Source: Candidatus Humimicrobiaceae bacterium (GTDB lineage: Bacteria > Patescibacteriota > Minisyncoccia > Minisyncoccales > DG-74-1). Taken from it: a DNA stretch of 64,000 bases. The position numbers were made by a program, and so were the translations under genes. How positions within the stretch are numbered: the first letter of the stretch is position 1; the number at the start of each line of letters is the position of its first letter. Shown here one piece after another: positions 1 through 64,000 of this stretch. The stretch is taken from contig DATKUR010000013.1 in NCBI GenBank assembly GCA_035530555.1, forward strand, positions 239 through 64,238, written 5' to 3'. A model generated the notes under the pieces. The model saw only the letters and a program-made list of their open reading frames with translations, was not told the origin of the DNA and did not search any database.

Positions 1-2953
1 CTACGCTTTGCCAACTTGACCATCCAGCCGCACCGGTTCCTGGATACCTTGCTCTCACCTGGGCATAATAAGTGCCTCCACCAAAATTAATATTATTATA
101 TGGTGAAGACGAACAGCAGTAAGAACACGGCGGCACCCATTTCGTAGTGCCAGTATCCTCAGTCAAACAGGTACTGCAGTCTGGATAAGAAACTAAAGGG
201 CCACCTGCACAAGCCAGATCGCTACAGATTTGGATCTCATAATCATAGGGTTCTGTGGTATTAATATTCCAAAAGAACCTTGGGATCCGAGATTGGATAC
301 AGGGGTTAGGGAAATCCCAGTCAAAATCGGAAATTACAGGAGTGGGGATTTCTTCAAAGTTAGCTACAATAGTATAATCACCATTCATAGTGATGGTAGT
401 CGAGGGATCATTGACGTCAGCAATAGTGCCTACATCTCCGGTCCAGTTGACAAACCGATAGCCGCTATCAGCAGTTGCTACCAGGCTAACCACCGTGCCA
501 GCGTTGTAGGGAAAGATTCCTTCGCCAGGTACAGTGACCGAGCCGTCGGCTGAACTGCTTGTGGTCAGGTCGTAGGTAAGAAGGGCAAATTCTGCCTGGA
601 CCTGCTTATCAGAATCCATGGATAGAATACATGTTGGGTTAATGCCAGAGCAGGCGCCTGTCCAACCAACGAAATATGAGTCGGCAGCAGGATTTGCAGT
701 AAGGGTAATCGTCGTGCCTTCGTCAAAATAACGAGAGCAAGTGGCAGGTCCAACGCAATTAATGCCTGGTGGACTACTAGCGGCCGTACCATTGCCTATT
801 ATGTTAAGGGTAAGCTCTGGTGTTCCCGGGTCCGGTTCGCTTGCATAATAAGCTTTGACTGTAGTAGTAACATAGTCATACCACGTTCCTTCTCCTATAT
901 AGCAACCTAACCCATCAGGAGATACAGACTGACAACCACTCCAGCCACCAAATAACACTTCATTGTCCTCAGGATCAATAATACTTGATGTTGCCCAGAG
1001 AGTTCCAATAAATTCATCAGGATCATTTGTATTGGAAAACGTATAGGGTGTTTCCCCTGTTAGCATCGCCCCCTTGCCGATAATATTTACTCCTGCTATA
1101 GGGTCACTTCCCAAATAAGCTTCGACCTTAACTTTTCTCTGGATACTATAATAGGACGTAACAGAACCAGAAGTATAAATTATTGATCCCTTGCATTGTT
1201 CTTGACTACCCACTGGATCCGGTTTACAAAAATTACTAAATCTGAGGCCAGCAGGTTGCAAAATACCATCCTCAGAAGCATTAATCCTTAAAACAATATC
1301 TCTGATTTCTCCCGCCACGATTTTCGAATACATACTATTGTTGTATGTGACATCACGATAGCCATCTGGGCCCAGTAAATCGCTGGGAGTTCCCTCTATT
1401 TGTTCTATTCTTGTTATTATTTTATTAATAGCATCTTTCAAATCAGAAGACATTGCACCGGTATTCGTCAGTTGTCTGGTCCCAATGTTTAATCTACTAA
1501 CCCCAAAATACATTGTATATGTAAAACTATTATTCAACCATATTGTCCTATTCAGTATTTTTGCGTTATAAGCAGCTGATCCCGACAGCCAAAAACTAAA
1601 AGGTTCTTCGTTATAACTATCAGGAGCTTCGAGAGTATAATTATAATCTTGATAACCATAAAAGGTTTCGTTGGTTTCGTAATCTCCGGCTTCAGGAACT
1701 TCTGGGCCCCCAGGGTTATCGGGAGTTACTTCGGTTATCTTAAAGGGAACCCCGGTAACTGAATTTAAGGCAACATTACTGCGAATGTTCAACGTAGAGG
1801 GCTCTACCGGCTCTATGGTAAAAGGCCACACTGGAAGCTTTTTTTCATTTCCCACATAATCATATGCAATGGCATAATATTTATATGTTCTTGGCTCAAG
1901 GTATACTTCGTATTCTCCAGTATAGCCACACGAGCCGGGAAAAACCGGACGCGGCCAATCCGTATAAGAGCAGGTGTGTACTAGTTCCAGACTGCCACCG
2001 TAACCATCATCAAGATAAAAATCGATTTTATCTATACCACTAGCAAGGCCAGCAGTATCATCATAGAATCTCGCATATATGTAGGGTGCCTGTTCTTCTC
2101 CTTCCTGCCTTGGAGCGCCACCTCTATAATCAAGAAGTGGCGGAAGGGAATCAAAATAGAATATGCTACTTGCCTTCTCATTATAAAAAGTGGATGGGGT
2201 ATTCCTCATTAAACTAATTCTCCAAACATATTGTCCTTGTCCAGTCAAGGTTGGGAGAGGAAAAACAATTTCTCCTTCGCTAATGTCTACTGTTTTGCTG
2301 ATTGAGAACTTTTGTGCGGTTTCGGCATGTATAATTTCCATTTTTATCTCGGTAATATTCTCAGGACGCGGCTCTTTATTAACAAAAATTTTTATTCCCG
2401 TAGAAGACGCACTAATCCATTGGTTATTATCCGGAAAAAGATAGACAAGATTTGGCTCTGTTATAAGGAGAGTGAGATAAAGCGTTTTTGACCATTTCTT
2501 TTGATTAAGTCCTCCTCCGCCAAACCTGACATTATTAGTCGCCTTTATGGTATAGTAGTCATCTTTACTCGCTTCAATATCTAAGACCATCTGACCAGCG
2601 TCTTCTCCTGTTTCTATTTCACAGGGTGTTTCAAAAGAGGCGAGATCGTTCAATGTCCCGCTATCGTAAATAACATACCCTATTCCTAGGTCGCCCCCTA
2701 CCGGCTCCGGATAATAAATGGCTTTGATTCTAAGAGTGTCTGCCACAAGAGCGTTTCCTTCATAATCTTTCAGTTCAACGTAGGCCCGCCAGTATCCCGC
2801 GCTACAAGAAGCATCACCTGTAGTTCCTTGGTCCTGATACCATCCTGCAGTGAAATTAATAGCATAAGCTTCTTGCGGAATAAAAAATAAAAACCCGGCA
2901 AACAATAAAACACCGAAAAAAACTAAAAGCTTTTTTTGATTTGATGTTGTCAT
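1..2953 (-). CDS. Large secreted surface/adhesin-like protein, C-terminus lies beyond the window (about 984 codons visible)
   Basis: Missing from the ORF track because there is no in-window stop. Hand translation from ATG at 2953 gives MTTSNQKKLLVFFGVLLFAGFLFFIPQEAYA (signal peptide) and stays open to base 2. Two InlB-B-repeat-like modules lie at about 370-810: NIIGNGTAASSPPGINCVGPATCSRYFDEGTTITLTANPAADSYFVGWTGACSG, and YDLTTSSSADGSVTVPGEGIFPYNAGTVVSLVATADSGYRFVNWTGDVG. A Cys/Trp FN3-like module lies at 1-300 (CSYCCSSSPYNNINFGGGTYYAQVRARYPGTGAAGWSSWQSV). Confidence 0.8.
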   Translation of the reverse strand, partial: MTTSNQKKLLVFFGVLLFAGFLFFIPQEAYAINFTAGWYQDQGTTGDASCSAGYWRAYVELKDYEGNALVADTLRIKAIYYPEPVGGDLGIGYVIYDSGTLNDLASFETPCEIETGEDAGQMVLDIEASKDDYYTIKATNNVRFGGGGLNQKKWSKTLYLTLLITEPNLVYLFPDNNQWISASSTGIKIFVNKEPRPENITEIKMEIIHAETAQKFSISKTVDISEGEIVFPLPTLTGQGQYVWRISLMRNTPSTFYNEKASSIFYFDSLPPLLDYRGGAPRQEGEEQAPYIYARFYDDTAGLASGIDKIDFYLDDGYGGSLELVHTCSYTDWPRPVFPGSCGYTGEYEVYLEPRTYKYYAIAYDYVGNEKKLPVWPFTIEPVEPSTLNIRSNVALNSVTGVPFKITEVTPDNPGGPEVPEAGDYETNETFYGYQDYNYTLEAPDSYNEEPFSFWLSGSAAYNAKILNRTIWLNNSFTYTMYFGVSRLNIGTRQLTNTGAMSSDLKDAINKIITRIEQIEGTPSDLLGPDGYRDVTYNNSMYSKIVAGEIRDIVLRINASEDGILQPAGLRFSNFCKPDPVGSQEQCKGSIIYTSGSVTSYYSIQRKVKVEAYLGSDPIAGVNIIGKGAMLTGETPYTFSNTNDPDEFIGTLWATSSIIDPEDNEVLFGGWSGCQSVSPDGLGCYIGEGTWYDYVTTTVKAYYASEPDPGTPELTLNIIGNGTAASSPPGINCVGPATCSRYFDEGTTITLTANPAADSYFVGWTGACSGINPTCILSMDSDKQVQAEFALLTYDLTTSSSADGSVTVPGEGIFPYNAGTVVSLVATADSGYRFVNWTGDVGTIADVNDPSTTITMNGDYTIVANFEEIPTPVISDFDWDFPNPCIQSRIPRFFWNINTTEPYDYEIQICSDLACAGGPLVSYPDCSTCLTEDTGTTKWVPPCSYCCSSSPYNNINFGGGTYYAQVRARYPGTGAAGWSSWQSV

Positions 2954-2958
2954 AATAT

Positions 2959-3387
2959 TTAAAATGAAGTTTCCACTTGGATTAATCTAGCTAAAAGAAT
3001 TCCATTTTCTGCCGAAAGGTAGAAAACCGTGGTCTGGGTTTCTTGTTTAACTTTTTTAAGCTCTTCTTCAAGGAAAAGATCGGGCTGGTAGAGGTTAAAG
3101 GTTGCTTTCGAAAAAATAGTCTCTTTGTCTGTTTTGAAGGTTTTTTGGTTAACCTTCATTGTCTCTGTGTTGAAATATAGAATAGTTATTTCTGATTTAG
3201 CTTCGTCAAACTCTAAAAACTTTCCGCTAAGAGAGGGCAGTTCCAAGTATGAATGGAATTTTTGTTCAGGTAGAAAAACTTCTAGGGGCGGAAGAATCTC
3301 CTGCTTTTGTAAGAAAAACTCAACGATAATGCCAGCTAAAATTAAAGTAGCTATCGCTATAACTATAATGAGGTAGCTTCTTTTCAT
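2959..3387 (-). CDS. Hypothetical N-terminally membrane-anchored protein (142 aa)
   Basis: ATG-started ORF with one N-terminal hydrophobic helix (YLIIVIAIATLILAGIIVEFF). Its stop lies 6 nt upstream of the start of the large surface protein gene, so it is probably co-transcribed. Confidence 0.6.
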   Translation of the reverse strand: MKRSYLIIVIAIATLILAGIIVEFFLQKQEILPPLEVFLPEQKFHSYLELPSLSGKFLEFDEAKSEITILYFNTETMKVNQKTFKTDKETIFSKATFNLYQPDLFLEEELKKVKQETQTTVFYLSAENGILLARLIQVETSF

Positions 3388-3420
3388 GCTGGTTTCATAA
3401 TATCACAATTCAAAACAAAC

Positions 3421-3444
3421 AAAAAAGCCCCGCGGCTGCGGGGC
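3421..3444 (-). terminator. Rho-independent terminator downstream of clpP
   Basis: On the minus strand: GCCCCGC-AGCC-GCGGGGC (perfect 7-bp GC stem, 4-nt loop) followed by TTTTTT. It sits 5 nt after the clpP stop. Confidence 0.7.
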
Positions 3445-3448
3445 TGCT

Positions 3449-4033
3449 TTATTCTTTCGTTTTTATCACCTCATCGATCAACCCGTATTCTTTAGCTTCC
3501 AGAGCTGACAAATAGAAGTCGCGGTCGGTATCTTTTTCGATTCTCTCTAAGGGCTGGCCAGTATGCTTGGCCAAGATTTTATTTAATTTGTCTTTGATTT
3601 TGATAATCTGTTTGGCCGTAATCTCCACTTCCACTGCTTCGCCGGTAATTCCGCCCATAACCTGATGGAGCAAAACCTCGGCATTGGGCAAGGCGAATCT
3701 TTTTCCTTTGGCGCCGGAAGCCAAAAGAGTGGCCGCCATAGAGCCGGCCAGACCAACGCAGACCGTGGAAACCGGGCATTTAATATATTGCATCGTGTCG
3801 TAAATGGCCAAGCCAGCCGTGACCACGCCGCCCGGAGAGTTGATGTAAAACTGGATGTCCTTTTCCGGGTCTCGGGATGCCAAAAATAAAAACTGGGCAA
3901 TAATAGAATTGGCCACGGCGTCAGCGACGGGACCCCCCAAAAAAACTATCCTGTCTTTCAACAAGCGGGAATAGATATCGTAAGCACGCTCTCCGTATTG
4001 GGTTTTTTCAATTACCGTGGGAATTAAGTTCAT
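3449..4033 (-). CDS. clpP: ATP-dependent Clp protease proteolytic subunit
   Basis: 194 aa. Family-typical N-terminus ([30 protein letters not shown]), catalytic Ser context GLAGSMAA, and His context LLHQVMGG. Confidence 0.95.
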
Positions 4034-4037
4034 ATGT

Positions 4038-6029
4038 TTATTTTACCAAAAAACTAATAATTAACAACGCCACTATATTAAGAACTTTTATCATCGGATT
4101 TAATGCCGGACCTGCGGTGTCCTTGTAAGGATCTCCGACGGTGTCTCCGGTAACAGCTGCTTTGTGAGCAAAAGAACCCTTGCCTCCTAAATTTCCCTCT
4201 TCGATATATTTTTTGGCATTATCCCAAGCCGCTCCGCCAGAGGTCATTTTAATGGCTAAGAAAATACCAACAATGATTGAACCAATCAAAAGACCTCCCA
4301 GGGCTTCCGGTCCCAAGGTGAAATAAATCAAAACCGGGAAAATTAAAGGCAGAAAAGCTGGCAGAATCATTTCTTTCAAAGCTGCTTTAGTAACAATATC
4401 AACGCATTTTGAATATTCCGGCCTGGCCTGACCCTCCATTAGTCCCGGAATCTCTCTGAACTGTCTCCTGACTTCTTCAACTACTTTACCGGCCGTCTTG
4501 CCCACTGCGGTCAGGGCCAGGGAGGCGAAATAATAGGTAATTATTCCGCCAAAGAATAAACCAACCAGAACCTTCGGATCGTCCAAGAGGAACTGAACTT
4601 CTTTTCCGGTCTTCAGTAATTCCTGGGTATAGGCTGAGAATAAAACCAAGGCAGCCAAGCCGGCAGAAGCTATAGCATACCCTTTAGTAGTAGCTTTGGT
4701 AGTATTACCGATCGCGTCTAAGGCATCAGTGTTTTTTCTTACTTCCTCTGGAAGGCCAGCCATTTCGGCAATTCCCGAGGCATTGTCAGTAATCGGACCG
4801 TAGGAATCTATAGCAATAATTAAACCGGCCAGAGAAAGCATAGCCACGGCAGCAATGGCCAGCCCATACATACCAGCTAAATTAAAACTGATTAAAATAC
4901 CAAGAGAAATTAAAATTACCGGCCAGATAGTCGATTTCATCCCTACGGCCAGACCGCTAATGATATTTGGGCCGTGACCGAATTGGGAAGCTTGGGCAAT
5001 GGATCTGACCGGCCAATATTTTTTTGAAGTGAAAAAATCAGTAATCAAAAACATTCCGCCGGCAATTAAAAGACCGATGACAACCGGCAAATAGAGATTA
5101 ACCGAGGCTATTTCCAAGCTTTGAGCAGTCTGAGAAATTATTGGATAAAAGCCAATAGCTGATAAAACCCCGGCAATAATAAGGCCACGGAAAAGAGCCT
5201 GGATTGGGTTTCCAGTTTCTTTAAGCTTAACAAAATAAGTTGAAATAATTGAAGCTAAAATGGCTATAGCAGCCAAATAAATAGGTAAAATGACTGCCGT
5301 AAACTGGTTGGGACCGGGAAACATTAAAGCAGCTAAAACCATAGCCGCCACTATCGTCACCACGTAGGTTTCAAACAAATCAGCCGCCATACCAGCACAA
5401 TCACCAACATTATCGCCTACCTGATCAGCAATAACCGCCGGGTTTCTGGGGTCATCCTCAGGGATTCCTTCTTCAATCTTTCCCACCAAATCAGCCCCAA
5501 CATCAGCTGCTTTGGTATAAATACCGCCGGCTAATCTGGCAAAAACCGAAATTAAAGAACCGCCAAAGCCCAAAGCGATTAAAACTTCTAAATCGTTAAA
5601 AAGAAAATAAAGGCCGGAAATAACTAAAAGTCCCAGGCCAACGACCAAAAATCCGGTGACCGAACCACCCTTGAAAGATAAATCAAAAGCCGGCTTCAAG
5701 CCGGATTTGGCAGCCTCAGTCACCTTAAGATTGGCCTGAGTAGATATCATCATACCAATTAAACCAGCTAAACCAGAGGCGGACGCGCCAATCAAAAAGC
5801 CAAAAGCCATCTTCCAGCCTAAAATCAACCAGAGAAGAAGAAATAAAAAGATCCCGACAATACTACATGTCTTATATTGCCTCTTCAAAAAAGCGATTGC
5901 CCCTTCTCTGATTGCTTGAGCGATTTCAATCTGCTTACCCGAGCCGGAAGAAGCTTTTTTGACTTTTCTAATCAAGAAACAAGCAAAAAATAAACTAAAG
6001 ACTGAAACAATGGTTGGAAAAAATAACAT
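4038..6029 (-). CDS. hppA: Membrane-integral H+-translocating pyrophosphatase
   Basis: 663 aa, highly polytopic. Signature motifs [18 protein letters not shown] and [16 protein letters not shown]. The Lys in GNTTKA is the residue associated with the K+-independent subfamily (established knowledge, not tested here). Confidence 0.93.
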
Positions 6030-6053
6030 AATAATTTACGAATTTTTTAATTT

Positions 6054-7280
6054 TTATTCTTTTGGTTTCTTCTTCTTGGTCTTTTTCTTTTCTTTTTTTT
6101 CTTCCTCTTCGGTTTCTGCTTTGTACTGTTCTTCATCTGCTCCTTCGGGGCTTCTGACGTCTATCTTCCAGCCGGTAAGCTTGGCAGCCAATCTGACATT
6201 TTGGCCGTTCTTGCCAATAGCTAAAGACAGTTGATCTTCTGCGACAACAGCTAAAGCTTTATTTTTAGGTCTAATTCTGACCTCTAACACCTTGGCCGGA
6301 CTTAAAGAATTGGCAATATAAGTTTCCGGCTCTTCGGAATATTCAATAATATCAATTTTTTCTCCGCCTAATTCGTTAATCACTGCTTGAACTCTGGTGC
6401 CTCTTTGACCGACCGCGCTACCGATAGGGTCAACTCCTTCAACCTTTGAGGCGACAGCGATTTTCGTCCTAGAACCCGACTCTCGGGCGATCGATTTAAT
6501 TTCTACCTGGCCGGCAGAAATCTCCGGAACCTCTAATTCAAAAAGTTTGGAAACTAATCGAGGGTAAGCTCGGGAAAGGAAAATAACCGGGCCCTTAGGT
6601 CCTTCTTCAACTTTTAAAAGGAAGAGTCTTAATCTCTGTCCTGGCCGATAAAACTCGCCCGGCACCTGCTCCTCTTTGATCAATATCCCTAAGGTCTTGC
6701 CGATATCAAGAAAAATGTTTTTTCCTTCTATCCTTTGAACAATCCCGGAAATAATCTCGCCCTCTTTTGTTTTGTATTCCGTCAAAATGCTTTCCCTTTC
6801 TGCCTCTCTGATTTTTTGCAGGATAACCTGTTTGGCGGTCTGAGCGGCAATACGGCCGTAGTCGCCCTTTGGCTCTAAAAGAATTTCCAACTCTTCTCCG
6901 GTTTTTATTTTCGGCTTTATTTTTTTCGCTTCCTCTAACAAAATATGCTTTTCCGGATTAAACCGGATCTTTTCTTCGTCCTCTCCAGTCTTAGCTAAGG
7001 AAGGCCCTTCTTCAATGTTTTTTTCTCTCTTCTCCTTCAGCTTCTCCAGTTCTTCTTCGGTATAAATCATCGATTTCGTAACCACTGATTTTATCTGCCA
7101 AAATTGAAGTTCGCCTGACCGATGATCAAGTTTGCATTTAATTACCTGGCCTTTTCCCCCGTATTCTTTTTTGTAGGCCGCGGCGATGGCTGATTCAATG
7201 GTTTCCCAAATCTTTTCTGGGGAAATTCCCTTTTCTTCAGCAATTTGAGCAATCGCCGAGGCAAATGACTTTATGTCCAT
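6054..7280 (-). CDS. nusA: Transcription termination/antitermination factor NusA with a Lys/Glu-rich tail
   Basis: 408 aa. NusA N-terminal domain, an S1-like segment, and two KH motifs (GQRGTRVQAVINELGGEKIDII and AIGKNGQNVRLAAKLTGWKIDV). C-terminal tail EEEEKKEKKKTKKKKPKE. Confidence 0.93.
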   Translation of the reverse strand: MDIKSFASAIAQIAEEKGISPEKIWETIESAIAAAYKKEYGGKGQVIKCKLDHRSGELQFWQIKSVVTKSMIYTEEELEKLKEKREKNIEEGPSLAKTGEDEEKIRFNPEKHILLEEAKKIKPKIKTGEELEILLEPKGDYGRIAAQTAKQVILQKIREAERESILTEYKTKEGEIISGIVQRIEGKNIFLDIGKTLGILIKEEQVPGEFYRPGQRLRLFLLKVEEGPKGPVIFLSRAYPRLVSKLFELEVPEISAGQVEIKSIARESGSRTKIAVASKVEGVDPIGSAVGQRGTRVQAVINELGGEKIDIIEYSEEPETYIANSLSPAKVLEVRIRPKNKALAVVAEDQLSLAIGKNGQNVRLAAKLTGWKIDVRSPEGADEEQYKAETEEEEKKEKKKTKKKKPKE

Positions 7281-7329
7281 ATTAATAAATCTGTCCGTTT
7301 GCCACGGACTATTTTAGCTTATCAAATCT

Positions 7330-7992
7330 TTACCACCAGGTCAATTTGTTTATTATTCTTGTTATTCTTAACCCCGAACAGGGCTTATCATTATCAAAAA
7401 TCAGTCGGTTGCTAATAAGGGTCGATTTCTCTTTTGCTAGAAAAATTTCTCTGACCGGACTCAGTCTCTTAACAAAAATTGGCGCCAAAGACGCCAAGAT
7501 CAAAATGCTAACGGTTTGAAACTGGCCGAAATAAACCGAAAGAAAAAAAGAGACAGCTAAGAAAAAAAATGTTCCGATTGAGGAGTTCCAAACTAGAGAT
7601 ATTAATATAAAAGGAATAACTGAAAAACCAGCTAGTTTTGGACTAAGAGCTAAAAAGGCGCCTAAAAAAGCGCCGACCCCCCGGCCTCCGGCAAACTTCA
7701 TAAAACAAGACCAATTATTACCCATAACCGCGGCTGCCCCACAAAGAGCCTGGAAAGGAAGAGATAGGCCAAAATTCTGAGCCAAGAAAACAGCCAAAAA
7801 ACCCTTGCCAATATCACAAAAACCGGTAGCTATCCCTTGCCAGACGCCAACATATCTAAAAACATTGGAGCCTGAACTTTTCCGCCAGCCAATTTTAAAA
7901 ATTTCCTTTCCTGAAATCTTAGAAAAAATAAAGCCGAAAGGAATCGAGCCCAAAAGATAACTAATAATGATAATGGCTATTGACAATGACAT
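7330..7992 (-). CDS. Divergent PlsY-family (acyl-phosphate:glycerol-3-phosphate acyltransferase-like) membrane protein
   Basis: PlsY-like N-terminus (IIIISYLLGSIPFGFIFSKISGKEIFKIG) and FAGGRGV motif. The GSGNxGxTN motif is degenerate (SSGSNVFRYVG). I prefer the internal ATG at 7992 (MSLSIAIII) because the track start at 8019 overlaps degV by 23 nt. Confidence 0.7.
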   Translation of the reverse strand: MSLSIAIIIISYLLGSIPFGFIFSKISGKEIFKIGWRKSSGSNVFRYVGVWQGIATGFCDIGKGFLAVFLAQNFGLSLPFQALCGAAAVMGNNWSCFMKFAGGRGVGAFLGAFLALSPKLAGFSVIPFILISLVWNSSIGTFFFLAVSFFLSVYFGQFQTVSILILASLAPIFVKRLSPVREIFLAKEKSTLISNRLIFDNDKPCSGLRITRIINKLTWW

Positions 7993-7996
7993 CTGA

Positions 7997-8899
7997 TTAG
8001 ATGGGCAAGCAGCCGGCAATAAGGGTGCCGGGACCAGAATTAGTGCCGATAATCGGCGGGACCAAAGAAATAAAAGCCACCTCTGAGGCCAGCTCTTTTT
8101 CCACTCTCTCTTTTAGTTGGTAAGCTAAATCAATGTTGTCAGTGTAATTTATTCCTATTCTTAATTTGCCGGATTTTTTGCTTTGATGCTTTAATTGATG
8201 GAAAATGGCTTTAAAAGTGTCCTTGGTCCAGAAATTAAAGCCAGTCAGACCAACCCTTCCCCTCTTTAAGCCAAGCATGGGCTGAACTCCTAAGGTTTTT
8301 AAAATCTTAAAGGCGGCCGCCTGTCGGGAAGACATTCGGCCAATTTTTTCTACCCAATAAGTTGTTTTCAAAAAGCCAAAAAATTTGATTTTCTCCTTGA
8401 GGCTATTTAAGGTTTTTAAAATTTCCTCTAAGTTCTTGCCTTCTTGAATAAGCTCAGCCGCTCTAAGGGTTAAAAGTCCTTCGGGGGTAGCCGCAGCCAG
8501 AGAATCAAAAATTTCAATTTTTGAAGGATCGGGCATAAATTCTTTTGCCTGCATAGCTGAGCTGTAAGTGGCTGATAATTTAGAAGACAAAGTAATCACC
8601 AGTACTTTTTCGAATTTATCTAAAGTTTTTTTATAAGCTTTTAAATAGTCTCCTGGCGAAGGCGCCGAAGTTTTTGGCCCGGCTTTGGTTTCTCTCATTA
8701 TCTGATATAAGTTCTTCTCGGGAAATTTATCCCATTCGGGAAAATATAATTTTATTCTAACAATCTCGATTTGAAAATCATTAATTATTTTTTCCGACAG
8801 AGCGCAAACATCATCAACAATAAGGCCGATCCTTCGGCTTTGGCCCTCGGCTGAGCTCGGTCGAACGCCCCCAAGGTTAGACTGAAATTTTTGAGGCAT
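7997..8899 (-). CDS. DegV-family fatty-acid-binding protein (FakB-like)
   Basis: 300 aa. DegV core motifs (GPKTSAPSPGDYLKAYKK, ITLSSKLSATYSSAMQA, GTNSGPGTLIAG). A 22-aa GC-rich N-terminal extension is absent from the paralog at 40255..41133. Confidence 0.85.
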   Translation of the reverse strand: MPQKFQSNLGGVRPSSAEGQSRRIGLIVDDVCALSEKIINDFQIEIVRIKLYFPEWDKFPEKNLYQIMRETKAGPKTSAPSPGDYLKAYKKTLDKFEKVLVITLSSKLSATYSSAMQAKEFMPDPSKIEIFDSLAAATPEGLLTLRAAELIQEGKNLEEILKTLNSLKEKIKFFGFLKTTYWVEKIGRMSSRQAAAFKILKTLGVQPMLGLKRGRVGLTGFNFWTKDTFKAIFHQLKHQSKKSGKLRIGINYTDNIDLAYQLKERVEKELASEVAFISLVPPIIGTNSGPGTLIAGCLPI

Positions 8900-8909
8900 G
8901 ATTTTTCTT

Positions 8910-9587
8910 TCAGTCGCCGTTAATTTTCTCGCCCAAAAAATAGCCTTTGAATCTGGGGATATTTTTTATTAGCAATAAAATTGTTCCAGCAGCTATTGGC
9001 AGAAAGATTTGAGGGTCATAAAAATAAAGAGCCACCAGACCGAAAAAGAGTCCGGCGAACCTGCCAGCCATTTGCTTACCAAAAATTGAAATAATGACCG
9101 ATATTTTTTTCCAGTTTATTTTTGTTTCAAAGCCGGTTTTTTCTAAGATGATCTGAGCCAAGATTGTGCAAAATACTACTGGTAAGCCCCATACTATAAG
9201 AGAGAAAATATCTAAATAAAGCAAAATCCCAATGAGACAGGCCGCGCCCCGACCGCCGGCAAATTTCAGAAAAATAGAGTAATTATGACCCAAAACAACA
9301 AAAAAACCGGCCATTATCAAGGCTAAAGAATTAAAAGGTAAAAAAAATTGGGCAAGAAAAATAGAAAAAGCGCCCTTAGCCATATCAACTATCAAAACAA
9401 CTAAAAACCCGACGACGGCCAGCTTCTTTGATTTTTCTTTTAAGGCCCGGACAGTATTCATTGCACCAACATTTCCCGAGCCAATCTTTCTAACATCCTG
9501 ACCGGTAAACTTTTTAACAAAAAAATAAGCCGTCGGAAAAGAACCAACGAGATAAGCAACGAGAGAAATTAAAAAGAAATTAACCAT
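8910..9587 (-). CDS. PlsY-family acyltransferase paralog
   Basis: 225 aa. LVAYLVGSFPTAYFFVKKFTGQDVRKIGSGNVGAMNTVR and FAGGRGAA motifs. Polytopic. Confidence 0.8.
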   Translation of the reverse strand: MVNFFLISLVAYLVGSFPTAYFFVKKFTGQDVRKIGSGNVGAMNTVRALKEKSKKLAVVGFLVVLIVDMAKGAFSIFLAQFFLPFNSLALIMAGFFVVLGHNYSIFLKFAGGRGAACLIGILLYLDIFSLIVWGLPVVFCTILAQIILEKTGFETKINWKKISVIISIFGKQMAGRFAGLFFGLVALYFYDPQIFLPIAAGTILLLIKNIPRFKGYFLGEKINGD

Positions 9588-9603
9588 TGAAAATTAGAAA
9601 TTT

Positions 9604-11160
9604 TTACAAAGGTATATTGCCATGCTTCCTGGCTATTTTACTTTCTCTCTTGTTTAGTAAAGACTCCAGGCATTTGACCAAGGTGTTTCTGGTGTCTTTG
9701 GGATGAATTATCAAATCAACCTGGCCTAATCTGGCAGCCTGATAAGGATTTAAGAAAATCTTTTCTAGCTCTTCAATTTTTTCTTTTTCCAGCTTCTTCG
9801 GCTCTCGGCTTTCAGCAATTTCTTTTTTATAAATAATTTTTACTGCCTGCTCAGGCCCCATCACGGCAATTTGAGCAGACGGCCAGGCAATAACCTTGTC
9901 ATAACCTAACTGCCGGGAACATAAAGCGATATAAGCTCCGCCAAAAGCTTTCCTCAATATTAAGCTGATTTTCGGAACGGTTGCTTCGCTATAGGCGTAT
10001 AAAACCTTGGCTCCGTGCCTGATTATCCCCCGATGCTCCTGGTCTTTGCCAGGAAGGTAGCCAGAAGTGTCAACTAAATTAATCAAAGGGATATTAAAAC
10101 AATCACAAAACCTGACAAACCTGGCCACCTTGTCTGAAGAATCAATATCTAAAGTACCAGCCATAAATTTTGTCTGATTAGCTACCAAGCCAACTGAATA
10201 GCCGGATAATCTGGCCAGACCCACCAAGCAATTGGCGGCAAAGCCTGCTTGGATCTCAAAAAAAGAATTTTTATCAAAAATTTCTTCAATCACTTCTTTC
10301 ATATCATAGCCTTTCTTCTTGTCTTCGGGCACTATTTCCAAAAGCCGCATACTTTCTCCTTCAAAAAATTCAGCCAAAAGACCTCTTTGCCTCGGCAAAT
10401 CTGCTAAATTGTTTTGCGGTAAATAAGAGAGGAGTTTTTTTACCCCTAAAAAACAATCTTTTTCTGACTTATAAATAAAATGATTGCAACCGGATTTTTG
10501 GCTGTGAATTGCAGCTCCTCCCAGGTCCTCAAAAGAAACTTTTTCTCCGGAAACAGCTCGAATCACTTCCGGTCCGGTAATATACATCTGCGAAATACCC
10601 TCTACCATAAAAACAAAGTCGGAAAGCCCGGGAGCGTAAGAGGCACCGCCGGCTGACGGGCCAGCAATGATAGAAATTTGGGGGATAACTCCTGAAGCCC
10701 GAATCATTGTTCTAAAAATGGAAGCGTAACCGTCTAAGCTAGATATTCCCTCTTGGATTCTGGCTCCCCCCGAATCGATAATACCAATACAAGGACAACC
10801 GGTTTTGGCGGCTAACTCAATTACTTTGGTAATTTTTTGACCGTGCATTTCTCCTAGAGAACCGCCCATTTTAGAAAAATCCTGACTGAAAAGATAAACC
10901 TGGCGGCCGGAAATCTTGCCAAAGCCGGAAACAACCGCATCTCCGGGAACTTTTTTCTCTGCCATGCCCAATTGATAAAAACGACTCTCAACAAAAGAAT
11001 CTAACTCAACGAAAGTTTCCGGATCCAAAAGCAGGTTAATTCTTTCTCGAGCAGTCAACTTTCCTTTTTGGTGCTGTTTTTCAATTAATTCCGAACTCTC
11101 CAGCTCCTCCCGTTTCTTATTTAGTTTTTCAATCTCATTTTCGAGAGCCATATTATTCAC
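9604..11160 (-). CDS. Acyl-CoA carboxylase carboxyltransferase subunit (PccB/MmdA-like)
   Basis: 518 aa. Fused N- and C-terminal carboxyltransferase domains (DSGGARIQEG, GPSAGGASYAPGLSDFVFMV, RKAFGGAYIAL). Confidence 0.9.
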   Translation of the reverse strand: MNNMALENEIEKLNKKREELESSELIEKQHQKGKLTARERINLLLDPETFVELDSFVESRFYQLGMAEKKVPGDAVVSGFGKISGRQVYLFSQDFSKMGGSLGEMHGQKITKVIELAAKTGCPCIGIIDSGGARIQEGISSLDGYASIFRTMIRASGVIPQISIIAGPSAGGASYAPGLSDFVFMVEGISQMYITGPEVIRAVSGEKVSFEDLGGAAIHSQKSGCNHFIYKSEKDCFLGVKKLLSYLPQNNLADLPRQRGLLAEFFEGESMRLLEIVPEDKKKGYDMKEVIEEIFDKNSFFEIQAGFAANCLVGLARLSGYSVGLVANQTKFMAGTLDIDSSDKVARFVRFCDCFNIPLINLVDTSGYLPGKDQEHRGIIRHGAKVLYAYSEATVPKISLILRKAFGGAYIALCSRQLGYDKVIAWPSAQIAVMGPEQAVKIIYKKEIAESREPKKLEKEKIEELEKIFLNPYQAARLGQVDLIIHPKDTRNTLVKCLESLLNKRESKIARKHGNIPL

Positions 11161-11680
11161 TAATAGTTCGTAGTTGTTCTTTCAACCCTTCAATAATTTG
11201 TTTTAGAAGCTTCCCGTTATCAACTTCTTTGCCTAGTTCTATTCTAAGCGAAGTGGCGATATTTTCCAAGTCCTTAGGGAATTTTTTAATATTGGTGTTC
11301 AAGCCGATCCCCATCACTGACAACTTAACTTCCCTGCCGATAATATTTTCAGTTAAAATCCCAGCTACTTTTTTCCCGTTTATCCAAACATCGTTTGGTA
11401 ATTTAATAAATGTCTCCAGGTTAAAATTTTCTTTTATCGTTTTCGCACAAATAAAGGCAGCTAAGATAGTCAAGGTTTGCAGGTCATCGATATTACTTTT
11501 GGGAAGAATAGCAGAAAAATAAAGCCCGCCTTTAGGAGAAGACCAGGCTGTTTTCTTTCGACCATAACCGCTTGTCTGTTCTTTAGCGACAACTATTGTC
11601 CAGGGATCTGCTCCTTTTTTAGCCAGCTCTTTGGCTTTCAAATTAGTAGATTTAAGGATTTTGTAATTTTTTATAATCAT
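11153..11680 (-). CDS. birA: Minimal biotin-protein ligase (catalytic domain only)
   Basis: 175 aa. GYGRKKTAWSSPKGGLYFS (the GRGRxGRxWxSPxG-type motif) and KLPNDVWINGKKVAGIL. No HTH domain and apparently no C-terminal domain. It sits inside the carboxylase operon and overlaps the next gene by 8 nt. Confidence 0.8.
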   Translation of the reverse strand: MIIKNYKILKSTNLKAKELAKKGADPWTIVVAKEQTSGYGRKKTAWSSPKGGLYFSAILPKSNIDDLQTLTILAAFICAKTIKENFNLETFIKLPNDVWINGKKVAGILTENIIGREVKLSVMGIGLNTNIKKFPKDLENIATSLRIELGKEVDNGKLLKQIIEGLKEQLRTISE

Positions 11681-11693
11681 AGTAAAGCTTGGG

Positions 11694-12110
11694 TTATTCT
11701 AATATTATTAAAGTGTCTCCGCTATTCACGGATTGATTTTCTTTAACTTTAATCTCCTTAATTTTGCCGTATCCTTCGGAAATAATTTCATTTTCCATTT
11801 TCATCGCAATCAAGGTGGCGACTTTTTTGCCAGGTTTTAGCGTTTCGCCAATTTTAACCGCGATACTGGAAATTGTTCCGGCCAAGGGACTTTTAATTTC
11901 TTTATCAATTCTTTCTCTGACAATAATTCCATTTCCTTTTGTTTCCCCATTCAGGTTTTTAGCGTAAGAATCAGTAAAGCGTGACTTACCTAATTCGTTT
12001 TTAGTAAAGAAAAAATCTTTATCGTTCACTTTTACTTTCAATGAGTCATCTTCTGTCTCCGATATTTCGATCCGATAGACTTTATTATCGATTTTAATTG
12101 TCGTTTGCAT
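11694..12110 (-). CDS. Biotin carboxyl carrier protein
   Basis: 138 aa. C-terminal biotinyl domain with the AMKME attachment motif (KVATLIAMKMENEIISEGYGKIKEIKV). Confidence 0.85.
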   Translation of the reverse strand: MQTTIKIDNKVYRIEISETEDDSLKVKVNDKDFFFTKNELGKSRFTDSYAKNLNGETKGNGIIVRERIDKEIKSPLAGTISSIAVKIGETLKPGKKVATLIAMKMENEIISEGYGKIKEIKVKENQSVNSGDTLIILE

Positions 12111-12137
12111 ATTACCGCCGGTTTACGCTGATATTTT

Positions 12138-13712
12138 TTATTCCTCAAAGATACTCATCCTTTCGGCTAATTTCCACTTATTAATCATAGAGGGTTCTGG
12201 CTCTGTTTTTTCTCCCCTGAAATTTTGATAAAACTTGGCGGCCAGCCGGGCTACTTCTTCATCACTTATGGCTTTTTCTTTTTCAGCTTTTCGTCCTTCT
12301 GGAGAGGCCAAGATTTTTTCAAAAACAATAATTTTTTGCGGAATGTTTTTTTCTTTCAAGATTTCAAGAATTTTTTCTCTTTCAATAAAGTCGGTTGATA
12401 GCCTTCCTTCCAAAAAACTCTGGTTCCCCAATAAGGTTTTGTAGAAAGGAATCAAGGTCGGCACTCCTTCAATGATATATTCCTGGAAGGCCCTTCTTGC
12501 TCTCCTAATGACTGATCTTCTGTCTTTAGCAAAAACAACCAGTTTTGCCAAGAGGGGATCAAAATAAGGCAAGACCTTTTGGCCTGCTCGGCAAAAACTG
12601 TGAATTTCAATTCCCTTGCCTCCGGGCGGTAAATATTTGTTAATCTGACCGGCTAGGGGGTGAAAATCAGCCAAGGCGTCTTCGGCATAAATCCTGAATT
12701 CCATCGCCCAGCCAAAAAACTTGATATGCTTTTGTTTAAAATCTAATTTTTCTCCACTGGCCACTCTAATTTGCAGTTCAACCAAGTCGAAATTAGTAAT
12801 CAACTCGGTTACCGGATGCTCGACCTGTAAACGAGGATTAACTTCTAAGAAATAAAAATTTCTGTCTCGATCAACTAAAAATTCTACTGTCCCGGCGCCC
12901 TCATAGTTTAAATGTTGACCCAGTTTTACTGCCAAACTTCCCATTCTTTCCCTTAGTTTTGAATCCAAAAATGGCGAAGGTGCTTCTTCTACCAGCTTTT
13001 GGTGTCTTCTCTGGATGGAACATTCCCTTTCCCCAAGATGCAAGACTTTACCTCGACCGTCGCCCAAGATCTGAAATTCAATATGGCGCGGGCTGATTAA
13101 TAACTTTTCAATAAAAATTTTTTTACTGTTAAAGGCACTCTCTGACGTTCTTTTCAGTCTCTGGAAGCTTTCCATTATTTCTTCTTTGTTTATCCGATGG
13201 ATTTCGGTCATGCCAATTCCACCTCCGCCGTCAACCGCCTTTAAAAGAAAGGGCGGCTTTGTTTTTTTTGCCACCTTGAAGCATTCCTTTTCATCGATCG
13301 CTCGTTGGGGCCCGGGCAATAAGGGAATACCTACTTTCCAAGCGATTTTTTTTGCTTCAACCTTGTCGCCGATTTTTCTTAGCGTTTCGGGGGTAGGCCC
13401 GATAAATTTTATTCCGTTGAGCCGGCAAAGTTCAGCAAAATCACCATTTTGGGCTAAAAATCCGTAACCGGGATGAACGGCTTCGGCTCCGGCCCTTTTG
13501 GCAATCTCAATTATTTTTCTCTGGTTAAGGTAGCCAGTCGCTCCTGCTTCGTCTAAATAATAAAATTCATTAGCCAGTTCTGTTTCCAGGAAATTATCTT
13601 CTTCGCCTTTTTGGGGACACAGCGCAACCGTTTTTATGCCTAATTCCTTGCACGTCCTAATAATCCTAATGGCAATTTCTCCCCGATTGGCAATTAATAT
13701 TTTATTAAACAT
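12138..13712 (-). CDS. accC: Biotin carboxylase (ATP-grasp) with about 75-aa C-terminal extension
   Basis: 524 aa. MFNKILIANRGEIAIRIIRTCKELGI, HPGYGFLAQN and EVNPRLQVEHPVTE are typical AccC motifs. Confidence 0.92.
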   Translation of the reverse strand: MFNKILIANRGEIAIRIIRTCKELGIKTVALCPQKGEEDNFLETELANEFYYLDEAGATGYLNQRKIIEIAKRAGAEAVHPGYGFLAQNGDFAELCRLNGIKFIGPTPETLRKIGDKVEAKKIAWKVGIPLLPGPQRAIDEKECFKVAKKTKPPFLLKAVDGGGGIGMTEIHRINKEEIMESFQRLKRTSESAFNSKKIFIEKLLISPRHIEFQILGDGRGKVLHLGERECSIQRRHQKLVEEAPSPFLDSKLRERMGSLAVKLGQHLNYEGAGTVEFLVDRDRNFYFLEVNPRLQVEHPVTELITNFDLVELQIRVASGEKLDFKQKHIKFFGWAMEFRIYAEDALADFHPLAGQINKYLPPGGKGIEIHSFCRAGQKVLPYFDPLLAKLVVFAKDRRSVIRRARRAFQEYIIEGVPTLIPFYKTLLGNQSFLEGRLSTDFIEREKILEILKEKNIPQKIIVFEKILASPEGRKAEKEKAISDEEVARLAAKFYQNFRGEKTEPEPSMINKWKLAERMSIFEE

Positions 13713-13714
13713 AT

Positions 13715-14368
13715 TTAAGTAGCTAATTGCTTTAATTCTCCTATTATTTTGTCAGTGATTTTTTCTAAAACTTGCTGATATTCCAACGAATCTTCTGCTA
13801 AATTTTGTGCCAAATTAAATTCTTCATTAAAAAACAAAGGCTTGCTGACACTGACTTCAATGATTTTCTTTATTTTCAGTTTTCCCTTAGGAGGCATCGA
13901 TTCAAAAGTTCCTTTAATTCCGGCTGCTATTACTGACACTCCGGTCTTCAAAAAAATTTTGGCCGTCCCGAATCTTCCCTTTTGAATCTCGCCGTTGGTT
14001 GACCTCCTGCCCTCGGGATAAAGCACCAAAATATTGCCCTTTTTTAAAACTTGAATTGCTTGTTTCAGGACGTTCTCCCGAGACCGATCATTTTTCCTAT
14101 CTAAAGGAATGACTCCGGAAATAAAATAGATAGCCCGAATCAACCATTTTATTACTCCTTTAAATCCGTCAATTTGCCCGATGAAATGGAACTTTCTGGG
14201 AACGCAAAGGTAGCTATCTATTATTATATCAAGATAGCTGACATGATTGGAAACCAGGATAAAAGGAGCCATAGGAATATTTCCCAATCCTCTAACTTCT
14301 TTTATTAAGAGTCGGCCAACGATCGGTTTCAAGAAAATTTTACAAAACCAAGAAATGACCGGATTCAT
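13715..14368 (-). CDS. plsC: 1-acyl-sn-glycerol-3-phosphate acyltransferase
   Basis: 217 aa. HxxxxD motif (SNHVSYLDI) and YPEGRRS motif. Confidence 0.85.
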   Translation of the reverse strand: MNPVISWFCKIFLKPIVGRLLIKEVRGLGNIPMAPFILVSNHVSYLDIIIDSYLCVPRKFHFIGQIDGFKGVIKWLIRAIYFISGVIPLDRKNDRSRENVLKQAIQVLKKGNILVLYPEGRRSTNGEIQKGRFGTAKIFLKTGVSVIAAGIKGTFESMPPKGKLKIKKIIEVSVSKPLFFNEEFNLAQNLAEDSLEYQQVLEKITDKIIGELKQLAT

Positions 14369-15273
14369 AAAATTTCTTTGACAATCTCGTCTATTATTTC
14401 CTGAGAACTTTTTATTTCCGAAATGCCGGCGGCCGATAAACCGGCTAAAAGGGGTATTTCCTCAACCTCTTTCCCGCCCAGGGAGCCGGCGATTTTTTCT
14501 GCTTTGATTTCTTCTGGAAAAGCGCCTTTTTCTTCCAATTTTTTCATCTGCTCTGACCATTTATTTTTTATCACCCTAATGGGATGACCGGTAAATCTTA
14601 AGGCAACTGTAATTTCATCAGCTGTTGCTTCAACTATTTTTTGTTTGTAGCCTTCAGAAGCCAAGCATTCTTTTGAGGCTAAAAATCTCGTTCCCATCTG
14701 GATTCCGTCAGCGCCTAATAAAAAAGCGGCTTTAGCGGTTTTACCATCATAAATACCGCCGGCGCCGATTAAGGGAAGGTTTTTTAACATTTTCTTTACC
14801 TGGGAAATCAAGCAAAAAGTGGTGTTTTCACCGATATGGCCGCCCGATTCCAGCCCTTCAACCACCACCGCATCAGCTCCGGCATCTTCCATTTTTTTAG
14901 CCAAACGAGGCGAGGGAACAACCGGAATTATCTTGACTCCGGCTGCCTGAAAATAGGAAAAAAGCGGAAGAGGGTTGCCACCACCGGTAAAAACAACGGG
15001 GACCTGCTCTCTTATTACTAATTTGACCAACTCTTCTGTTTTTGGGTTCTGCAAAAAGAGGTTGACGGCAAAAGGGTTTTTTGTCAGTTCTTTTGTTTTT
15101 TTAATTTCCGCTTCCAGCCAACTGGCCGGCATCAAGCCAGACCCAATAGTACCCAAACCGCCGGCATTAGAAACAGCCGAAACCAATTTGCTTTCTGAAA
15201 TCCCGGCCATCCCGCCTTGAATTATCGGGTATTTTATTCCTAAAAGCTTAATTAATGAATTTTTTTTAAGCAT
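14365..15273 (-). CDS. FabK-like enoyl-ACP reductase II / nitronate monooxygenase family flavoprotein
   Basis: 302 aa. IKYPIIQGGMAGISESKLVSAVSNAGGLGTIGSG and GADGIQMGTRF motifs of the NMO/FabK TIM-barrel family. Confidence 0.75.
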   Translation of the reverse strand: MLKKNSLIKLLGIKYPIIQGGMAGISESKLVSAVSNAGGLGTIGSGLMPASWLEAEIKKTKELTKNPFAVNLFLQNPKTEELVKLVIREQVPVVFTGGGNPLPLFSYFQAAGVKIIPVVPSPRLAKKMEDAGADAVVVEGLESGGHIGENTTFCLISQVKKMLKNLPLIGAGGIYDGKTAKAAFLLGADGIQMGTRFLASKECLASEGYKQKIVEATADEITVALRFTGHPIRVIKNKWSEQMKKLEEKGAFPEEIKAEKIAGSLGGKEVEEIPLLAGLSAAGISEIKSSQEIIDEIVKEIL

Positions 15274-15278
15274 TAAGG

Positions 15279-16296
15279 TCAGTTAAAAATATTAATTTCT
15301 TTACCTGACTTTTTTCTTTTAGCTAGTTTATAGATTAAATTAGCCGTATAGAGGTCTTGAATCGCCAAGCCGGTTGAATCAAAAATGGTGATTTCTTTAT
15401 CGTTTTCTCTCCCCGCTTTCTTGCCGTAAACAATCTCTCCCAAGGAAGCAACGATATCTTTTCTAGTTATAATCCCCTTTGCTACGGGAACATTTATTTC
15501 TCCTGAATGGCTTGCTTGATCCCAGCAGTCAACAACAATTTTCGCCCTTTTCAAAATATCAGGTTCTAATTCTTCTTTGCCGGCCGCATCAGCCCCCGAT
15601 AGCGTTAATATGGGTTCCAGGTAAAATCCATTGGCTTTTAATAATCGGCTTCCTGGTTGGGGTAACGGTAACCAAAATATCTTTCTGGCAGACTTCTTTC
15701 AGCTTTCCCTTTTTAATCCTGATTTTTTCTTTGGCTAAAATTTTTCCCAAGCTTTTGATTGCTTCCTCTCTAATATCGTAAATAGCAATTTCTTTTAACT
15801 TTCTTACCTTTGATATTGCCAAAATTTGAAATAACGCCTGAACACCGGCCCCGACTACTCCTAAGGATTTGGCTTCTTTTTTCGCCAAATATTTTGCCGC
15901 TACCGCTCCTCCGCCTCCCGTTCTTAAGGCAGTAATATAAGTTCCATCCATTAAAGCTAAGGGCAGGCCAGTTTTTGGATCATTCAAGATAATCACGGCC
16001 ATTACTGTTTCCAGTCTTATTTTTTCCTGACCGCCGAATGCCCGATGAAGGTGGGAATTTCCCGGATGAACGTTAACCAGTTTTGTCCCGGTCATCTCTA
16101 AAGTTTCTGAAAAAGAAGGCATTATTCTCAGATCGCCGTTGAATTTTTTGAAATTTAAATAAAGCTTGGAGGGCATTTGAACCTCGCCCCGGCCATAATC
16201 AAAAAAGGCCTTTTCAACAACATCAATAACTTTCTTAATCTCTTTTGGGGGAATTAATTTTTCAACTTCTTTTCGGGTCAAAATAAGCATAAACAA
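15279..16296 (-). pseudogene. Ornithine cyclodeaminase/mu-crystallin family gene (archaeal alanine-dehydrogenase-like) broken by a 1-nt frameshift
   Basis: Track ORFs 15589..16296 (N-terminal part, ends ...GTHINAIGG*) and 15279..15554 (C-terminal part) are in different frames. Deleting one base of the C5 run at 15593..15597 restores INAIGADAAGKEELEPDILKRAKIVVD, the family-typical junction. Confidence 0.8.
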
Positions 16297-16310
16297 AAAT
16301 TTCTAATTAT

Positions 16311-16829
16311 TCATTTTCTGTTTTTCTCCTCAAACTCTTTTTTCTCAATAATGGCCACTGAAAAACGAGTTTCGGTCTTTAATTCATTTCCAGCGAAAGC
16401 TTGAGCCTTGACTCTTGCTATTTTTGTCTTTGAATCTGGAATTGGATAAACTCCTAAAACTTCAGCCTTCAAAATTATTTTGTCTCCGGGGAAAATTGGC
16501 TTGAGAAATTGACAGCTCTTAACGTCATAAGCCAAGAAATGATAATTTTCGTGGTTTTCTATTGCCGAAGCTTTAGCTGAGGCGAGAGAAAAACGAAGTT
16601 CTTCGAACTTTCTTCTTAGTAAAATCGTCGAAAGTTGAGCTAAGGCTTCAACAACCAAAACACCGGGCATAATCTTGAAATCAACAAAATGGCCCTTGAA
16701 ATAATAGTCGTCTTTTGAGGTTTGGTAAAATCCGGAGATGGTATTGTCAGTAATTTCCTCTACTTCGTCCACAAATAAAAAAGGTTCCTGATAAGGAATA
16801 ATCTTTTTAATCTCTGCCTTGTTAAGCAT
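16311..16829 (-). CDS. fabZ: FabZ/FabA-like 3-hydroxyacyl dehydratase (hotdog fold)
   Basis: 172 aa. PYQEPFLFVDEV...YFKGHFVDFKIMPGVLVVEALAQ. It appears to carry an extra roughly 10-12 aa after the ALAQ helix (EELRFSLASAKA) compared with E. coli FabZ as I recall it. Confidence 0.8.
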   Translation of the reverse strand: MLNKAEIKKIIPYQEPFLFVDEVEEITDNTISGFYQTSKDDYYFKGHFVDFKIMPGVLVVEALAQLSTILLRRKFEELRFSLASAKASAIENHENYHFLAYDVKSCQFLKPIFPGDKIILKAEVLGVYPIPDSKTKIARVKAQAFAGNELKTETRFSVAIIEKKEFEEKNRK

Positions 16830-16880
16830 GATGCCCTATTATATCGGAAATCTCCCCCAATTTCAAGTCAAGCATCTGCT

Positions 16881-17873
16881 TTAAAATAAATGTTTATCAA
16901 GCAATTTCGCGCCCTCACCCGGCCGACAAACTATTGTTTCTATCACGCCTTCTAGACTCAAGAGTCTTTTATTGATTTCTTTTTCGTCTTTTTCCAGACA
17001 TAAAACCTTAACATTGGGCCCAGCGTCAATTGTGAAATAACATTTTAGCCCTTCCTCCCGCCAAGCTAAGACATTTTGGATGATTTCCATTGTTGCTGGA
17101 ATCCAGTAGATAATTGCCGGCTTGGTCGTTATCATCAGGGCGTGCATCTTAAGGCAATTGTGTTCTGCTGTTTGAGCGACTTTTTCAAAATCTCTTTCTT
17201 TTATCCCTTCTTTGATTGATTTTAAGTCATCGACTACTGTTTTGAGCCATCCTTCGTAATAAGGACATGTTCCAACGGTTTGGGCCATTCCAGCGCGGCT
17301 TGTCACCGGCTTTTTCCCTTTTTGAACAATTGTGGCAATCATCCGAAAATCCGGCCAGTAATCTCTATCAACGATGCTTTCGGCGTAGCTGTCCAAGCCG
17401 TCGGGCATTTCTCCACGATGCCATTCTACGAAGCCCCCAAAAATACTGCGACAAGCAGAACCAGACCCCTGTCTGGTAAGAATCGACAATTCTTTGGGTG
17501 ATAATTTTAGTCCTGCTGCGGCAGTCGCAGCAACCGTCAGTGCGGCAAAGCCGCTAGCGCTACTGGCTAAACCTGCCGCCACCGGAAAATTGCTTTCAGA
17601 AATAACTCTGGCTCGTTGTTTTATACCGGCCAAGCGGCTAATTCTGTCAATGTGGCCGTGGATATCTTTCTCGTCTTTTTGAAACTCTTCATCATTTATA
17701 ATAACGGTATGCTCTTTATATTTATCAGAGAATTCAACCGTGGTGGTGGTGGTCATACCATCACAAGTCATTGAAATATTACCGTTTTGAGGAAGGATTA
17801 ATTCCTTATCACGCTTGCCCCAATATTTGACCAAGGCGATATTGGCATTGGCAACAGCCGTGGCTTTCATCAT
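16881..17873 (-). CDS. mvaD: Diphosphomevalonate decarboxylase
   Basis: 330 aa. NIALVKYWGKRDKELILPQNGNISMT and the GLASSASGFAAL GHMP motif. Confidence 0.92.
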   Translation of the reverse strand: MMKATAVANANIALVKYWGKRDKELILPQNGNISMTCDGMTTTTTVEFSDKYKEHTVIINDEEFQKDEKDIHGHIDRISRLAGIKQRARVISESNFPVAAGLASSASGFAALTVAATAAAGLKLSPKELSILTRQGSGSACRSIFGGFVEWHRGEMPDGLDSYAESIVDRDYWPDFRMIATIVQKGKKPVTSRAGMAQTVGTCPYYEGWLKTVVDDLKSIKEGIKERDFEKVAQTAEHNCLKMHALMITTKPAIIYWIPATMEIIQNVLAWREEGLKCYFTIDAGPNVKVLCLEKDEKEINKRLLSLEGVIETIVCRPGEGAKLLDKHLF

Positions 17874-18853
17874 GATTTATTTTCTATTTTTAAACCTTGG
17901 TAATCAACATCAACCAAAACCGGCGTACCTCCGGCTTCTTTTATCGCTTTTTCTATCTCTTCTTTCTTCTCTCCTAGGGCGATAATACAGTCACCGACTC
18001 CGGCGCCGGATAATTTGGCGCCGGAGGCACCGACTTTTTGACAGGCCTCGATTAGTTTTTCAATGATTTCTGAAGAAACGCCGTATTCTACAGAGGGAGC
18101 TTTAAATTTTCTTAAAATTTCCTGGTTTTCGGTCATCAACCGGCCAACTTCTGGCCAGTTAGAATTCTCCATGGCTGTTTTTGCTTTTTCTACGATCTGC
18201 AAAATATCATCGTAAAGTTTTTCATAATACTCGGGGTTTTTCTCCATTTCTACTTTAACTGCCTTGACAATTTCCGAAGTACTGGCCTTAACGCCGGTAT
18301 AGCCGACTATTAAAGGAATGTTTTTAATTTCCAACGGCTCAATTTTTTTCCCGCCGGTTAAGAAATAAATCACTCCGCCGTAAATGGCCGCGGCAATATC
18401 AAAACCTGAACCCACGCTCTGAATATCTAAAACCGTTTTATAGGCCAAATCGAAAATTTCTTTCTTTTCCATTTTGACTCCAAAAAGTTCAGAAAGAGCT
18501 TTAATCGTACACACGGTTACCGCCGAACTTGAACCAAAACCGTATTTGGCCGAAAACTGACTTTCGGTTTTTATTTTAAACCCCGATTCAATATTATATT
18601 TTCTAAAAAAATTCTTAACCGCTTCCAAAACAAATCTAATCTCCTTCGGTTGCTCCTTATTTAAATCAGTTAAAGAAACGGTAAGGCCAGAAATCTTCAT
18701 CTCCGGCGCCTCAATTAGAATTTTATCTTCAGAAATTTTTTCTATTTCAACAAACAACCGCTGGGAAACCGCGGCAACCAAACAAGGCCGGTTGTAAACA
18801 ACGGCATGCTCTCCAAATAACATTAATTTCCCCGACGCGGAAACTTTTATCAT
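17870..18853 (-). CDS. mvk: Mevalonate kinase (GHMP kinase)
   Basis: 327 aa. SGKLMLFGEHAVVYNRPCL (GEH as in mevalonate kinases) and GFGSSSAVTV. Confidence 0.8.
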   Translation of the reverse strand: MIKVSASGKLMLFGEHAVVYNRPCLVAAVSQRLFVEIEKISEDKILIEAPEMKISGLTVSLTDLNKEQPKEIRFVLEAVKNFFRKYNIESGFKIKTESQFSAKYGFGSSSAVTVCTIKALSELFGVKMEKKEIFDLAYKTVLDIQSVGSGFDIAAAIYGGVIYFLTGGKKIEPLEIKNIPLIVGYTGVKASTSEIVKAVKVEMEKNPEYYEKLYDDILQIVEKAKTAMENSNWPEVGRLMTENQEILRKFKAPSVEYGVSSEIIEKLIEACQKVGASGAKLSGAGVGDCIIALGEKKEEIEKAIKEAGGTPVLVDVDYQGLKIENKS

Positions 18854-19018
18854 TTTTAATTCGTTAAATATAATTATTTAACTAGCCGATTAAAATCTCT
18901 TGTTTTAATCTTAATACCTTTTGATCGAATGTCAAACTCAAAAAATAAGCGAGTAATTTGAAAATAAATAGGTGGCAGCCGAAATGAACACCACTTATCA
19001 CACTCAACGTACTACGTC

Positions 19019-20020
19019 TTATTTCCCTTCCTCGTACTTCTTCATGGCTTTCTGCCATTCCCAGGCTTTTTTACCTGTAGGTCTCCAGCCCATCACTAAT
19101 TGCCTAAAATCTTCCCGATAATGGCTACTAAAATAGTCAACCGTTTCAATAGCTGAAGAAGCTAAATCATCTGAGACAGAAGCTATTTCTTCGTCGGTTA
19201 TCTTGATTCTTGAAGTGATCAATTCTATTGATTCCTTAGGGTCTAGCGGCGCCTTAATCTCCATCGTCTGCAAAATATTTCTACCTTTCTCATCTTTCTT
19301 CTCTAGGAGCAGGTGGACAATATCTTTTATCTTAAGATCGAAGCCGCGTAAAACGCCACGGACGAACTCTCGTTGAACTTCGTAGAGTGGATGAACAAGG
19401 GAATGCAACCTAAGAGGATAGATTTCTTCAGGATTAATAAGGGCTAAGCGATAGATACTTGCGATAGCAACCACTAGGCCTTCGTCTTTGTCGGGTTCAA
19501 ATTCAAAAGTCCGCCAATCACCTTTTTCATCGCGGAGACGATCCCCAGCCGCAAAACTACAACGTCGGGCAATTGCTCGAACTCCATTCTGCTCCATCTT
19601 ATCGGCAACAAAGAGAACAAAGCGGACTTTTTCCGCTAATGCCTCCGGAAACTTCTCCCTAGTTTCTGGGTCCGTCAACCATTTAGGATAATGACCATGC
19701 TTTTCAATAGCGTAGGTAATAGCCGCCCCTTCTTCTCTAGTTATGAGGCCGGCCCCCTCGAGAATCCGACGGGTTTCTTTGGCGCTGGCTCCTTCATCGC
19801 CCACTCCGGGCCCGCTGGGTGAACGGATAATATCATGAAACCAGCCGGCAGCGTAAGCTAACTCTTTTTCACGCTGAGTGAGCCCATAAATTTCTCCGAT
19901 CTTCTGAGTTAGCTCAGCAACTTTCCTAAGGTGAAGGGCACTGTGAGCTTCGGTCACTTCTAAGCTTGCCAGATACTGTACTGCCAGCCGGGCAATCTTT
20001 TTTTCCCACTCATCTCCCAT
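19019..20020 (-). CDS. HD-domain phosphohydrolase-family protein, paralog B (uncharacterised subfamily)
   Basis: H...HD...D pattern (AHSALHLRKV, WFHDIIRS, FVADKME). It aligns along its full length with 20906..21925. I prefer ATG 20020 (MGDEWEKKIARL, which matches the paralog's N-terminus) over the track start at 20080, which overlaps the HAD gene. Confidence 0.7.
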   Translation of the reverse strand: MGDEWEKKIARLAVQYLASLEVTEAHSALHLRKVAELTQKIGEIYGLTQREKELAYAAGWFHDIIRSPSGPGVGDEGASAKETRRILEGAGLITREEGAAITYAIEKHGHYPKWLTDPETREKFPEALAEKVRFVLFVADKMEQNGVRAIARRCSFAAGDRLRDEKGDWRTFEFEPDKDEGLVVAIASIYRLALINPEEIYPLRLHSLVHPLYEVQREFVRGVLRGFDLKIKDIVHLLLEKKDEKGRNILQTMEIKAPLDPKESIELITSRIKITDEEIASVSDDLASSAIETVDYFSSHYREDFRQLVMGWRPTGKKAWEWQKAMKKYEEGK

Positions 20021-20033
20021 AGTAAAATTATCG

Positions 20034-20789
20034 TTATGGCTTATTAAAAAAATATTTTGCCATCTCCAAGATATTTTCAAAAATAAAATCTGGCTTTTCT
20101 TTTTTTAAATGTATTTTCAGGCCCATTCCGCAGGTCACAGCTACCACTTTACACTGAGCATCCTTGACTGCCAATACATCAACAACCGAATCGCCCACAT
20201 AGATTGTTTCCTTTGATGGTATATTCAATTTTTTAATTATTTTAATAATTCCCTCTCCGGAAGGTTTCTTCTTTTTAACATCTGCTTCTGAAAGAATCAT
20301 TGAAAATCTTTTCAGGCCTATGTCGGACAAGTCTCTTGAAACAGACCTCGCACTTGCATTAGTAAATATCGCTAGTCTGAATTTTCTGGACAATAAATCT
20401 ACTGCCTTACTAACCCAAGGGTAAATCCTTATCAATTTTTTAGCCCCGGAGGAATTAAAAAACTCTTCATATCCTTCTTCTATTTTTTCACTAATTTCTA
20501 GCTCCTTCTTAGAAACTTTTCTTTTTATTAACTCATCTAAAAACTTTTCTGGTTCGTCTTTATTAATGATGCTATTTAACTTTAATCCAGTTTTTGATAC
20601 GGCCAAAAGGGCTTTTATTGCCTCGTGACTGTCGTTATATTTACCAATTCCCCGCAAATGCCAGACGTCGTCTGCTTTAAAACTATAACCAAGCCCGCAA
20701 GAACCAAATCCTCTTCTAAAACCTTCATTTATTGCCAGCGAAGAATCCCTAAAAACGCCGCCAACATCAAAAACAAAAAGATTTAACAT
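20034..20789 (-). CDS. HAD-IA-like hydrolase with an atypical motif I
   Basis: 251 aa. Motif I reads FVFDVGGVF (DxG instead of DxD). Motif III/IV reads KKKKPSGEG...YVGDSVVDV. It is AT-rich like the host genes, unlike its neighbours. Confidence 0.75.
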   Translation of the reverse strand: MLNLFVFDVGGVFRDSSLAINEGFRRGFGSCGLGYSFKADDVWHLRGIGKYNDSHEAIKALLAVSKTGLKLNSIINKDEPEKFLDELIKRKVSKKELEISEKIEEGYEEFFNSSGAKKLIRIYPWVSKAVDLLSRKFRLAIFTNASARSVSRDLSDIGLKRFSMILSEADVKKKKPSGEGIIKIIKKLNIPSKETIYVGDSVVDVLAVKDAQCKVVAVTCGMGLKIHLKKEKPDFIFENILEMAKYFFNKP

Positions 20790-20830
20790 GTTCTATTTTA
20801 TTTTAATAACTTCTAATTAAATAGCAAATT

Positions 20831-20869
20831 AAAAAATAAACAGGTGGTGTCCGCAAGCGAACACCACCT
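20831..20869 (-). terminator. Rho-independent terminator after HD paralog A
   Basis: On the minus strand: AGGTGGTGT-tcgcttgcgg-ACACCACCT (perfect 9-bp stem) followed by GTTTATTTTTT. A degenerate copy of the same sequence follows HD paralog B at 18961..18996. Confidence 0.75.
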
Positions 20870-20905
20870 ATTATGTTCTTAGCCAAACATTCAGTTTAGC
20901 TTTAT

Positions 20906-21925
20906 TTAGAACTTGCCCTCCATATAGTCTATCATACCTTGACGCCACTCGCGGGCTTTTTCACCCGCAGGAATCCATTTCAGCGCTAGGCGGTCAAGAT
21001 CTTCCTGGTAGCGGTGACTGAAGTATTCCACCGTCTCTAGAGCCGACGATGCTATGTCTTCTGAAGTACGAGCTACTGCCTCATCGACAATCCCGCTCTT
21101 CACAGTAATCAGCTTGGCTAAACCAGAGATATTCTCCAGTGCGGATATTTTCCTTACCTGAAGGATGTTTTCACCTTCACCGGTTTTTGTCTCCAGAAGC
21201 AGTCGGGCGATATCTTCCACGGTTAGATGTAATCCATGAAGAACACCGAGAACAAAATCTCGCTGAACCTCATAGAGAGGTCCGACAACCGGTTTTAATC
21301 TCAGAGGATAAATCTCCTCGGGGTTAATAAAGGCCAGTCGCAGAAGGCTTTCTATAGCGACGACTAGAGCCTCGTCCTTGTCGGGTTGAAACCCGAATTT
21401 GCGCCAGTCGCCTTTCTCGCTGCGGAGCCGATCACCAGCAACGAACTGGGAGCGCCGGGCAATCACTCTTACTCCGTTGGCCTCCATTTTGTCGGCGACG
21501 AACAGAGCAAAATGAAGCTTTTTCCCTAGTTCCTCCGGCACTATCTCTCTAGTCTCCGAGTCACTCCACCATTCAGGATAACGACCTTGCCTTGCAATCG
21601 CGTAGGCAATAGCCGCTCCTTCTTCCTCGTTTACGAGACCGGCTTCTCCGAGTATCCGGCGCGTCTCGTTGGCACTAGTTTTCTCGTCTCCAACTGTCGG
21701 ATCTTCTGTAGACGAACGAACCACATCGTGGAAACGGCCGGCCCCATAGTCCAGTTCGTTTTCTCGTTCAGTGAAGCCATAAATCGACCCCACCTTCTGA
21801 GTTAATTCGGCCACGTTCCCCAAATGAGAAGCACTATGAGCCTCAGAAACCCCGAGACCCATCTGCCGTCTCCTCTTGAGCTCTGCTTCTCCTAACCGAG
21901 CAATCTCCTCTTTCCAGTTTTTCAT
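20906..21925 (-). CDS. HD-domain phosphohydrolase-family protein, paralog A (uncharacterised subfamily)
   Basis: 339 aa. AHSASHLGNV, RFHDVVRS, FVADKME. Strong SD (AAGGAGGAGAT-ATG). 4-nt overlap with the upstream methyltransferase. Hand-counted sample lines give about 52-62% GC against about 33-38% in flanking genes. Confidence 0.7.
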   Translation of the reverse strand: MKNWKEEIARLGEAELKRRRQMGLGVSEAHSASHLGNVAELTQKVGSIYGFTERENELDYGAGRFHDVVRSSTEDPTVGDEKTSANETRRILGEAGLVNEEEGAAIAYAIARQGRYPEWWSDSETREIVPEELGKKLHFALFVADKMEANGVRVIARRSQFVAGDRLRSEKGDWRKFGFQPDKDEALVVAIESLLRLAFINPEEIYPLRLKPVVGPLYEVQRDFVLGVLHGLHLTVEDIARLLLETKTGEGENILQVRKISALENISGLAKLITVKSGIVDEAVARTSEDIASSALETVEYFSHRYQEDLDRLALKWIPAGEKAREWRQGMIDYMEGKF

Positions 21926-22962
21926 ATCTCCTCCTTTTTTGTTTTTTCCCCGACTGTTACCATTAGTAATCGGGAATCGGGTAAAAGCTGATGAGGGTTA
22001 CTAGTGATAACCCCTTGTTCTACTAGCCTTTCAAGCAGGGTAGAATTTACATCAAATCCTGCCTCTTTCATCTCCTCAATATATCTTTCAACCGGACGGT
22101 GACCTTCCAGGGGCCAAATTGAGTTCGGCCCCAGCCCCGTACCACTCTCCCTGAGGATCTGATGATATCCGAGCCAAAAGCTAGTAATATCCTTGTTCGC
22201 CTGCTCATCGAACCCAATTGATTCGGGTACGGAGCCACTTGGATAGTACTTGAGCCAATTCCTCAGGCCTGCTTCCTTTTCGGGCCAATCAAACGTTTGG
22301 AGAAAACGGTATACCCGAAAAGGATGCTCCCAGATTGAGTTATGCCAGTCTGCAAACACGGCAATCCCTCCAGGTTTAAGTACTCTATAATAGAGACCGA
22401 AAGGAATTTGGCTATGATGGTGGATTGAGGCTACGCCGATTAAAATATCGACGCTCTCATCTGCGATATACTGACTCATAATCAAGTCAGTATCACAGAT
22501 GATTCTATGCTTTATTTCGTTTTCCTCCATCATCTTCTTAGCCGCCTCAAGACTTGCTCTGGAAGGGTCCAGAAGCAAAAATCGAGATTTTGACTGGACA
22601 GCGGTCGGCAACTCCTTCCATATTGTAAGCGCTGACAGGCCGGGCCCCGCACCTACATCTAATATCAAAAATTCGTCACCGATAGGATATCTTCCCATTA
22701 TTGCCTTTACCACTTCGGCAGTTTTTTGCCGGAGTAAAGCCGGGTTATCGCCAAACCCTGCTTTTTTCGCGGCCTCGCTTACCAAAGCAAGTTGCCCTTG
22801 GTTACCTCCTTCCCATTCATCGCTATACAGTTCAACTACCCTCTCTTCGTCAATAGAAGATGGCAATCCCCAGGCACTGCGTGCATATTCAGGAGTTCGT
22901 GCAGGGGATCCCATCGGCATGGGCATTAGCGTCTCGTTGTGCCGGACATAATTATTGGCCAT
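21922..22962 (-). CDS. Class I SAM-dependent methyltransferase with about 95-aa N-terminal extension, substrate unknown
   Basis: 346 aa. Motif I is ILDVGAGPGLSAL and post-I is LLLDPS. AGGAGG SD lies 6 nt before the ATG. GC-rich. Confidence 0.8.
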   Translation of the reverse strand: MANNYVRHNETLMPMPMGSPARTPEYARSAWGLPSSIDEERVVELYSDEWEGGNQGQLALVSEAAKKAGFGDNPALLRQKTAEVVKAIMGRYPIGDEFLILDVGAGPGLSALTIWKELPTAVQSKSRFLLLDPSRASLEAAKKMMEENEIKHRIICDTDLIMSQYIADESVDILIGVASIHHHSQIPFGLYYRVLKPGGIAVFADWHNSIWEHPFRVYRFLQTFDWPEKEAGLRNWLKYYPSGSVPESIGFDEQANKDITSFWLGYHQILRESGTGLGPNSIWPLEGHRPVERYIEEMKEAGFDVNSTLLERLVEQGVITSNPHQLLPDSRLLMVTVGEKTKKEEI

Positions 22963-22998
22963 CTAGCGCCTCCTTTATCGTATTTTTATTTACTGCCA

Positions 22999-23052
22999 TT
23001 GTGACAGCTGTTTAGAAACTTCTCAATTAGAGCAGCCAAACAGCTGTCACAA
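22999..23052. repeat. Perfect 15-bp inverted repeat with a 24-nt spacer in the methyltransferase 5' leader
   Basis: TTGTGACAGCTGTTT (22999..23013) and AAACAGCTGTCACAA (23038..23052). Each arm also contains the self-complementary octamer ACAGCTGT. Confidence 0.9.
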
Positions 23053-23092
23053 CATGATAGATATTTAAACTTTTGAAAGAACTGTAATGCTT

Positions 23093-23121
23093 ATTATAAC
23101 TTTTTATTCTTAAATTGTCAA
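23093..23121 (-). promoter_or_regulatory. Consensus sigma70-type promoter for the methyltransferase/HD operon
   Basis: On the minus strand: TTGACA (23121..23116), a 17-nt spacer, then TATAAT (23098..23093). The predicted leader is about 120 nt and contains the inverted repeat. Confidence 0.7.
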
Positions 23122-23144
23122 GGATTTGTAAAACGCAGATTTTG

Positions 23145-23176
23145 AAAACAAAAGAGCGTTCATCTCCGAACGCCCT
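23145..23176 (-). terminator. Rho-independent terminator after the phosphomevalonate kinase gene
   Basis: Minus-strand RNA: AGGGCGUUC-GGAGAU-GAACGCUCU (9 bp including one G-U) followed by UUUGUUUU. Confidence 0.75.
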
Positions 23177-23233
23177 TTATTTATTTGTAATAATCCTAAA
23201 ATCGGGTATTCCTCATTCTCTCCGTCTTCTTCT

Positions 23234-24277
23234 TCAGTTTTTTTCAGTTTTCACTCCTTCGACTGCCAGCTCACTTTCCCAAGGGTCATAGCCGATATTC
23301 TTTATCAAATCAATCAATTTATTTTTGTCCTCGTGGTAGCATAAAACTATTCCTCCGCCACCGGCGCCGCATAATTTGGCTGCTCCGCCGATCTCTTGAA
23401 CAGACCTAGCGATCTCATCTATTTTTTTGGTTGAAACTTTCAGCTCAGCCAGATTTTTTTGAGTTTGGTTTATGATTTCTTTCATTCTTTGAAAGTTTTT
23501 TATTTTTAAAACATCTAGCATTTCATAGCTCATCTCCCCGATTTTTTTTATTCTTTCTGTCCTGTATTTTTCGTCCAGTTCCCTGACCAATTGGACTAGT
23601 TCACCGGTTGTTTTTTGCGGTGGGTCGGTATAAACAAAAACAAAATTTTCGAGCCTGTAAGGAACCTCGTCCTTCAAGGACTTTATTTCATTTTTCGGCT
23701 GAGCCTTTTTAAACCAAACTAAGCCGCCGAAACAACAGGCAGAGTTATCTCCGCCGCTTGGTGTGCCATGAATTATCTTTTCTTGCTGAAAAGCGATATC
23801 GTTTATCTCTTCCAACGAAAGATTTTTTTGGAACAATTCGGCAATTGCCTTTGTTGTAGCGGCTGCCCGCGAAGCTGAAGAGCCAAGCCCTGCGCCGGTA
23901 GGAATTCTACTGTCAATAGTTATCGAAAATCCCTTATTAATTCCTAGTCTTTTCATCGCCAGGCCAAGGACAGAGGCCCGATAACCCTCATATCCGTTTT
24001 CTTTAATAAAACTGAAAAGCTTAGAAAAATCTTTTTTCTCGTTGCCCTCGTCCCAAAAATCGAGCGTTTTTTGGGTAATTTCAAAAACTTGCTCAACTTT
24101 CCAGGTATGTGATATATCAGGCCAAGCAACATCTTGATAGGTTATATCTTCAGCGGGATTTATATTAACGTATGTTCGATTGCCTATAGCAGTGATGATG
24201 GCTGGCTCACCATAAACAACGGCATACTCGCCGATCAAATGAACTTTTCCCGGCGCCGATACTTTTATTTTTTTCAT
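23234..24277 (-). CDS. GHMP kinase, probable phosphomevalonate kinase
   Basis: 347 aa. APGKVHLIGEYAVVYGEPAI (GEY as in PMKs) and the GLGSSASRAAAT GHMP motif. Assigned as PMK by elimination, because MVK and MVD are present. Confidence 0.65.
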   Translation of the reverse strand: MKKIKVSAPGKVHLIGEYAVVYGEPAIITAIGNRTYVNINPAEDITYQDVAWPDISHTWKVEQVFEITQKTLDFWDEGNEKKDFSKLFSFIKENGYEGYRASVLGLAMKRLGINKGFSITIDSRIPTGAGLGSSASRAAATTKAIAELFQKNLSLEEINDIAFQQEKIIHGTPSGGDNSACCFGGLVWFKKAQPKNEIKSLKDEVPYRLENFVFVYTDPPQKTTGELVQLVRELDEKYRTERIKKIGEMSYEMLDVLKIKNFQRMKEIINQTQKNLAELKVSTKKIDEIARSVQEIGGAAKLCGAGGGGIVLCYHEDKNKLIDLIKNIGYDPWESELAVEGVKTEKN

Positions 24278-24330
24278 TTTTTTATTTCGTTATTTAGTAT
24301 TTATAATATTAAGAAAATCGACCTTGACCT

Positions 24331-25485
24331 CTATGATTTGGCCGTCTTTTCTAAAAATTCTTGATGCAGCTTCATATGACCTTTTTGAATGCCCTCGGTG
24401 CCCAAAACCGAAAGAGCGGCTAAGTTATTAGCCAGGCCGACAGAAGCTGCGACAATGCCCAATTCCTGGGCGTTTTTTACTCCTAAAATTTTTAGAGCCA
24501 ATCTGGCTTTTTTTGTTGAGGTAGCTCCGCCAACCGTGGCAATAGCTAAAGGAATTTTAATTTCTCCTTTTAAAAAATTTTCCTCCAGTCGCCATTTAGT
24601 CACGGGTTTATATTTTCCGTCTTTGGCAGCAAAACTATGAACGCCTGATTCAATCGCTCTGAAATCATTTCCGGTAGCCAGAGCCACGGCATCAATACCG
24701 TTCATCACGCCCTTGTTATGGGTGACGGCCCGGTAGATATCTGCTTCGGCCAATTTCTGACCATCTAAAATTCTCTGAGCGACCTTGATCCCGGAAAATT
24801 TCTCCAGAGCTAATTTTTTAATTGGGACCTTGCACTCAACAAAAACAATTCTTTTTTCTGCAAAATTAGAAATTATTCTTAGGCCAATCTCTGCTTTGGC
24901 AATTTTAGCCAAAAGGGGAGCAATTTTTTCCAGCATAGTATTGACGATGTTAGCTCCCATGGCATCTTTGGAATCAACGAATAAATAAAGAATTAAAAAA
25001 TTTCTTATTTTTTTAACTTTAAAATCTTTGGCTCCGCCAGAAATTTTTAAAAGAAATTTATTAGTTCTGTTGGCTCTTTTCAAGATTTCATTTTTATTTT
25101 TTAAAATCTCCTTTTTCGTTTTTTCAAAATTTTTTATTCCAATTAATTGCAATTGGCCAATCATTTGGTTGCTCAAGTATTTTCCGAAAAAACCGCCACC
25201 CTCCTTAATCAATTTGGCTGCCCGGGAAGCGGCTGCCACAACCGATGGTTCTTCAATCTCCATGGGCACAAAATAATGTTGGTTGTTAACCAAAAAATTA
25301 TTAGCGATTTTAAAGGGACCTAAATTGTTCTCTAAGTCAACAAAATCGGGCAGTTTCTGATATTGGTGAAACAGCTTTAAATCCCTCTTATCTAAAGAAG
25401 AAGGTCTGGCAATAATTTTTATTTTTTCTGCCAGCGAAAGTTGATGAAACTGGGAGACAGCGGAAGTTATTGGCTTTCTCGCCAT
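24331..25485 (-). CDS. mvaA: HMG-CoA reductase, class II type
   Basis: 384 aa. MEIEEPSVVAAASRAAKL and DAMGANIVNTMLE resemble class II enzymes. Confidence 0.9.
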   Translation of the reverse strand: MARKPITSAVSQFHQLSLAEKIKIIARPSSLDKRDLKLFHQYQKLPDFVDLENNLGPFKIANNFLVNNQHYFVPMEIEEPSVVAAASRAAKLIKEGGGFFGKYLSNQMIGQLQLIGIKNFEKTKKEILKNKNEILKRANRTNKFLLKISGGAKDFKVKKIRNFLILYLFVDSKDAMGANIVNTMLEKIAPLLAKIAKAEIGLRIISNFAEKRIVFVECKVPIKKLALEKFSGIKVAQRILDGQKLAEADIYRAVTHNKGVMNGIDAVALATGNDFRAIESGVHSFAAKDGKYKPVTKWRLEENFLKGEIKIPLAIATVGGATSTKKARLALKILGVKNAQELGIVAASVGLANNLAALSVLGTEGIQKGHMKLHQEFLEKTAKS

Positions 25486-26630
25486 TTTAGATATTGTTTG
25501 ATGGTTAATTTTTTTCCTTTTTTTAATTGAGAACCAAGGTCGCTTCTAAATTTTTTATTTGAAACTACTGTTCCTTTAATACAAATTGAGCTGGCGCCCC
25601 CGCCGTAACCGTTGATACCGATCTGCTGACCTTTTTCAGCTTTTTCCAAAACTCCGGCTAAGCAAATGAAAATAGAAGAGGTGTAAGAATTACCAATGTA
25701 AGGATTATATTTCAAGCCTGGACTGAACTTTTGCCTAAAAAATTTTTTAAATTCCGGAGTCTCTCTAACTCCATCAAGCTCTTTCTTGTACCCAAGGAAA
25801 AGACCCGGCTTCTTAAGACATTCGGCTAAGGTAAGGTGCTCTTTTTGTTTCAGTTTTTCATGCCGCCAAAAAAGAGCCGCCACCCACTCAACAATTTTGG
25901 GAAAAGGTGTGTGCATAATAAAGAAGTCAAACATCTCCAAGAGCCCTTTCTTTTCTGTTTTCAAAGATTTTAGATTTTTTTTCTTCCAGTTTTCCAAGGC
26001 CTTTTTTTGACACTCTAAAAAAGCCGGCTTGGTCAATGCTCCATTAACCTGTGGGAAGGGATAAGAAGAAGACGGAACCTTAAAGTCATCAATGTCAGCC
26101 CCATACTGGCCTAGGTTTTGATAATCTAGGGCTAAAATTTTTGGCCTGGCTTCAATTCTCATGGCTACGGCTGCGCAGCCCTGGGTCACTTCAGCCTTAG
26201 GATCTTCCTGGCTATAGATGGAACGATCAATAGATAAAGCTACGGCCGGTTTCCCGGAATTGGCTTGACTGTACTCGCAAGCTGAAATTAATGCCTGCAG
26301 TCCGCCAAGACAGGCAAATTTATATTGGAAAGGGACGCTGCTCAGGCCTAATTTATGGTTCAAAATTTTAACGCCCAGGGGCTTGGAAGCATCCGGGTCC
26401 GACTCGGTGCCAATATAGAATCTTTCCACATCTCTAAAGCTAATTTTCATAAGAGCTTCTGCAGCCAGTTCGGTGATAGAAGTTTGATAAGGAACTCTAG
26501 CCTCAACCACGCCTAAGCCTTCTCCAGCATAAGCTGAAGGGATCTTTCTTTTCTCAGCCAGTTCCTTAATTGAAATGAAATGTTTTGGAATGGCAATGCC
26601 AATTTGCGAAATCCCGACCTTGGAAGTCAT
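25467..26630 (-). CDS. mvaS: HMG-CoA synthase
   Basis: 387 aa, thiolase-fold initiation-enzyme family. Active-site Cys context FACLGGLQAL. Located in the mevalonate operon. Confidence 0.88.
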   Translation of the reverse strand: MTSKVGISQIGIAIPKHFISIKELAEKRKIPSAYAGEGLGVVEARVPYQTSITELAAEALMKISFRDVERFYIGTESDPDASKPLGVKILNHKLGLSSVPFQYKFACLGGLQALISACEYSQANSGKPAVALSIDRSIYSQEDPKAEVTQGCAAVAMRIEARPKILALDYQNLGQYGADIDDFKVPSSSYPFPQVNGALTKPAFLECQKKALENWKKKNLKSLKTEKKGLLEMFDFFIMHTPFPKIVEWVAALFWRHEKLKQKEHLTLAECLKKPGLFLGYKKELDGVRETPEFKKFFRQKFSPGLKYNPYIGNSYTSSIFICLAGVLEKAEKGQQIGINGYGGGASSICIKGTVVSNKKFRSDLGSQLKKGKKLTIKQYLKWRESQ

Positions 26631-26634
26631 GGTT

Positions 26635-27165
26635 TTATTTTCTCCGACTTTTAATTTTCTTAATAATAATTCTAAACCAAGGGGTGTATTTTTTTGGATT
26701 TTTCTTAATATCGGTCTTTAGCTCCTTTAATTTAACCCATCGCCAGTCAGCTACTTCTTTTTTGTCAGGCCTAGGTTTTCCGTCAAATTTACCGAGAAAA
26801 ACATGGTCAAATTCGTGCTCAATAAGACCGCCGAGCTTTGCTTTATAGATAAAATTAAAAGCTTCTTTTAATTTACAATTAATCCCCATTTCTTCCTTCA
26901 ACCTTCTTTCAGCCGCCAATTTCGCTTCTTCCTTCGGTCTGGGGTGAGAACAACAGGTGTTTGTCCAAAGTCCCGGAGAGTGATATTTTGATTTGGCTCT
27001 TCTCTGAATTAGGGTTTCCCCTTTCTTATTAAACAAGAGTATAGAAAAAGCCCGATGCAGTTTTCCTGCCAGGTGGGCTTCCATTTTTTCTTCTGTCCCA
27101 ATGGTTTCGTTTTTCTTGTTAACTAAAACAATTTTTTCCACTTTTTTTCTAAGTCTTTCTTTCAA
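26635..27165 (-). CDS. idi: Isopentenyl-diphosphate delta-isomerase, type 1 (Nudix)
   Basis: 176 aa. LHRAFSILLFNKKGETLIQRRAKSKYHSPGLWTNTCCSHP closely mirrors the E. coli Idi core. Confidence 0.9.
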   Translation of the reverse strand: MKERLRKKVEKIVLVNKKNETIGTEEKMEAHLAGKLHRAFSILLFNKKGETLIQRRAKSKYHSPGLWTNTCCSHPRPKEEAKLAAERRLKEEMGINCKLKEAFNFIYKAKLGGLIEHEFDHVFLGKFDGKPRPDKKEVADWRWVKLKELKTDIKKNPKKYTPWFRIIIKKIKSRRK

Positions 27166-28246
27166 TTAAATAATTAACGAATTCTTCTAACTTAGCTTTT
27201 GCCTTTGACTCGGGCAAAAATTTTTCGGCATCCTGCCAGCTCTCTTTAATAATCTTTCGGGCCACTTTTCTGGCATAATCTATGCTACCATATTTTTTGA
27301 TGATTTCTATCGCCTTTTTTCTTTCTTTCGGATTATCGGTGTGCTTATCCAAAATTGACAATAGTCTTTTCTCGTCTTTTCGATTGGCTTTTTTCAAGGC
27401 ATGAATAACAATTAAGGTTCTTTTGCCTTCCTTAATATCGTTGCCAAAGCTCTTGCCAAATTTTTTTCTTTCTTTTCCTTCTAGGGCCAGATCCAAAATA
27501 TCGTCTTGAATCTGAAAGGCAACTCCGATGGCCTCGGCCATCTTACCGATCTTTTCGGCCAGTTTATCGCTTCCTCCTGAAAGAACAACTGCCAGCTTAG
27601 CAGCTAAACGAGAAAGACAGCCGGTCTTGAAAGCACACATTTGTAAATACTCTTTTTGGTTAACTGTTTTAGCTTTTCCCTGGTGCCAATAAATATCTGT
27701 ACCTTGGCCAAGATGAATATTAATCATGTCTTGGGCGTAAGCCTTGTAAACCTTAGCTAGAACTTTAGGTTTAAATTTATTTTTACTTTTTATTAAGATT
27801 ATCAAGGGTAGGAAATATAAAAAATTCCCAGCATTTACGGCTACGTCAACGCCAAAAATTCTATGCAAACAAGGTTTTCCTCTTCTCAGTTCCCCTTGGT
27901 CTTCAACGTCGTCGGTTATAATGGAGCCATCATGCGCCAGCTCGGGAATGATCAAAAAGTCTTTAACTTTTCTAATGTCGCCACCGACGGCTTCAGTAAT
28001 CAGTAAAAATAAAGCTGGCCGCCATCTTTTTCCGCCTCGGTCCAAAAATTCATAAATGGGCTTAATAAGAACTTCTTGGGCCGCTTTTTGACTATAAAAA
28101 TAGCGGGGCTTGCCAAAAGCAAATTCTAGCCATTTTTTGTTTGCCTTCCGGGGAAGATATTTTTCAATCAGTTTGTCAATTTCCGACTTTTTCTTTTCCA
28201 GATATTCCTCTATTCCTTGGTGTTTTATTTTAGCTTGATCGGGCAT
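27149..28246 (-). CDS. Polyprenyl diphosphate synthase (GGPP-synthase-like)
   Basis: 365 aa. First Asp-rich motif DDVED with small residues (G, S) at positions -5/-4. Second motif FQIQDDILD. Confidence 0.88.
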   Translation of the reverse strand: MPDQAKIKHQGIEEYLEKKKSEIDKLIEKYLPRKANKKWLEFAFGKPRYFYSQKAAQEVLIKPIYEFLDRGGKRWRPALFLLITEAVGGDIRKVKDFLIIPELAHDGSIITDDVEDQGELRRGKPCLHRIFGVDVAVNAGNFLYFLPLIILIKSKNKFKPKVLAKVYKAYAQDMINIHLGQGTDIYWHQGKAKTVNQKEYLQMCAFKTGCLSRLAAKLAVVLSGGSDKLAEKIGKMAEAIGVAFQIQDDILDLALEGKERKKFGKSFGNDIKEGKRTLIVIHALKKANRKDEKRLLSILDKHTDNPKERKKAIEIIKKYGSIDYARKVARKIIKESWQDAEKFLPESKAKAKLEEFVNYLIERKT

Positions 28247-28250
28247 AGAT

Positions 28251-29393
28251 TTAGCGTTTACTGCAGGTATGGTTTCTATAAACCAAAATAAGCTTGAGGA
28301 ACTTAAAAATGTTTTTTCTTAAATTTGGCTTTGCTAAAAAATCTGGAAGGGCAGAAAGGCTTTTCAGATAAAAAATATCTTCCCCGGCTTTCTCTAGAAC
28401 CTCTCCAACTTCGTTCAGGCTTTTATTATCAAGTGAATACAAAACTTCCTGGGCTAGAAACAGTTTTTCATTAAAACAAGAAAGGAATTCAATTTTTGAA
28501 GGGTAAGAATCGACATCTTTGGAAAGAATACACTTGGCCGCCTGCTCTCCGGCGATCATGGCATTGCCAATTCCCCCACCCGTTATCGGATCAACCATAG
28601 CACCGGCATCGCCAACCAACAGCGCATTGTCTTTGACTAATTTTATGGATTTTTTCACCAGCGGAATTACGCCGCTGATATTTTTCAAAAAGCGGTAATT
28701 GCCCAAATCTTTTCTAATGGTGTTTTCCATAAAATCTTCAAGTTGTGCCCGAAGATTTATCTTTCTCCCAGAGCCCAAGCCGATATTAGCCGTATTTCTT
28801 GATTTTGGGAAAAACCAGGCATAACCTGAAGGGAATCTTTCTTGGTCAAAATAAAGTTTCATGGTATGACAATCCATTTCTTTTTCCACTTCAACCAAAT
28901 ATTGAAGACAGGGATAAATCGCTACTTTTTCTTGAAAAACCTTTCTTCTAATAATTGAAGCAGGGCCGTCTGCGCCAATAAGATATTTTGATTCAAACTC
29001 CTCACCGTCTTGGGTCTTAACCCTCCAAGTTTCACCTTCTTTCTTGACATCGGTTACTCTTTTTTGAAGACGAATTCTTGCCTGGCATTGGCTGGCTAAG
29101 AATTTTTCAAAATTTACCCTGTCTAAAATATAGCCCCCTTCTTTTGCCGAAAGATTGGCTGTTTTACCGTTTGGCAAAACTGCTTGACTCTTATCAACGG
29201 TAGTTGAAATCCAGTTTGGATCAGGTTTAATCCCAAGTCTGTCTAAAAAATATCTGGCTAATCCTTCGGCACACTGGACCGGCTTACCGATCTCCTCTTT
29301 CTGATCTAAGATCAAAGCATTGTTTAAGTATTTTCCGCAGACCAAACCGCCAGGACCGGCTCCAACAATGATTGTTTCAAAAAGACTTCCCAT
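28251..29393 (-). CDS. Geranylgeranyl reductase family flavoprotein
   Basis: 380 aa. N-terminal FAD motif IIVGAGPGGLVCG. GDAGAMVDPITGGGIGNAM is typical of GGR/digeranylgeranylglycerophospholipid reductases. Confidence 0.85.
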   Translation of the reverse strand: MGSLFETIIVGAGPGGLVCGKYLNNALILDQKEEIGKPVQCAEGLARYFLDRLGIKPDPNWISTTVDKSQAVLPNGKTANLSAKEGGYILDRVNFEKFLASQCQARIRLQKRVTDVKKEGETWRVKTQDGEEFESKYLIGADGPASIIRRKVFQEKVAIYPCLQYLVEVEKEMDCHTMKLYFDQERFPSGYAWFFPKSRNTANIGLGSGRKINLRAQLEDFMENTIRKDLGNYRFLKNISGVIPLVKKSIKLVKDNALLVGDAGAMVDPITGGGIGNAMIAGEQAAKCILSKDVDSYPSKIEFLSCFNEKLFLAQEVLYSLDNKSLNEVGEVLEKAGEDIFYLKSLSALPDFLAKPNLRKNIFKFLKLILVYRNHTCSKR

Positions 29394-29418
29394 ATAGTTT
29401 TATATAAAAAACACAATA

Positions 29419-30237
29419 TTACGAATAAATAGTTGCGAGAGATATCACAATATAAGAAAAAACCGCATAGGCATCAAAAATCCGATAATTCTTTTTAAAC
29501 ATAAGGAGTAAAAGAAAAAAAATAGTTAGAATAAGAAAGGGAAGTAAAAACTTTGAGAAAAAGAAAAAAAAGACTGGAAAAAGAACAAGAGGGTAGAAAA
29601 AGGCCAGGTATTTTAAAAGGTTTTCTGATTTTTTATAGCCAAGAAAGCAGACGGTAGTTTGCAGGCCAGCCCGGGAATCTGATTGATAGTCTTCTAAGTG
29701 GTTTCTTGTTTCCAGCATGGTTGATAAATAGAAAATAGAAAAAGCAATTAAATAGTGGGGGAGGGTCAGTTCTGGGCTAAAAATTAAGAAGGGGAAAATA
29801 AAAATTAAGGCTCCGGCAAAAAGACCATGAGAAATCAAGTCTAAAAAAGGCCTTGATTTCATTCTCAAAGGAGGGGCGGAATAAAAAAACCCGATCAAGC
29901 CGGCAATCAAAACGAACAAAAATATTTCTGTTCCAAAATAGCCCGACAAAAATAAAGCTAAAATGCCTGGCGAGACCGAAAGAAAAAAATTCTTCTTATT
30001 CTGAACCAAAAGACTCTTCACCTCTCTTTTTTCCCCGTCTTCCTTGATATCAAAGAAATTATTAACTGAAAACCCAAAGGCTAAAAGTAAAACACCGATG
30101 ATTGAGAAAAGTAAAATGTCCAAAAGAGGAAATAAAAAGCCTCGAGCAAGAATAAATCCTAAAATACCCAGCCCAAAATAAGCTCGCCAGTCTTTCATTC
30201 GATAATACTTAAAAAAAGACTTTAAATTAATTGACAT
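29419..30237 (-). CDS. UbiA-superfamily membrane prenyltransferase
   Basis: 272 aa, polytopic. Asp-rich motifs NNFFDIKED and NHLEDYQSD. Confidence 0.8.
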   Translation of the reverse strand: MSINLKSFFKYYRMKDWRAYFGLGILGFILARGFLFPLLDILLFSIIGVLLLAFGFSVNNFFDIKEDGEKREVKSLLVQNKKNFFLSVSPGILALFLSGYFGTEIFLFVLIAGLIGFFYSAPPLRMKSRPFLDLISHGLFAGALIFIFPFLIFSPELTLPHYLIAFSIFYLSTMLETRNHLEDYQSDSRAGLQTTVCFLGYKKSENLLKYLAFFYPLVLFPVFFFFFSKFLLPFLILTIFFLLLLMFKKNYRIFDAYAVFSYIVISLATIYS

Positions 30238-30977
30238 TAAATAGCTAAGCCGCCGTCGATATTAACCACTTCGCCAGTAATGAAGCCGGCCTCGTCTGAA
30301 GCTAGAAAGGCAACCAGACTGGCAACCTCTTCCGGTTTGCCAAGCCGCCCCAAGGAAGTCAATTTTAAAACCGCCTGCTTAACCTCTTGAGGTACTGTTT
30401 CTGTCAATTTTGATTCAATAAATCCTGGAGCTACGGCATTAACCCTTACCCCTAACTTCCCGACTTCTTTGGCTAAGGATTTGGTAAAACCAATAACGCC
30501 GGCTTTGGCGGCGGCATAATTCGTCTGACCGAAATTACCTCTTTGGCCTACCAGAGAAGAAATACTAATAATCTTCCCCTGGTTTTGAATGAGTAAGGGT
30601 AAGGCAGCTTTTGAGCAATTAAAAACTCCCGTTAAATCAACGTCAATCACTCTTTGCCATTCTTCTTTGGTCATTTTGGCTAAAGTTCGGTCAGCACAAA
30701 TTCCGGCATTATTTACCAAAACATCCAGCCGACCAAATTCTTTATGAATTTCCTGGGCCATTTCTTCTACTTCTTTCAGCTTTGAAACGTCAGCAAAAAA
30801 ATACCTTGCTTCTATTGCTTGCTTTTCAATTTCTTCCTTAACTTTCTTCAAGTTCTCTTCCTGGCTTTGAATATCGTTTAAGGCAATTTTCCCTCCCAAA
30901 GAAGCAAATTTTAAAGCAATGGCTCTGCCAATTCCCTGAGAAGCGCCGGTAATCAAAATAACTTTATCTTTGAACAT
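30237..30977 (-). CDS. fabG: 3-oxoacyl reductase (SDR, FabG-like)
   Basis: 246 aa. TGASQGIGRAIA, NNAG and YAAAKAG (YxxxK). Confidence 0.85.
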   Translation of the reverse strand: MFKDKVILITGASQGIGRAIALKFASLGGKIALNDIQSQEENLKKVKEEIEKQAIEARYFFADVSKLKEVEEMAQEIHKEFGRLDVLVNNAGICADRTLAKMTKEEWQRVIDVDLTGVFNCSKAALPLLIQNQGKIISISSLVGQRGNFGQTNYAAAKAGVIGFTKSLAKEVGKLGVRVNAVAPGFIESKLTETVPQEVKQAVLKLTSLGRLGKPEEVASLVAFLASDEAGFITGEVVNIDGGLAI

Positions 30978-31032
30978 CGAAATAAATTTATTTATTGAGA
31001 TGCGAAATGAATCAGAGATTCATTGAACATGT

Positions 31033-32130
31033 TTAATGTTTTTCAACTTCGTATTGAACTTCTTCAATTTTTCTGCCGACAATTGGAATATCCTCAATTT
31101 TAACTTTTTTAAGACATTCTGGCAATTTTTCTGTCATTGAAACTTCAGCGAAAATTCTATCTAAGTTTAAAGAATTGAAGCTGCTGAAAATTAAATTCAG
31201 ATGAGCGACAAATTGATCCGGTTTTTGAACCGATCGAGCCTCGGCAAGAGTAAAATATCGCGGCAAAACTTTATTCAAATTTTCGATAATTTCTTCTTCG
31301 GACCGCAAATACTTTAGGGCAAGGTAATTTTCCTTTTTCAAAAACTTTAAAATATTTTCGCTGGCTGAAGTTTTTCCAATTTTTAAAATCGGTAAGTTAA
31401 CAATTAAACCGGCTTTGAAAACTTCTTCTGAAATCTCAAAGACAAAGTCCCCTTCTCTTTTTTCAATAAAATTGGTTTTAGCTAGATCTAAGGGTAAGAT
31501 CTTATAATCCTGACAAACCTTGAGTAATTGGGATTTCTGAGCCGCGGCTTCAATAGGCACTTCATCAAAACTTTGACCGACAACCTTAATATTTTCTAAT
31601 TTTGTCCCCCGTTCCATTAAGTATTTAATAAAACTTTCTAAAAATTGAGGACTGGTGTTTTCGGCAAAATAAGGGTGTCTCGGCGAAACCAAGGTCGGTA
31701 AAATTAAGACTTTAGATGGTCGCTGAGGCAAAACCTCATCTCCCGCCTCGCCCTGCTTAATAGGGCTCAGCTTCTGGTTAATATCAATTCCGTCAATTAA
31801 TTCAAATGCTTTTTCTATTCCCTCTGAAATATCGTACTTTATTCGCCAAATAGCGACTGCGTTGTTATCGGCTGTTGTTTCAGTTTTAAACTCCTCACCG
31901 ATTTGGTATTCTCTGGTGCTTTTCCAAACCCACTTATTCCCGTTTTCATCTTCCAAAACCAAAACAAAATAGGGAATTTTAGGATGAAACGTCGTTGGAA
32001 TGGTTACCCTGGAAACTCCAATAACTTTAACCTTCTCGGACTTCATCTTCTCTAACACCGAAAAACACTCCGGACATTTTTCAATCGGATGCTGCCAAAC
32101 CCTTTGACATTTTGGACATTTATAAAACAT
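31033..32130 (-). CDS. Fusion protein: DUF35-type Zn-ribbon/OB-fold domain plus DUF362-like domain
   Basis: 365 aa. The N-terminus has CPKC...CPEC followed by an OB-like segment (VIGVSRVTIPTTFHPKIPYFVLVLEDENG), as in acyl-CoA-associated DUF35 proteins. The C-terminal roughly 250 aa (KVLILPTLVSPRHPYF...LIVNLPILKIG) resembles DUF362 as I recall that profile. Confidence 0.6.
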   Translation of the reverse strand: MFYKCPKCQRVWQHPIEKCPECFSVLEKMKSEKVKVIGVSRVTIPTTFHPKIPYFVLVLEDENGNKWVWKSTREYQIGEEFKTETTADNNAVAIWRIKYDISEGIEKAFELIDGIDINQKLSPIKQGEAGDEVLPQRPSKVLILPTLVSPRHPYFAENTSPQFLESFIKYLMERGTKLENIKVVGQSFDEVPIEAAAQKSQLLKVCQDYKILPLDLAKTNFIEKREGDFVFEISEEVFKAGLIVNLPILKIGKTSASENILKFLKKENYLALKYLRSEEEIIENLNKVLPRYFTLAEARSVQKPDQFVAHLNLIFSSFNSLNLDRIFAEVSMTEKLPECLKKVKIEDIPIVGRKIEEVQYEVEKH

Positions 32131-32133
32131 AGT

Positions 32134-33621
32134 TTAAGAGGAGTATTCCTCTGAAATTTTTCGGAAGTGAAATCCTTTAACGGCCATATCAATTATCATT
32201 GGAAAAAGTTTTGGTTTTTTAAAAAGGCTCCAAAAGAAAATTTTCCAATAATATAATCTTTCTTTCTCTTTTATCCCCAAAATCCAAACTGACCTTAAAA
32301 GGACCATGAATTGACTGAAATCAAATTTATAATTTCTCTTTTCTCTTGGTTTATATTCTTTCAAAAAATTCATTAATCTTAGATAATAATTTTTAGGAGA
32401 ATAGATATGGTTTATAACCATTTTATAGCCAGAGATTAAAGAATTAGAATTCATTTTAGGAACGAAATTAATGGTGCAATCTGTGTTACTGCCGGTAGGT
32501 TGAGAAATTAATCTTTTTTCTTTTTTTAGCCTTTCCCACAATTTTGTTTTCGGGGGAGCTTGCAAGAGCCCAACCATGGCTGTCGCTATCCCACTCTTTT
32601 GAATAAAAAGAATCATTCTGCCAAAAATTGAAGAAGTGTCTTGGTCAAAACCAATAATAAAACCTCCCTGGACTTGAAGGCCATGAATTTGAATAGTTCT
32701 AATTGACTCTAATAAATTTCGGTTTACATTTTGAAATTTTCCACATCCTTTCAAGCTTTCCTCATCAGGGCTTTCGATCCCAATAAAGACAGTGTTAAAG
32801 CCGGCTTTGACCATCAATTCCATTAATTTTTCATCATCAGCCAGATTAATTGAGACTTGGGTATTAAAAACAAAGGGGTATTTTTTTTCTTCCATCCAGG
32901 GAATTATGGCCGGTAAAATTTCTTTTTTTAGTTTTGTTCTATTCCCAATAAAATTATCATCAACGAAAAATACACTTCCCCGCCAGCCTCTCTCGTACAA
33001 CACATTTAATTCATTTAAAATCTGCTGCCTTTCTTTTATTCTAGGGATTCTGCCATTTAAAAAGACGATGTCGCAAAACTCACAATTGAAGGGACAACCT
33101 CTCGAAAGCTGAACACTCATTGAGGCATATTTTCTTAGACCAATAAGTTCCCAAAGGGGAACCGGTGTCTTGGTAATATCTGGATATTGACTAGAAGCAT
33201 AAATCTTCTTTGGAAAACCAGCTTCTAGATCTTTCAGAAAAAGAGGAAGGGTAGTCTCTGCTTCTCCAAGAACAAAATGATTAATCTTCTTCTCAAATTC
33301 TTCATACCCAGTGGTGAAAAGAGGACCGCCAGCAACAATTTTAGTACCGAATTTTTTGCATCTTTTAATAACATCTTCTACCGATTCTTTTTGAACAATC
33401 ATCGCCGAAATAAAGATAAAATCTGCCCACTGGAGGTCTTTATCGTTTAAATTTTCGATATTGAGGTCAACTAATTTTTTTCCCCAATCTTTGGGCAATA
33501 AAGCCGCTACTGTCAACAAACCTAAGGGTGGAAAAGCTGCTTTTTTCCCAATAAAAGGGAGAGCATATTTAAAGCTCCAAAAACTCTTAGGAAATTTTGG
33601 ATACAAAAGCAAAATTTTCAT
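32134..33621 (-). CDS. B12-binding (class B) radical SAM enzyme with DUF4070-like C-terminus
   Basis: N-terminal cobalamin-binding-like domain (MKILLLYPKF...PPLGLLTVAALL). CxxxCxxC cluster motif SRGCPFNCEFCDI. I prefer ATG 33621 over the track start at 33654. Confidence 0.85.
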   Translation of the reverse strand: MKILLLYPKFPKSFWSFKYALPFIGKKAAFPPLGLLTVAALLPKDWGKKLVDLNIENLNDKDLQWADFIFISAMIVQKESVEDVIKRCKKFGTKIVAGGPLFTTGYEEFEKKINHFVLGEAETTLPLFLKDLEAGFPKKIYASSQYPDITKTPVPLWELIGLRKYASMSVQLSRGCPFNCEFCDIVFLNGRIPRIKERQQILNELNVLYERGWRGSVFFVDDNFIGNRTKLKKEILPAIIPWMEEKKYPFVFNTQVSINLADDEKLMELMVKAGFNTVFIGIESPDEESLKGCGKFQNVNRNLLESIRTIQIHGLQVQGGFIIGFDQDTSSIFGRMILFIQKSGIATAMVGLLQAPPKTKLWERLKKEKRLISQPTGSNTDCTINFVPKMNSNSLISGYKMVINHIYSPKNYYLRLMNFLKEYKPREKRNYKFDFSQFMVLLRSVWILGIKEKERLYYWKIFFWSLFKKPKLFPMIIDMAVKGFHFRKISEEYSS

Positions 33622-34168
33622 ATGTTTTCTTTTTTTTGATAAAAAGTTTATCAAAAATAAATGAAAAAAATAAGCTAAAAGCGGGGGTAAAAATTAAAAC
33701 CGACGCTAACTGATTTTTCAAAAAAGGAAGGCCGGCAATGTAAGAAGTAATGAGCCCCTGGAAATTCATTGGATACATTCCGAAGGTTAACCACCAACCG
33801 AAATTCGTCCAAAGATAGAAAAATAAAACTGAAAGAATTCCTCCGCCGCTAATTTTCAAAAAATAATGCCTTGAGTCTCTCTTAAAAAAGATGCCAAAAA
33901 TGCCAATTAAAACGAAGACTGACCAGGTGAAAAAATAAACCGAGACGTTGCCAAAATAGAAATCCGAAAGAAAAATTATCAAAAGAGGAATAAGGGGAGC
34001 AAAAAAACCGCCCAAAAAAGAGCTCGAAAGCAAAGAAATAGCGGTCACCGCTTCAAGATTGGGGATACCAACTACTTTATTAAGAAAAATTTGTAAAACT
34101 ACCCCAAAAAGGATAACAAAAATTGCAAATAAAATCTTTTTTTTCGTCGGGGCTTGAAAAATTCCCAT
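33587..34168 (-). CDS. Polytopic membrane protein of unknown function
   Basis: 193 aa with about 5-6 hydrophobic helices. It overlaps the downstream radical SAM gene, so the two are probably co-transcribed. Confidence 0.6.
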   Translation of the reverse strand: MGIFQAPTKKKILFAIFVILFGVVLQIFLNKVVGIPNLEAVTAISLLSSSFLGGFFAPLIPLLIIFLSDFYFGNVSVYFFTWSVFVLIGIFGIFFKRDSRHYFLKISGGGILSVLFFYLWTNFGWWLTFGMYPMNFQGLITSYIAGLPFLKNQLASVLIFTPAFSLFFSFIFDKLFIKKKKTYENFAFVSKIS

Positions 34169-34191
34169 AAAAATTCTAAATTAAGGATACA

Positions 34192-34689
34192 ATGGAAACT
34201 TATTTTTTGCCAAGGGAGATGAGGTCGGAATTAAGAAAAATTTGGGGCATTCCTCTTTTTAATGGGAAAAAAAAGGTTCTTAATAAATTTCAGCAGTTTG
34301 CCCAAAAAAAGAGATTTAAAAAGGTAATTACCGTAGGCGATTATTGTTCTCTTACTTTACCTTCTGATATTAAAATTTTTGACGGAAAAATAAAGAGGGG
34401 GAAAGTAAGAAAGCTGCCAAAGTTCTCTCTTTATTGTAGCAATCCGCCAGGAACCATTCAAAAGGGAGTCTGGCTGATTATTAAAAAAGCGATTCAAAAT
34501 AAGGAAAATATTTTTATTGAGGGAGAAGAAGATCTTTTGGTTATCCCTACGGTCTTGCTTTCAGAAAAAAATACGGCTGTAATCTATGGCTTCCCCGATA
34601 AGGGAGTTTGTTTGATTGAAGTTTCGCCCCGCGTAAAAAAAACTTTTAAAGAACTCCTTAAGAAGTTTTCCTTAAAATGTGGCAAGTGA
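34192..34689 (+). CDS. DUF359-family protein, probable archaeal-type GTP-dependent dephospho-CoA kinase
   Basis: 165 aa. Family-like motifs VITVGDYCS, FDGKIKRG, NPPGTIQ, IEGEEDLLVIPTVLL and VIYGFPDKGVCLIEV. AAGGA SD lies 7 nt upstream of the ATG. Confidence 0.7.
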   Translation: METYFLPREMRSELRKIWGIPLFNGKKKVLNKFQQFAQKKRFKKVITVGDYCSLTLPSDIKIFDGKIKRGKVRKLPKFSLYCSNPPGTIQKGVWLIIKKAIQNKENIFIEGEEDLLVIPTVLLSEKNTAVIYGFPDKGVCLIEVSPRVKKTFKELLKKFSLKCGK

Positions 34690-35788
34690 CGCTTCCGCCG
34701 GTTCCGCCAACGTTATGGCAGAGGCCGATTTTAGGATTACCTTTAACTTGCCGCTTGCCGCATTCTCCCCTTAATTGATTAACGATCTCGTAAACTTGGG
34801 CTAATCCGGTGGCAGAGATCGGATGACCCTTAGCTTTTAAACCGCCGGAAGGGTTAACCGGCAACCGGCCGTCCAAATTAACCTTTCCTTGCCGGATTAA
34901 TTCTGCTCCTTTCCCGCTTTCGGCAAAACCCAAGTCTTCATAAGAGAATAATTCAACCGAAGTAAAGGCGTCGTGAATTTCAGCCACTTGAATATCTTCC
35001 GGCTTTATTTTAGCTTCTTTGTACGCCTGCTCGGCCGCCAACTCAGTCGCCTGGAAATGCCAAGGCTCTTTTCTGTTAAAGGTTAAAAGATAATCAGTAG
35101 CGAAACCAGAACCTAAAACTTCGATGTCAGTTTTTTCTTTTGTTAAAATTGCTGCGGCCCCTCCGTTGACCGATAAAGAGCAATCCATTAAACGAAAGGG
35201 AGAAGCAACAACTGGCGATTTCTTAATTTCTTCTAAAGAAACTTTCCTTTGATAGTAATAAGCCTTAGGGTTTAAGGCAGCGTTTTGGTGGTTTTTATAA
35301 GCAATCAAGGCCAAATCATCCATAGTGGCGCCATATTTCAGCATATATTGCTGCCAGACTAGGGCATTTTGAACCGGAAATAGAGTACCTTCTGGCTGCT
35401 CAATTACTCTCTCGGTGGCTGATAATATCCAATGAGCAGTCACCTCACCTTTGTTGTCAACTAGCTTTTCACCGGAAACAATTAAAATGTTATTAAACTT
35501 TTCCAGTTGTAAAGCCGTCCAGAGAGCCACTCCACCACCGGCACAAACCGAGGGTGTTTCAATGATCGGGACATTTGTCTTAAATAAATCAGCCAGAAAG
35601 GAAACCTTATGAGTCTGATGTTCGCTAAAACCTTCGGCGCTGGAAATACTGGTTAAAACAATTGCCTCAATCTGAGAAATCCTCATTTTGGCGCCTTCTA
35701 AGGCCTCAAGAGCGGCGACAGTTGCGAACTGCCACCAGGGTTCTTGAGAATAATCAAATTTTGTCATCCCTACTCCTTTGATATACAT
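34658..35788 (-). CDS. Thiolase-like acetyl-CoA acetyltransferase (archaeal/SCP-x type)
   Basis: 376 aa. Nucleophile context TPSVCAGGGVAL. C-terminal GLCHNVGGTGGS. Confidence 0.85.
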   Translation of the reverse strand: MYIKGVGMTKFDYSQEPWWQFATVAALEALEGAKMRISQIEAIVLTSISSAEGFSEHQTHKVSFLADLFKTNVPIIETPSVCAGGGVALWTALQLEKFNNILIVSGEKLVDNKGEVTAHWILSATERVIEQPEGTLFPVQNALVWQQYMLKYGATMDDLALIAYKNHQNAALNPKAYYYQRKVSLEEIKKSPVVASPFRLMDCSLSVNGGAAAILTKEKTDIEVLGSGFATDYLLTFNRKEPWHFQATELAAEQAYKEAKIKPEDIQVAEIHDAFTSVELFSYEDLGFAESGKGAELIRQGKVNLDGRLPVNPSGGLKAKGHPISATGLAQVYEIVNQLRGECGKRQVKGNPKIGLCHNVGGTGGSVTCHILRKTS

Positions 35789-35803
35789 ATATATAGCTTA
35801 GTA

Positions 35804-37597
35804 TTATAAGGACGTCCATCCGCTAATTAAAGTCCCGGGGCCCGTATGAGTACATATTACGGGCGAGGCTAAACCAATAAAGGGCACCTCAGCTTTTATT
35901 TCTTTCAACATCTGTCTTAGTTTCTCTGCTCCTTCTGGATTATCGGCATGTTGGATTATAACTCTAATTTTTTTCCCTTCTGATCTGACCTTTCGGCTTT
36001 CTTTTGAGATTTTTTTAAAAAGTGCTTCAGCCATATCTTTAGCAAAAGCTATTCCTCCCTCAGTTACTGCCCCATTTTTGATAGTTATTAAAGGATGAAG
36101 ATTTATTCTTTTTATTCTTCTTATCCAATTTGCCTGGGATTTGCTGGCTCTACCGCCAGCTTCTATCCATTTAGGGTCCTCAAAAATGACGTGGAGATGA
36201 GTCTGAGGAATCATTTTTTTTAACTCATCTAGAATATCATTAATCTCTCTTTGCCCTTGAATCATCTCAATAGCTTTCAAAACCAAGAGAGTTTGACTGG
36301 CCGCAGCCTGTAAAGAATCTAAAACATAAACTTTTTCCTTTTCCTCTTTCTCTAGCATTTCCCTCGCCTGGCAGGCCGAATTATAACAGCCAGAAACTTT
36401 GGAGGTTATGCTCAAACATAAAACCTTTTCAAACTTTCCTAACTGTTTTTTAAAAGCCGCCAAATAAAATTTTGGGGCAGGCTGAGAAGTCTTCGGAAAA
36501 GTTTTAATCTTTTGCCTATCAGCTTCTCTCATTTTTTGAAAAATATCTTCTCCGGGCAAATTCTCTCCCTCTGGCCAGTTAACAATGACATCAACTGTTT
36601 CAACCTGATATCTTTCTAAAACCTTCTCGGGCAATAAAACAATATTTCCTTCGGTAACAACGCCAATGGAAACTTTTCTGACTGATTCCTCGCCGGCCAC
36701 CTCTTTGGCCATATCTTCAAATCTTAAGTCTTGAATTTGCCCCATATTTCTTATTAGCTTTTTTACTTCATCGGGATAGTCCGTATGGATATGAACCTTG
36801 GCTTTGCTGCCAATCTGGACAATATCTATGGAATTACCTAGTTTCTTTAATTTTTCCTTGATCTCTTCTTCTCCAAACCTAGGGTTCTTGACCAAGGCAA
36901 TAATTTCGTAACGATGGGATAAAACCTGAACAAACCTCTTGATTTTTTCTGAGGGCCTTTCTTCTTTTTTTCTTTCTTTTCTTTCGCCCTCCAGGGCATC
37001 CAAATAACTTTCCAGAATTATTAAAAAACCCAAACCCCCGGCATCAACCACGTTGGCCTTTCTGAAAATTTCCATCTTCTCCCGGGTAGCCAAAAGAGCT
37101 TCTCTGGCTTTTTCGGTAGCTGTTTTTAAGATTTTGGTGATATTTTTTTCTTTTTCTGCTTCCTTCTTAAAGGTTAAAGCTGTTGCGTCAATAACGTCTA
37201 AAATTGTTCCTTCTTTAGGGCTTTGGATAGATCGCCGGGCCCGTTCAGCTCCTCCCTCAAAGGCAATAGATAGTTTTTTGGCATCAACCGGGTTTTTATC
37301 AAGTAAAGGCAGAAAACTGGCTAAAAAACCGACGTAAATCACGCCGGCATTGCCCTGGGCAGTAGTTAAAGCTCCATCCAAGGCTGCCTCAGAAACTTCT
37401 TTTAAATCTTTAAAGTCCTTTTTATCAATGGCTTCTTTTATCCCTGATAAGGTTTTAGCCAGATTGCTTCCGGTATCTTGGTCCGGAACAGGAAAGACGT
37501 TTATTTTATTGATCTGCTCTTTGTTCTTTTCAATCTTCTCATAGGACAAAAGGAGCATCTTCTTTAGTTCAGCTTGGCTAAGGTATTCCATGGCCAA
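35804..37597 (-). CDS. DhaL/DAK2 (FakA-type kinase) domain fused to a full DegV (FakB-type) domain
   Basis: 597 aa. The N-terminus has FPVPDQDTGSNLAKTL and AQGNAGVIYV (DAK2). Residues from about 310 to the end align throughout with the DegV at 40255..41133 (FQKMREA, KTSQPAPK, YNSACQA, DPKWIE, GKKIRV, GPGTLISG). Confidence 0.85.
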   Translation of the reverse strand: MAMEYLSQAELKKMLLLSYEKIEKNKEQINKINVFPVPDQDTGSNLAKTLSGIKEAIDKKDFKDLKEVSEAALDGALTTAQGNAGVIYVGFLASFLPLLDKNPVDAKKLSIAFEGGAERARRSIQSPKEGTILDVIDATALTFKKEAEKEKNITKILKTATEKAREALLATREKMEIFRKANVVDAGGLGFLIILESYLDALEGERKERKKEERPSEKIKRFVQVLSHRYEIIALVKNPRFGEEEIKEKLKKLGNSIDIVQIGSKAKVHIHTDYPDEVKKLIRNMGQIQDLRFEDMAKEVAGEESVRKVSIGVVTEGNIVLLPEKVLERYQVETVDVIVNWPEGENLPGEDIFQKMREADRQKIKTFPKTSQPAPKFYLAAFKKQLGKFEKVLCLSITSKVSGCYNSACQAREMLEKEEKEKVYVLDSLQAAASQTLLVLKAIEMIQGQREINDILDELKKMIPQTHLHVIFEDPKWIEAGGRASKSQANWIRRIKRINLHPLITIKNGAVTEGGIAFAKDMAEALFKKISKESRKVRSEGKKIRVIIQHADNPEGAEKLRQMLKEIKAEVPFIGLASPVICTHTGPGTLISGWTSL

Positions 37598-38287
37598 CTA
37601 TTTAAATTTTTCCTCTAGCTCTTTTAGAATTTTAGCTGCTAACTCTTTTCCGCCTAAGCCAAAAGAAAGACCCAAGGCAACTGAAATGGTAATTGCTACA
37701 CCGATGAAAATAACTAAAATCAAGGAGGGTGTTATTTTAAGCTGGTAGAGAATGGCCAAAATAGCAAAAAGCCAGATTGCCCAACGGATTGCCTTGCCTG
37801 AAAATCGCGAATAAGTTATTTTTTCCTTCTTCAGGGTACCAACCACAATCTTTTGAGAAAAATCAGCCAAAAAAACAGCCACAAGAAAAATTAAAATAGC
37901 AATAAAAATATTAGGATAATAACCAACCACTTTCCATAAAAATTGGCTGAAGGAAGTCAAGCCCAGGATTCTAGCGCTTAGAATTTCAGCAGCTATCGTC
38001 AAAAAAAGGATAACAAAAAACCATCTTACTATTTCGCCAAAAAACTTCGGAGCATTAAGCCGTGTATCTATTCTAGACAGAGATTCTTCTATGCCCATGC
38101 CCTTTAAAACTTGATTCAATCTAATTTTGCCCAGAAAATCGGCGGCTCTTTTTCCTAGCCATTGAGAAATAAGCCAGCCAACCAAGAAAAACAGAAAGGC
38201 TCCAAGGGCACAAAGCGGATAAGAAGCTGGAATTTGTATTAAGTATTTATAAACTTCTTCCCACATAAATAATTTATACGCTACCAT
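37598..38287 (-). CDS. Polytopic membrane protein (conserved-TM-helix type)
   Basis: 229 aa with 4-5 hydrophobic helices. No catalytic motif recognised. Confidence 0.55.
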   Translation of the reverse strand: MVAYKLFMWEEVYKYLIQIPASYPLCALGAFLFFLVGWLISQWLGKRAADFLGKIRLNQVLKGMGIEESLSRIDTRLNAPKFFGEIVRWFFVILFLTIAAEILSARILGLTSFSQFLWKVVGYYPNIFIAILIFLVAVFLADFSQKIVVGTLKKEKITYSRFSGKAIRWAIWLFAILAILYQLKITPSLILVIFIGVAITISVALGLSFGLGGKELAAKILKELEEKFK

Positions 38288-38838
38288 TTAGCGCGATTAA
38301 GCTTCAAATGATAACCGATTCTATTAGCAACTATATGTAATAAAAAGGTTAAAATAAAAAGGGTTATCCAGATTATTATCTCAATTTTTAAAATCGCTGT
38401 CAAGAAAATAGCCGAACCTATAACATAATTTGTCTGGTCGAATGGGATAAATCTGGCGCCCGGCGGCATCTTCAATCTTCGCTTGATAAAAGCAAAAAGT
38501 AGGTCGCCGAAAATTGCGCCGAGCGAAATCAAAAAGCCGAAAAGAAAAATATTAATCTGTTTATAATCTAATAGGGAAATTCTTTGGATTGCTGGAAATT
38601 GATAAAGATAACCCTGGACCAAGACCACCAAAAAACCGACACTCATCCCCAGTATTGCTCCCCGCCAGGATTTATGACTGCCGAGAATCGGCTGGCCTAA
38701 AAAATTTTTTCCGAAATCAATATCTTTATCTAAAAAATTAAAAAGGTTGGCCTTTCTGGCTAAAGGTGGGGCCATATTAGTAAAATAAGCGGGCAGGAAA
38801 AAGTAGAGACAAGATAAGATATATGTTAGAATACCCAT
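38281..38838 (-). CDS. carS: CarS-like (CDP-archaeol synthase family, formerly DUF46) membrane cytidylyltransferase homolog
   Basis: 185 aa. FFLPAYFTNMAPPLA, DIDFGKNFLGQPILGSHKSWRGAILG and GDLLFAFIKRRLKMPPGARFIPFDQTNY match the conserved blocks I recall for archaeal CarS. Confidence 0.72.
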   Translation of the reverse strand: MGILTYILSCLYFFLPAYFTNMAPPLARKANLFNFLDKDIDFGKNFLGQPILGSHKSWRGAILGMSVGFLVVLVQGYLYQFPAIQRISLLDYKQINIFLFGFLISLGAIFGDLLFAFIKRRLKMPPGARFIPFDQTNYVIGSAIFLTAILKIEIIIWITLFILTFLLHIVANRIGYHLKLNRAKW

Positions 38839-39600
38839 ATGAAATGCGATTTACACTGCCATACTGGCTATTCTTACGATAGCACAGCTGAGCCAGAAGA
38901 GATGATTGAGGCGGCGCTTCAAAAAGGGATAAACTGTCTGGCCATTTGCGACCACGGAGAAATTAAAGGCGCTCAGAAAGCAATCGAATACGCCAAAGAT
39001 AAGCCTATTTTAATTATACCGGGAATTGAAATAAAAAGTAAGGAAGGAGATATTTTGGGATTAAACATAAAAGAAGTTATTCCGAACAAATTATCAGCTA
39101 GTGAGACAATTAAAAAAATAAAGGGCTTAGGAGGGCTGGTAGTTATTCCCCATCCTTTTGGCTGGTCTTGCTCTTTTAGAGGAAACTTAGAGGACTTAAT
39201 TTCTAAAATAGACTGGTCCGAAGAGCTTCGTTCTTCTCGCGCTGAACCCAGTGATAACTGGGCGAAGAGGGAGAAGAAAACGAGGTTTTCTGCGACCGCC
39301 TCAGCTGGGGCCTTGGCAATTGAGATTTTAAATGCTTCAATATTCGGCCGTGGCAACAAAAAAGCTCTGATTTTCTCCCAAAAATACAACCTTTCTGTAA
39401 CAGCAGGATCCGACGCCCATTTCCCGAATTTTGTCGGCAGGGTCTATTTAGAAATTCCGGGCGATAATCTTTCTGTAGAAGAAGTTTTAAATCAGATAAA
39501 AAAAGGCGCTGCTAAAATCCATGGGAGAGAAGCTGACTGTTTGGAAAAAGCTGTCGATCATGTCAAAAGAAATATCGCCAGACTTAAAAATTTGATATAA
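38839..39600 (+). CDS. PHP-domain metal-dependent phosphoesterase carrying an in-frame insertion of about 33 aa
   Basis: 253 aa. MKCDLHCHTGYSYDS, AICDHG, VIPHPF and TAGSDAH motifs. The start codon abuts the carS start codon (CAT|ATG at 38836..38841). Confidence 0.85.
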   Translation: MKCDLHCHTGYSYDSTAEPEEMIEAALQKGINCLAICDHGEIKGAQKAIEYAKDKPILIIPGIEIKSKEGDILGLNIKEVIPNKLSASETIKKIKGLGGLVVIPHPFGWSCSFRGNLEDLISKIDWSEELRSSRAEPSDNWAKREKKTRFSATASAGALAIEILNASIFGRGNKKALIFSQKYNLSVTAGSDAHFPNFVGRVYLEIPGDNLSVEEVLNQIKKGAAKIHGREADCLEKAVDHVKRNIARLKNLI

Positions 39601-39681
39601 CGAAGCTTCGATTCGTTAAAATTGACCGTTCGATGAACTTTTAATTTACATTGTCTCTCGTTGAGTTTTCAGTTTAATTCT

Positions 39682-40281
39682 ATGTTAGAGGAAAAGAGAG
39701 AAAAATTTAAAAAAATTTCCAGCTGGACAGGAAATATTTTTTCTAAGTCTGGCTTAACGCCCAACCAATATACTCTAATCTCTTTTGTTTTTGTTTTAGT
39801 TGCTTTTTATTTTTTACTTAAGGAAAGGTTGGTTTGGGCCCTAATCTTCTTTTTATTGGCTACCTTTCTAGATTTTATTGACGGGGCAGTGGCAAAATTT
39901 TTGCAAAAAGAAACGAAAAAAGGTGCCTATTTGGACACCATTTGCGACCGCTACGTCGAGGGTATTATTTTATTAGGTTTTTTATTCTTATCGTTGTCTG
40001 ATTTTTTTCTACCGGCAAAAATCTGGATTTTTCTAGCTTTTTTCGGTTCTTTGATGACAACCTATGCTAAGGCAGCGGCTAAAGAAAAAGAGCTGGTAGG
40101 CCAAGAATTAAAAAAGGGCCTTTTGGGCCGAGCCGAAAGAATAATTTTAATTAGCCTGGCAATATCTCTTGGTATTTTTAATTTTTCCTGGATAATTTAT
40201 CCGATTGTTTTCCTGGCTATTTTTTCAAATATTACCGTTTTCCAAAGGATTTTTTTAGCTCTCACACCAAGCAACAATTAG
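39682..40281 (+). CDS. CDP-alcohol phosphatidyltransferase
   Basis: Motif DFIDGAVAKFLQKETKKGAYLDTICDRY, which fits DG(x2)A[RK](x8)G(x3)D(x3)D. I prefer ATG 39682 over the TTG at 39661. Confidence 0.85.
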   Translation: MLEEKREKFKKISSWTGNIFSKSGLTPNQYTLISFVFVLVAFYFLLKERLVWALIFFLLATFLDFIDGAVAKFLQKETKKGAYLDTICDRYVEGIILLGFLFLSLSDFFLPAKIWIFLAFFGSLMTTYAKAAAKEKELVGQELKKGLLGRAERIILISLAISLGIFNFSWIIYPIVFLAIFSNITVFQRIFLALTPSNN

Positions 40282-41133
40282 AGAATCCGGTCCAGTCAAA
40301 ACGCCAAGAATATTGTCTATCAAATTAAGGAAGGTGACTTCGGCTCCGCTTAACTCTTTTTCAACCGCCTCTTCCAATCTCTGGGCTCCTTCTAAGTTAT
40401 CACCATGGGTAATTGCTACCCTGATTTTTTTACCTTGTTTCCGCAATTTCTCAGTTTTTTCTTTTAACTCTTGGAAAAGGGCACTAGGAATATCTCTAGC
40501 GCCTTTTCTTATACCAACTGCCTTTATTTTTCCGTTTTTAATACCGAGTATGGGCCGGAGACCAATTTTTTCCATTTTCCTTATCCAGTCAGCCAAAAAA
40601 TGGGGAATTCTACCCGAGGACTCTATCCATTTTGGGTCTTTAACCATTGCAGCTAAGCAAATTTTTGGCCGGAATGATTCCAGCTCTTTTGTAATTTCCT
40701 CAATTTCTTTCCCGCCTTCAACCAAATCTACTGCCTTTAAAACTAAAAGTCCTAAGCCGGCGCTTCCGCTTAGAGAATCAATAATAAAAATTTTTGCTTT
40801 CTCCCCCGGTTCTAAAAAATTTTTTGCCTGACAGGCAGAATTATAGGTTCCTGAATGGACCGAAGTAATAGTAATGGTTATGATTTTTTCAAACTTGGTA
40901 AATTGTTTTTTAAAAATCTCTAAAAAATCCTTTGGCGAAGGTTGAGAAGTTTTTCCGAAGCTCTTAATCCCTGCTTTTTCAGCTTCTCTCATCTTTTGAA
41001 ACGTATTTTCCCCAGGAAAATTCTCAAGATCCGGCCAATCCATCTTGAGAGGAGCAACTTCAATCTGATATTTTTCAATTATTTCTTTGGGCAAATCTGC
41101 CGCCTCATCAACAACTAAGCCAATTTTTTTCAT
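40255..41133 (-). CDS. DegV-family fatty-acid-binding protein (FakB-like)
   Basis: 292 aa. KTSQPSPKDFLEIFKK and ITSVHSGTYNSACQA. Confidence 0.88.
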   Translation of the reverse strand: MKKIGLVVDEAADLPKEIIEKYQIEVAPLKMDWPDLENFPGENTFQKMREAEKAGIKSFGKTSQPSPKDFLEIFKKQFTKFEKIITITITSVHSGTYNSACQAKNFLEPGEKAKIFIIDSLSGSAGLGLLVLKAVDLVEGGKEIEEITKELESFRPKICLAAMVKDPKWIESSGRIPHFLADWIRKMEKIGLRPILGIKNGKIKAVGIRKGARDIPSALFQELKEKTEKLRKQGKKIRVAITHGDNLEGAQRLEEAVEKELSGAEVTFLNLIDNILGVLTGPDSLIVAWCES

Positions 41134-41136
41134 GTT

Positions 41137-41820
41137 TTAGATTATTTGCCAGTCTCGAGCATTGGCGATTTCTAATAATTTTTTGTCCGGCTCAACAGCC
41201 ACCGGGTTACCAACTAATTCTAGTATTGGTAAATCAAAGACGCTATCTGAATAGGCAAAACTCTCTTTAAAATCCATCACAAGGTTATTGTCAGTTAAAA
41301 ATTGCTTTACTTTTTCGGCTTTTCCCTGGGCAAAACAAAGAGGAGGAATTATCCTGCCGGAAAACTTATTTCTAATAATTTCCAGCTCGGTACCAACGGC
41401 AAAATCAATATTGAGGCGACTTGAAAAAACTTTAATTAAGTCCTGGAAACTGCCGGAAGTTAAAATAATTAAATAGCCACTTTCTTGATGCCTTTTAAGT
41501 CTTTCAAGCACATTCTTTTTTAAAGTTGGTAAAAGATAATCATCGGTTAACCAGTCAAAAATTTCTTTTGCTTTTTTAGTGTCTATCCCTTTCATTAGCC
41601 GGGCCATATCTTCGCCCCATCTTTGGTAATATTTTTTAGTTGAGATAAGACCTATTTTCCAAAAAGGAGTTAAGGCAAAGTTACTGGTTAAAAAACAAAA
41701 AATAGAAAAGAGCCTTTCTCTCTTTTTTAAATAATACTTCAGCAACCCAGACCAAAAATGACTGCTGACTAACGTCCCGTCGAAATCAAAAAGAGCAATT
41801 TTGACCCTAGAATCCTTCAT
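41137..41820 (-). CDS. HAD-IB family hydrolase
   Basis: 227 aa. Canonical motif I ALFDFDGTLV. Capped HAD-IB-like architecture. Confidence 0.8.
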   Translation of the reverse strand: MKDSRVKIALFDFDGTLVSSHFWSGLLKYYLKKRERLFSIFCFLTSNFALTPFWKIGLISTKKYYQRWGEDMARLMKGIDTKKAKEIFDWLTDDYLLPTLKKNVLERLKRHQESGYLIILTSGSFQDLIKVFSSRLNIDFAVGTELEIIRNKFSGRIIPPLCFAQGKAEKVKQFLTDNNLVMDFKESFAYSDSVFDLPILELVGNPVAVEPDKKLLEIANARDWQII

Positions 41821-42419
41821 TATGTTGTTTTACTTAGTTTAAATTTTGGCTCCCTGCCTTCTCTAAGCCTTTGAATGTTTTCTCGGTGAGTCCACCAGAT
41901 TAAAGCAAATAATACAAGGCCAAGGATAAAATAAGCTAAGGAAAAAGAATTAAACCAAAGAATCAAAGGCAAGAAAGAAACCAGTAAAAGATTGGTAAAA
42001 CTCATTATTTGAAAAAGGGCTAAAATCAAAAGCCAAATTAAAATCAAAATCAAGAATTTCTGCCAACCCAAAAGAACAAATAAAACCCCGACGGTGGTGG
42101 CCACCCCTTTGCCTCCTTTAAAATTCAGCCAGACCGGGAAAATATGGCCTAGTACCGAAGCGATAGCTACCGGAGCTATTTGCCAGTCAAGAAATAAAAA
42201 CTTTGTAGCTAAAAAAATCGGGATTACTCCTTTCAAAACATCTAAGACTCCGACTAATAACCCCCATTTTAGACCTAAGCCCCGCACAACGTTCGTTCCG
42301 CCAATATTCCCTGAGCCAACTTTTTTAATATCAACACCTTTGAATTTGGAAATTAGAAAGCCCCAAGGAATGGAACCCAGGAGATAACCAAAAATAATTA
42401 ATAAAGCTGAATTAAGCAT
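41820..42419 (-). CDS. plsY: Acyl-phosphate:glycerol-3-phosphate acyltransferase, canonical copy
   Basis: 199 aa. FGYLLGSIPWGFLISKFKGVDIKKVGSGNIGGTNVVR and FKGGKGVAT. Confidence 0.9.
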   Translation of the reverse strand: MLNSALLIIFGYLLGSIPWGFLISKFKGVDIKKVGSGNIGGTNVVRGLGLKWGLLVGVLDVLKGVIPIFLATKFLFLDWQIAPVAIASVLGHIFPVWLNFKGGKGVATTVGVLFVLLGWQKFLILILIWLLILALFQIMSFTNLLLVSFLPLILWFNSFSLAYFILGLVLFALIWWTHRENIQRLREGREPKFKLSKTT

Positions 42420-42807
42420 ACGCTACAGCATTTTCAAAATGGGAAACTTGCGCTTTTCTCTCTTTTATCATAACCGAAATAACATCAATTTGCCATTTTG
42501 AATTTAAAGGAATCTTTTTTGTCATCAGCCAGCTCTCGGCCATTGTTTTTAGTTTTCTTTGTTTTGAAAAATTTACCTTTTCTTCTGGATAAATGGTCAT
42601 ATCCTGGGCGAACGAAGCGAGCCGGAGGGTTTTGACTTCTACAAAAATAATTATATCGTCTTTTTTAGCCACAATGTCAATCTCACCTTTTTGAGGACTA
42701 CCAGGCAGACGAAAGGAATAATTTCTATCTAAAATCTGGTAGCCCTTATCTCTGAGATATTTTTCAGCAATCCTCTCGCCGAAACTGCCGGTCTCTTTTG
42801 TACTCAT
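42412..42807 (-). CDS. YraN-family (UPF0102) endonuclease-like protein
   Basis: GERIAEKYLRDKGYQILDRNY...GEIDIVAKKDDIIIFVEVKT. I prefer ATG 42807 (MSTKETG) over the track start at 42840. Confidence 0.8.
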   Translation of the reverse strand: MSTKETGSFGERIAEKYLRDKGYQILDRNYSFRLPGSPQKGEIDIVAKKDDIIIFVEVKTLRLASFAQDMTIYPEEKVNFSKQRKLKTMAESWLMTKKIPLNSKWQIDVISVMIKERKAQVSHFENAVAYA

Positions 42808-42877
42808 ATGGAACGTACAAAATTGTTTTGCAATTTTCACGTTCGTACAACGTAAAAATCTTTGATTTTGTACGTTG

Positions 42878-42948
42878 TGGACCCACCGAGAATCGAACTC
42901 GGACCTTACCCATGCGAAGGGTACGTAATACCGTTTTACTATGGGCCC
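42878..42948 (-). tRNA. tRNA-Ala (anticodon CGC)
   Basis: Hand-folded cloverleaf: GGGCCCA TA GTAA AACGGTA TTAC G TACCC TTCGCAT GGGTA AGGT CCGAG TTCGATT CTCGG TGGGTCC A. The G3:U70 Ala identity pair is present. No encoded CCA. Confidence 0.9.
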
Positions 42949-42950
42949 AT

Positions 42951-43021
42951 TCGGGGTGCTGGGAATTGAACCCAGACCGCAGAGTCCCGAACCCTGTATA
43001 CTACCGTTATACTACACCCCG
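42951..43021 (-). tRNA. tRNA-Pro (anticodon CGG)
   Basis: Acceptor CGGGGTG/CACCCCG, anticodon arm CAGGG-TTCGGGA-CTCTG, T arm CTGGG-TTCAATT-CCCAG. In my hand fold the D/anticodon junction is one nucleotide shorter than canonical. No encoded CCA. Confidence 0.8.
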
Positions 43022-43025
43022 CAGA

Positions 43026-44495
43026 TCACGTCACCCAGTATTTCTGCTTAGTCATTTCATCTCTTTTAATCTCCAGCTTTTCTCTTTCTTTTCTTGCCTC
43101 TTCGGCAAGTTTTTTTAACTTTTCGTCTGACAATTTGCTTAATTTCAAAATTTCTTTTTCTAAAAGCTCTTTTTTATTCTTTTGAGGGTCTTCCAAGGCA
43201 TATCCCAGCAGGACGTCCAAAATCTGCCCCACTTTAGGACCCGGCTCAATCCCTAAAGCTTTCATCACGTCTGAACCGGAAACCTTTAATGTCTTAACCG
43301 AAATCGGATCCTGAGCAACCTTATCAATTATATATCTTAAATGTCTGAGCTTATAAGGCTCGGCTTTCGGCACCCCAGAACCGATGCGGTCACACATTCT
43401 CAATTGTAGTAATTCTTCCATGTTTTCCGATCCTGCCTGGCGAACCAATCTCCTGACCGAGGAGTTGCCCACTTCATCTACGTTGTAGTAAAAAAGGTGA
43501 TATCTAACCAGTTTGGTTACTTTTTCAATATCTTTTTTAGAAAACTTCAAGCGGCTCAAAATCCTAACCGTCATTTTGGCGCTGACCACCTCGTGGTTGT
43601 AAAAAGTGGCGTCTGGTCCTTCGCCCCATTTTGTTTTTGGTTTGCCGATATCGTGGAATAAAGCAGCCAGTCTAACATATTTGTTAAAATTTTGCTTGGC
43701 GGCATAATCCAAGGAACGCAGATAATGCTCGTAACATCCATAGATATGATGCTTGTTTTGGGTAATTTTGTAGCCCTCTTCCAATTCCGGAATAATATAT
43801 TTCAGCAAACCGAGCTCCCTTAAAAGATCTATGCCCGAAGCTGCTCTCTCTGACATGATAATCTTCAGAAACTCATCCCTAATTCTCTCTTTTGATATTG
43901 CCTGCAACCAAGGAGAATTTTTTTTGACAGCTTGGGCTGTTCTTTTTTCAATTTGCCAACCCTCGCCGAGCGTAACGCTAAACCTCACTGCCCTTGCCAT
44001 ACGTAGGGCATCTTCATCAAAACGCTCTTCGACGTTGCCAACTGCCTTAATTATTTTTTCTTTTAAGTCTTTCTGCCCATTATACGGATCAACAATTTTA
44101 CGCCTTGCATTTCCTTCTTGAGTTTCCAAGGCCATCGCATTCACGGTAAAATCTCTTCTTGCCAAATCTTCCTGAATGGTTTTAGCAAATTTTATTTCAT
44201 CGGGATGGCGCTTATCAGTATACTTTGCCTCTGAACGATAGGTGGTAATTTCTATTTCTTTTAGCCTCGGGGTTTCGCTGTTAGCCTGGACAGTAACCGT
44301 AAAAAATTGATTGCTGTAAAAACTCTGAGGAAATATCTTTTGAATCTCTTTCGGTTTAGCGTTTGTCGCCACGTCCCAATCCTCCGGTTCCGCTCTCCTC
44401 AAAAAATCTCTGACACAGCCGCCGACAATATAAGCTTCGAAGTTATTTTTTTTTAACTGCTCAATGACGAATTTTAATTCTTTTGGGATTTCCAT
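43026..44495 (-). CDS. cca: CCA-adding tRNA nucleotidyltransferase with HD domain and a charged C-terminal tail
   Basis: YIVGGCVRDFLRRAEPEDWDVATNAKP and LFHDIGKP. The track start at 44531 is a TTG; the ATG at 44495 (MEIPKEL) is the more likely start. Confidence 0.9.
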   Translation of the reverse strand: MEIPKELKFVIEQLKKNNFEAYIVGGCVRDFLRRAEPEDWDVATNAKPKEIQKIFPQSFYSNQFFTVTVQANSETPRLKEIEITTYRSEAKYTDKRHPDEIKFAKTIQEDLARRDFTVNAMALETQEGNARRKIVDPYNGQKDLKEKIIKAVGNVEERFDEDALRMARAVRFSVTLGEGWQIEKRTAQAVKKNSPWLQAISKERIRDEFLKIIMSERAASGIDLLRELGLLKYIIPELEEGYKITQNKHHIYGCYEHYLRSLDYAAKQNFNKYVRLAALFHDIGKPKTKWGEGPDATFYNHEVVSAKMTVRILSRLKFSKKDIEKVTKLVRYHLFYYNVDEVGNSSVRRLVRQAGSENMEELLQLRMCDRIGSGVPKAEPYKLRHLRYIIDKVAQDPISVKTLKVSGSDVMKALGIEPGPKVGQILDVLLGYALEDPQKNKKELLEKEILKLSKLSDEKLKKLAEEARKEREKLEIKRDEMTKQKYWVT

Positions 44496-44566
44496 CAGCT
44501 TAATCTTATCTTGATTTCTCAAATTTTTCAATCGCTCAAACGGGAGTAAAGAATGAAGGAAAAAAC

Positions 44567-44595
44567 TTGTTTTCTTTGCCTTTTTTTATTATAAT
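44567..44595 (+). promoter_or_regulatory. Sigma70-type promoter upstream of tRNA-Arg
   Basis: TTGTTT (44567..44572), a 17-nt spacer, then TATAAT (44590..44595). The tRNA starts at 44606. Confidence 0.6.
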
Positions 44596-44605
44596 TAGTC
44601 CAAAC

Positions 44606-44678
44606 GCCCTCGTGGTGTAATGGATAACATATCTGTCTTCGGAACAGAGGACTCCAGGTTCAAATCCTGGCGAGGGCA
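44606..44678 (+). tRNA. tRNA-Arg (anticodon TCG)
   Basis: 73-nt cloverleaf: GCCCTCG TG GTGT AATGGATA ACAT A TCTGT CTTCGGA ACAGA GGACT CCAGG TTCAAAT CCTGG CGAGGGC A. No encoded CCA. Confidence 0.88.
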
Positions 44679-44680
44679 CT

Positions 44681-45103
44681 ATGAAAAAATTTCCAATTTT
44701 ATTTTTAATTGTTTTTTTAGGGGTGACATTTCTACCCTTGGTCTCTCGGGCAGCCTGCCCTACTACCGGATTGGTGCCGTGCGGAACACCTGATTGCCCG
44801 TGTAATTTTTGTCATCTTTTTGTCATGTTCCAGACAATAATTGATTTTGTTTTAGCTTATCTTGTTTTTCCGATTGCCACTCTGCTAATTATAATAGGTG
44901 GAATAATGTTCTTTCTCTACGCCGAAAATCCTCAGAAAGTAGAGCAAGCCAAGTCCCTGTTGACTGCGACAATAATCGGTTTAGTTGTAATTTTTTCTTC
45001 CTGGCTTGTTATAGGTCTATTTTTTACTGCCATCGGATTGTCTGATTTCGCCCTCTCGTTTACCGGCCCAGAAAATTGGTTCACGGTTGATTGCCCAATA
45101 TAG
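44681..45103 (+). CDS. Small VirB2/TrbC-like 'T4SS pilin' family protein
   Basis: 140 aa. Signal peptide (…PLVSRA|A), Cys motif CPTTGLVPCGTPDCPCNFC, two hydrophobic helices separated by YAENPQKVEQAKSLL, and a C-terminal Cys. It starts 2 nt after tRNA-Arg and stops 9 nt before tRNA-Lys. Confidence 0.75.
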   Translation: MKKFPILFLIVFLGVTFLPLVSRAACPTTGLVPCGTPDCPCNFCHLFVMFQTIIDFVLAYLVFPIATLLIIIGGIMFFLYAENPQKVEQAKSLLTATIIGLVVIFSSWLVIGLFFTAIGLSDFALSFTGPENWFTVDCPI

Positions 45104-45112
45104 CCCCTAATC

Positions 45113-45185
45113 GCCCCCATAGCTTAACTGGTAAAGCACCGGTCTCTTAAACCGAGGAGTCCAGGTTCGAGTCCTGGTGGGGGCA
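45113..45185 (+). tRNA. tRNA-Lys (anticodon CTT)
   Basis: 73-nt cloverleaf: GCCCCCA TA GCTT AACTGGTA AAGC A CCGGT CTCTTAA ACCGA GGAGT CCAGG TTCGAGT CCTGG TGGGGGC A. There is a C27-A43 mismatch. No encoded CCA. Confidence 0.88.
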
Positions 45186-45273
45186 CAATCCCCCGTACTA
45201 AAATTCAGCATAGGGGAAGCTACGAACAAGGGACTTTTTTTTATTAATAGAAATAGTATAATAAAATCGAATT

Positions 45274-45540
45274 ATGTTAACACCTGAAGAAAAAACAAAA
45301 ATTATTGAGAAGTACAAAAGCCACAAAACAGATACCGGCTCTGTTGAAGTTCAGATTGCTCTGTTAACCGAAGAGATTAAAGAATTGGTTCTGCATTTAA
45401 AATCTCATCCTAAAGATTTCCATTCAAAGAGAGGCTTGCTGAAAATGGTTGCCAAAAGAAGAAAATTCCTTAACCGCCTCAAAGAAGAAGACCCCAAGGG
45501 ATACAAGGATATTATAAAGCAAATAGGATTAAAGAAATAA
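45274..45540 (+). CDS. rpsO: 30S ribosomal protein S15
   Basis: 88 aa. DTGSVEVQIALLTEEIKELVLHLKSHPKDFHSKRGLLKMVAKRRKFLNRL. Confidence 0.95.
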   Translation: MLTPEEKTKIIEKYKSHKTDTGSVEVQIALLTEEIKELVLHLKSHPKDFHSKRGLLKMVAKRRKFLNRLKEEDPKGYKDIIKQIGLKK

Positions 45541-45541
45541 T

Positions 45542-46045
45542 ATGGCGATAAAACATGTTGGCCAACGTGTGGGAATACTTATTGACGTCCAGAATCTTTA
45601 TCATTCAGCTAAAAACTTATATGGAGCGCGGGTTAATTTTCGGGAAATCCTAAAGCTGGCGGTTTCGGGAAGAAGCCTTATCCGGGTTTTCGCCTATGTA
45701 GTCAGAACCAAAACTGGCGAGGAAAAGCCATTTTTTGAAGCCTTAACCAAATTAGGAATTGAAACCAGAATTAGAGACCTTCAGGAATTTTATGGTGGCC
45801 TAAAAAAAGCCGATTGGGATGTTGGTATTACTGTTGATGCTATCAGAATAGCTCCTGACGTGGACGCGATTGTTTTGGCTTCTGGCGACGGTGATTTTTT
45901 ACAATTGGTTGAGTATTTAAAAAATCGCGGCAAAAGAATCGAGGTTGTCGCTTTCGGCAGATCGGCCTCAGCCAAATTAAAAGAGGCGGCCGATGAATTT
46001 GTTGACCTGGAAAAAGAGCCGGGGAAATATCTGTTAAAAAAATAA
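45542..46045 (+). CDS. NYN-domain (LabA-like) predicted ribonuclease
   Basis: 167 aa. VGILIDVQNLYHSA and IVLASGDGDFLQLVEYLKNRGKRIEVV. Only 1-2 nt separate it from rpsO upstream and pnp downstream. Confidence 0.8.
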   Translation: MAIKHVGQRVGILIDVQNLYHSAKNLYGARVNFREILKLAVSGRSLIRVFAYVVRTKTGEEKPFFEALTKLGIETRIRDLQEFYGGLKKADWDVGITVDAIRIAPDVDAIVLASGDGDFLQLVEYLKNRGKRIEVVAFGRSASAKLKEAADEFVDLEKEPGKYLLKK

Positions 46046-46047
46046 TT

Positions 46048-48192
46048 ATGGAAAAGTTTAAACTTGAAATTGGGGGGCGTGAGATGATAGCTGAGTTCCA
46101 AAATCTGGCCGAACGAGCCAATGGTTCTTGTCTTTTACGCTATGGCGATACTTTGGTTTTGGCCACTGCCGTCATGCCAGAGCACGAAGCTAAAGGAATG
46201 GGGTTTTTCCCTTTAACAGTTGAGTACGAAGAAAGATATTATGCTGCTGGCAAAATTAGAGGCCCCAGGTATATCAAGAGAGAAAGTCGTCCTTCTGACG
46301 AAGCAATTTGTAACGCCAGGTTGATTGACCGAGCCATACGGCCCCTCTTTCCCAAAAATCTTAACCGAGAAGTTCAAGTGGTTAATACGATTTTATCTTG
46401 GGACGGCCAAAATGATCCAGATATTTTAGGCCTTATGGCATCTTCTTTGGCTTTGATGATTTCTAATATTCCCTGGTCAGGCCCGACTGCGGCGGTCAGA
46501 ATAGGTTATGTTGATAATAAGCTGATTTTAAACCCAACCTATGAAGAGAGGGGAAGAAGTCAAATTGATTTAATTTTAGCCGGAGTTAAAGAGGGTGACG
46601 GACTTTTAATCAATATGATTGAGGGTAGCTTTGAAGAATCAGAAGAAGATTTAATTATGGAAGCGTTAAATTTTGCCAGCCCTCATTTAAAAAAACTGGT
46701 TGATTTTCAAAAAGAAATTTTCGAAAAAATAGCTAATAAAAAAATTGCTTTAACAGCGTCAATACCTGATTCTGAATTAGAGAAAGAGGTCAAAGAATTT
46801 TTGAGCAGGAGACTAGAAAAGGCCCTGTATCAAGGGAGTGGAATCGAGCAAATGGCAGAAGTAAATGCCCTCAAAGAAGAGCTGGCCTATTTTGTTGATA
46901 ATAAATACCAAGATGCAGGAAAAATTGAGTACGCCCAAGGTGTTCTTGAAAATGAAATCGACAAACTTATTCATCAAAAGATAATTAAAGAAGGGAAAAG
47001 ACCGGATAATAGGAAATTAGACGAATTAAGGCCCCTCCATTGTCAAGCCGGCTTATTGCCAAGAACCCATGGATCTGGACTTTTCTGCCGCGGTCAAACC
47101 AAGTCTCTTTCTATCTTGACTCTGGGAGCGCCAGAAGATCAGCAATTATTGGAAGGCATGGAGACTGTAGGCAAAAAAAGGTTTATGCACCATTATAATT
47201 TTCCGCCTTATTCAGTTGGCGAAGTAAAGCCGATGAGGGGACCCGGAAGAAGAGATATTGGCCATGGGATGCTGGCAGAAAAAAGCCTCCTGCCCCTAAT
47301 TCCTTCTGTTGAGGAATTTCCTTATACGATCAGGGTGGTTTCAGAGATTCTATCTTCTAACGGTTCAACCTCAATGGCTTCGGTTTCCTCTTCCTCTTTG
47401 GCTTTAATGGATGCCGGTGTCCCCATCAAAAGACCAGCCGCTGGCATTGCCCTAGGCCTGATGTCTGACGAAAAAGGTAATTACAAAATCTTAACTGATA
47501 TCCAGGGACCGGAAGACCATCACGGCGATATGGATTTCAAAGTCGCCGGAACCGAAAAAGGAATAACCGCCGTCCAGATGGATGTTAAAATCAAAGGAAT
47601 TACCGAAAAAATTATAAAAGAAACTCTTGAACAAGGGAAAAAAGTAAGACTAGAAATTTTAAACGAGATAGCCAAAGTTTTAGCCAAGCCCAGATCAGAA
47701 TTGTCTCCCTTCGCTCCCCGAATTTTAACTTTACAAATCAATCCAGAAAAAATCAGGGAAGTAATTGGGCCAGGAGGAAGGGTAATCCATGAAATAATGG
47801 GAGAATGTCAGGTTTCGATTGACATCGAAGAAACTGGAAAAATTTTTATCACTGCCGAAAAAGAAGAGGCGGCCGAAAAGGCTCTCGTTTGGATAAAAAA
47901 CATTACCCGAGAAGTTAAGATAGGAGAAATTTTTCAGGGAAAGATAAAAAGAATTTTAGCTTTCGGTGCTTTTGCGGAAATCTTGCCGGGGCAAGAAGGA
48001 CTAATTCATATCTCTCAATTGGCTCCTTTCAGGGTTAACAAAGTGGAAGACATAGTTAAGGTTGGCGATGTTGTTCCAGTTAAAGTGATCTTGATTGATG
48101 AACAAGGAAGAATAAACTTATCCTTAAAAGAGGCCAAGTCCTCGTGCCTACGCACGGACGATAAGGACAAACTTTATGGAAGAAAAAAATAA
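46048..48192 (+). CDS. pnp: Polyribonucleotide nucleotidyltransferase (PNPase)
   Basis: 714 aa. Two RNase PH domains, a KH domain (GPGGRVIHEIMGECQVSIDIEETG) and an S1 domain (GEIFQGKIKRILAFGAFAEILPGQEGLIHISQL). Confidence 0.95.
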   Translation: MEKFKLEIGGREMIAEFQNLAERANGSCLLRYGDTLVLATAVMPEHEAKGMGFFPLTVEYEERYYAAGKIRGPRYIKRESRPSDEAICNARLIDRAIRPLFPKNLNREVQVVNTILSWDGQNDPDILGLMASSLALMISNIPWSGPTAAVRIGYVDNKLILNPTYEERGRSQIDLILAGVKEGDGLLINMIEGSFEESEEDLIMEALNFASPHLKKLVDFQKEIFEKIANKKIALTASIPDSELEKEVKEFLSRRLEKALYQGSGIEQMAEVNALKEELAYFVDNKYQDAGKIEYAQGVLENEIDKLIHQKIIKEGKRPDNRKLDELRPLHCQAGLLPRTHGSGLFCRGQTKSLSILTLGAPEDQQLLEGMETVGKKRFMHHYNFPPYSVGEVKPMRGPGRRDIGHGMLAEKSLLPLIPSVEEFPYTIRVVSEILSSNGSTSMASVSSSSLALMDAGVPIKRPAAGIALGLMSDEKGNYKILTDIQGPEDHHGDMDFKVAGTEKGITAVQMDVKIKGITEKIIKETLEQGKKVRLEILNEIAKVLAKPRSELSPFAPRILTLQINPEKIREVIGPGGRVIHEIMGECQVSIDIEETGKIFITAEKEEAAEKALVWIKNITREVKIGEIFQGKIKRILAFGAFAEILPGQEGLIHISQLAPFRVNKVEDIVKVGDVVPVKVILIDEQGRINLSLKEAKSSCLRTDDKDKLYGRKK

Positions 48193-50386
48193 AAAGATGA
48201 CGTTCCCAGAAGAGGTAGAAATAAGAACAATGGCAAAGGATATTGTTAAGACGAAAGAGACTGAAGTCCAGAAAGAAAAAGAAAGAGTGGTCGCCCTACA
48301 AGAAGATATTGTCAAGTTAAAAGCAATCGAGGCCCAAAAAAAAGAGAAAGGGAGGGCTAGTCTCCAAGAGGACGTTGGTAAATTGGACGAGGCTGAAACT
48401 CAAAAAGAAAAGAAAGAGAAAGAGCCGATTAGAAGAACTGTGCCGCCCCAAGCGCCGTTACCGCCCATACCGCCAACTCCACCACCTCCGCCACCTCCTT
48501 CAGCAGAGGAAAGCGAGGAGGAAAAGAGAAAAAAAGAGGAAGAAGCAAAAAGAAAAAGAGAAGAAGAAAAGAAAAGGCAGGAAGAAGAGATAAAAAGAGA
48601 AATAGAAAGGGAAGAAAAAATAAGACAGACAGAAGAAGGAAAGAGAAAGCAAGAGGAAGAGGAAGAGGAAGAGATAAAGAGAAGGAGAGGGGAGGAAGAA
48701 GAAAAAATAAGACAGACAGAAGAAGGGAGGAGACAAGAAGAAGAAAAGAGAAAGCAAGAAGAAGAAGCGAAGAAGTCTCCCCTAGAAAAAAGAAGGAGCG
48801 CTTTGGACCAAGAAGAGCTTCGGTTGCAGAAAAAATTAGGATTATTAATTTCGGAGAGGAAAAAGCCACCCGAAGAAGAAAAGTCTAGGCTCTTACTAGA
48901 GATTGAGAAATTCAAAAAAGAAAATCTTGCACCGATTTTAACAAAGGAGGGAGAAATAAAAAAAGAAAAAAAACTGATTGAAGAAGCTGAAAAAAAGGCT
49001 TCATTCAAGGGGAAAAAAGAAATAGAAGAAAAGAGGTGGCAAATTGAAGAAGAGAGAGAGAAGGTGGAAAAGGAAAGATGGCAGGTAGAAGAAGAGGTCG
49101 TCAAGCTTCAAGAAAAGATAAAAGAGATAGATTTAAAAATTGATCAGTTTTCGGGAGAGGAAAGTAATCTTAAAAAAGAAATTGAAAATATCACAAACGA
49201 GAGAGAGGCAATAGATTTAATACACAAAAAGGCAAGTTTGGAAAAAGAACTTAAGCTGATCAAGGACCAAAAAGTAACCGCTGAAGCGAAATCAGAAGTT
49301 TTAATTGACAAAAAGAAGGAGACTGAAAAGGTTTTAGCTGAGATCCTGGAGAGTGAAAAAGCGCTGGAAGAAGAAGTGGAAATACTTGAGAAGAAAGAGG
49401 AAGCGACAACCGACTTAACCGAAAGAAAAAGAATCGAAAAAAGGAGGGGGGACGCCGAAGGAGAGAGAAGGAAAACAGAAGAAGAAAAGTGGCAAGTAGT
49501 ACGAGAAAAGGAAGAAAGCGAACAGCAGACTGAAGGTTTCAGGGTTGAAATAGAAAAATTTAAAAAACAAAGGGAGGAATTAGAAGAAGAAATTAAAGAA
49601 ATTGATGTCTCCCTTGGAGAATTAAAAAAAAGAGGGGTGAAAATTGAGGAGCTTACAGTCCTAGCTGGGGTCTTTTATAAACCTCAAGGGAAAATAGAAA
49701 AAATTGAAGAGATGCCGTCGGAAGAAAGAAAGGCGCCCTTAGAAAAAGCAACCGAAAAAGAGCCGCCAAGCGAAGAATTACCAGAAACCCCGCCAGCAGC
49801 CAAAAAAGAGGAGCTAACCGAAGAAGAAACGGCCAGAATAGAAATAGGAGAAGAAACTGAAAACAAAATAAAAGAAGCTTTGCGAAGAAAAAAGGGGAAA
49901 GAAGAAGAAGAGGCTGAAAAAATAAGAAAAAGGGTTAGAGAATTATTGGCTTCAATAAAACCGGTCACGCCCTCGTCTCCACCAGAAGAAATCGAAGAAT
50001 CAGAAAAAACCCAAGAACCAGGAAAGGTTAAATCTGCTCCGTTTTCTTCTGCTACCGACCAAGGGGCAGAAAAATATCGTCCTCCTCTTGCAGAACCTCA
50101 TAAAAAAGATGGTGTAGCAGCCGAAGAACCTTCTCTGGAAACGTTGATACCCAAGCCTTCTTTTAAAAAGCCACGGTCTTTCGAAAAAATTTTAATCAGA
50201 GGGTTAATCATCATTCTCCTTTTAATAATAATTCTCTTCTTTTATTGGCTTATCGTCTTGAGACCGACCAAAGAGGTTATAGGGGAGAAAGGGGAAAGTT
50301 CAACGGCAATTTTTGTAAAGCAAAAATTCATTTTGCCGTCCTTGACGAATTGTAAAACTTTTACTGATTCGAAAAACATTGTTTAG
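48176..50386 (+). CDS. Glu/Lys-rich coiled-coil protein with a Pro-rich segment and a C-terminal transmembrane anchor
   Basis: 736 aa. PPQAPLPPIPPTPPPPPPPS, then several hundred residues dominated by E/K/R with internal repeats. Single hydrophobic helix ILIRGLIIILLLIIILFFYWLIVL about 60 aa from the C-terminus. The start overlaps the pnp stop by 17 nt. Confidence 0.7.
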   Translation: MEEKNKKMTFPEEVEIRTMAKDIVKTKETEVQKEKERVVALQEDIVKLKAIEAQKKEKGRASLQEDVGKLDEAETQKEKKEKEPIRRTVPPQAPLPPIPPTPPPPPPPSAEESEEEKRKKEEEAKRKREEEKKRQEEEIKREIEREEKIRQTEEGKRKQEEEEEEEIKRRRGEEEEKIRQTEEGRRQEEEKRKQEEEAKKSPLEKRRSALDQEELRLQKKLGLLISERKKPPEEEKSRLLLEIEKFKKENLAPILTKEGEIKKEKKLIEEAEKKASFKGKKEIEEKRWQIEEEREKVEKERWQVEEEVVKLQEKIKEIDLKIDQFSGEESNLKKEIENITNEREAIDLIHKKASLEKELKLIKDQKVTAEAKSEVLIDKKKETEKVLAEILESEKALEEEVEILEKKEEATTDLTERKRIEKRRGDAEGERRKTEEEKWQVVREKEESEQQTEGFRVEIEKFKKQREELEEEIKEIDVSLGELKKRGVKIEELTVLAGVFYKPQGKIEKIEEMPSEERKAPLEKATEKEPPSEELPETPPAAKKEELTEEETARIEIGEETENKIKEALRRKKGKEEEEAEKIRKRVRELLASIKPVTPSSPPEEIEESEKTQEPGKVKSAPFSSATDQGAEKYRPPLAEPHKKDGVAAEEPSLETLIPKPSFKKPRSFEKILIRGLIIILLLIIILFFYWLIVLRPTKEVIGEKGESSTAIFVKQKFILPSLTNCKTFTDSKNIV
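48503..48775 (+). repeat. Near-homopurine tract of about 270 nt with an internal 29-nt direct repeat
   Basis: By hand count only about 17 pyrimidines in about 273 nt on the plus strand. GAAGAAAAAATAAGACAGACAGAAGAAGG occurs at 48611..48639 and again at 48698..48726 (87-nt period, encoding EEKIRQTEEG twice). Confidence 0.85.
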
Positions 50387-50413
50387 GTTATATAAAAAAT
50401 ATATAATTAAAAA

Positions 50414-52462
50414 ATGATTCAGGCTATTAAAGAGAAGGTCCAATCGACCGTATCATCTTTTGGGACGTGGGGAGCTTCCGAACGAATGGCTCTTGCAATT
50501 ACAATACTCTCTGGCGTTTTACTTTTACTAGTTTTTTTAGTAATCGTAAAATTTGTCCTACCTAAAACCGGCGTAGAAATCAGTATTTCGCATCCGGAAA
50601 AGGCAAAAGCTGGAGAAGAGGTAACCTATACCGTAACTGTTAAAAATACCGGTACCGTTGTTTTTAAAAAACCAGAACTAGTTTTTAACTACCCCACTTT
50701 TTCTTTACCAGAAACAACTCTATACGAAAGGAGGCAGTTGGAAGACATTTACCCAAGAGAAGAAGAAACGTTCACCTTCAAGGCCCGGCTTTTTGGCATG
50801 GAAGACGAAGTGAGAAACTTTGAAGCCTGGTTAAACTATTCTACCGAAGGGCAAACGGAAATCACTAGGTCAAAAACCGCCCGTTTCTCTACCGTTATTT
50901 CCGAGGTGCCGATAGACTTAGTTCTGGATATTCCCGAGAAAGCTCCGGCACATCCTAAAGAGAAATCCGAATTTGTTTTCAGGATAAGATATTTTTCTTC
51001 TATCGAACAAGCTATTCCCAACCTAAAATTGTCAGTAGATTTTCCCCCTGATTTTAATTTTCAAGAATCAATCCCTTCAATGGCCGAAGGTCAAGAAATT
51101 GTTATTCCGATATTGGAGCCATCGGCCGCAGGAAGCGTGGAAATAGCGGGGAGCTTCCCCGCAGGGTACGACATTGGAAAAGAATTAGAATTCAGCGCCC
51201 AGTTATCCATTAATCTTGGAGGGACAGACGTTCCTCTGAAAAAAGAATCTGTCAGAACAATAACTTATGAACCAGTTTTTTTATTTTCCCAAAAAATTAA
51301 TAATCAAGAAAAATATTTTCCTTACGCCGGAGAAAAACTCTATTATGAAATCTATTTTAAAAACGTCCACGATGAGCCCTTAAGAGATTTATCTTTAACC
51401 GCAGTTTTGGAAGGACCTCTCTTTGACCTAGAAACTATTGAGCCCCCTCTGGGAACATTTACCAAAGGAACGGACTTTATTTCCTGGGACGGGGGGAAAA
51501 TCCCGGAACTTAAATATTTAACCCCGGGTCAAGAAGGAAAAGTGGAGTTTTGGGTTACCTTAAAAGATGATTATAAACCAAAGGATATATTCGGAACCAA
51601 TGCTTTAATAAGCAACCGAGTAATCTTGGGAGGTTTTGAAAGAGAGTTTAGAAGCCGAGTCAACTCTTTGATAAAAATTACTCAAGAAGGTTATTCCAGA
51701 GATAAATATGGATTTTTTGAAAATTTGGGGCCTCAACCTCCAAAAGTTGCCGAAGCCACCCAATATACGGTTGTTTGGAAACTTGAAAACTATTATAACT
51801 GGCTAGAAGACGCGGTAATCAGGGCCTCTCTTCCTTCCGGGGTTTCTATCAGAAGCATCAAGCCCGCTCAGGGAGAAATAACGGTTTTAACCTATCCTAC
51901 TCCAGTAATAAGCCCTTATCCCGATATCCCAACGACTTTCAGGTTTGACAAGCCGTTATATGAGGGAGTGAAAGGAATAGAGGTAACATATCTTCAACTC
52001 ATCCTCAGGACAGAAGTGCCCCGTCTCTATCCGGCGTACGTCCCAGCCACTGGCTATTTCGGACCGACAACTCGTGAGGCCTTAAAGGGCTTTCAAGAAA
52101 AATACAAAAAAGAAATTTTGGATCCCCAAGGACTTCCAGCTAGCGGCTCTGCTGACGAGTTAACTAGGTTAAAACTTAATGAATTATTAGCTAAGGTAGC
52201 TCCCCCGGCCTTTGCCGAAGTAACCTGGGAAGTCGGAAAAGTCAAGCCAGGGATAGGAGCGCTGGAAGATCCTCTGTCTGCTGCCTTTCAAATTACTTTT
52301 ACCCCAGAAATGGCTCAAAAAGGAAGAATTGCAACTTTGATTAACGAAGTCAGGATTTCGGCAAAGGATCAGTGGACAGAGCTTTTAATTTCCACGAACG
52401 GCGAGGCAATAGACACTACCCTGCCTCATGATCCTACGGTAAAGTCTGGAACAATTCGTTAA
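50414..52462 (+). CDS. Membrane-anchored surface protein with beta-sandwich (CARDB/DUF11-like) repeats and a peptidoglycan-binding-like domain
   Basis: 682 aa. N-terminal TM helix (MALAITILSGVLLLLVFLVIV). AGEEVTYTVTVKNTGTVVF-type repeat openers. YFGPTTREALKGFQEKY resembles PG_binding_1. Confidence 0.6.
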   Translation: MIQAIKEKVQSTVSSFGTWGASERMALAITILSGVLLLLVFLVIVKFVLPKTGVEISISHPEKAKAGEEVTYTVTVKNTGTVVFKKPELVFNYPTFSLPETTLYERRQLEDIYPREEETFTFKARLFGMEDEVRNFEAWLNYSTEGQTEITRSKTARFSTVISEVPIDLVLDIPEKAPAHPKEKSEFVFRIRYFSSIEQAIPNLKLSVDFPPDFNFQESIPSMAEGQEIVIPILEPSAAGSVEIAGSFPAGYDIGKELEFSAQLSINLGGTDVPLKKESVRTITYEPVFLFSQKINNQEKYFPYAGEKLYYEIYFKNVHDEPLRDLSLTAVLEGPLFDLETIEPPLGTFTKGTDFISWDGGKIPELKYLTPGQEGKVEFWVTLKDDYKPKDIFGTNALISNRVILGGFEREFRSRVNSLIKITQEGYSRDKYGFFENLGPQPPKVAEATQYTVVWKLENYYNWLEDAVIRASLPSGVSIRSIKPAQGEITVLTYPTPVISPYPDIPTTFRFDKPLYEGVKGIEVTYLQLILRTEVPRLYPAYVPATGYFGPTTREALKGFQEKYKKEILDPQGLPASGSADELTRLKLNELLAKVAPPAFAEVTWEVGKVKPGIGALEDPLSAAFQITFTPEMAQKGRIATLINEVRISAKDQWTELLISTNGEAIDTTLPHDPTVKSGTIR

Positions 52463-52496
52463 AAACAGTGGCGGATTTACACGGAACTATTTAAAT

Positions 52497-52865
52497 ATGG
52501 ATAAAAAAATAATCGGCGAATTAAAAGAAATCTTAGAAAAAGAGAAGACGACCATTGAGGGACAGTTAAAAAAGATTGCCAAAAAGGATGAAAATCTTCC
52601 CGGTGATTGGGATACTGTCTTTCCAAAATATGATGGCGGAGAGTCAGGCGGCGCCGCCTTAGAAAAAGCGGCTGATGAAGTCGAAGAATACAGCACTTTA
52701 TTACCCATTGAGTACAGCTTGGAACTCCGTTTAAAAAATATTGATTCGGCTCTTGAAAAAATTAGAAAAGGAAGTTACGGAAAGTGTGAAAAATGTCAAA
52801 AAGAAATTCCAATTAATCGCCTTAAGGCTTCTCCTGAGTCTCGTTTTTGCTTGGATTGCAAATAA
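52497..52865 (+). CDS. DksA/TraR-family C4 zinc-finger protein
   Basis: 122 aa. N-terminal coiled coil and C-terminal CEKC-x17-CLDC. Confidence 0.8.
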   Translation: MDKKIIGELKEILEKEKTTIEGQLKKIAKKDENLPGDWDTVFPKYDGGESGGAALEKAADEVEEYSTLLPIEYSLELRLKNIDSALEKIRKGSYGKCEKCQKEIPINRLKASPESRFCLDCK

Positions 52866-52882
52866 TTTTTAAAAACGACTGC

Positions 52883-54397
52883 ATGCCATCAAAAGTTTTT
52901 TCAGCGGCTATTGTCGGTTTAGAAGCTCAAGTTGTAGAAGTAGAAGTAAATGCCTCATATGGACTGAGGCATTTTGAAATTGTGGGATTGCCGGACAAAG
53001 CGGTTGAAGAGTCTCGAGAAAGAGTTGGGTCAGCCATCGAAAGTTCAGGTTTTCAATCTCCTCACCATCAGCCGGTCAGGGTTTTAGTTTCTCTGGCTCC
53101 AGCTGACTTAAAAAAAGAAGGTTCGGTCTACGATCTGCCCATTGCTTTAGGTTATTTATTGGCAGCTGAGAAAATTAAATTTAAACCAGAAAATAAAATT
53201 TTTCTAGGCGAACTGGCCTTAGACGGCAGATTAAGGCCGATAAAAGGAACGGTTTCTTTTGCTGTCGCCTGCCGTGAAAAGAAAATCAGCGAAATAATTT
53301 TACCAAAAGAAAATACCCCCGAAGCCAGCTTAATTAAGGGAATAAAGATAATTGGGGTAGAAACTCTGAAGGAGGCCATAGATTATCTGGAGGGCAGAAA
53401 AGAAATTTTACCTGCCCCTTATTCAACTTTTAAGGCCAGGCAGAAAGATTATTCAATTGACTTGGGCTATATCAAAGGACAGGAATTTTCTAAAAGAGCC
53501 TTAGAGATTGCTGCAGCCGGCGGTCACCACCTTTTAATGATGGGGCCACCAGGAGCAGGAAAAACCCTTTTGGCCAAAGCCATCCCAACAATTCTGCCTC
53601 CTTTAAATTTTGAAGAATCTTTAGAAGTGACCAAAATCTACAGTATTGCCGGGCTTTTGCCGAAAGACCAGCCTTTAATTAATTTAAGACCGTTCCGCTC
53701 CCCTCATCACGCCTCTTCCGAAGTGGCCTTGATCGGGGGAGGAAATCCTCCTCGACCAGGCGAGATTACTCTTTCTCACCGGGGAGTTCTTTTTTTGGAC
53801 GAATTTCCTGAATTTCACCGCGATGCCTTAGAGTCCCTGCGCCAGCCGATAGAAGAAGGGGAAATCCGCGTCCTGCGGTCAAAATATTCTTTAACTTTTC
53901 CCGCTCGCTTTACCTTGGTGGCCGCTGCCAACCCCTGTCCTTGCGGTTATTATGGTGATCCGGAAAAAAATTGCAGCTGTGCCAATTCCCAAATTCGCAT
54001 GTATCGAAGAAAACTCTCCGGGCCTCTCATAGATAGAATCGATCTTTTTATTAATGTTCCTCAATTGAAATATGAAAAGTTGGTTTCGCCAGATGAAGAA
54101 AATTGTTCGGTAAAAATAAGAGAGGAAGTTGAAAAGGCAAGAAAAATCCAAAAAGAAAGGTTTGGCAAGGATTTAACCAATTCGGAAATGGAGATCCCTC
54201 AAATAAAAAAATACTGTCAGGTTGATTTGACAGGCCAAGGTTTGTTAAGAAATGCAGTTGATTCGGGTAAATTATCGGCTCGGGGATATCATCGCGTCCT
54301 AAAAGTAGCCCGAACTATTGCTGACTTAGGAAATTCAGAAAAAATTTTATTAGATCATTTAAGCGAGGCTTTGATGTATCGAACCAAGGAAATATAA
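52883..54397 (+). CDS. comM: YifB/ComM-family Mg-chelatase-like AAA+ ATPase
   Basis: The N-terminus SAAIVGLEAQVVEVEV is typical of the family. Walker A is GPPGAGKT. CxC-rich insert PCPCGYYGDPEKNCSC. I prefer ATG 52883 over the track start at 52847. Confidence 0.88.
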   Translation: MPSKVFSAAIVGLEAQVVEVEVNASYGLRHFEIVGLPDKAVEESRERVGSAIESSGFQSPHHQPVRVLVSLAPADLKKEGSVYDLPIALGYLLAAEKIKFKPENKIFLGELALDGRLRPIKGTVSFAVACREKKISEIILPKENTPEASLIKGIKIIGVETLKEAIDYLEGRKEILPAPYSTFKARQKDYSIDLGYIKGQEFSKRALEIAAAGGHHLLMMGPPGAGKTLLAKAIPTILPPLNFEESLEVTKIYSIAGLLPKDQPLINLRPFRSPHHASSEVALIGGGNPPRPGEITLSHRGVLFLDEFPEFHRDALESLRQPIEEGEIRVLRSKYSLTFPARFTLVAAANPCPCGYYGDPEKNCSCANSQIRMYRRKLSGPLIDRIDLFINVPQLKYEKLVSPDEENCSVKIREEVEKARKIQKERFGKDLTNSEMEIPQIKKYCQVDLTGQGLLRNAVDSGKLSARGYHRVLKVARTIADLGNSEKILLDHLSEALMYRTKEI

Positions 54398-54422
54398 AAT
54401 GCGCGGATCAATCCTGCGCATT
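54398..54422. terminator. Bidirectional hairpin terminator between convergent genes
   Basis: AATGCGC-ggatcaatcct-GCGCATT (perfect 7-bp stem) with T-rich runs on both strands. It sits between the comM stop (54397) and the M23 peptidase stop (54447). Confidence 0.6.
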
Positions 54423-54446
54423 GTTTCTTTCTAAGAAGATATTTTT

Positions 54447-55589
54447 CTAAAACCGGGAGCCAATGCGGTATCTGGCAAAAGAGTTTTCACCTCCTCTAAC
54501 TTCGAAATGAACATGACAGCCGGTAGCTCCTACGGTTTGGCCGGTGTTCCCTATTCGGCCGATAATAGTGCCCTGGGAAACATCGGTGCCGCTACTGACT
54601 GAAATTTCTGACAAATGGGCGTAAAGAGTAACTAGGCCATTGGGATGAAGAATTGTCATATAGTTTCCGTAACCATTGTTCCATCCGTAAGCTGTCCGCT
54701 GAACCGTCCCCTGGGCTGCGGCAAATACCAGCGCGCCGCAAGAATTGGAAAAATCAATCGCATTATACCAGTGAAGTCCCTGGCTAATTATGCCTTTGGT
54801 GGGAGCGATAAAATAAACAGAACTAACCGGTGTTTGGGTAGCCACTGATTTAGACGAAAGCGAAGGCATCACGCCATTGGGAACAATAAGAATGTCTCCG
54901 ATATAGATATCGTTCTCATCGGAAAGATCGTTAAAGGCCACTACCTCGCTCATTTTTCCTTTATAGGTTCTGGCGACCTCAGAGACAGTGTCACCGGATC
55001 CGACGTGGTGAATTACTCCGGAGACCGGCGGAATAACCAGTTTTTGGCCGATCTTCAGTGCCGATTTCCTGGTTAAATTATTCGCCCAAAGAATAGTATC
55101 TAAAGAAACACCAAACTGATCCGCCAAAGAAGATAAGGTATCGCCACTCTCAACAGTATATTCGACGATCGCTTTTTCCTCATTTTCAAACTCAGAGCTT
55201 GTAACTAGGGTCCCCAAGACCTGGGTAGAAACCATAACAGGCGGTGTGGCTGCCCGGAGACCACTTTCTTCAACCAGAAGGAGGTTAGGCGATCCTGTCA
55301 AAAATCCATTTGTCGAGCTCAGGAAGTGATTTTGGGAAAGGGTCTCTGAAAATACTTCAGGGGAAGCGGTTAAAAAAGAAAAACCCTCTGATAAATGAAG
55401 TGAGCTTCTGGCAACGCTAGGGGAAGTACTTAAAAAAGGTGAAATAGAAAAAATAATAAAAAGGGTAACCGAGATTACCCTCATAAAAGAGAAAGGGTCT
55501 TTTGAGGACTCCTTAATGTTTCTTAAATATTTTCTAATTTTTGCCCCGTTAGAAATTAATCTTCTAACAGGGTTCGTATAAGGGGACAT
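54447..55589 (-). CDS. LysM-domain M23 family peptidoglycan endopeptidase
   Basis: Two LysM repeats (YTVESGDTLSSLADQFGVSLDTILWANNL and HHVGSGDTVSEVARTYKGKMSEVVAFNDL). M23 motifs (HWYNAIDF, GNTGQTVGATGCHVHFEV). Start taken at ATG 55589, with 55484 as an alternative. The longer track ORF overlaps rsmA. Confidence 0.85.
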   Translation of the reverse strand: MSPYTNPVRRLISNGAKIRKYLRNIKESSKDPFSFMRVISVTLFIIFSISPFLSTSPSVARSSLHLSEGFSFLTASPEVFSETLSQNHFLSSTNGFLTGSPNLLLVEESGLRAATPPVMVSTQVLGTLVTSSEFENEEKAIVEYTVESGDTLSSLADQFGVSLDTILWANNLTRKSALKIGQKLVIPPVSGVIHHVGSGDTVSEVARTYKGKMSEVVAFNDLSDENDIYIGDILIVPNGVMPSLSSKSVATQTPVSSVYFIAPTKGIISQGLHWYNAIDFSNSCGALVFAAAQGTVQRTAYGWNNGYGNYMTILHPNGLVTLYAHLSEISVSSGTDVSQGTIIGRIGNTGQTVGATGCHVHFEVRGGENSFARYRIGSRF

Positions 55590-55653
55590 AGGTCCTTTTT
55601 CTATTGTCTTAAAAGCACGGGTTTCTGTCAAGGGCTTATGATATAATAGTGGA

Positions 55654-56484
55654 ATGGATTTAGCTTCAAAATCAGAAGTGAAAAGTCTGCTTAAAAAATA
55701 TCGACTTCGACCGTCGAAAGGACTGGGGCAGAATTTTTTAATTAACAGAGGAACTATCGACAAAGTTATTAGGGCAGCCGATTTAAAGCCTGAAGATATT
55801 GTATTGGAAATCGGACCGGGGCTGGGTGTTTTAACCCGAGAGTTAGCCAAAGAAGCAAAGAAAGTTATCGCCGTAGAAAAAGACCCGAATTTGGCCATAA
55901 TTATGAGTAAAGAATTAATAAAGGAGGTGAGGAATATCGAAGTAGCCCAGGGTGACATTCTAAAAATTCTTAATTCTAAGCTCCCAACCCCTAATTCATA
56001 CAACAAAGTTATTGCTAATCTACCTTTTTATTTAACGGCGCCGGTAATTAGAAAATTTTTAGAATCTGACATCCAGCCCAAATTAATGGCTTTGATTATC
56101 CAAAAAGAAGTAGCTCAGAGAATTTGCGCCAAAATCCCAGACATGAATTTATTAGCCATTTCAGTCCAGTTTTACGCTCGACCCAAAATAATCTCTTATA
56201 TCTCCAAAAAATCTTTCTGGCCACAACCAAAAGTAGATAGCACTATAATTAAAATAACAACCGACGATAGACAATCAGGAATCAACAAGGATTTGTTTTT
56301 TAAAATTGTTAAAGCCGGCTTTTCCCAGCCAAGAAAACAGTTAATAAACAACTTGTCTAAAAAATTAGGGATTGATAAAATAAAAATAGAATCTTGGCTG
56401 TTAAAAAATGATATCCAGCCAGAACAAAGAGCCGAAACATTAACGGTTAAAGACTGGATAAAATTAACTGAAACAATAAGGTGA
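55654..56484 (+). CDS. rsmA: 16S rRNA (adenine1518/1519-N6)-dimethyltransferase
   Basis: 276 aa. GLGQNFLIN, VLEIGPGLGVLT and ANLPFYLT. An extended -10 (TGATATAAT, 55639..55647) ends 6 nt before the ATG. Confidence 0.93.
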   Translation: MDLASKSEVKSLLKKYRLRPSKGLGQNFLINRGTIDKVIRAADLKPEDIVLEIGPGLGVLTRELAKEAKKVIAVEKDPNLAIIMSKELIKEVRNIEVAQGDILKILNSKLPTPNSYNKVIANLPFYLTAPVIRKFLESDIQPKLMALIIQKEVAQRICAKIPDMNLLAISVQFYARPKIISYISKKSFWPQPKVDSTIIKITTDDRQSGINKDLFFKIVKAGFSQPRKQLINNLSKKLGIDKIKIESWLLKNDIQPEQRAETLTVKDWIKLTETIR

Positions 56485-56487
56485 ATT

Positions 56488-59400
56488 ATGGCTTCTTCTA
56501 AAAAAATTATCCTTTTACTCCTTTCTTTTTTCGTTTTAGGATTTATTTTGTTTCTTTCTAAGACGTCATTAGCGGCAGATACAACGCCAGTATATTGTAC
56601 TATTACCAACTGCGGAGCAAGCGAAAAGGTAGAATGTGGTGAAAAATATAGAAGATATTGTGAATCATGTTGCGATGAGGATGGAGGAGATTGTGAACCT
56701 TGTTGCCCTTGTTGTACTCAATATAGATGTAGAGGTAGTTGGACTCAATATAGGGCCAGTAGTGAAGATTGCGAACCCACCATCGAGAGAAGAGTCTGTA
56801 AAAGTGTCTGTAGTGGAGATGGCAGTGAATGTTGTTCTTGCGGCGGCTGTAAAATAGAGTGTGGCGTATGGGAAAGCAGCGAGAAGGTCGGTGCGTCAGA
56901 AACGTGTGAAATATGCAAAAGTTGGCAAAAAGCCGTAAAAAATTCCTGTGAAAATCCGGATAGTATAAACTGGTGCGAATCAAGGCCGGAATGTAAGTGT
57001 TGCGGAGAGTGTATCGATAAACCCGAAAATCCCGAATATTGTATGTCTCCTTCCTGCTCTGTAAAAGCGGAGGCGAATAATGTTTATTTGCCGGTAAAGC
57101 TGGATTGGAAAGATGTCCGGGGCTTTTGGAGCGGAGCATGGAGCGGTGGAGGATCTACTATACAAAACTACGCCGGCTGCCAAGAAGGTTACATAGATTT
57201 TTGCTGGGAAGAAGCTAAGGCGCTAAATCCCGGTTGGAGCTGCCAGGGAGAAATAACAGATGAATACTTAGTCTGCTTAAGACGTGAAACAAAAGAAAAC
57301 TGTCAAGACCTGCTACAAGAGGATGAAGCGTGTAAAGAAAATTGTCCAGTATTAGAAGAAGGAGGAGATGAATGTTACAAGCCAGGCGAATTTGTTAACT
57401 ATTACCAAATCGAAATTTGGGGGGGGAGTGAAAGTTTAATAGATTGCACAACCCTACAACCAATTGACCGCTACAGCGATTTTTTAGAGGCTTCGGAATT
57501 CTTTGCTCCCTGCCTCTGTTTTTACAAATCAGGCTGGACTTATAATTGGCACGTTAGGGGCTGTTGCGACGACCAAGAAAGCACTTGTGGTCCCTGGAGT
57601 GATACATGGACATTTCACACCAATCCTGCCCCTGAGCCCACCTCTCCTTATGATCCTGACTGGGCCGGTTCGGGAAAGGCAGAAAACGTCTCAGCTACCA
57701 CATCTCTTGAGTGGTGCGGCATTGCTGACACTAAAGAGTATCCCACCGAAACCGAATGCAGGGCTGCCTGGGCAGAAATCGGAGCCCAGTATTATTGGGA
57801 TTATCAATACAACACCTGCCGTGAATATTCCCACCAGCTTTTGCTTTATTTAATTGAAAGCGGCAACAAGGTCTGCCATCCATATGCAACGGAGCCAGGA
57901 GAAAAGGAATGCAACCCGGAATTACTAAAACCTTTCAGTCCGGGTTCTACTCCAAATTCAGCATATCACCCTACTGAATTCTCAAATCAGATTTACCGGT
58001 TATTTACAAAAAACTTCACTTATTTTTGGCAAGCAGCCACCTGTAAAGATGACCACGCCGGAAACTGTACGGAATTCGGTCAAGAATGGAAATTTTCCCT
58101 GGCTAATCTTGATTTCTCGTTGACGCAAGTGGTCTCTCCAGGAAATGACCCCGAGGGGGGAAAGCCCGTCGGTTTTCCGGTTAATATCCAGTGGCTAGCC
58201 AGTCTTGGAACAATGTCTTATTGGTACGAAATATACGAGAAAGGTTCGGCTGTCCCGAAAATAACAGGAACTACTACCCAGCCCGGTATTATCTTAGACT
58301 CTCCCCGATTAGATTTAAATACTATTTACAAATGGCGGGTGAAATCCTGTTGGAGCTATTACGCCGAAGCTGATAGATGTGAAAATAGTTGGTCGAATTT
58401 CTTTTATTTTAAAACTACTGGCCAGCCGCCAAAGCTTATTTCCCCGGAAAATAACGCCGCCGAATTAGTGATTCCGGTCGAGTTTCAGTGGGAAAATATA
58501 GGAGGGGCCAAGTCTTATGTCTTTAAAATTAACGGTGAAGAAAAAATAGTAGAAAGGAGGACAGAAATTAATCTTGATTATCCTGAATTACTCCAGCAAG
58601 AAAGCTATTCCTGGCAGGTTAAAACCTGCGCTAAAGCAAATGGACAACTCTGCGGAAACTGGAGTGATGAGTATTATTTTACAACTTTCAAATTAGGAAC
58701 ACCGGTCAATCTTTGGCCAAAAAACGGCTCTATTATTTCCACCACTGATACGCACGGTTTTTCCTGGGACGAAGTATTAGGAGCCGAATATAAATATTAC
58801 GAATTCAAAATTCAATATAAAAAGGCTTCGCCAGAAGAAAACAGGCCGGTGTGTCTAGAAGGAGAAGGAGGATTCACAACCAAAATTATTCCAAAAAATT
58901 CACTCTATAACCAGTTAAAATGTAATGGTGAATATGAATGGCAGGTCAGGGCTTGCCTGGCTGCAAATTGTGAAGAGCCTCAGTCAACAGGAGACTGGAG
59001 CGCTTTGTCAACATTAACTTTAGTTTCAAAAGAGACAACTCAGGAAGTTTCAGAAGAAATAATAAGGGAGGTTTTGAAAAATACAGTTTATGCTGATATT
59101 TTTGCAAAGATGCCGGAAGAAACCAGTAAAAGGGTGGCCGAAATAGTTTCGGCAAAAACATTGGAAATTCTGGAGAATTACCCTGAAATAGACTGGTTAA
59201 CTCAGGCAGATACAACCCCAGAAGTCCCGAGAATTATTTTAGAACAAGTACTGGCTGACGGATATACAGATCATACAGAAATAGCTAACGAAGTAGGTAA
59301 AAGAGTGGCGAAAAAAGTAGAAGAATTACTTAAAACAATGCCGGATGAATTATTAAAGAGGGTGACAGAAAGGCTCCCAGAAGAAATATTAAAGATCTCA

Positions 59401-59964
59401 GACCCATCTGAAATACCAACTATGTTAGAAACAATAATAGGAGAGGAATGGGATAAATTGTCAGCTGAAATAATAAGCCAGGCCTCAGCTATGGCTGAAG
59501 TACCAGAAGGAGTTTTAGAGGCTAAATTATTAGAGATGAAAGCGGAAGCAATAAATGATACCCTGGGCGAGGTGGCAAAGGTAATTGCGGGAATACCGGG
59601 GCAAGTTGAAATGAGGAAGGGATTGGTTCCATGCGGCAGAACTTCAAACAACCCTGATACCGACTGGGACGAAACCGAGAGGTGCCAAATCAAACATCTT
59701 TTTATACTGGTTTACGTAATCATCGATTTCTTTTTATGGAAAGTTATACCAATTATTTTAGTTTTACTGACGCTGGCCAGCGGGGCAATATTTTATTTTT
59801 CGCTACAGGCGCAGAATCCCGAGCCCTTGGCTACGGTAAAGTCACTTTGGAAGGCGGCGGGAATTGGCTTGGCCGTTGTTTTCCTTGCCTGGACAGCTAT
59901 TTCTTTATTCTTGGCCATATTTGATTATCAGGTAGGCCTTTTCGGCCCCTGGTGGCAAATTTAA
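56488..59964 (+). CDS. 1158-aa secreted Cys-rich multidomain protein ending in a VirB2/TrbC-like pilin module
   Basis: Signal peptide (…SKTSLA|AD). Then a block with about 30 Cys in about 165 aa. At least six Trp/Cys-bracketed FN3-like modules follow, for example FQWENIGGAKSYVFKING...YSWQVKTCAKANGQLCGNWSDEYYFTT. Next comes an acidic helical region. The protein ends with LVPCG...C plus two hydrophobic helices separated by AQNPEPLATVKSL (59623..59964), homologous by eye to 44681..45103. Confidence 0.8.
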   Translation: MASSKKIILLLLSFFVLGFILFLSKTSLAADTTPVYCTITNCGASEKVECGEKYRRYCESCCDEDGGDCEPCCPCCTQYRCRGSWTQYRASSEDCEPTIERRVCKSVCSGDGSECCSCGGCKIECGVWESSEKVGASETCEICKSWQKAVKNSCENPDSINWCESRPECKCCGECIDKPENPEYCMSPSCSVKAEANNVYLPVKLDWKDVRGFWSGAWSGGGSTIQNYAGCQEGYIDFCWEEAKALNPGWSCQGEITDEYLVCLRRETKENCQDLLQEDEACKENCPVLEEGGDECYKPGEFVNYYQIEIWGGSESLIDCTTLQPIDRYSDFLEASEFFAPCLCFYKSGWTYNWHVRGCCDDQESTCGPWSDTWTFHTNPAPEPTSPYDPDWAGSGKAENVSATTSLEWCGIADTKEYPTETECRAAWAEIGAQYYWDYQYNTCREYSHQLLLYLIESGNKVCHPYATEPGEKECNPELLKPFSPGSTPNSAYHPTEFSNQIYRLFTKNFTYFWQAATCKDDHAGNCTEFGQEWKFSLANLDFSLTQVVSPGNDPEGGKPVGFPVNIQWLASLGTMSYWYEIYEKGSAVPKITGTTTQPGIILDSPRLDLNTIYKWRVKSCWSYYAEADRCENSWSNFFYFKTTGQPPKLISPENNAAELVIPVEFQWENIGGAKSYVFKINGEEKIVERRTEINLDYPELLQQESYSWQVKTCAKANGQLCGNWSDEYYFTTFKLGTPVNLWPKNGSIISTTDTHGFSWDEVLGAEYKYYEFKIQYKKASPEENRPVCLEGEGGFTTKIIPKNSLYNQLKCNGEYEWQVRACLAANCEEPQSTGDWSALSTLTLVSKETTQEVSEEIIREVLKNTVYADIFAKMPEETSKRVAEIVSAKTLEILENYPEIDWLTQADTTPEVPRIILEQVLADGYTDHTEIANEVGKRVAKKVEELLKTMPDELLKRVTERLPEEILKISDPSEIPTMLETIIGEEWDKLSAEIISQASAMAEVPEGVLEAKLLEMKAEAINDTLGEVAKVIAGIPGQVEMRKGLVPCGRTSNNPDTDWDETERCQIKHLFILVYVIIDFFLWKVIPIILVLLTLASGAIFYFSLQAQNPEPLATVKSLWKAAGIGLAVVFLAWTAISLFLAIFDYQVGLFGPWWQI

Positions 59965-59975
59965 AAACTTAAGGC

Positions 59976-60629
59976 ATGAAAAGCACTCCCAAACTTTTAT
60001 TAATAGGGATATTTCTTTTAATTTTGGGGCTTGGCTTAGTTGGTTGGTGGCATTATAGAAGTTTTGAAAAAGCTCTTTCTGGGGTAAAGCCGTTTGCCCT
60101 TAATTTCCCCGAGCTTGACTTTGAGTCTGAAGAAGAGTCTCAAGAGCCGGAAACTTTCCAGGAATTTTTAGTACCGTCCGGCGATTTAAAAATCACTTAT
60201 CCGGACTCCTGGCAAAGAATCGAGGATTCCGAATTTAATTTTACAACCTTAGATACTGAAAATGCGAAAACCCTGTTTTACGCAATAAGAGTTAGACCAA
60301 AAGAAACAAAAATGGCCTGGTTAATAGTTCAGGAATTAAATTTTGGAGAAGAAAAAGGGTTGGAAAAAATTATTGAAAAGATGAGAACTGCTGGCGATGA
60401 CCGTGAAATTGAGACAGAAATCCAAGATTTAGAGGTTAAAGGAAATATTGTCCAGTTTGAAATAACTCAAAAACAAGCCGGTTATTCAACAAGAGGAAAA
60501 GAGAAAATTATCTTAACCAAAGATAGTATTTATTCGATATTGATTTTCTCTTTGGCCTCCGATTGGGATTTGTTCCGGGAAGAAACGGAGCAAATTTTAA
60601 ACTCAGCCCAGGCTTTGCTTGCAGAATAA
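59976..60629 (+). CDS. N-terminally membrane-anchored protein of unknown function (bitopic, alpha/beta ectodomain)
   Basis: 217 aa. One TM helix (LLLIGIFLLILGLGLVGWW), an acidic linker, then a globular domain of about 150 aa. It lies between the two pilin-like genes. Confidence 0.6.
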   Translation: MKSTPKLLLIGIFLLILGLGLVGWWHYRSFEKALSGVKPFALNFPELDFESEEESQEPETFQEFLVPSGDLKITYPDSWQRIEDSEFNFTTLDTENAKTLFYAIRVRPKETKMAWLIVQELNFGEEKGLEKIIEKMRTAGDDREIETEIQDLEVKGNIVQFEITQKQAGYSTRGKEKIILTKDSIYSILIFSLASDWDLFREETEQILNSAQALLAE

Positions 60630-60652
60630 GCCTGTGTTATATTTAAATAACA

Positions 60653-61753
60653 ATGCCTAAAAAGACAAAATTGATAATTTCAATAACCCTCATCGGACTA
60701 CTGGCAATTGCTTCTTCAGCTCTGGCAGCCACCAGAACTGCCTGGCCCGACACGCCAGCGGGTCATCCTTTTCCTGACGAAGGAATTCCGGAATTAATCA
60801 GGTATTTTTATGAATGGGGAATTTTTCTCGGCGGACTATTGGTTTTTGTTGCTCTACTAATCGCTGGCTTCCAATATATGTCTTCGGCCGGCAATCCGGC
60901 GATGATGCAAGAGGCCAAAGACAGGATTAAGTCCGCCTTCATAGGATTAACTTTATTGTTGGGCTCCTGGCTGATTTTAAACACAATTAACCCTCAACTT
61001 ACTAATTTTCCCGAACTCGTGCTGGATTTATCCAGGGTCGCAGAAACCACTACCTCGAACTACATCGAAAGAAGCTCTTATCCCTGTGAGTGGGGTTATG
61101 TTTTTGGAGAGGAAGAATACAACGGCGAAGGGGGTTACATTGAGCCGGGCGGACCGGGCGGAACAATCAATGAATACCATCCAGGGGGATTTATTTTTAG
61201 TAACGGGGTCAGTTTCGATGAGCCAGAATCAGTGCAGGTCTGGCGACGTATCAATTGCTTCGGATATCCGAGTCCTGACGAAGAATCCGAAGCACAAGAT
61301 GAGCTGATTTTATCGATAAACCAGGCAATTGCTATGTGCCAAAATGAAAAATTAGCCGCGATGACGGAAGCCGAACTGGCCGCAGGAACACTGCCAGCTT
61401 GTAGCTCTACCGAAATAATAGCTATTGTAGAAGAAGACCTAAAAAAGAAATACGGAGGAGAAAGATTTGTAACGACAACCGACCCAGAAAAAGGCCCAAC
61501 GAACGATTGCCCTCCTTATAATATCATAGAAGAAACCTTTGATATTCCTTACAGCATTACTATTCCTAGGTATTTTATTAGTGACGGGAACTGTACTTTC
61601 CATCTGTCTGTGGGCACCTTGTTGGGGGGCATAGGAGGGTGTGGGGATAGAGTTTCTGAAATCTACGGTACCTATCCTAAGATTAAAGACTATACTGATA
61701 GAAATATAGAGTGCGTAACATTGGTGGCCACCCCTCGGGGGAAGGAGCTATAA
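60653..61753 (+). CDS. VirB2/TrbC-like pilin module with a C-terminal Cys-containing extension of about 250 aa
   Basis: 366 aa. Signal peptide (…SSALA|A). Two hydrophobic helices separated by SSAGNPAMMQEAKDRIKSAFIGL, the same helix-NP-x-AK-helix pattern as the other two pilin modules. A non-hydrophobic domain with about 8 Cys follows. Confidence 0.65.
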   Translation: MPKKTKLIISITLIGLLAIASSALAATRTAWPDTPAGHPFPDEGIPELIRYFYEWGIFLGGLLVFVALLIAGFQYMSSAGNPAMMQEAKDRIKSAFIGLTLLLGSWLILNTINPQLTNFPELVLDLSRVAETTTSNYIERSSYPCEWGYVFGEEEYNGEGGYIEPGGPGGTINEYHPGGFIFSNGVSFDEPESVQVWRRINCFGYPSPDEESEAQDELILSINQAIAMCQNEKLAAMTEAELAAGTLPACSSTEIIAIVEEDLKKKYGGERFVTTTDPEKGPTNDCPPYNIIEETFDIPYSITIPRYFISDGNCTFHLSVGTLLGGIGGCGDRVSEIYGTYPKIKDYTDRNIECVTLVATPRGKEL

Positions 61754-61766
61754 AAATTAAAATTTT

Positions 61767-64000
61767 ATGCAAAAACTAAATAAATTCTTTTTAATCGGAT
61801 TAGCTGCGGTACTGATTTTTTCCTTGGCTTTGCCTCAGTCGGTTTGGGCCAGTCTAATTCCCGGACCTTTTGATTACTTTGACATGGTATCCCAAAACGT
61901 CGAGGAGATTGCTGGGCCCATAATGGGAAAGGTCTTGACTACTTTTATTTTTTACGCTGCAGGCCTAATTGCCCTGAGCGCTACTGCTAATATTTTAGAT
62001 AAAGTAATCGTTGCGCAACCTGGCTGGATAGACCTTCAAACGCCCATGGTCCAAGAAGGATGGCATTTTACCGCGGGATTGGCCAATATGCTGATAATAT
62101 TAATCTTAATTTTTCTCGCCTTTCAGGTCATTTTAAAAATTGATACCATCGCGACAAAAAAGGCCTTCATCAGGCTTCTTATTGTCGCCCTTTTGCTTAA
62201 TTTCAGCATACTTTTTGTTGAAGTAGCCTTAGATGTTACCGATGTTTTTTACAACTCAATCTTAAGCAGCATTAGCACAGCGCCCGGTAGCGACTCTCTT
62301 TTTGGTTCAGTAGTCAATGTCCTGACTGGCGGTACGTCAAGAATAGTCAGAAATTTCACGGTAATGATAGGGGGATGGATGGCAACATTTCTTATCCCGG
62401 GAGCTGGAGCAATAAGAGAGTTTATTATTGGGATTGTTTTTGTCGCCATGTATTTACCCATGATAATAGGATGGGCGATTGAATCTATTTTATTTTTCTT
62501 ATTGTCTGGAGTGTTTTTAGTCTTTATTTTCGTCTTTGTGGCCAGGGTATATATTATCCAACTCCTCGCTATTTTATCTCCCCTGGCCTTCGTAGCCCTG
62601 ATTTTGCCCCAAACTGAAAAATACTGGAAAGAGTGGCTTGACCATCTTGTTCAGTGGATTATTGTCGGAATGTTTTTATTATTCTTCTTAGCTCTCTGGT
62701 GTGCCGGCATCCAGGGCTTAATGCCGACAGAAATGGACAACCCCTGGCTAGCGGCCATTCCTTTTTTAAGCTGGAAAGGAATAACCAAGCAGATGCTATT
62801 TTATCTTATAACGATCATCTATTTTGCAATTCTCCTTTTTGTAAGCAAAAGAGCTACACCAGCTATAGCCAACGAGATAATGGGCTTGGCAAAAAACATC
62901 GGGGGCACCGTATGGTCTGCCGGGGTAAAGCCACTTGCCGGAGGTATAGGAAAGCAGGCCGGATGGGCAGCAGCAGATCAAGCAACGGCAGAAAAAAAAT
63001 ATAGGGCAGAGGCCGAAGCAGCAAGGCAAGAAGGAAGAGAACCTCCTACAATGTCAAGAAAACAGAAAATAGGAATGGCAGTAGGAAAGTGGGCGGCACC
63101 TCCTATCCGTCTGAGCTATCGATTAAGGGGAACCACCCCGGAAAGGGAAGTCGGCAAAGAAATTGAAAGCGAAGTTGCTGATTTAGAAAGTAAATTTGGG
63201 AAAGACACCAAGAGCGCAATGACTGGCGGCCTTCCTTTGGGCTGGAGACCGGCTAGCCTCAAAAAGAAGGCAGCGTTGGGCCTCTATCTAGCCAAAACAG
63301 GTGGCGGAGGAGATAAAGGCCTTGGCCAGCTTAGTGAGGCTCAGCTCGAAGAAGCAGTGGCGACAACGGCCCAGTTCGCGTCTTATAAAGTAGAAGATAT
63401 AGCGAAGCACAGGCCAGAATTAATTGATAATCCAAAGGTCAAGAATCTCGTTCGGGAGGCAATGGTTTCGAAAGGGACGAGCCAAGGGCCGAATGAAAAA
63501 TTTAAAGACCATGACATAGATGAAATGGTCAGCGCCGGGGAAACAATTGATAACGAGGATATTAAAGAATTGCTAAAAAGTGATGCTGGAAGAATAAAAA
63601 TAATAAGAAAGGCAGCCTTCAAAAAAGCAGCTAGAGCAATGGAAACAGCTGATATTCCAAATCTAGACATTTCTACCCTGGAAAATGAAGACTTTCAGGA
63701 GGCAGTCGCCCGGTACCGAACCGATGTTGGCTTTATAAGAAGGATCGGTGAGGAAAAGGGGCAAGAATATGTAGACAAAATCCGGGCTAAAATGGAAGGC
63801 TTAGGGGCAAAAGAAGTTGCTAAAACCAACCTGGCCGTTTTACGGTCAGCAGTCTATAATCCCGGTTTCAAATCAATTTTCTCACCAATAACAAGCGCTG
63901 CAAAGAAGGAGGAAATAGAAGCCTTGGAAAGAGAGATAAAAAAACTCAGGGAGGCAATAGGGGCACAAAGAAAAACGACGACACCGCCATCGCCAGGAAC
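61767..64000 (+). CDS. VirB6/TrbL-like polytopic membrane protein with a long hydrophilic C-terminal region, truncated by the window end
   Basis: Missing from the ORF track because there is no in-window stop. Hand translation from ATG 61767 (MQKLNKFFLIGLAAVLIFSLALPQSVWA...) stays open to base 64000. About 8 hydrophobic helices lie in the first 370 aa, followed by a charged and Ala-rich region of more than 330 aa. The family call rests on topology and context only. Confidence 0.55.
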   Translation, partial: MQKLNKFFLIGLAAVLIFSLALPQSVWASLIPGPFDYFDMVSQNVEEIAGPIMGKVLTTFIFYAAGLIALSATANILDKVIVAQPGWIDLQTPMVQEGWHFTAGLANMLIILILIFLAFQVILKIDTIATKKAFIRLLIVALLLNFSILFVEVALDVTDVFYNSILSSISTAPGSDSLFGSVVNVLTGGTSRIVRNFTVMIGGWMATFLIPGAGAIREFIIGIVFVAMYLPMIIGWAIESILFFLLSGVFLVFIFVFVARVYIIQLLAILSPLAFVALILPQTEKYWKEWLDHLVQWIIVGMFLLFFLALWCAGIQGLMPTEMDNPWLAAIPFLSWKGITKQMLFYLITIIYFAILLFVSKRATPAIANEIMGLAKNIGGTVWSAGVKPLAGGIGKQAGWAAADQATAEKKYRAEAEAARQEGREPPTMSRKQKIGMAVGKWAAPPIRLSYRLRGTTPEREVGKEIESEVADLESKFGKDTKSAMTGGLPLGWRPASLKKKAALGLYLAKTGGGGDKGLGQLSEAQLEEAVATTAQFASYKVEDIAKHRPELIDNPKVKNLVREAMVSKGTSQGPNEKFKDHDIDEMVSAGETIDNEDIKELLKSDAGRIKIIRKAAFKKAARAMETADIPNLDISTLENEDFQEAVARYRTDVGFIRRIGEEKGQEYVDKIRAKMEGLGAKEVAKTNLAVLRSAVYNPGFKSIFSPITSAAKKEEIEALEREIKKLREAIGAQRKTTTPPSPG

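Follow-up and report, generated by a model that had tools for sequence, protein, structure and literature searches.

It is known that CPR (Candidate Phyla Radiation) bacteria can possess a mevalonate pathway with an archaeal-type thiolase (PMC6107057), and that Nealsonbacteria have an ACP-less fatty-acid and phospholipid pathway with PlsY and PlsC and without PlsX (PMC7242380); cell fractions rich in CPR contained acylglycerols only (PMC7242380). In one Parcubacteria genome, homologues of GGGPS and DGGGPS have been reported together (PMC7852524). The CarS enzymes of archaea have a strong preference for substrates with geranylgeranyl chains, acyl phosphatidate being much less favoured, and AfCarS fails to rescue a cdsA mutant of E. 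coli (reviewed in PMC9385802).

In the window (the whole analysed stretch of 64,000 nucleotides), we observed nearly all membrane-lipid genes of a CPR bacterium packed in a single block of ~35 kb, extending from about 7.3 to 42.4 kb. The source organism is an ultra-small CPR bacterium of the Parcubacteria/Paceibacteria class, as seen from the T4SS-pilin genes in the window and from homologues named Patescibacteria, Parcubacteria DG_74_1, Nealsonbacteria and Paceibacterales. Along the minus strand of the block the successive stop and start codons overlap, which implies co-transcription; the coordinates below refer to this strand unless marked plus. Judging from the sequences, we are somewhat inclined to regard the region as a conserved membrane-lipid supercluster of this organism and not as the canonical archaeal ether-lipid pathway.

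The gene order is identical in six independent assemblies (JGI, ENA, Logan) and is retained in relatives at 45–90% protein identity, hence the arrangement is due neither to chance nor to mis-assembly. The same order was also observed in diverged genomes, complete chromosomes included. The conserved backbone consists of FakA/FakB, PlsY, PlsC, the ACP-less set (FabG, FabZ, FabK, ACC and thiolase), and a trio formed by a CarS-like protein, a PHP protein and a CDP-alcohol transferase. The variable isoprenoid block, situated between FabG and FabZ, comprises UbiA, GGR, a GGPP-type synthase, IDI-1, HMGS, HMGR, MVK, PMK and MVD. In three loci (L052, L055, L056) the backbone occurs without this block, and FabZ directly follows FabG. 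Complete Nealsonbacteria genomes carry an IDI–UbiA–IDS trio alone, apart from the phospholipid genes.

The canonical copy of PlsY (41820..42419; Pfam G3P_acyltransf, 172 bits) has 3/3 motifs intact, and paralogue b (8910..9587; 101 bits) mostly retains the catalytic motifs. Divergent paralogue a (7330..8019; 101 bits with the same model, and 95 bits with TIGR00023, under the cut-off of 137) has GWRK in place of GSGN in motif 1, a change shared by the L017 orthologue. The fatty-acid kinase FakA (35804..37597; Pfam Dak2, FakA-like_M, DegV) is accompanied by two DegV/FakB fatty-acid-binding proteins (7997..8899 and 40255..41133; Pfam DegV, 167 and 169 bits). The PlsC-type 1-acylglycerol-3-phosphate acyltransferase (13715..14368; Pfam Acyltransferase, 84 bits) keeps its position in relatives, and a HAD-family phosphatase (41137..41820; Pfam HAD, 83 bits) is likewise conserved, with PlsY on one side and on the other a backbone gene that varies among relatives (DegV, CarS or the CDP-alcohol transferase). 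Further backbone genes encode the acyl-CoA carboxylase set of carboxyltransferase, biotin ligase, BCCP and biotin carboxylase (9604..13712; Pfam Carboxyl_trans, 606 bits, BPL_LplA_LipB, Biotin_lipoyl, and CPSase_L_D2 with Biotin_carb_N/C), an NMO/FabK-like enoyl reductase (14365..15273; Pfam NMO, 227 bits), a FabA/FabZ-like dehydratase (16311..16829; Pfam FabA, 57 bits), a FabG-type 3-oxoacyl reductase (30237..30977; TIGR01830, 298.4 bits vs the cut-off of 297.75), and an archaeal-type thiolase (34658..35788; Pfam Thiolase_C_1, 150 bits; NF004720, 322 bits, under the model cut-off). The latter, a candidate acetoacetyl-CoA thiolase, is also found in relatives without the MVA block. In the sequence-only reading, three PlsY copies, PlsC and DegV/Fak were interleaved with the isoprenoid genes within 16881–40281. 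All these genes are real; however, the PlsY copies, PlsC and one DegV lie outside that interval, which contains, of the acyl-lipid genes, only FakA and the first bases of one DegV gene. Thus, the acyl genes flank the isoprenoid ones, over about 35 kb, rather than interleave with them.

The mevalonate genes recognized in that reading, from the thiolase to type 1 IDI, were all confirmed by profiles. These are MVD (16881..17873; TIGR01240, 318 bits vs the cut-off of 171), MVK (23234..24277; TIGR00549, 203 bits vs 163), class II HMGR (24331..25485; TIGR00532, 333 bits vs 260, the class I model giving only 47 bits), HMGS (25467..26630; Pfam HMG_CoA_synt_C, 64 bits, every NCBIfam equivalog model being under its cut-off), and IDI-1 (26635..27165; NF002995, 182 bits vs 127). 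The probable PMK is an MVK-like GHMP kinase adjoining MVD (17870..18853); it scores 132 bits with TIGR01220, under the cut-off of 166, and 205 bits with the MVK model, above the cut-off. In L009 and L010 its gene is placed between those of MVK and MVD. The prenyl synthase, GGR, UbiA, CarS-like protein, CDP-alcohol transferase and B12-binding radical SAM enzyme were likewise placed in their families by profiles. The trans-isoprenyl diphosphate synthase (27149..28246; Pfam polyprenyl_synt, 220 bits) is of the GGPP type by best hits; its top NCBIfam matches, IdsA (220 bits) and GGPP_syn (175 bits), are both under cut-off, and the context of its FARM motif is AHDGSIITDDVED. The GGR-family flavoprotein (28251..29393; TIGR02032, 195 bits vs 159) is indeed archaeal-like, the best solved relative being 3oz2, the Thermoplasma digeranylgeranylglycerophospholipid reductase (E 7.5e-34).

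The UbiA-superfamily prenyltransferase (29419..30237; Pfam UbiA, 82 bits) belongs to an uncharacterised clade and reached no NCBIfam equivalog cut-off in the profile search. Its Asp-rich motifs, N59-D63-D67 and D183-D187, do not vary, and the AF2 model (pLDDT 89) has the UbiA fold. In a neighbour-joining sketch without support values, where DGGGPS was sampled from methanogens only and the TACK type was left out, it nests in a mostly archaeal clade, with the nearest relatives from DPANN and other archaea. The neighbours of the archaeal relatives are genes for GT4 (with a PIGA signal that is weak), for GT2/GT21-like proteins and for flippase-like LPG_synthase_TM proteins; lipid-core genes do not adjoin them. 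In Thermococcus and Archaeoglobus they are extra paralogues, canonical DGGGPS being encoded elsewhere in those genomes, and the Thermococcus copy adjoins genes that on visual inspection look like speE and pdaD. The initial description of this UbiA as DGGGP-synthase-like is not supported, judging by the scores with DGGGPS models (25–35 bits vs cut-offs of 296–353), by the identity to canonical DGGGPS (about 19%, vs about 33% to the archaeal paralogues it nests within), and by grouping with these glycosyltransferase-adjoining paralogues.

The CarS-like CTP:phosphatidate-type cytidylyltransferase (38281..38838) agrees with the family proposed for it by Pfam (CarS-like, 108 bits) and by its sole match among solved structures, CarS 5guf and not CdsA, but falls short with NF003114 (132.8 bits, under the cut-off of 148). 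It has 533 homologues, in Parcubacteria contigs, with identities of 66–88% among the best 120 of the 533. The locus itself showed no CdsA. The PHP-family phosphoesterase (38839..39600, plus; Pfam PHP, PHP_C), a candidate PIP-type lipid-phosphate phosphatase, is invariably paired with the CDP-alcohol phosphatidyltransferase (39661..40281, plus). The latter is of the type using inositol phosphate: among solved structures it comes closest to PIP synthases and DIPP synthase, and it scores 133 bits with NF040950 (archaetidylinositol phosphate synthase) vs the cut-off of 180 and 95 bits with PIPS vs 170. The window showed no gene for an inositol-phosphate synthase. As the trio belongs to the backbone and recurs in relatives that have no UbiA/GGR/MVA block, the presence of CarS does not support the convergence of isoprenoid and glycerolipid synthesis for which it had been taken as a sign. 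Of the proposed set of late archaeal steps, GGR, the CarS-family protein, the archaetidylinositol-phosphate-synthase-like transferase and a UbiA near FakAB/PlsY/PlsC hold, whereas the assignment of the UbiA to DGGGPS is not supported.

Several other genes accompany the lipid genes. An accessory insert assigned by Pfam (19019..22962) encodes an HD protein, a HAD hydrolase, an HD paralogue and a SAM methyltransferase; the HD paralogue has no Pfam match, its region 20906–21925 being recognized as paralogous to 19019–20080 by eye, and its pair with the methyltransferase also occurs in L012. The DUF362 protein (31033..32130; Pfam DUF362, 37 bits) has an N-terminal zinc-ribbon/OB region of DUF35-like look: the top solved match of its N-terminal profile, 6esq_E 'Pfam DUF35', is weak (E 0.027), and Pfam gives no DUF35 match. 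The class B (B12-binding) radical SAM enzyme with DUF4070 (32134..33654; Pfam) reached no NCBIfam equivalog (Tes, 15 bits vs the cut-off of 450); its gene is accessory, being present in L017 and not in L012. The DUF6580 membrane protein (33587..34168; Pfam DUF6580, 99 bits) is probably cobalamin S-component-like and matches (E 3e-4) the chain 6fnp_A from the ECF-CbrT vitamin B12 transporter (PMC5997447). The DUF359 protein (34192..34689, plus; Pfam DUF359, 92 bits), opposite the thiolase, is conserved in L009, L011, L012, L052, L053, L055 and L056, and the membrane protein with an MS-channel TM helix motif (37598..38287; Pfam MS_channel_1st_1, 38 bits) keeps its place between CarS and FakA in relatives.

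We infer the substrates and products of all these enzymes as follows. FakA with the DegV/FakB proteins would convert scavenged fatty acids to acyl-phosphate, and PlsY and then PlsC would acylate glycerol-3-phosphate to phosphatidate. Some de novo synthesis might be added by the ACP-less set, that is, the acyl-CoA carboxylase, the archaeal-type thiolase with its DUF35-like/DUF362 partner, FabG, and the FabZ-like and FabK-like enzymes. Phosphatidate would be activated by the CarS-family cytidylyltransferase, which, given the archaeal preference for geranylgeranyl substrates, would need a change of specificity to act on the acyl line; the CDP-alcohol transferase and then the adjacent PHP phosphatase would install an inositol-type head group. 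The isoprenoid block may supply IPP for bactoprenol and prenylate a membrane acceptor with a (partly reduced) C20-type chain; the accessory pair of the B12-radical SAM enzyme and the CbrT-like protein possibly serves to methylate the chain.

There are two main variants for the acceptor of UbiA. If it is a glycerol-phosphate lipid, such as the lysophosphatidate made by PlsY, which is our preferred, if tentative, guess, the product would be a hybrid acyl/prenyl lipid sharing the head-group module; such a glycerophospholipid is a live and exciting possibility. Alternatively, UbiA and GGR might make not a glycerolipid but a prenyl- or polyprenyl-phosphate-linked carrier, a glycolipid anchor of an envelope glycan or another prenylated small molecule, the head-group module being acyl-only. 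We consider this rather unlikely, although it would agree with the glycosyltransferase and flippase-like neighbours in archaea, the separate Nealsonbacteria trio, the CarS trio occurring without UbiA, and the acylglycerols of the CPR-rich fractions (PMC7242380). On the other hand, in every CPR locus examined UbiA has no adjoining glycosyltransferase; phospholipid genes surround it in the window as well as in the closest relatives, and it has a stop/start overlap with FabG; and the solved decaprenyl-phosphate phosphoribosyltransferase is the least similar of the UbiA folds (TM 0.61, 10–11% identity).

The canonical ether-lipid pathway (GGGPS, a DGGGPS-like UbiA, CarS and archaetidylinositol-phosphate synthase, with GGR) cannot start without GGGPS. 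With a GGGPS query confirmed to be identical to 2f6u, we found no GGGPS or G1PDH homologues in the window, as had already been noted there, or in 51 related loci (L001–L051), the best E-value being 0.06. That GGGPS, and perhaps G1PDH, are encoded elsewhere is improbable: almost all other lipid genes are in the supercluster, the UbiA is not DGGGPS by model scores or tree, and its Thermococcus and Archaeoglobus relatives are extra paralogues. Still, the best matches of the CarS-family, GGR and AIPS-like proteins are archaeal, the two homologues do co-occur in the Parcubacteria genome mentioned above (PMC7852524), and Cloacimonetes are likewise without G1PDH, yet make the enzymes.

Slightly less probable still is that the archaeal-type enzymes salvage or remodel lipids of an archaeal host, the CarS-like enzyme re-activating archaetidic-acid-like lipids and the transferase swapping head groups. 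Related Nealsonbacteria and Paceibacteria are attached to methanogens (10.1101/2022.04.20.488981; PMC10936435), CarS enzymes are selective for isoprenoid chains, CarS-like genes persist in relatives lacking the isoprenoid block at the locus, and UbiA has its nearest relatives in DPANN and other archaea. However, a Nealsonbacterium was able to grow on lysate of E. coli, which argued against its needing lipids from archaea, the locus has a full FakAB/PlsY/PlsC fatty-acid line, and no lipid importer was identified. Finally, an assembly or binning artefact joining archaeal and bacterial DNA is hardly credible, although one NCBI MAG gives the label 'Candidatus Humimicrobiaceae' to proteins that match those of the window at 100% identity, so that binning labels are unreliable: the gene order recurs in the six assemblies and in diverged genomes, some of them complete chromosomes, the contig carries NusA, PNPase, ClpP and CPR pilins as bacterial hallmarks, and there is no sharp compositional break.

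Compared with the known systems, both the mevalonate genes and the ACP-less fatty-acid set have been described for CPR before. As the first ether-forming enzyme is absent and the key prenyltransferase comes from an uncharacterised family, the block does not amount to an ordinary lipid pathway of archaea; by its gene content, the region rather appears to be a non-canonical lipid supercluster, where an isoprenoid branch stands beside archaeal-type head-group enzymes and bacterial fatty-acid salvage.

Nearly all of the genes named in the sequence-only reading were confirmed by the ORF listing and the profile searches. The gene observation stands with corrected coordinates. Its interpretation as a whole is partly supported; the DGGGPS-like label given to the UbiA protein is not. 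The acyl-lipid genes, described as interleaved within 16881-40281, are mostly situated outside this interval, namely three PlsY copies (7330-8019, 8910-9587 and 41820-42419, all -), PlsC (13715-14368, -) and two DegV genes (7997-8899 and 40255-41133, both -). The true extent of the unit is approximately 35 kb, from 7.3 to 42.4 kb, and co-transcription is suggested by frequent overlaps of a stop codon with the next start codon. Pfam architectures make the FakAB-PlsY-PlsC set complete: FakA (35804-37597, -) with the Dak2, middle and DegV-like domains, FakB/DegV, PlsY and PlsC. The fatty-acid genes comprise an acyl-CoA carboxylase set (9604-13712, -), a FabK-like gene (14365-15273, -), a FabZ-like gene (16311-16829, -) and a FabG-type reductase (30237-30977, -).

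The three PlsY copies are not equivalent. In the canonical copy at 41820-42419 all three motifs are intact. In the copy at 7330-8019 (-) the acyl-phosphate-binding motif GSGNxGxTN is changed to GWRKxSGSN (GSGN to GWRK in motif 1) and a conserved His is replaced by Asn; the same motif change is kept at 55% identity in an orthologue (19237-19842 of the related locus L017). The substrate of this copy may differ from acyl-phosphate. Between the FabZ-like and FabK-like genes there is an ornithine cyclodeaminase/mu-crystallin family gene (15279-16296, -), whose location is kept in L017. In the window it is broken into two ORFs, 15589-16296 covering profile positions 5-226 and 15279-15554 covering positions 239-313; either the reading frame is interrupted by a frameshift or sequencing error, or the gene is a pseudogene.

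To compare the window with related loci, we combined a tblastn map of the window proteins with precomputed annotations, and two layers could be distinguished. The first half of the backbone, found in many Parcubacteria, has the order UPF0102, (PlsY, HAD), DegV, CDP-alcohol transferase, PHP, CarS-like, membrane protein, and the second half has the order FakA, (PlsY, UppS), thiolase, DUF359, DUF362, (BioY), FabG, FabZ-like, FabK-like, PlsC, acyl-CoA carboxylase, brackets denoting optional genes. In three loci (L052, L055, L056) the FabZ-like gene directly follows FabG. In the window and in five others (L009-L012, L053) the isoprenoid block is situated between them, with the order UbiA, optionally geranylgeranyl reductase (GGR) or a 314-319-aa protein, then isoprenyl diphosphate synthase, IDI, HMGS, HMGR, MVK, PMK, MVD. 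Complete Nealsonbacteria genomes have only the IDI-UbiA-synthase trio, located elsewhere. Thus, the CarS-like/PHP/CDP-alcohol transferase trio travels with the fatty-acid genes and not with UbiA, and UbiA keeps to the genes of isoprenoid supply.

The 314-319-aa protein, encoded at 10821-11780 of L009 and 10899-11843 of L053 (47% identity), has a faint squalene-hopene-cyclase C-terminal signal and no homology to anything in the window. In L009 its immediate neighbours are UbiA on one side and the synthase on the other; in L053 it precedes GGR and follows an inserted LexA/methyltransferase gene. The L053 synthase, running from 13088 to the locus end, contains an intein with a LAGLIDADG endonuclease domain, giving a product of 818 residues.

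Of the complete mevalonate route that had been claimed for the window, HMGS, HMGR, MVK, MVD and IDI are borne out. The curated cut-offs are exceeded by class II HMGR (24331-25485, -; TIGR00532, 333 bits against 260), MVK (23234-24277, -), MVD (16881-17873, -; TIGR01240, 318 bits against 171) and type 1 IDI (26635-27165, -), and HMGS (25467-26630, -) exceeds the Pfam gathering score only. The GHMP kinase at 17870-18853 (-) is the probable PMK: it scores 131.6 bits against the cut-off of 165.7 in TIGR01220 and also passes the MVK model, and the assignment is supported by its position between MVK and MVD in the relatives. A trans-isoprenyl diphosphate synthase (27149-28246, -) and an archaeal-type thiolase (34658-35788, -) are also encoded in the window. 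Between PMK and MVK there is an accessory insert (19019-22962, -), where a HAD hydrolase is bracketed by two paralogous HD-domain proteins, one of them invisible to Pfam, and followed by a SAM methyltransferase; the methyltransferase/HD-paralogue pair is found again in Parcubacteria DG_74_1 (L012). The 339-aa ORF at 20906-21925, which has no Pfam match, was considered as a missing ether-forming enzyme and rejected, as it has no solved relative and is a paralogue of the neighbouring HD-domain protein.

The thiolase neighbourhood resembles the archaeal thiolase/HMGS/DUF35 complex (6esq, 6et9) in part. Thiolase and HMGS are both present, and the neighbouring DUF362 protein (31033-32130, -) carries in its N-terminal 110 residues a CxxC...CxxC zinc ribbon and an OB-like stretch. 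Unlike in the complex, the DUF35-like part is fused to DUF362, and the match is weak: the top solved match of a profile of seven orthologous N-termini is the DUF35 chain 6esq_E (E 0.027), and the Pfam test of the N-terminus for DUF35 was negative. The thiolase/DUF362 pair is also found in relatives having no HMGS within the 10 kb examined on either side, and hence its role may lie in fatty-acid synthesis independent of ACP as much as in the mevalonate route. The DUF359 gene (34192-34689, +) overlaps the thiolase 3' end on the opposite strand, an arrangement kept in all relatives examined; the archaeal GTP-dependent dephospho-CoA kinase belongs to the DUF359 family.

A B12-binding radical SAM enzyme (32134-33654, -) adjoins a DUF6580 membrane protein (33587-34168, -). 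The radical SAM enzyme approached no cut-off as Tes (14.9 bits against 450) or as a hopanoid methylase (HpnR, 47 against 650), and the other lipid models gave 55 bits against 578 (HpnJ) and 69 against 360 (rSAM_ladder_B12). One chain of 6fnp, the entry of the vitamin B12 transporter ECF-CbrT, is matched by DUF6580 (E 3e-4), which fits the adjacency of this protein to a B12-dependent enzyme. No other part of the window is as low in G+C as this pair (32134-34168; 0.34), which looks like a mobile accessory module, since it is present in L017 and absent from the closer relative L012.

The UbiA protein (29419-30237, -) retains the Asp-rich motifs N59-D63-D67 and D183-D187, invariant among 21 sequences. 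Its AlphaFold (AF2) model has the UbiA fold (pLDDT 89.4), with AfUbiA, MjDGGGPS, ApUbiA and UBIAD1 as Foldseek matches. The motifs and the model argue for a competent enzyme of the UbiA superfamily. The acceptor could not be read from the predicted structure and the fold search: the model is confident, yet all UbiA folds score alike. The proposed resemblance to DGGGPS was contradicted both by the curated models (34.8 bits against the cut-off of 353 in PRK12883 and 25.5 against 296 in PRK12882) and by phylogeny. The sequence match to MjDGGGPS (6m31) has an E-value of 0.29 only. In a neighbour-joining tree without support values, where the sampled DGGGPS were of the methanogen type and TACK-type ones were left out, the clade is separate from methanogen DGGGPS, with approximately 19% identity to these canonical enzymes versus approximately 33% to the archaeal relatives. 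The proteins from the Candidate Phyla Radiation (CPR) nest in this tree among those of Aenigmatarchaeota, Altiarchaeota, Bathyarchaeota, Thermococci, Archaeoglobus and Nitrososphaerota.

A profile search of 1.84 billion representatives yielded only 65 clusters at E <= 1e-30, and the distant relatives from this search and the cluster look-up bear generic names only. As the archaeal relatives do not reach any curated cut-off either, and the names are all generic, the clade appears to be uncharacterised. The Thermococcus member adjoins genes that we read by eye as the polyamine genes speE and pdaD, and on account of these neighbours it is taken as an extra paralogue. Archaeal members of the clade (L023, L024, L028, L041, L044, L045, L050; Aenigmatarchaeota, Bathyarchaeota, Thermococci, Archaeoglobus and Nitrososphaerota) are consistently found beside a GT4 gene with a weak PIGA signal, often together with GT2 and LPG_synthase_TM genes, and the UbiA of L045 (511 aa) carries an additional membrane domain fused to its C-terminus. 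These archaeal loci look like an uncharacterised glycolipid or glycan locus.

For GGR (28251-29393, -), the proposed geranylgeranyl reductase identity is substantiated at the family level (TIGR02032, 195 bits against 159); the equivalog models of the DGGGPL reductase are far below the cut-off. Among solved structures its closest relative is 3oz2 (E 7.5e-34), the digeranylgeranylglycerophospholipid reductase of Thermoplasma. The CarS-like protein (38281-38838, -) scores 108 bits against the gathering score of 22 in the Pfam CarS-like family and 132.8 bits, slightly below the cut-off of 148, in the NCBIfam equivalog; ApCarS is its only solved-structure match (E 1e-5). It has 533 homologues, the best 120 of which share 66-88% identity, and is common in Parcubacteria. 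No CdsA with a full-length CTP_transf_1 domain was found among the scanned window ORFs, the only match being a partial one (28 bits) inside the CarS-like protein. A small membrane protein (37598-38287, -) lies on one side of the CarS-like gene, and on the other the PHP phosphoesterase (38839-39600, +) and the CDP-alcohol transferase (39661-40281, +). The transferase scores 132.7 bits against the cut-off of 180 in the model of archaetidylinositol-phosphate synthase (AIPS, NF040950) and 94.8 against 170 in the model of bacterial phosphatidylinositol-phosphate synthase (PIPS). The subsequent phosphatase step could plausibly be assigned to the adjoining PHP protein. The window showed no inositol-phosphate synthase gene.

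In the working that we infer, substrates and products included, FakA/FakB would activate fatty acids for esterification by PlsY and PlsC, and the resulting phosphatidate would be activated by the CarS-family enzyme to receive an inositol-phosphate-type head group. The mevalonate block would feed the GGPP-type synthase, and GGR together with the orphan UbiA would place a C20-type chain on a membrane acceptor. We tentatively favour a glycerol-phosphate lipid as this acceptor, which would give a hybrid acyl/prenyl lipid.

Alternatively, the UbiA product could be a carrier or of a glycolipid type, as one might expect from the GT4, GT2 and flippase-like genes that adjoin the archaeal relatives; in the window the UbiA gene is flanked by GGR and the FabG-type reductase, and we regard this alternative as somewhat unlikely.

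If the locus encoded the canonical archaeal ether-lipid pathway, GGGPS and G1PDH should accompany the CarS-family, GGR-family and AIPS-like members and the GGPP-type synthase, all of which are present. The sequence-only reading reported neither enzyme in the window, and we agree. A phmmer search of every stop-to-stop ORF of the window and 51 related loci (L001-L051), covering unannotated ORFs as well, retrieved nothing: AfGGGPS (the query sequence being 100% identical to PDB 2f6u) and Geobacillus PcrB gave a best E-value of 0.06, on unrelated TIM barrels, and a presumed M. jannaschii G1PDH sequence a best E-value of 0.35. There is no PcrB Pfam domain in any annotated locus and no Fe-ADH or DHQ-synthase Pfam match in the window. 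With G1PDH and GGGPS absent from the locus and the window UbiA not being a DGGGPS, the canonical route is improbable.

Salvage of host lipids would assign the CarS-family enzyme to lipids obtained from outside. Archaeal CarS selects the chain type, preferring geranylgeranyl over acyl, and is indifferent to the ether or ester linkage and to the G1P or G3P backbone, and an E. coli cdsA mutant is not rescued by AfCarS (PMC9385802). This published specificity argues against a simple role as a CdsA substitute and is compatible both with salvage and with a hybrid lipid. The locus itself has a complete acylation set, and we consider salvage slightly less probable still than the canonical route.

Finally, one NCBI MAG with the name 'Candidatus Humimicrobiaceae bacterium' contains proteins that match those of the window at 100% identity, which might suggest an assembly artefact, yet the exact gene order recurs in six independent assemblies, and this synteny together with the CPR marker genes rules out a chimera for practical purposes. 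The label itself is probably due to mis-binning, as all close relatives and the marker genes point to Parcubacteria/Patescibacteria. The nearest UbiA and CarS-like homologues bear the names Patescibacteria, Parcubacteria bacterium DG_74_1, Paceibacterales or Nealsonbacteria. NusA, PNPase and ClpP of the window are bacterial, and two of its genes encode T4SS pilins of the kind typical of CPR bacteria.

These pilin-domain genes (44681-45103 and 60653-61753, both +), a useful taxonomic marker, and a 1158-aa protein without any Pfam match (56488-59964, +) are typical of the CPR surface apparatus. Another protein without a Pfam match, of 736 aa (48176-50386, +), is extremely Glu/Lys-rich, with a polyproline stretch and a C-terminal membrane anchor; its gene contains purine-rich tandem repeats (48518-48775) and explains why GC skew and AT skew are extreme at 48-50 kb. 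At the other end of the window, approximately 2.4 kb (553-2959) of this otherwise densely coding genome hold no ORF longer than 84 codons, with G+C slightly above average, and an Rfam scan of 0.55-2.96 kb produced no credible match even at the lax threshold.

Returning to the hybrid acyl/prenyl lipid, its strongest form would be a true glycerophospholipid across the lipid divide. The first chain would be attached to glycerol-3-phosphate by PlsY or by a conserved motif-altered paralogue, the orphan UbiA would O-prenylate the free hydroxyl with geranylgeranyl diphosphate, and GGR would saturate the chain. The CarS-family enzyme, if isoprenoid-selective and blind to ether or ester linkage and to stereochemistry, would then activate the product for an inositol-phosphate head group, and GGGPS and G1PDH would be unnecessary. 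All these steps taken together are unlikely.

The locus bears on two matters: the usual view that CPR bacteria cannot produce membranes of their own, and the lipid divide that separates archaea from bacteria, a central puzzle in the study of early evolution. A near-complete lipid toolkit is maintained in at least one CPR lineage, with its genes physically linked and probably transcribed together. In it, the CarS family, GGR, an AIPS-like transferase and a UbiA of an archaeal clade are integrated with fatty-acid salvage of the bacterial type. As a compact clonable gene set, it allows one to ask whether a CarS-family enzyme can serve acyl or hybrid lipids, and what is made by a whole UbiA clade common to DPANN, Thermococci and other archaea. 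If the hybrid glycerophospholipid is real, it would be a natural phospholipid of mixed type; if not, the locus still fills two CPR gaps, namely where acyl-phosphate comes from and which enzyme carries out CDP activation. Archaeal-type lipid genes in bacteria are already known, and two of the three modules have been published for CPR; for the combination of UbiA, GGR, CarS-like and AIPS-like genes in CPR we found no earlier description in the literature.

The acyl module is close to that of Nealsonbacteria, for which Probst et al. 2020 (PMC7242380) described near-complete, ACP-less fatty-acid and phospholipid sets. Both have FAS-II homologues without ACP, and PlsY and PlsC without PlsX or PlsB. 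In the window, in contrast, the set is physically joined to the head-group and isoprenoid modules, and its FakA/FakB is an acyl-phosphate route not found in that study. In the CPR-rich cell fractions of the same study only acylglycerols were found, with many lysolipids, and isoprenoid ethers followed archaea only.

The mevalonate module agrees with the CPR pathway of Hoshino and Gaucher 2018 (PMC6107057), which has an archaeal-type thiolase, PMK, MVD and IDI-1, in that thiolase, HMGS, MVK, PMK, MVD and IDI-1 are clustered with an isoprenyl diphosphate synthase. There, however, synteny is mainly with cis-IPPS, whereas the window neighbours are a trans-synthase, GGR and UbiA; likewise, CPR HMGR in that survey is of class I only, class II being completely absent, whereas that of the window is of class II (TIGR00532). 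The head-group module recalls the PIPS route of actinobacteria and the AIPS route of archaea, since the transferase best matches AIPS, PIPS and DIPP synthase and a phosphatase gene is adjacent, but the transferase is below both equivalog cut-offs and the phosphatase belongs to the PHP family.

The only well-studied bacterial case is that of Cloacimonetes, which have GGGPS and DGGGPS without CarS or G1PDH (Villanueva et al. 2021, PMC7852524; one Parcubacteria genome with both GGGPS and DGGGPS is also mentioned there). Similarly to the window, the Cloacimonetes/FCB set places a UbiA-family enzyme, a polyprenyl synthase and GGR beside bacterial fatty-acid and ester-lipid genes, lacks G1PDH and raises the question of mixed membranes. 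The combination is nevertheless different: Cloacimonetes have GGGPS together with a DGGGPS near the TACK archaeal enzymes, whereas the window has no GGGPS, a UbiA of another clade, CarS-family and AIPS-like genes, and IPP from mevalonate.

Follow-up and report, generated by a model that had tools for sequence, protein, structure and literature searches.

The window analysed here is a stretch of 64,000 nucleotides from a Candidatus Humimicrobiaceae bacterium, an ultra-small (CPR) organism whose genome of 643 kb is 95% complete. The features of interest are listed in Table 1. The gene for a radical SAM enzyme stops 3 nt before the ATG of the gene for a DUF35::DUF362 fusion protein, and its start, which we place at the ATG at 33621 in agreement with an identical database protein, is overlapped over 35 nt by the gene for a DUF6580 membrane protein. 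On the opposite strand lies a DUF359 gene, which most of the related contigs compared, L030 among them, also keep between the thiolase and the fusion; it is absent from the related loci L007 and L008. Recent horizontal gain of the radical SAM and DUF6580 genes finds no support, as their GC content (34.2% and 33.3%) is like that of their neighbours (DUF359 34.9%, UbiA 34.2%, fusion 36.3%). Promoter and terminator sites were no more frequent in a scan of 30800-36000 than in shuffled sequence.

Table 1. Features of the locus, with positions in the window.
Feature	Position	Strand	Basis or remark
Whole fusion ORF, 365 aa	31033..32130	-	DUF35 N-terminal, DUF362 C-terminal
DUF35 module of fusion, residues 1-95	31846..32130	-	CxxC...CxxC zinc ribbon and OB fold; predicted thiolase-docking part
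DUF362 domain of fusion, residues 96-365 and stop	31033..31845	-	LarA N-domain fold; degenerate canonical motifs
B12-binding radical SAM/DUF4070 enzyme, 495 aa	32134..33621	-	Pfam domains; member of a widespread uncharacterised family
DUF6580 polytopic membrane protein, 193 aa	33587..34168	-	Pfam DUF6580 E 5e-28; probable solitary cobalamin carrier
DUF359 protein, archaeal GTP-dependent dephospho-CoA kinase family	34192..34689	+	Pfam DUF359 E 4e-26; NF041125 E 2e-19, below cut-off
Archaeal/SCP2-type thiolase	34658..35788	-	Pfam Thiolase_C_1; predicted to partner the DUF35 head of the fusion
FabG-type 3-oxoacyl reductase, next gene downstream of fusion	30237..30977	-	TIGR01830 298 bits
Rest of fatty-acid module	9604..16829	-	tblastn with proteins of related loci L006 and L004; NCBIfam FabK 327 bits, FabZ
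FabZ	16311..16829	-	Fatty-acid module
FabK	14365..15273	-	NCBIfam 327 bits
PlsC	13715..14368	-	Fatty-acid module
Biotin carboxylase	12138..13712	-	Fatty-acid module
BCCP	11694..12110	-	Fatty-acid module
Biotin ligase	11153..11680	-	Fatty-acid module
Carboxyltransferase	9604..11160	-	Fatty-acid module

The lipid gene context claimed in a preliminary description of this DNA is real. The thiolase, FabG, FabZ and FabK are all encoded within the window, GGR, UbiA and polyprenyl synthase genes lie within 4 kb there, and the lipid supercluster as a whole takes up more than 30 kb of the genome. An acyl-CoA carboxylase is also present in the cluster, where there is no obvious user of malonyl-CoA.

The fusion gene has 589 homologues, and nearly all of the best 120, which are at least 57% identical, are full-length (89-100% of the query), which rules out that two genes had been joined by a sequencing error. 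The fusion that the preliminary description reported is thus real and conserved, and its remark that no function had been described for the combination also holds, in that we found no paper describing the fusion. The Pfam DUF35 models remained below threshold on the N-terminus (PF12172, E 0.047, 13.9 bits against a cut-off of 23.2) and PF01796 had no match anywhere in the host genome; the DUF35 assignment was therefore settled by structure instead. In the AlphaFold model of the fusion (pLDDT 90.7, pTM 0.89), residues 1-95 align to the DUF35 subunits BbsA (Z 7.5), 6esq_G (Z 6.8) and ChsH2 (Z 6.5), the DUF35 matches, including MucB, having Z 6.5-7.5 over 83-96 residues. Weak sequence signals accompany the structure prediction: the two best PDB matches of the N-terminal profile are DUF35 proteins (6htj and 6esq_E, E 0.06), and C5, C8, C19 and C22 of the zinc ribbon are invariant or nearly so in an alignment of homologues. 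We conclude from the model that the head of the fusion is a divergent member of DUF35 by its predicted fold, and not by curated models.

The remainder of the fusion is recognised by Pfam DUF362 (PF04015) at residues 141-327 with E 4e-9 and 37.2 bits against a cut-off of 24. In the model, residues 96-364 match the N-domain of LarA (lactate and malate racemases; VIA-align) with Z 15-17 and an rmsd of about 3 Å over about 205 residues, and residues 119-137 form a disordered loop with pLDDT below 50. DUF362 and the DUF2088 domain of LarA are grouped in one Pfam clan (PMC11770544), CL0471. This common clan and the fold would fit a domain that is itself catalytic, for example one that shuttles hydride as LarA does and epimerises hydroxyacyl intermediates. 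However, the match covers the N-domain of LarA only, the identity to LarA is just 8-14%, and the canonical DUF362 motifs KPN, KTH and GxEGxGP are replaced in the Parcubacteria clade, which retains only K199, D324 and, resembling TNP, an NTSP motif; the few conserved residues of the domain are T159, P161, K199 and D324. We therefore regard a catalytic role as quite improbable, and suggest that the domain may be a non-catalytic platform or a nucleotide- or CoA-binding piece.

The company that the fusion keeps was assessed in 61 genomes of the order, 18 of which carry it. The set of genomes with the fusion is exactly the set with FabK (18/18), and an archaeal-type thiolase is encoded in 17 of the 18, mostly no more than 3 kb from the fusion; the sole genome without it, G029, is 79% complete. 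The order thiolase-fusion-SDR is kept out to relatives of 25-37% identity. Among solved structures the thiolase is closest to DUF35-partnered thiolases, its best PDB matches being 7yvy, BbsB and, with E 1e-52, 6esq_A, which is the thiolase subunit in the thiolase/HMGCS/DUF35 complex. To our knowledge, the characterised DUF35 proteins all dock on a thiolase-fold partner, as in thiolase/HMGCS, BbsAB, PhlABC and ChsH2-Ltp2. ACP (PF00550) and ketoacyl synthase (PF00109) were not found in the host genome, whose 95% completeness means that their absence is not proven. Taking the folds and the arrangement of the genes together with the co-occurrence and these missing proteins, we infer a complex that works in the direction of synthesis, in which the fusion is probably the adaptor or docking subunit of a CoA-based, ACP-independent fatty-acid module. 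The zinc-ribbon/OB head would dock onto the neighbouring thiolase and the DUF362 domain would hold the next enzymes, FabG and perhaps FabZ, at the thiolase, so that the unfavourable Claisen condensation could be pulled by reduction, as in the ketothiolase/DUF35/reductase/dehydratase complex of Sulfolobus acidocaldarius.

Two other functions for the thiolase and its adaptor have to be weighed against the adaptor reading. The DUF35 head could serve the mevalonate pathway as scaffold for the classical complex of acetoacetyl-CoA thiolase and HMG-CoA synthase, the role that the preliminary description had given to DUF35 proteins. HMG-CoA synthase and the whole mevalonate pathway are indeed encoded in the same gene string of the host genome, no stand-alone DUF35 gene was found in that genome (95% complete), and the thiolase resembles 6esq_A. 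Against this, HMG-CoA synthase is present in only 7 of the 18 genomes with the fusion and was not seen in the other 11, whereas all 18 have FabK; G024 carries HMG-CoA synthase but neither thiolase nor fusion; and one of the relatives of 25-37% identity keeps a separate set of thiolase, KASIII/HMGCS-like protein and stand-alone DUF35 beside its thiolase-fusion-SDR genes. The fusion thus goes with the fatty-acid genes and not with HMG-CoA synthase, and a purely mevalonate-related scaffold appears unlikely; a dual role in fatty-acid and mevalonate metabolism is possible in the host genome, whose thiolase may supply HMG-CoA synthase as well. Alternatively, the module could be degradative or remodelling, shortening or elongating scavenged fatty acids and not making them de novo. 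Thiolases are reversible, and FakA-DegV, two further DegV and three PlsY genes inside the lipid cluster show that scavenged fatty acids are usable, so that elongation, or even degradation, may be all that the module does. We give this a minor chance, however, as FabK, FabZ and FabG are enzymes of biosynthetic type, the acyl-CoA carboxylase is co-clustered together with its biotin ligase, and the cluster showed no acyl-CoA dehydrogenase.

The radical SAM enzyme has B12-binding (PF02310, E 2.5e-10), Radical_SAM (PF04055, E 9e-15) and DUF4070 domains, carries its CX3CX2C motif as CPFNCEFC at residue 176, and has QCMT (9ccb) and OxsB as its best PDB sequence matches. Judged by its sequence it is a class B enzyme with predicted cobalamin binding, and these Pfam domains and the 35-nt overlap bear out the earlier description of such an enzyme in one gene string with an overlapping membrane protein gene. 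It belongs to no curated family: NCBIfam scores were all far below cut-off, with a best of 86 bits against 600, and with 69/360 (bits/cut-off) for TIGR04072 (ladderane), 55/578 for HpnJ, 47/650 for HpnR, 15/450 for Tes and 61/481 for BchE. Whenever it is present in the order, the gene sits between thiolase and fusion, as it does in seven independent contigs including the window; it is missing from a genome of the same genus and from 14 of the 18 fusion-bearing genomes. The link to lipid genes that the preliminary description proposed is conserved in this order, among close orthologues of at least 65% identity, and does not hold beyond them. Ten loci of other Patescibacteria with homologues of 41-63% identity have no lipid neighbours. 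In the species collection as a whole there are at least 589 loci, the best 80 of which (54-62% identical, full length) span Aquificota, Chloroflexota, Bacillota, Desulfobacterota, Bacteroidota, Planctomycetota, Aminicenantes and Woesearchaeota. Family members occur, for example, in Desulfosporosinus, Syntrophus and Draconibacterium. The conserved neighbours in the 10 Patescibacteria loci and the 80 best loci are generic only, for example a histidine kinase, sigma factors and SpoU.

B12 radical SAM enzymes are known as methylases, cyclases and desaturases of lipid tails (PMC13459092; 10.1101/2025.10.20.683597), and the preliminary description had envisaged C-methylation or C-C bond formation on an isoprenoid or acyl chain. 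Isoprenoids are the substrate of most known lipid radical SAM enzymes (PMC13459092), and the nearby GGR, UbiA and polyprenyl synthase would supply the chains for methylation or for C-C coupling as carried out by archaeal GDGT enzymes. However, when co-occurrence of the enzyme with GGR/UbiA was checked no linkage was found: among the genomes of the order that have the radical SAM gene, only the host also has GGR or HMG-CoA synthase, and G048 and G053 carry it with neither, FabG there being followed directly by FabZ. Moreover, the isoprenoid genes were inserted as a block between FabG and FabZ in both the host and DG_74_1, which has no radical SAM gene, and the scores against Tes, HpnR and HpnJ lie far below cut-off, as given above. 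Since the enzyme does not travel with GGR/UbiA, an isoprenoid substrate is most unlikely, and acyl-chain tailoring is the best guess that is left of the earlier proposal. The fixed place between thiolase and fusion suggests such tailoring of fatty-acyl chains, by an accessory cobalamin-dependent enzyme of an orphan family found across anaerobes, which would carry out C-methylation or anaerobic desaturation on CoA intermediates or on finished lipids.

It is a good possibility, although at less than even odds, that the enzyme has nothing to do with lipids and modifies an RNA, protein or cofactor common to anaerobes, its position here being an accident of compact genomes. Strong conservation across many phyla would also fit a universal, non-lipid substrate; among the best 80 homologues a thiolase is near in one case and FabG in two, and 7 of the 10 Patescibacteria genomes with the gene outside a lipid context, homologues of 58-63% identity among them, have no FabK. 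Against this stand the seven contigs that place the gene tightly between thiolase and adaptor, and a three-domain build like that of the lipid methylase HpnP (PMC10697835). An orphan context is compatible with a role in lipid metabolism, since cyclopropane synthase and other enzymes that modify finished lipids are typically encoded by stand-alone genes as well. Only tentatively, then, do we propose that the family as a whole may tailor fatty-acyl chains by mid-chain methylation or oxygen-independent desaturation, during or after their synthesis, as a stand-alone enzyme across anaerobes.

The radical SAM enzyme is the only protein with a B12-binding domain found in the host genome; tblastn searches there with E up to 1e-3 gave no CobA, MCM small subunit, MtrA-like protein, DUF4430 or BioY, and class I/II RNR (PF02867) was likewise not found. 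The genome would thus have to obtain cobalamin by import, a need that the preliminary description had anticipated, and the DUF6580 protein is the candidate carrier; its gene, next to that of the radical SAM enzyme, lends indirect support to cobalamin use by the latter. In a profile search of the PDB its single match was CbrT (6fnp_A, E 2.3e-6, residues 8-172 against 14-175), and the top Foldseek rows for its model were ECF S-components, BtuM having the highest TM (0.61/0.65), with all E-values at 0.17 or above. CbrT transports only with an ECF module (PMC5997447). The host genome, at 95% completeness, yielded no EcfT (PF02361), so the DUF6580 protein, if functional, must act alone as BtuM does. 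The gene adjoins or overlaps the radical SAM gene in G000, G029 and G048. In related loci it often lies beside a gene for DUF4430, which may, by its InterPro name, be transcobalamin-like and which had no PDB matches in single-sequence and profile searches; the window has no cobalamin riboswitch. The small polytopic membrane protein described earlier does overlap the radical SAM gene and, judging by its profile match and model, is no mere bystander but probably a solitary S-component-type cobalamin carrier like CbrT or BtuM, which would supply the single B12-domain protein found. Such a carrier would explain a B12 enzyme in a genome with no cobalamin pathway.

Taken together, we propose that the locus combines a fusion adaptor, a DUF6580 cobalamin carrier and an acyl-tailoring radical SAM enzyme, and we assign this combined reading a probability of about one half. 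The usual description of CPR bacteria is that they cannot synthesise lipids themselves. In this genome chains seem to be built on CoA by an archaeal-type thiolase together with a new adaptor protein, which bears on the 'lipid divide' and on membrane building in ultra-small symbionts, and the fusion gives DUF362 a metabolic context. If the radical SAM enzyme does act on lipids, it would be among very few such enzymes working on fatty-acyl rather than isoprenoid chains, and a family that hundreds of anaerobes carry would gain a function. Acyl tailoring, if true, would give anaerobes an equivalent of cyclopropane synthase or of desaturases; the operon seen in Parcubacteria, with thiolase, B12 carrier, radical SAM enzyme, DUF35::DUF362 and FabG, would be the first metabolic context of the orphan family, and CPR cells would import B12 solely to tune their membrane.

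Each part of the locus has known relatives. The radical SAM enzyme shares with HpnP and 'HpnP-like' proteins the B12-binding, radical SAM and DUF4070 build (PMC10697835), a likeness of architecture only, and with the archaeal B12 radical SAM lipid enzymes (Grs, Gmm, the GDGT methylases and Ted desaturase) a place in a lipid cluster; unlike them, it reaches the cut-off of no curated model, has no hopanoid or GDGT genes around it and belongs to a family that is an orphan in most phyla. DUF6580 resembles CbrT (6FNP) in its profile match and BtuM (8OVV/8C7P) in its S-component fold, where the TM is best, but constitutes a separate Pfam family. The DUF362 domain has the N-domain fold of the LarA lactate and malate racemases, which use a nickel-pincer nucleotide (5HUQ, 6D6Z, 9EIA), whereas the fusion has no C-domain and gives no sign of racemase chemistry.

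Fusion of DUF35 to a second domain that is thereby tethered to a thiolase-fold partner is seen in the steroid side-chain complexes ChsH2(DUF35)-Ltp2 and Shy(DUF35)-Sal (6OK1, 9MYR). In those complexes DUF35 follows a MaoC hydratase, at the C-terminal end, and has an aldolase as its partner; in the fusion it comes first, ahead of the LarA-like domain, and the predicted partner is a true thiolase. The thiolase/HMGCS/DUF35 complex of Methanothermococcus thermolithotrophicus (6ESQ, 6ET9) is similar in its thiolase, in its DUF35 protein (24% identity to the head of the fusion) and in that the host genome also has HMG-CoA synthase; it differs in that the archaeal scaffold has no DUF362 domain and that the fusion co-occurs with FabK and not regularly with HMG-CoA synthase. 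A published parallel for the module is given by Probst 2020 (PMC7242380). The archaeal fatty acid synthase of Sulfolobus acidocaldarius consists of the ketothiolase Saci_1121 with the DUF35 protein Saci_1120, the SDR Saci_1104 and the MaoC protein Saci_1085 (bioRxiv 10.1101/2024.07.05.601840). Both systems have thiolase and DUF35 genes side by side with an SDR ketoreductase, a dehydratase and enoyl reductase encoded elsewhere in the cluster, and CoA-based chemistry with no ACP, which for the host module is predicted from its genes. In contrast to the Sulfolobus complex with its MaoC/MDR types, the host, a CPR bacterium, has the bacterial FabG/FabZ/FabK types, a DUF35 fused to a 270-aa DUF362 domain and a co-clustered acyl-CoA carboxylase.

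ORF calls combined with Pfam, NCBIfam and tblastn searches resolved the minus strand of the window into a single long lipid gene string. The source genome is 643 kb in size and 95% complete, and the names of its relatives in database matches are Parcubacteria, Nealsonbacteria or Paceibacterales.

Features of the lipid gene string, in transcription order, and associated genes
Feature	Position in window	Strand	Placement
PlsY, HAD, DegV, CarS, small MscS-like membrane protein, FakA-DegV fusion		-	first in transcription order
Thiolase	34658-35788	-	after FakA-DegV fusion
DUF6580	33587-34168	-	after thiolase
B12 radical SAM	32134-33621	-	after DUF6580
365-aa DUF35-DUF362 fusion	31033-32130	-	after radical SAM
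FabG (30237-30977), UbiA, GGR, polyprenyl synthase, IPP isomerase		-	after 365-aa fusion, in that order
HMG-CoA synthase, HMG-CoA reductase, mevalonate kinases and decarboxylase		-	after IPP isomerase
FabZ, FabK, PlsC, three-part acyl-CoA carboxylase with own biotin ligase		-	end of string
DUF359	34192-34689	+	between thiolase and DUF6580
CarS, CDP-alcohol transferase, UbiA and GGR set	28251-30237 and 38281-40281
Ornithine cyclodeaminase/mu-crystallin gene	15330-16296		between FabZ and FabK

The 3' ends of DUF359 and the thiolase gene overlap by 32 nt, and the starts of DUF359 and DUF6580 are only 23 nt apart on opposite strands (34169-34689), so that minus-strand transcription either starts inside DUF359 or crosses it antisense; this antisense placement is conserved across many related contigs. 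The ornithine cyclodeaminase/mu-crystallin gene was recovered by tblastn as two pieces in different frames against a full-length relative (locus L008), and judging from the sequence it is probably frameshifted or split.

Pfam recognised DUF362 alone in the fusion protein (residues 141-327). Across an alignment of homologues, however, four N-terminal cysteines are invariant or nearly so and W12, P53, Y54 and K70 are conserved, and the two best matches of an N-terminal profile to the PDB were DUF35 proteins, one of them the subunit found in the thiolase/HMG-CoA synthase complex (E 0.06). In a confident AlphaFold model (pLDDT 90.7, pTM 0.89), residues 1-95 match the DUF35 subunits found in thiolase complexes (BbsA, Z 7.5; MucB, 7.4; 6esq, 6.8; ChsH2, 6.5) and residues 96-364 match the LarA-type racemase N-domain (Z 15-17, rmsd about 3 A over about 205 residues); DUF362 and the DUF2088 domain of LarA belong to one Pfam clan (PMC11770544). 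There are 589 homologues, the best 120 of which share at least 57% identity and are nearly all full-length. Two genes joined by a sequencing error are therefore ruled out, and the DUF35-DUF362 fusion reported in the preliminary description is real, with both halves now assigned by profile and predicted-structure comparison. In the Parcubacteria clade the canonical DUF362 motifs KPN, KTH..G and GxEGxGP are replaced; they are partly retained in 460-495-aa relatives, which have Woesearchaeota proteins as their nearest Atlas clusters. The inter-domain loop (residues about 116-137; 31720-31785) contains an 18-residue proline- and charge-rich insertion, which among the aligned homologues is common only to P0013 and P0053 and is modelled as disordered (pLDDT <50).

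To see which genes accompany the fusion we used 61 genomes from the same order. The fusion is encoded in 18 of these and FabK in the identical 18, while thiolase is found in 17, the exception being G029 (79% complete), where the fusion lies at the end of a contig. HMG-CoA synthase and GGR each occur in eight genomes, together with the fusion in seven and six of them, respectively. Thus, of the proposed thiolase/HMG-CoA synthase scaffold, the thiolase link holds (17/18 genomes) but the HMG-CoA synthase link does not (7/18, against 18/18 for FabK). Thiolase and fusion usually lie less than 3 kb apart on one contig, and the order thiolase-fusion-SDR is kept even in relatives with only 25-37% identity. 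One such distant cluster also holds a separate set of thiolase, KASIII/HMGCS-like protein and stand-alone DUF35; this, along with the persistent gene order, indicates that the fusion is more than a mevalonate scaffold. At a further locus (L018; GCA_029558265.1 contig 35), genes for methylmalonyl-CoA mutase, MeaB and CobA are followed directly by a 346-aa fusion relative, thiolase and SDR, a further link between the triad and B12-dependent acyl-CoA chemistry. The window's genome has an acyl-CoA carboxylase with BCCP and a biotin ligase, yet BioY was not found by tblastn of the whole genome; in related clusters BioY directly follows the fusion.

The radical SAM enzyme does lie immediately upstream of the fusion in one gene string, as had been described, and its B12-binding and radical SAM domains were confirmed; Pfam gave a class B build plus DUF4070. 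It matches no curated family among the NCBIfam models (top score 86 bits, cut-off 600). Among solved structures it comes closest to QCMT, OxsB and AprD4, with no match better than E 1e-6. Orthologues within the order are highly conserved (65-86% identity), and in seven independent contigs, the window included, the gene sits between thiolase and fusion, often preceded by DUF6580 and DUF4430. It is optional: only 4 to 5 genomes among the 61 encode it, and it is lacking in DG_74_1, the closest named relative, and in the same-genus genome. A second, different radical SAM protein (480 aa, no B12 domain on record) was seen beside a thiolase-fusion pair at locus L017 (JGI Ga0598299_0007306), where it follows a distant 466-aa fusion relative and a GNAT acetyltransferase.

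The preliminary description had taken the flanking GGR, UbiA and FabG genes to suggest a C-methylation or C-C bond-forming step on an isoprenoid or acyl chain. Among the radical-SAM-bearing genomes of the order, GGR or HMG-CoA synthase occurs only in the window's own, and in two other carriers (G048 and G053) FabZ directly follows FabG; an isoprenoid substrate is therefore disfavoured. The linkage to lipid genes proved to be conserved in one order only. Homologues (41-63% identity) were present in 10 of 400 other Patescibacteria, with a lipid context at none of the ten loci and FabK missing from seven of the ten genomes. When one genome per species was scanned across prokaryotes, at least 589 loci came up; the 80 best (54-62% identity, full length) come from many anaerobic phyla and a Woesearchaeon and share no conserved neighbours. 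Culturable anaerobes with a family member include Desulfosporosinus and Draconibacterium mangrovi. The enzyme thus represents a strongly conserved, widespread orphan family whose lipid link is confined to one order, and we put the odds of a non-lipid substrate at about one in three. The B12 radical SAM enzymes known to act on lipids carry out chain methylation, cyclisation or desaturation (PMC13459092; 10.1101/2025.10.20.683597), and HpnP-like proteins have the same three-domain build as the enzyme here. Our best guess at its chemistry is acyl-chain methylation or anaerobic desaturation, and we regard it as an accessory enzyme for which a lipid-tailoring role is plausible but unproven.

The genome also encodes CarS (NF003114, 133 bits), a CDP-alcohol transferase with archaetidylinositol phosphate synthase as best match, UbiA prenyltransferase and GGR. 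PcrB/GGGPS was not found in the genome; any pathway leading to an ether-linked isoprenoid lipid would be incomplete or run via UbiA.

The only B12-binding domain detected in the genome is that of the radical SAM enzyme; class I/II ribonucleotide reductase, CobA and EcfT were not found in the genome, nor a cobalamin riboswitch in the window. The top fold matches of the DUF6580 model (pLDDT 80) are S-components, all with weak Foldseek E-values, the highest TM (0.61/0.65) being to BtuM, a solitary B12 carrier. BtuM transports without an ECF module. The single DUF6580 profile match in the PDB was the cobalamin S-component CbrT (E 2.3e-6, near full length; 6FNP, confirmed as CbrT), which is incapable of transport without an ECF module (PMC5997447). 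As no EcfT was found, a DUF6580 carrier would need to act without one. It had been argued that the genome would need to obtain cobalamin; the CbrT/BtuM-like DUF6580 protein, encoded beside the radical SAM gene, is a probable B12 carrier. In an order genome lacking the radical SAM enzyme, locus L014 (G028:C3:172134-175622) encodes NusG, L11, DUF4430, DUF6580, dCTP deaminase and an MtrA-like corrinoid-type protein with a pterin-binding DUF4346 domain, the deaminase separating the DUF4430-DUF6580 pair from the MtrA-like gene. In this CPR genome a putative pair for B12 uptake is encoded close to a protein of the corrinoid type.

No acyl carrier protein (ACP) domain, ketoacyl synthase or other DUF35 was found in the window's 95%-complete genome; the lack of detected ACP and ketosynthase genes fits the remark of Probst et al. 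on Nealsonbacteria with near-complete fatty-acid genes and without ACP machinery (PMC7242380). The best model match of DUF359 is archaeal GTP-dependent dephospho-CoA kinase (E 2e-19, below the cut-off), and a predicted activity of this kind would suit a CoA-based pathway. In a PDB comparison the nearest solved relatives of the thiolase are thiolases partnered with DUF35. We conclude that the fusion probably represents a new form of DUF35 scaffold for thiolase, within a CoA-based fatty-acid module. In Sulfolobus acidocaldarius, a ketothiolase/DUF35 pair binds an SDR reductase and a dehydratase, driving condensation (bioRxiv 10.1101/2024.07.05.601840), and the finding of no ACP or ketosynthase here, together with the association of thiolase, fusion and SDR, fits that complex.

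Follow-up and report, generated by a model that had tools for sequence, protein, structure and literature searches.

An open reading frame in the 64,000-nucleotide stretch of DNA analysed here (the window) raises the question of whether both halves of a fatty acid kinase, the kinase and its substrate carrier, can reside in one polypeptide. Fak has been described as a two-component, Gram-positive system (PMC10146087), and the FakA and FakB proteins used for reference come from Bacillota (S. aureus, S. suis and S. pneumoniae; PDB 7W7H, 7RM7, 6W6B and 5UTO). Its mechanism is disputed: in one model the fatty acid is phosphorylated directly while bound to FakB (PMC9136124, PMC11617999), and in the other it is handed off to a pocket that FakA_C and FakA_N make up together (PMC10848957). 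The first-pass annotation of this locus had proposed that kinase and carrier share one chain here, a proposal supported by the domain content of the protein. Its product is probably a fatty acid kinase that is complete in a single chain, with catalysis predicted from its domains and residues. No biochemical characterisation of any member of this fused family was found in the literature; a remark in one preprint (bioRxiv 10.1101/2021.02.16.431466) that cites Erni et al. 2006 may refer to canonical YloV/FakA.

The positions of the gene, its domains and the related genes of the window are collected in Table 1. An ATG two codons past the TTG, at 37591, is the likely start, giving a protein of 595 aa; publicly annotated genes for a protein with 99% identity begin there as well. 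The N-terminal motifs quoted by the first-pass annotation, FPVPDQDTGSNL and AQGNAGVIYV, both occur in the translation. From the N-terminus, the protein consists of a Dak2 (FakA_N) domain (Pfam Dak2, residues 36-198, 108 bits), a FakA middle domain (Pfam FakA-like_M, 49.7 bits) and a full DegV/FakB domain, so that the earlier description of Dak2 followed by DegV was right about both domains and had missed the middle domain between them. Homologues of 595-598 aa carry the same three Pfam domains. An assembly or gene-call artefact is ruled out by more than 120 clusters (71-99% identity) with the same length and domains, and also by the presence of the fusion in closed chromosomes.

Table 1. Positions of the fused gene, its domains and linkers, and related lipid genes in the window.
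Feature	Position	Strand	Details
Fused Dak2-M-DegV gene	35804..37597	-	597 codons from TTG; stop codon 35804-35806
FakA_N / Dak2 (DhaL-type) ATP-Mg domain	36989..37576	-	residues 8-203; Pfam, invariant columns, Foldseek
Flexible N-M linker	36911..36988	-	residues 204-229; low pLDDT (AF2 blocks 76/59/73)
FakA-like middle domain (dimerisation / metal-site)	36698..36910	-	residues 230-300; Pfam FakA-like_M
Short M-DegV linker	36668..36697	-	residues 301-310; pLDDT <50 at 302-307
Complete DegV/FakB-type fatty-acid-binding domain (predicted)	35807..36667	-	residues 311-597; sits where FakA_C would be
Free DegV paralogue 2 (DegV2)	40255..41133	-	292 aa; 47% identical to fused domain
Free DegV paralogue 3 (DegV3)	7997..8899	-	300 aa; 36-38% identical to fused domain
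PlsY (acyl-phosphate:glycerol-3-phosphate acyltransferase)	41820..42419	-	Pfam G3P_acyltransf 172 bits; presumed consumer of kinase product
Divergent PlsY paralogue, upstream of DegV3	8910..9587	-	Pfam G3P_acyltransf 100.6 bits
Divergent PlsY paralogue, downstream of DegV3	7330..8019	-	Pfam G3P_acyltransf 101.1 bits
PlsC-type acyltransferase, second acylation step	13715..14368	-	Pfam Acyltransferase 83.8 bits

The identity of the C-terminal domain is central to this reading. Residues 311-590 match Pfam DegV (PF02645) at 152.9 bits against a cut-off of 27, covering profile positions 2-273 of 280, and the protein scores 166.1 bits with TIGR00762 (cut-off 99.7), whereas the Pfam search returned no match of the fused protein to FakA-like_C (PF13684) at E <= 0.01. 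Profiles and structures of FakA stop short of this region: the YloV profile (TIGR03599) aligns over positions 1-377 of 530 only, FakA (7w7h_A) matches residues 11-353 only in a sequence search of the PDB, and the protein falls below the cut-off of both NCBIfam FakA profiles, NF038248 and TIGR03599 (equivalog score 137 against a cut-off of 975). The domain model (pLDDT 96.4) shows both lobes of the DegV fold along with the insertions forming the roof of the fatty-acid tunnel, and superimposes on FakB/DegV chains with Z scores of 27-31.3 (257-273 residues aligned, rmsd 2.3-3.0 A), compared with 13.5 for FakA_C (6w6b); DhaK is the next-best structural match after DegV (Z 15-16). The comparison of the C-terminal half with FakA C-domains and with DegV/FakB, named beforehand as the one that could overturn the proposal, thus fell on the DegV side. 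At the other end of the protein, the Dak2 domain superimposes on S. aureus FakA_N structures with a Foldseek TM of 0.94-0.96 (rmsd 1.0-2.0 A), and the linker that follows has a counterpart in the flexible linker described in S. aureus FakA (PMC9136124). The second linker is short: in 102 of 123 homologues, 17-22 residues separate the conserved Asp that closes the middle domain from the first such Asp in DegV.

These 123 homologues, all fused and reduced to clusters at 50% identity, served to assess residue conservation. The Mg-binding pair D39/D41 of Dak2, together with G82-N83-x-G85, is invariant, as is the His-x-His of the middle domain (H269 and H271). The canonical Cys-His-His site, in which the Cys corresponds to S. 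aureus C240, has Glu (E231) in its place; this column holds Cys in 94 of the aligned homologues and Glu in 29, all but one of the Glu-bearing sequences being among the closest in the search ranking. In the DegV domain, the alignment maps T370, S402, R483 and H584 onto T62, S95, R173 and H270 of S. aureus FakB1, showing that the fatty-acid-binding residues of FakB (T370, S402 and H584) and the catalytic Arg (R483) are retained. Across the family, the T370 column is T or S in 119/123, S402 and R483 are each conserved in 120/123, and H584 is conserved in 95/123.

The genome contains one Dak2 domain and three DegV domains, and only the fused DegV domain has the complete T/S/R/H set, as the two free paralogues keep T, S and R with Leu (DegV2) or Asn (DegV3) at the His position. 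The fused C-terminal part and DegV2 align along 277 aa at 47% identity (E 7e-89), and the alignment has 3 gaps. Of the six shared blocks listed in the first-pass annotation, FQKMREA, KTSQPxPK, YNSACQA, DPKWIE and GKKIRV are exact in both proteins, but GPGTL is found in the fused protein only, with DegV2 reading GPDSL. This similarity had been taken as an argument for a real fusion; the identity itself was confirmed, but it reflects lineage-specific duplication within one clade and not a recent fusion event, both free paralogues being lineage-specific duplicates of the fused domain.

The retention of free DegV proteins, of which one to three also persist in most of the relatives with the fusion, could be read to mean that the fused DegV domain is not the primary carrier and that its main task, functionally equivalent to that of FakA_C, is docking and hand-off for these free proteins, with the fatty acid perhaps passing from them to it. 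FakA_C is a remote DegV homologue at the same chain position (hhalign probability 94.6%), and in the S. suis model put forward by Shi et al. (PMC10848957) FakB gives up its fatty acid to the FakA_C/FakA_N pocket. The basic residue by which FakB docks to FakA_C (R202 in S. suis FakB2, R205 in S. aureus FakB1) is R or K in 9/9 canonical FakBs and, in an alignment that is approximate here because it is loop-level, is Lys in DegV2. By the same approximate alignment the column holds Phe in the fused protein (Ala by the phmmer alignment, basic in neither), F7 I3 W1 R1 in CPR fused domains and F18 R10 in other fused domains, suggesting that the docking Arg/Lys of canonical FakB has mostly been lost in fused domains. 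However, a docking role is unlikely given that the fused domain keeps both the catalytic Arg absent from FakA_C and the full tunnel-forming fold, that it alone among the three DegVs here has all four residues, and that fusion-bearing genomes without a free DegV exist, including two closed chromosomes.

In the favoured single-chain reading, the DegV domain would hold the fatty acid in a FakB-type tunnel with its carboxylate bound by T370, S402 and H584, while the Dak2 domain would bind ATP and two Mg ions via D39 and D41, and the middle domain would dimerise the protein and supply a metal site made of His-His and Glu. From the tethered DegV the carboxylate would then be presented to the Dak2 domain of its own or the other protomer and R483 would stabilise the acyl-phosphate formed, which PlsY would use at the membrane. 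The geometry of this encounter is conjectural, as the way in which the DegV pocket meets the ATP site is not visible in the single-chain AF2 model of the full-length monomer (pTM 0.70). Also counting against the single-chain reading are the Glu in place of the metal-site Cys and the two free DegV paralogues, which make the tethered domain one of several possible substrate carriers. Whereas the canonical enzyme recruits free FakB through FakA_C docking, here tethering by a short linker would take its place. In published work on FakA, FakA_C serves only to bind FakB, and FakA_N together with the middle domain stays catalytically active when it is missing (PMC9136124). DegV2 and DegV3, each next to a PlsY gene (DegV3 has a PlsY paralogue on each side), are probably extra acyl carriers on which the same kinase module would act in trans.

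The surrounding genes give this product a likely destination. PlsX, ACP, canonical FakA and FakA_C were not found in the genome, which is 95% complete, so that these count as not found rather than as proven absences. With neither PlsX nor ACP found, the acyl-phosphate used by the three PlsY paralogues probably comes from the fused enzyme alone. The gene lies in a minus-strand lipid cluster of ~40 kb which includes mevalonate-pathway genes, a polyprenyl synthase, a geranylgeranyl reductase, a UbiA prenyltransferase, a CarS-like gene and a B12-radical-SAM enzyme, together with candidate genes for acyl-chain synthesis (ACC, thiolase/DUF35, and FabG-, FabZ- and FabK-like). In a tentative and rather doubtful reading, the fused enzyme would not serve for scavenging but would be an obligatory bridge from ACP-less, CoA-based acyl-chain synthesis to PlsY. 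With its mevalonate, prenyl and CarS-like genes, this supercluster could also make another carboxylate lipid that serves as the substrate, such as an isoprenoid-derived or modified acid, but this is improbable, since solved DegV proteins all bind ordinary fatty acids according to their PDB titles, PlsY, an acyl-phosphate user, is the recurrent partner across phyla, and genomes from phyla unrelated to this one carry the fusion too.

The fused family is large, with members in Gemmatimonadota, Xanthomonadales, Bacteroidota, Spirochaetota and other phyla, and more than 15 groups at phylum level have the fused gene in full length. The survey across CPR genomes suggested by the first-pass annotation thus leads away from a CPR-specific invention, which is ruled out, and towards an old family spread across many phyla. 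The fusion is not universal in the order or the phylum either, being found in 11/41 relatives and 6/301 sampled Patescibacteria. In three other Patescibacteria the fused protein carries the only DegV and Dak2 domains found, and in closed Longimicrobiales and Xanthomonadales chromosomes, where FakA_C was not found, it carries the only DegV domain found. The fused gene is often followed by plsY, which in several phyla is its immediate downstream neighbour, and four-domain PlsY-Dak2-M-DegV proteins occur in some Patescibacteria (P0148, P0149 and P0160). A separate sequence, P0137, might have been the 3' portion left by the splitting of a fused gene, but this was rejected: it is a genuine stand-alone gene beside a TetR gene and encodes a free DegV that shares 61% identity with the fused domain. 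The caveat that the protein is an ordinary FakA orthologue with a merely DegV-like C-terminal domain draws on the DegV-related EDD fold of canonical FakA_C (PMC9136124, PMC10848957) and on a weak secondary FakA-like_C match that overlaps the DegV match in some fused homologues, but it is highly implausible and is refuted by the DegV profile (153 bits, with no FakA-like_C match), PDB, structural (Z 27-31 for FakB against 13.5 for 6w6b) and residue results, by a C-terminal domain of ~290 aa against ~220 aa for FakA_C, which lacks a fatty-acid tunnel, by 12% profile identity to FakA_C against 47% identity to a free DegV, and by the clean separation of canonical from fused loci by tblastn.

In trees of the N+M part and of the DegV domain, left unrooted as DhaL and FakA_C are too divergent for use as outgroups (12% profile identity), the protein groups with other fused proteins, and the major clades are the same in both trees, indicating that the two halves evolved as one unit. 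The N+M tree needs three label changes, only one of which is forced by well-supported branches. A tentative and rather doubtful joint reading is that the single-chain form is the ancestral fatty acid kinase and FakA_C a decayed tethered DegV that has lost its tunnel. The tunnel would then have been lost once fatty-acid carriage had passed to free duplicates of DegV, and the present lineage would replay the intermediate, with an intact tethered carrier and recent free duplicates, each beside its own PlsY paralogue.

A natural enzyme without FakA_C and with a FakB domain on the same chain implies that FakA_C docking is dispensable in nature. If the single-chain reading holds, the protein offers a one-protein system for trapping the active kinase-carrier complex, gives a concrete answer to the source of acyl-phosphate for PlsY in PlsX-less, ACP-less ultrasmall bacteria, and extends Fak-type activation to many diderm phyla. 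The kinase half has been masked by public annotation, in which the fused proteins are named 'DegV family protein'.

Compared with the two-component systems, the fused protein shares with FakA the same Dak2/DhaL-type Asp pair and the same His-x-His of the middle domain, and with FakB the DegV fold, in which the catalytic Arg and the Thr/Ser/His site for the carboxylate are likewise the same; as in those systems, its product is expected to feed PlsY. In contrast to FakA, the FakA_C docking domain is gone, with a complete FakB-type domain covalently in its place, and the metal-site Cys is replaced by Glu, while, unlike FakB, the fused domain appears from the approximate alignment to have lost the docking Arg. 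Unlike two-component Fak, there is also no PlsX or ACP found here to connect with acyl-ACP. The single-chain ATP-dependent dihydroxyacetone kinase works as a homodimer. Such kinases (Citrobacter freundii DAK and human TKFC; 1UN8/1UN9) likewise combine an EDD-fold substrate domain and a DhaL nucleotide domain in one polypeptide, but their order is K-L without a middle domain, whereas here it is L-M-DegV, and their substrate is a small triose held covalently by His rather than, as predicted here, a buried fatty acid. The closest parallels in layout are P0148, P0149 and P0160, which have the same Dak2-M-DegV unit, with 33-38% identity over the whole length of the fused protein, but carry an N-terminal PlsY membrane domain, whereas here PlsY is separate and present in three copies in the window.

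The ORF encoding the fused protein (Dak2-M-DegV, where M is the FakA-like middle domain) opens with TTG, although a public protein with 99% identity starts at an ATG two codons 3' of this position (37591) and has a length of 595 aa. In the Pfam analysis the order of domains is Dak2, FakA-like_M and DegV, and there is no match to FakA-like_C in the protein. At the level of sequence models, the NCBIfam results agree: the YloV model is aligned over only the first 377 of its 530 positions and scores below its cut-off, and the FakA equivalog reaches 137 against a cut-off of 975, whereas the DegV domain model TIGR00762 is passed (166 against 99.7). A full-length AF2 model (mean pLDDT 93, pTM 0.70) shows three well-folded domains and two low-confidence linkers (residues 204-229 and 302-307), with the N domain superposing on FakA_N crystal structures at TM 0.94-0.96.

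Features of the fused kinase (residue numbers) and PlsY genes of the window (nucleotide positions)
Feature	Position	Strand	Remarks
Fused kinase ORF	35804..37597	(-)	open for 597 codons from TTG
Dak2	residues 36-198		Pfam 108 bits
FakA-like_M	residues 230-300		Pfam 49.7 bits
DegV	residues 311-590		Pfam 152.9 bits, profile positions 2-273 of 280
Kinase site	D39, D41, G82-N83, G85		invariant in 123 aligned fused proteins
Middle-domain metal site	H269, H271		invariant in 123 aligned fused proteins
FakB carboxylate site	T370		T or S in 119/123
FakB carboxylate site	S402		120/123
Catalytic Arg	R483		120/123
FakB carboxylate site	H584		95/123
Canonical PlsY	41820-42419		172 bits; two genes from free DegV2
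Divergent PlsY paralogue	8910-9587	(-)	~100 bits
Divergent PlsY paralogue	7330-8019	(-)	~100 bits

The first-pass annotation had described a Dak2-type N-terminus followed by a C-terminal DegV resembling a free DegV, and this is borne out by the Pfam domains and by 47% identity over 277 aa (E 7e-89) to the stand-alone DegV at 40255..41133 (DegV2). The shared sequence blocks that it quoted also stand, with the sole exception of GPGTL, which reads GPDSL in the free protein. A C-terminal FakA_C domain would have been the alternative. FakA_C, whose role is the binding of FakB, is a shortened relative of DegV (~220 aa) without the three insertions forming the roof of the fatty-acid tunnel and without the conserved Arg (PMC9136124), and in S. 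suis it has 9% identity to a prototype DegV (PMC10848957). The proposal that the C-terminal half is closer to FakB/DegV, with the pocket residues retained, survived comparison by phmmer, residue mapping, profiles and superposition. Among PDB sequences, full-length FakA (7w7h_A) matches the fused protein over residues 11-353 only, whereas TM841, T. thermophilus DegV and S. aureus FakB1 align with the C-terminal part from end to end, and FakB1 residues T62, S95, R173 and H270 correspond to T370, S402, R483 and H584. A profile of the fused DegV domains aligned with one of 22 canonical FakA_C domains at 12% identity over 170 columns (probability 94.6%), leaving the first ~63 DegV columns unpaired and pairing the R483 column with one that has no Arg in FakA_C. 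An AlphaFold model of the DegV domain alone (pLDDT 96.4, pTM 0.93) superposes on 29 FakB/DegV entries with Z 27.0-31.3 (rmsd 2.3-3.0 A over 253-273 residues), compared with Z 15-16 for DhaK and Z 13.5 for S. aureus FakA_C (6w6b; rmsd 4.3 A, 7% identity).

When 1.8 billion cluster representatives were searched exhaustively without a profile, 724 proteins matched at E <= 1e-30, and ~118 of the best 150 matches are full-length (~600 aa), with identity down to 26%. In a Pfam scan of 77 members, Dak2 and FakA-like_M were found in 76 and DegV in 71, the remainder being N-terminal fragments. Residue conservation across 123 aligned fused proteins (see table) shows each half to be under the selection that a functional kinase or a functional carrier should experience. 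In 102 of the 123, 17-22 residues separate the final conserved Asp of M from the earliest one in DegV, indicating a short tether of constrained length. The FakA Cys-His-His zinc/catalytic site varies at its Cys column, which holds Cys in 94 homologues and Glu in 29, of which 28 rank among the closest in the search; the fused protein has Glu at this position, equivalent to S. aureus C240 (residue 231, codon 36905-36907).

The fusion is not confined to the CPR. The idea of a CPR trait gave way in a scan that took a single genome for each GTDB species, where full-length fused genes were found in Gemmatimonadota and Longimicrobiales, Coxiellaceae, Bacteroidota, Fidelibacterota/Neomarinimicrobiota, Spirochaetota, Acidobacteriota/Aminicenantes, Thermodesulfobacteriota, Krumholzibacteriota and Eisenbacteria, Thermoleophilia, Xanthomonadales (including the cultured Lysobacter daejeonensis and Pseudoxanthomonas sp. 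Root630) and some Bacillota, including Vagococcus salmoninarum. DegV (159-250 bits), not FakA_C, was the top Pfam match of the C-terminal domain in 10/10 tested loci, and tblastn split all fetched loci cleanly into N+M followed by DegV (~600 aa) and N+M followed by FakA_C (~550 aa). Within Patescibacteria the occurrence is patchy: 6 of the 301 genomes sampled gave a Fak match of any kind, and the gene was found in 11 of 41 relatives of this genome (mostly from its own order).

In an unrooted N+M tree (90 rows), the Patescibacteria fused proteins form a clade of 12 rows (SH-aLRT 95) and a large multi-phylum fused clade has 44 (SH-aLRT 98), with most canonical FakAs in another block; three label changes are required, one of them forced by well-supported branches. 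The same major groups reappear in the DegV tree, so the two halves have evolved together. In this tree, also unrooted, DegV2, DegV3 (the free DegV at 7997-8899, (-)), similar free DegVs and the Parcubacteria fused domains form one clade (20 rows, SH-aLRT 98), with other fused domains and the canonical FakBs outside it. This makes the free copies lineage-specific duplicates and explains the 47% identity. In a relative of the same order (G314; C5:27520-34413), two tandem free DegV genes directly follow the fused gene, which looks like a snapshot of free carriers arising via duplication of its 3' part; a third free DegV lies ~2.5 kb upstream. The free DegVs of the window keep the Thr, Ser and Arg, but the His position holds Leu or Asn; judging from homology, conservation and gene linkage, they probably serve as extra carriers that are charged in trans. 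A three-residue insertion in the region of residues 487-500, also seen in DegV2 and DegV3, is specific to the Parcubacteria sub-lineage of this genome, where it is common to most aligned fused domains and free DegVs; it is missing from L005 and L006, Patescibacteria fusions that are more distant. Its site is the loop equivalent to FakB loop 1, a FakA_C contact in the S. suis complex.

The fused protein supplies the sole DegV and the sole Dak2 domain found in each of three other Patescibacteria (68-88% complete). The same holds for DegV in closed chromosomes of one Longimicrobiales (4.8 Mb) and one Xanthomonadales (2.9 Mb), in which no FakA_C was found either, while Lysobacter and Pseudoxanthomonas pair the fusion with a single free DegV and lack FakA_C. 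FakA_N together with the middle domain retains activity when FakA_C is missing (PMC9136124), making a tethered carrier that lacks the docking domain mechanistically plausible. In S. suis FakB2, the conserved basic residue R202 docks on FakA_C (PMC10848957). This position is R or K in 9/9 FakBs encoded beside canonical fakA, but in a loop-level, approximate alignment fused domains mostly carry Phe or a different non-basic residue there, and this protein too is non-basic at that column.

The acyltransferase PlsY is repeatedly linked to the fusion. Its gene immediately follows the fused gene in loci of Patescibacteria, Cytophagia, Spirochaetota and Xanthomonadales, a canonical operon in Patescibacteria has the order fakA-fakB-plsY, and 3-5 representatives are four-domain PlsY-Dak2-M-DegV proteins, with all four domains confirmed in P0148, P0149 and P0160. 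These three, from other Patescibacteria, have 838-868 aa with an N-terminal PlsY membrane domain ahead of the Dak2-M-DegV unit, and one is annotated at NCBI merely as 'glycerol-3-phosphate acyltransferase'. The 643-kb genome (95% complete) has three PlsY genes, each near a DegV domain gene, with DegV3 sitting between the two divergent paralogues. A PlsC-type acyltransferase is present, but PlsX and the ACP family gave no match in this genome, which leaves no recognisable source other than the fused kinase for the acyl-phosphate implied by three PlsY genes. Window regions 9604-16829, 30237-30977 and 34658-35788 (-) hold parts of acetyl-CoA carboxylase (carboxyltransferase, biotin ligase, BCCP and biotin carboxylase) along with FabK-like (NMO), FabZ/FabA-like, FabG-like SDR and archaeal-type thiolase genes. 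With ACP and PlsX not found, these genes may reflect ACP-independent acyl-chain synthesis that requires the kinase to reach PlsY. The same minus-strand supercluster (23234-30237 and 38281-40281) carries an archaeal-type lipid gene set, with mevalonate-pathway genes, polyprenyl synthase, geranylgeranyl reductase, UbiA prenyltransferase, CarS-like cytidylyltransferase and CDP-alcohol transferase. Immediately upstream of the kinase, within the lipid operon, a gene (37598-38287, (-)) whose stop codon abuts the TTG encodes a 229-aa product with a conserved TM helix of mechanosensitive channels as its only match.

Homology, conservation and gene linkage suggest a mechanism in which the tunnel of the tethered DegV would take up a fatty acid, the protein would dimerise via its middle domain, the Dak2 domain of either protomer would phosphorylate the bound carboxylate with the help of R483, and PlsY would receive the acyl-phosphate. 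Fused proteins are named 'DegV family protein' in NCBI records, and no paper characterising a fused Dak2-M-DegV enzyme was found in the literature; the sole mention found is a passing remark that Dak2-DegV fusions were reported before, which may mean canonical YloV/FakA (bioRxiv 10.1101/2021.02.16.431466). FakAB was still described as a Gram-positive strategy in a 2023 review (PMC10146087). The cultured Firmicute Vagococcus salmoninarum NCFB 2777 (L022 / G303), which has the fusion in addition to a canonical FakA (558 aa) with four free DegVs, is a convenient organism in which to compare the two designs. The beads-on-a-string layout of the AF2 model is that of S. aureus FakA, and the fused kinase is an uncharacterised variant of the known Fak system.
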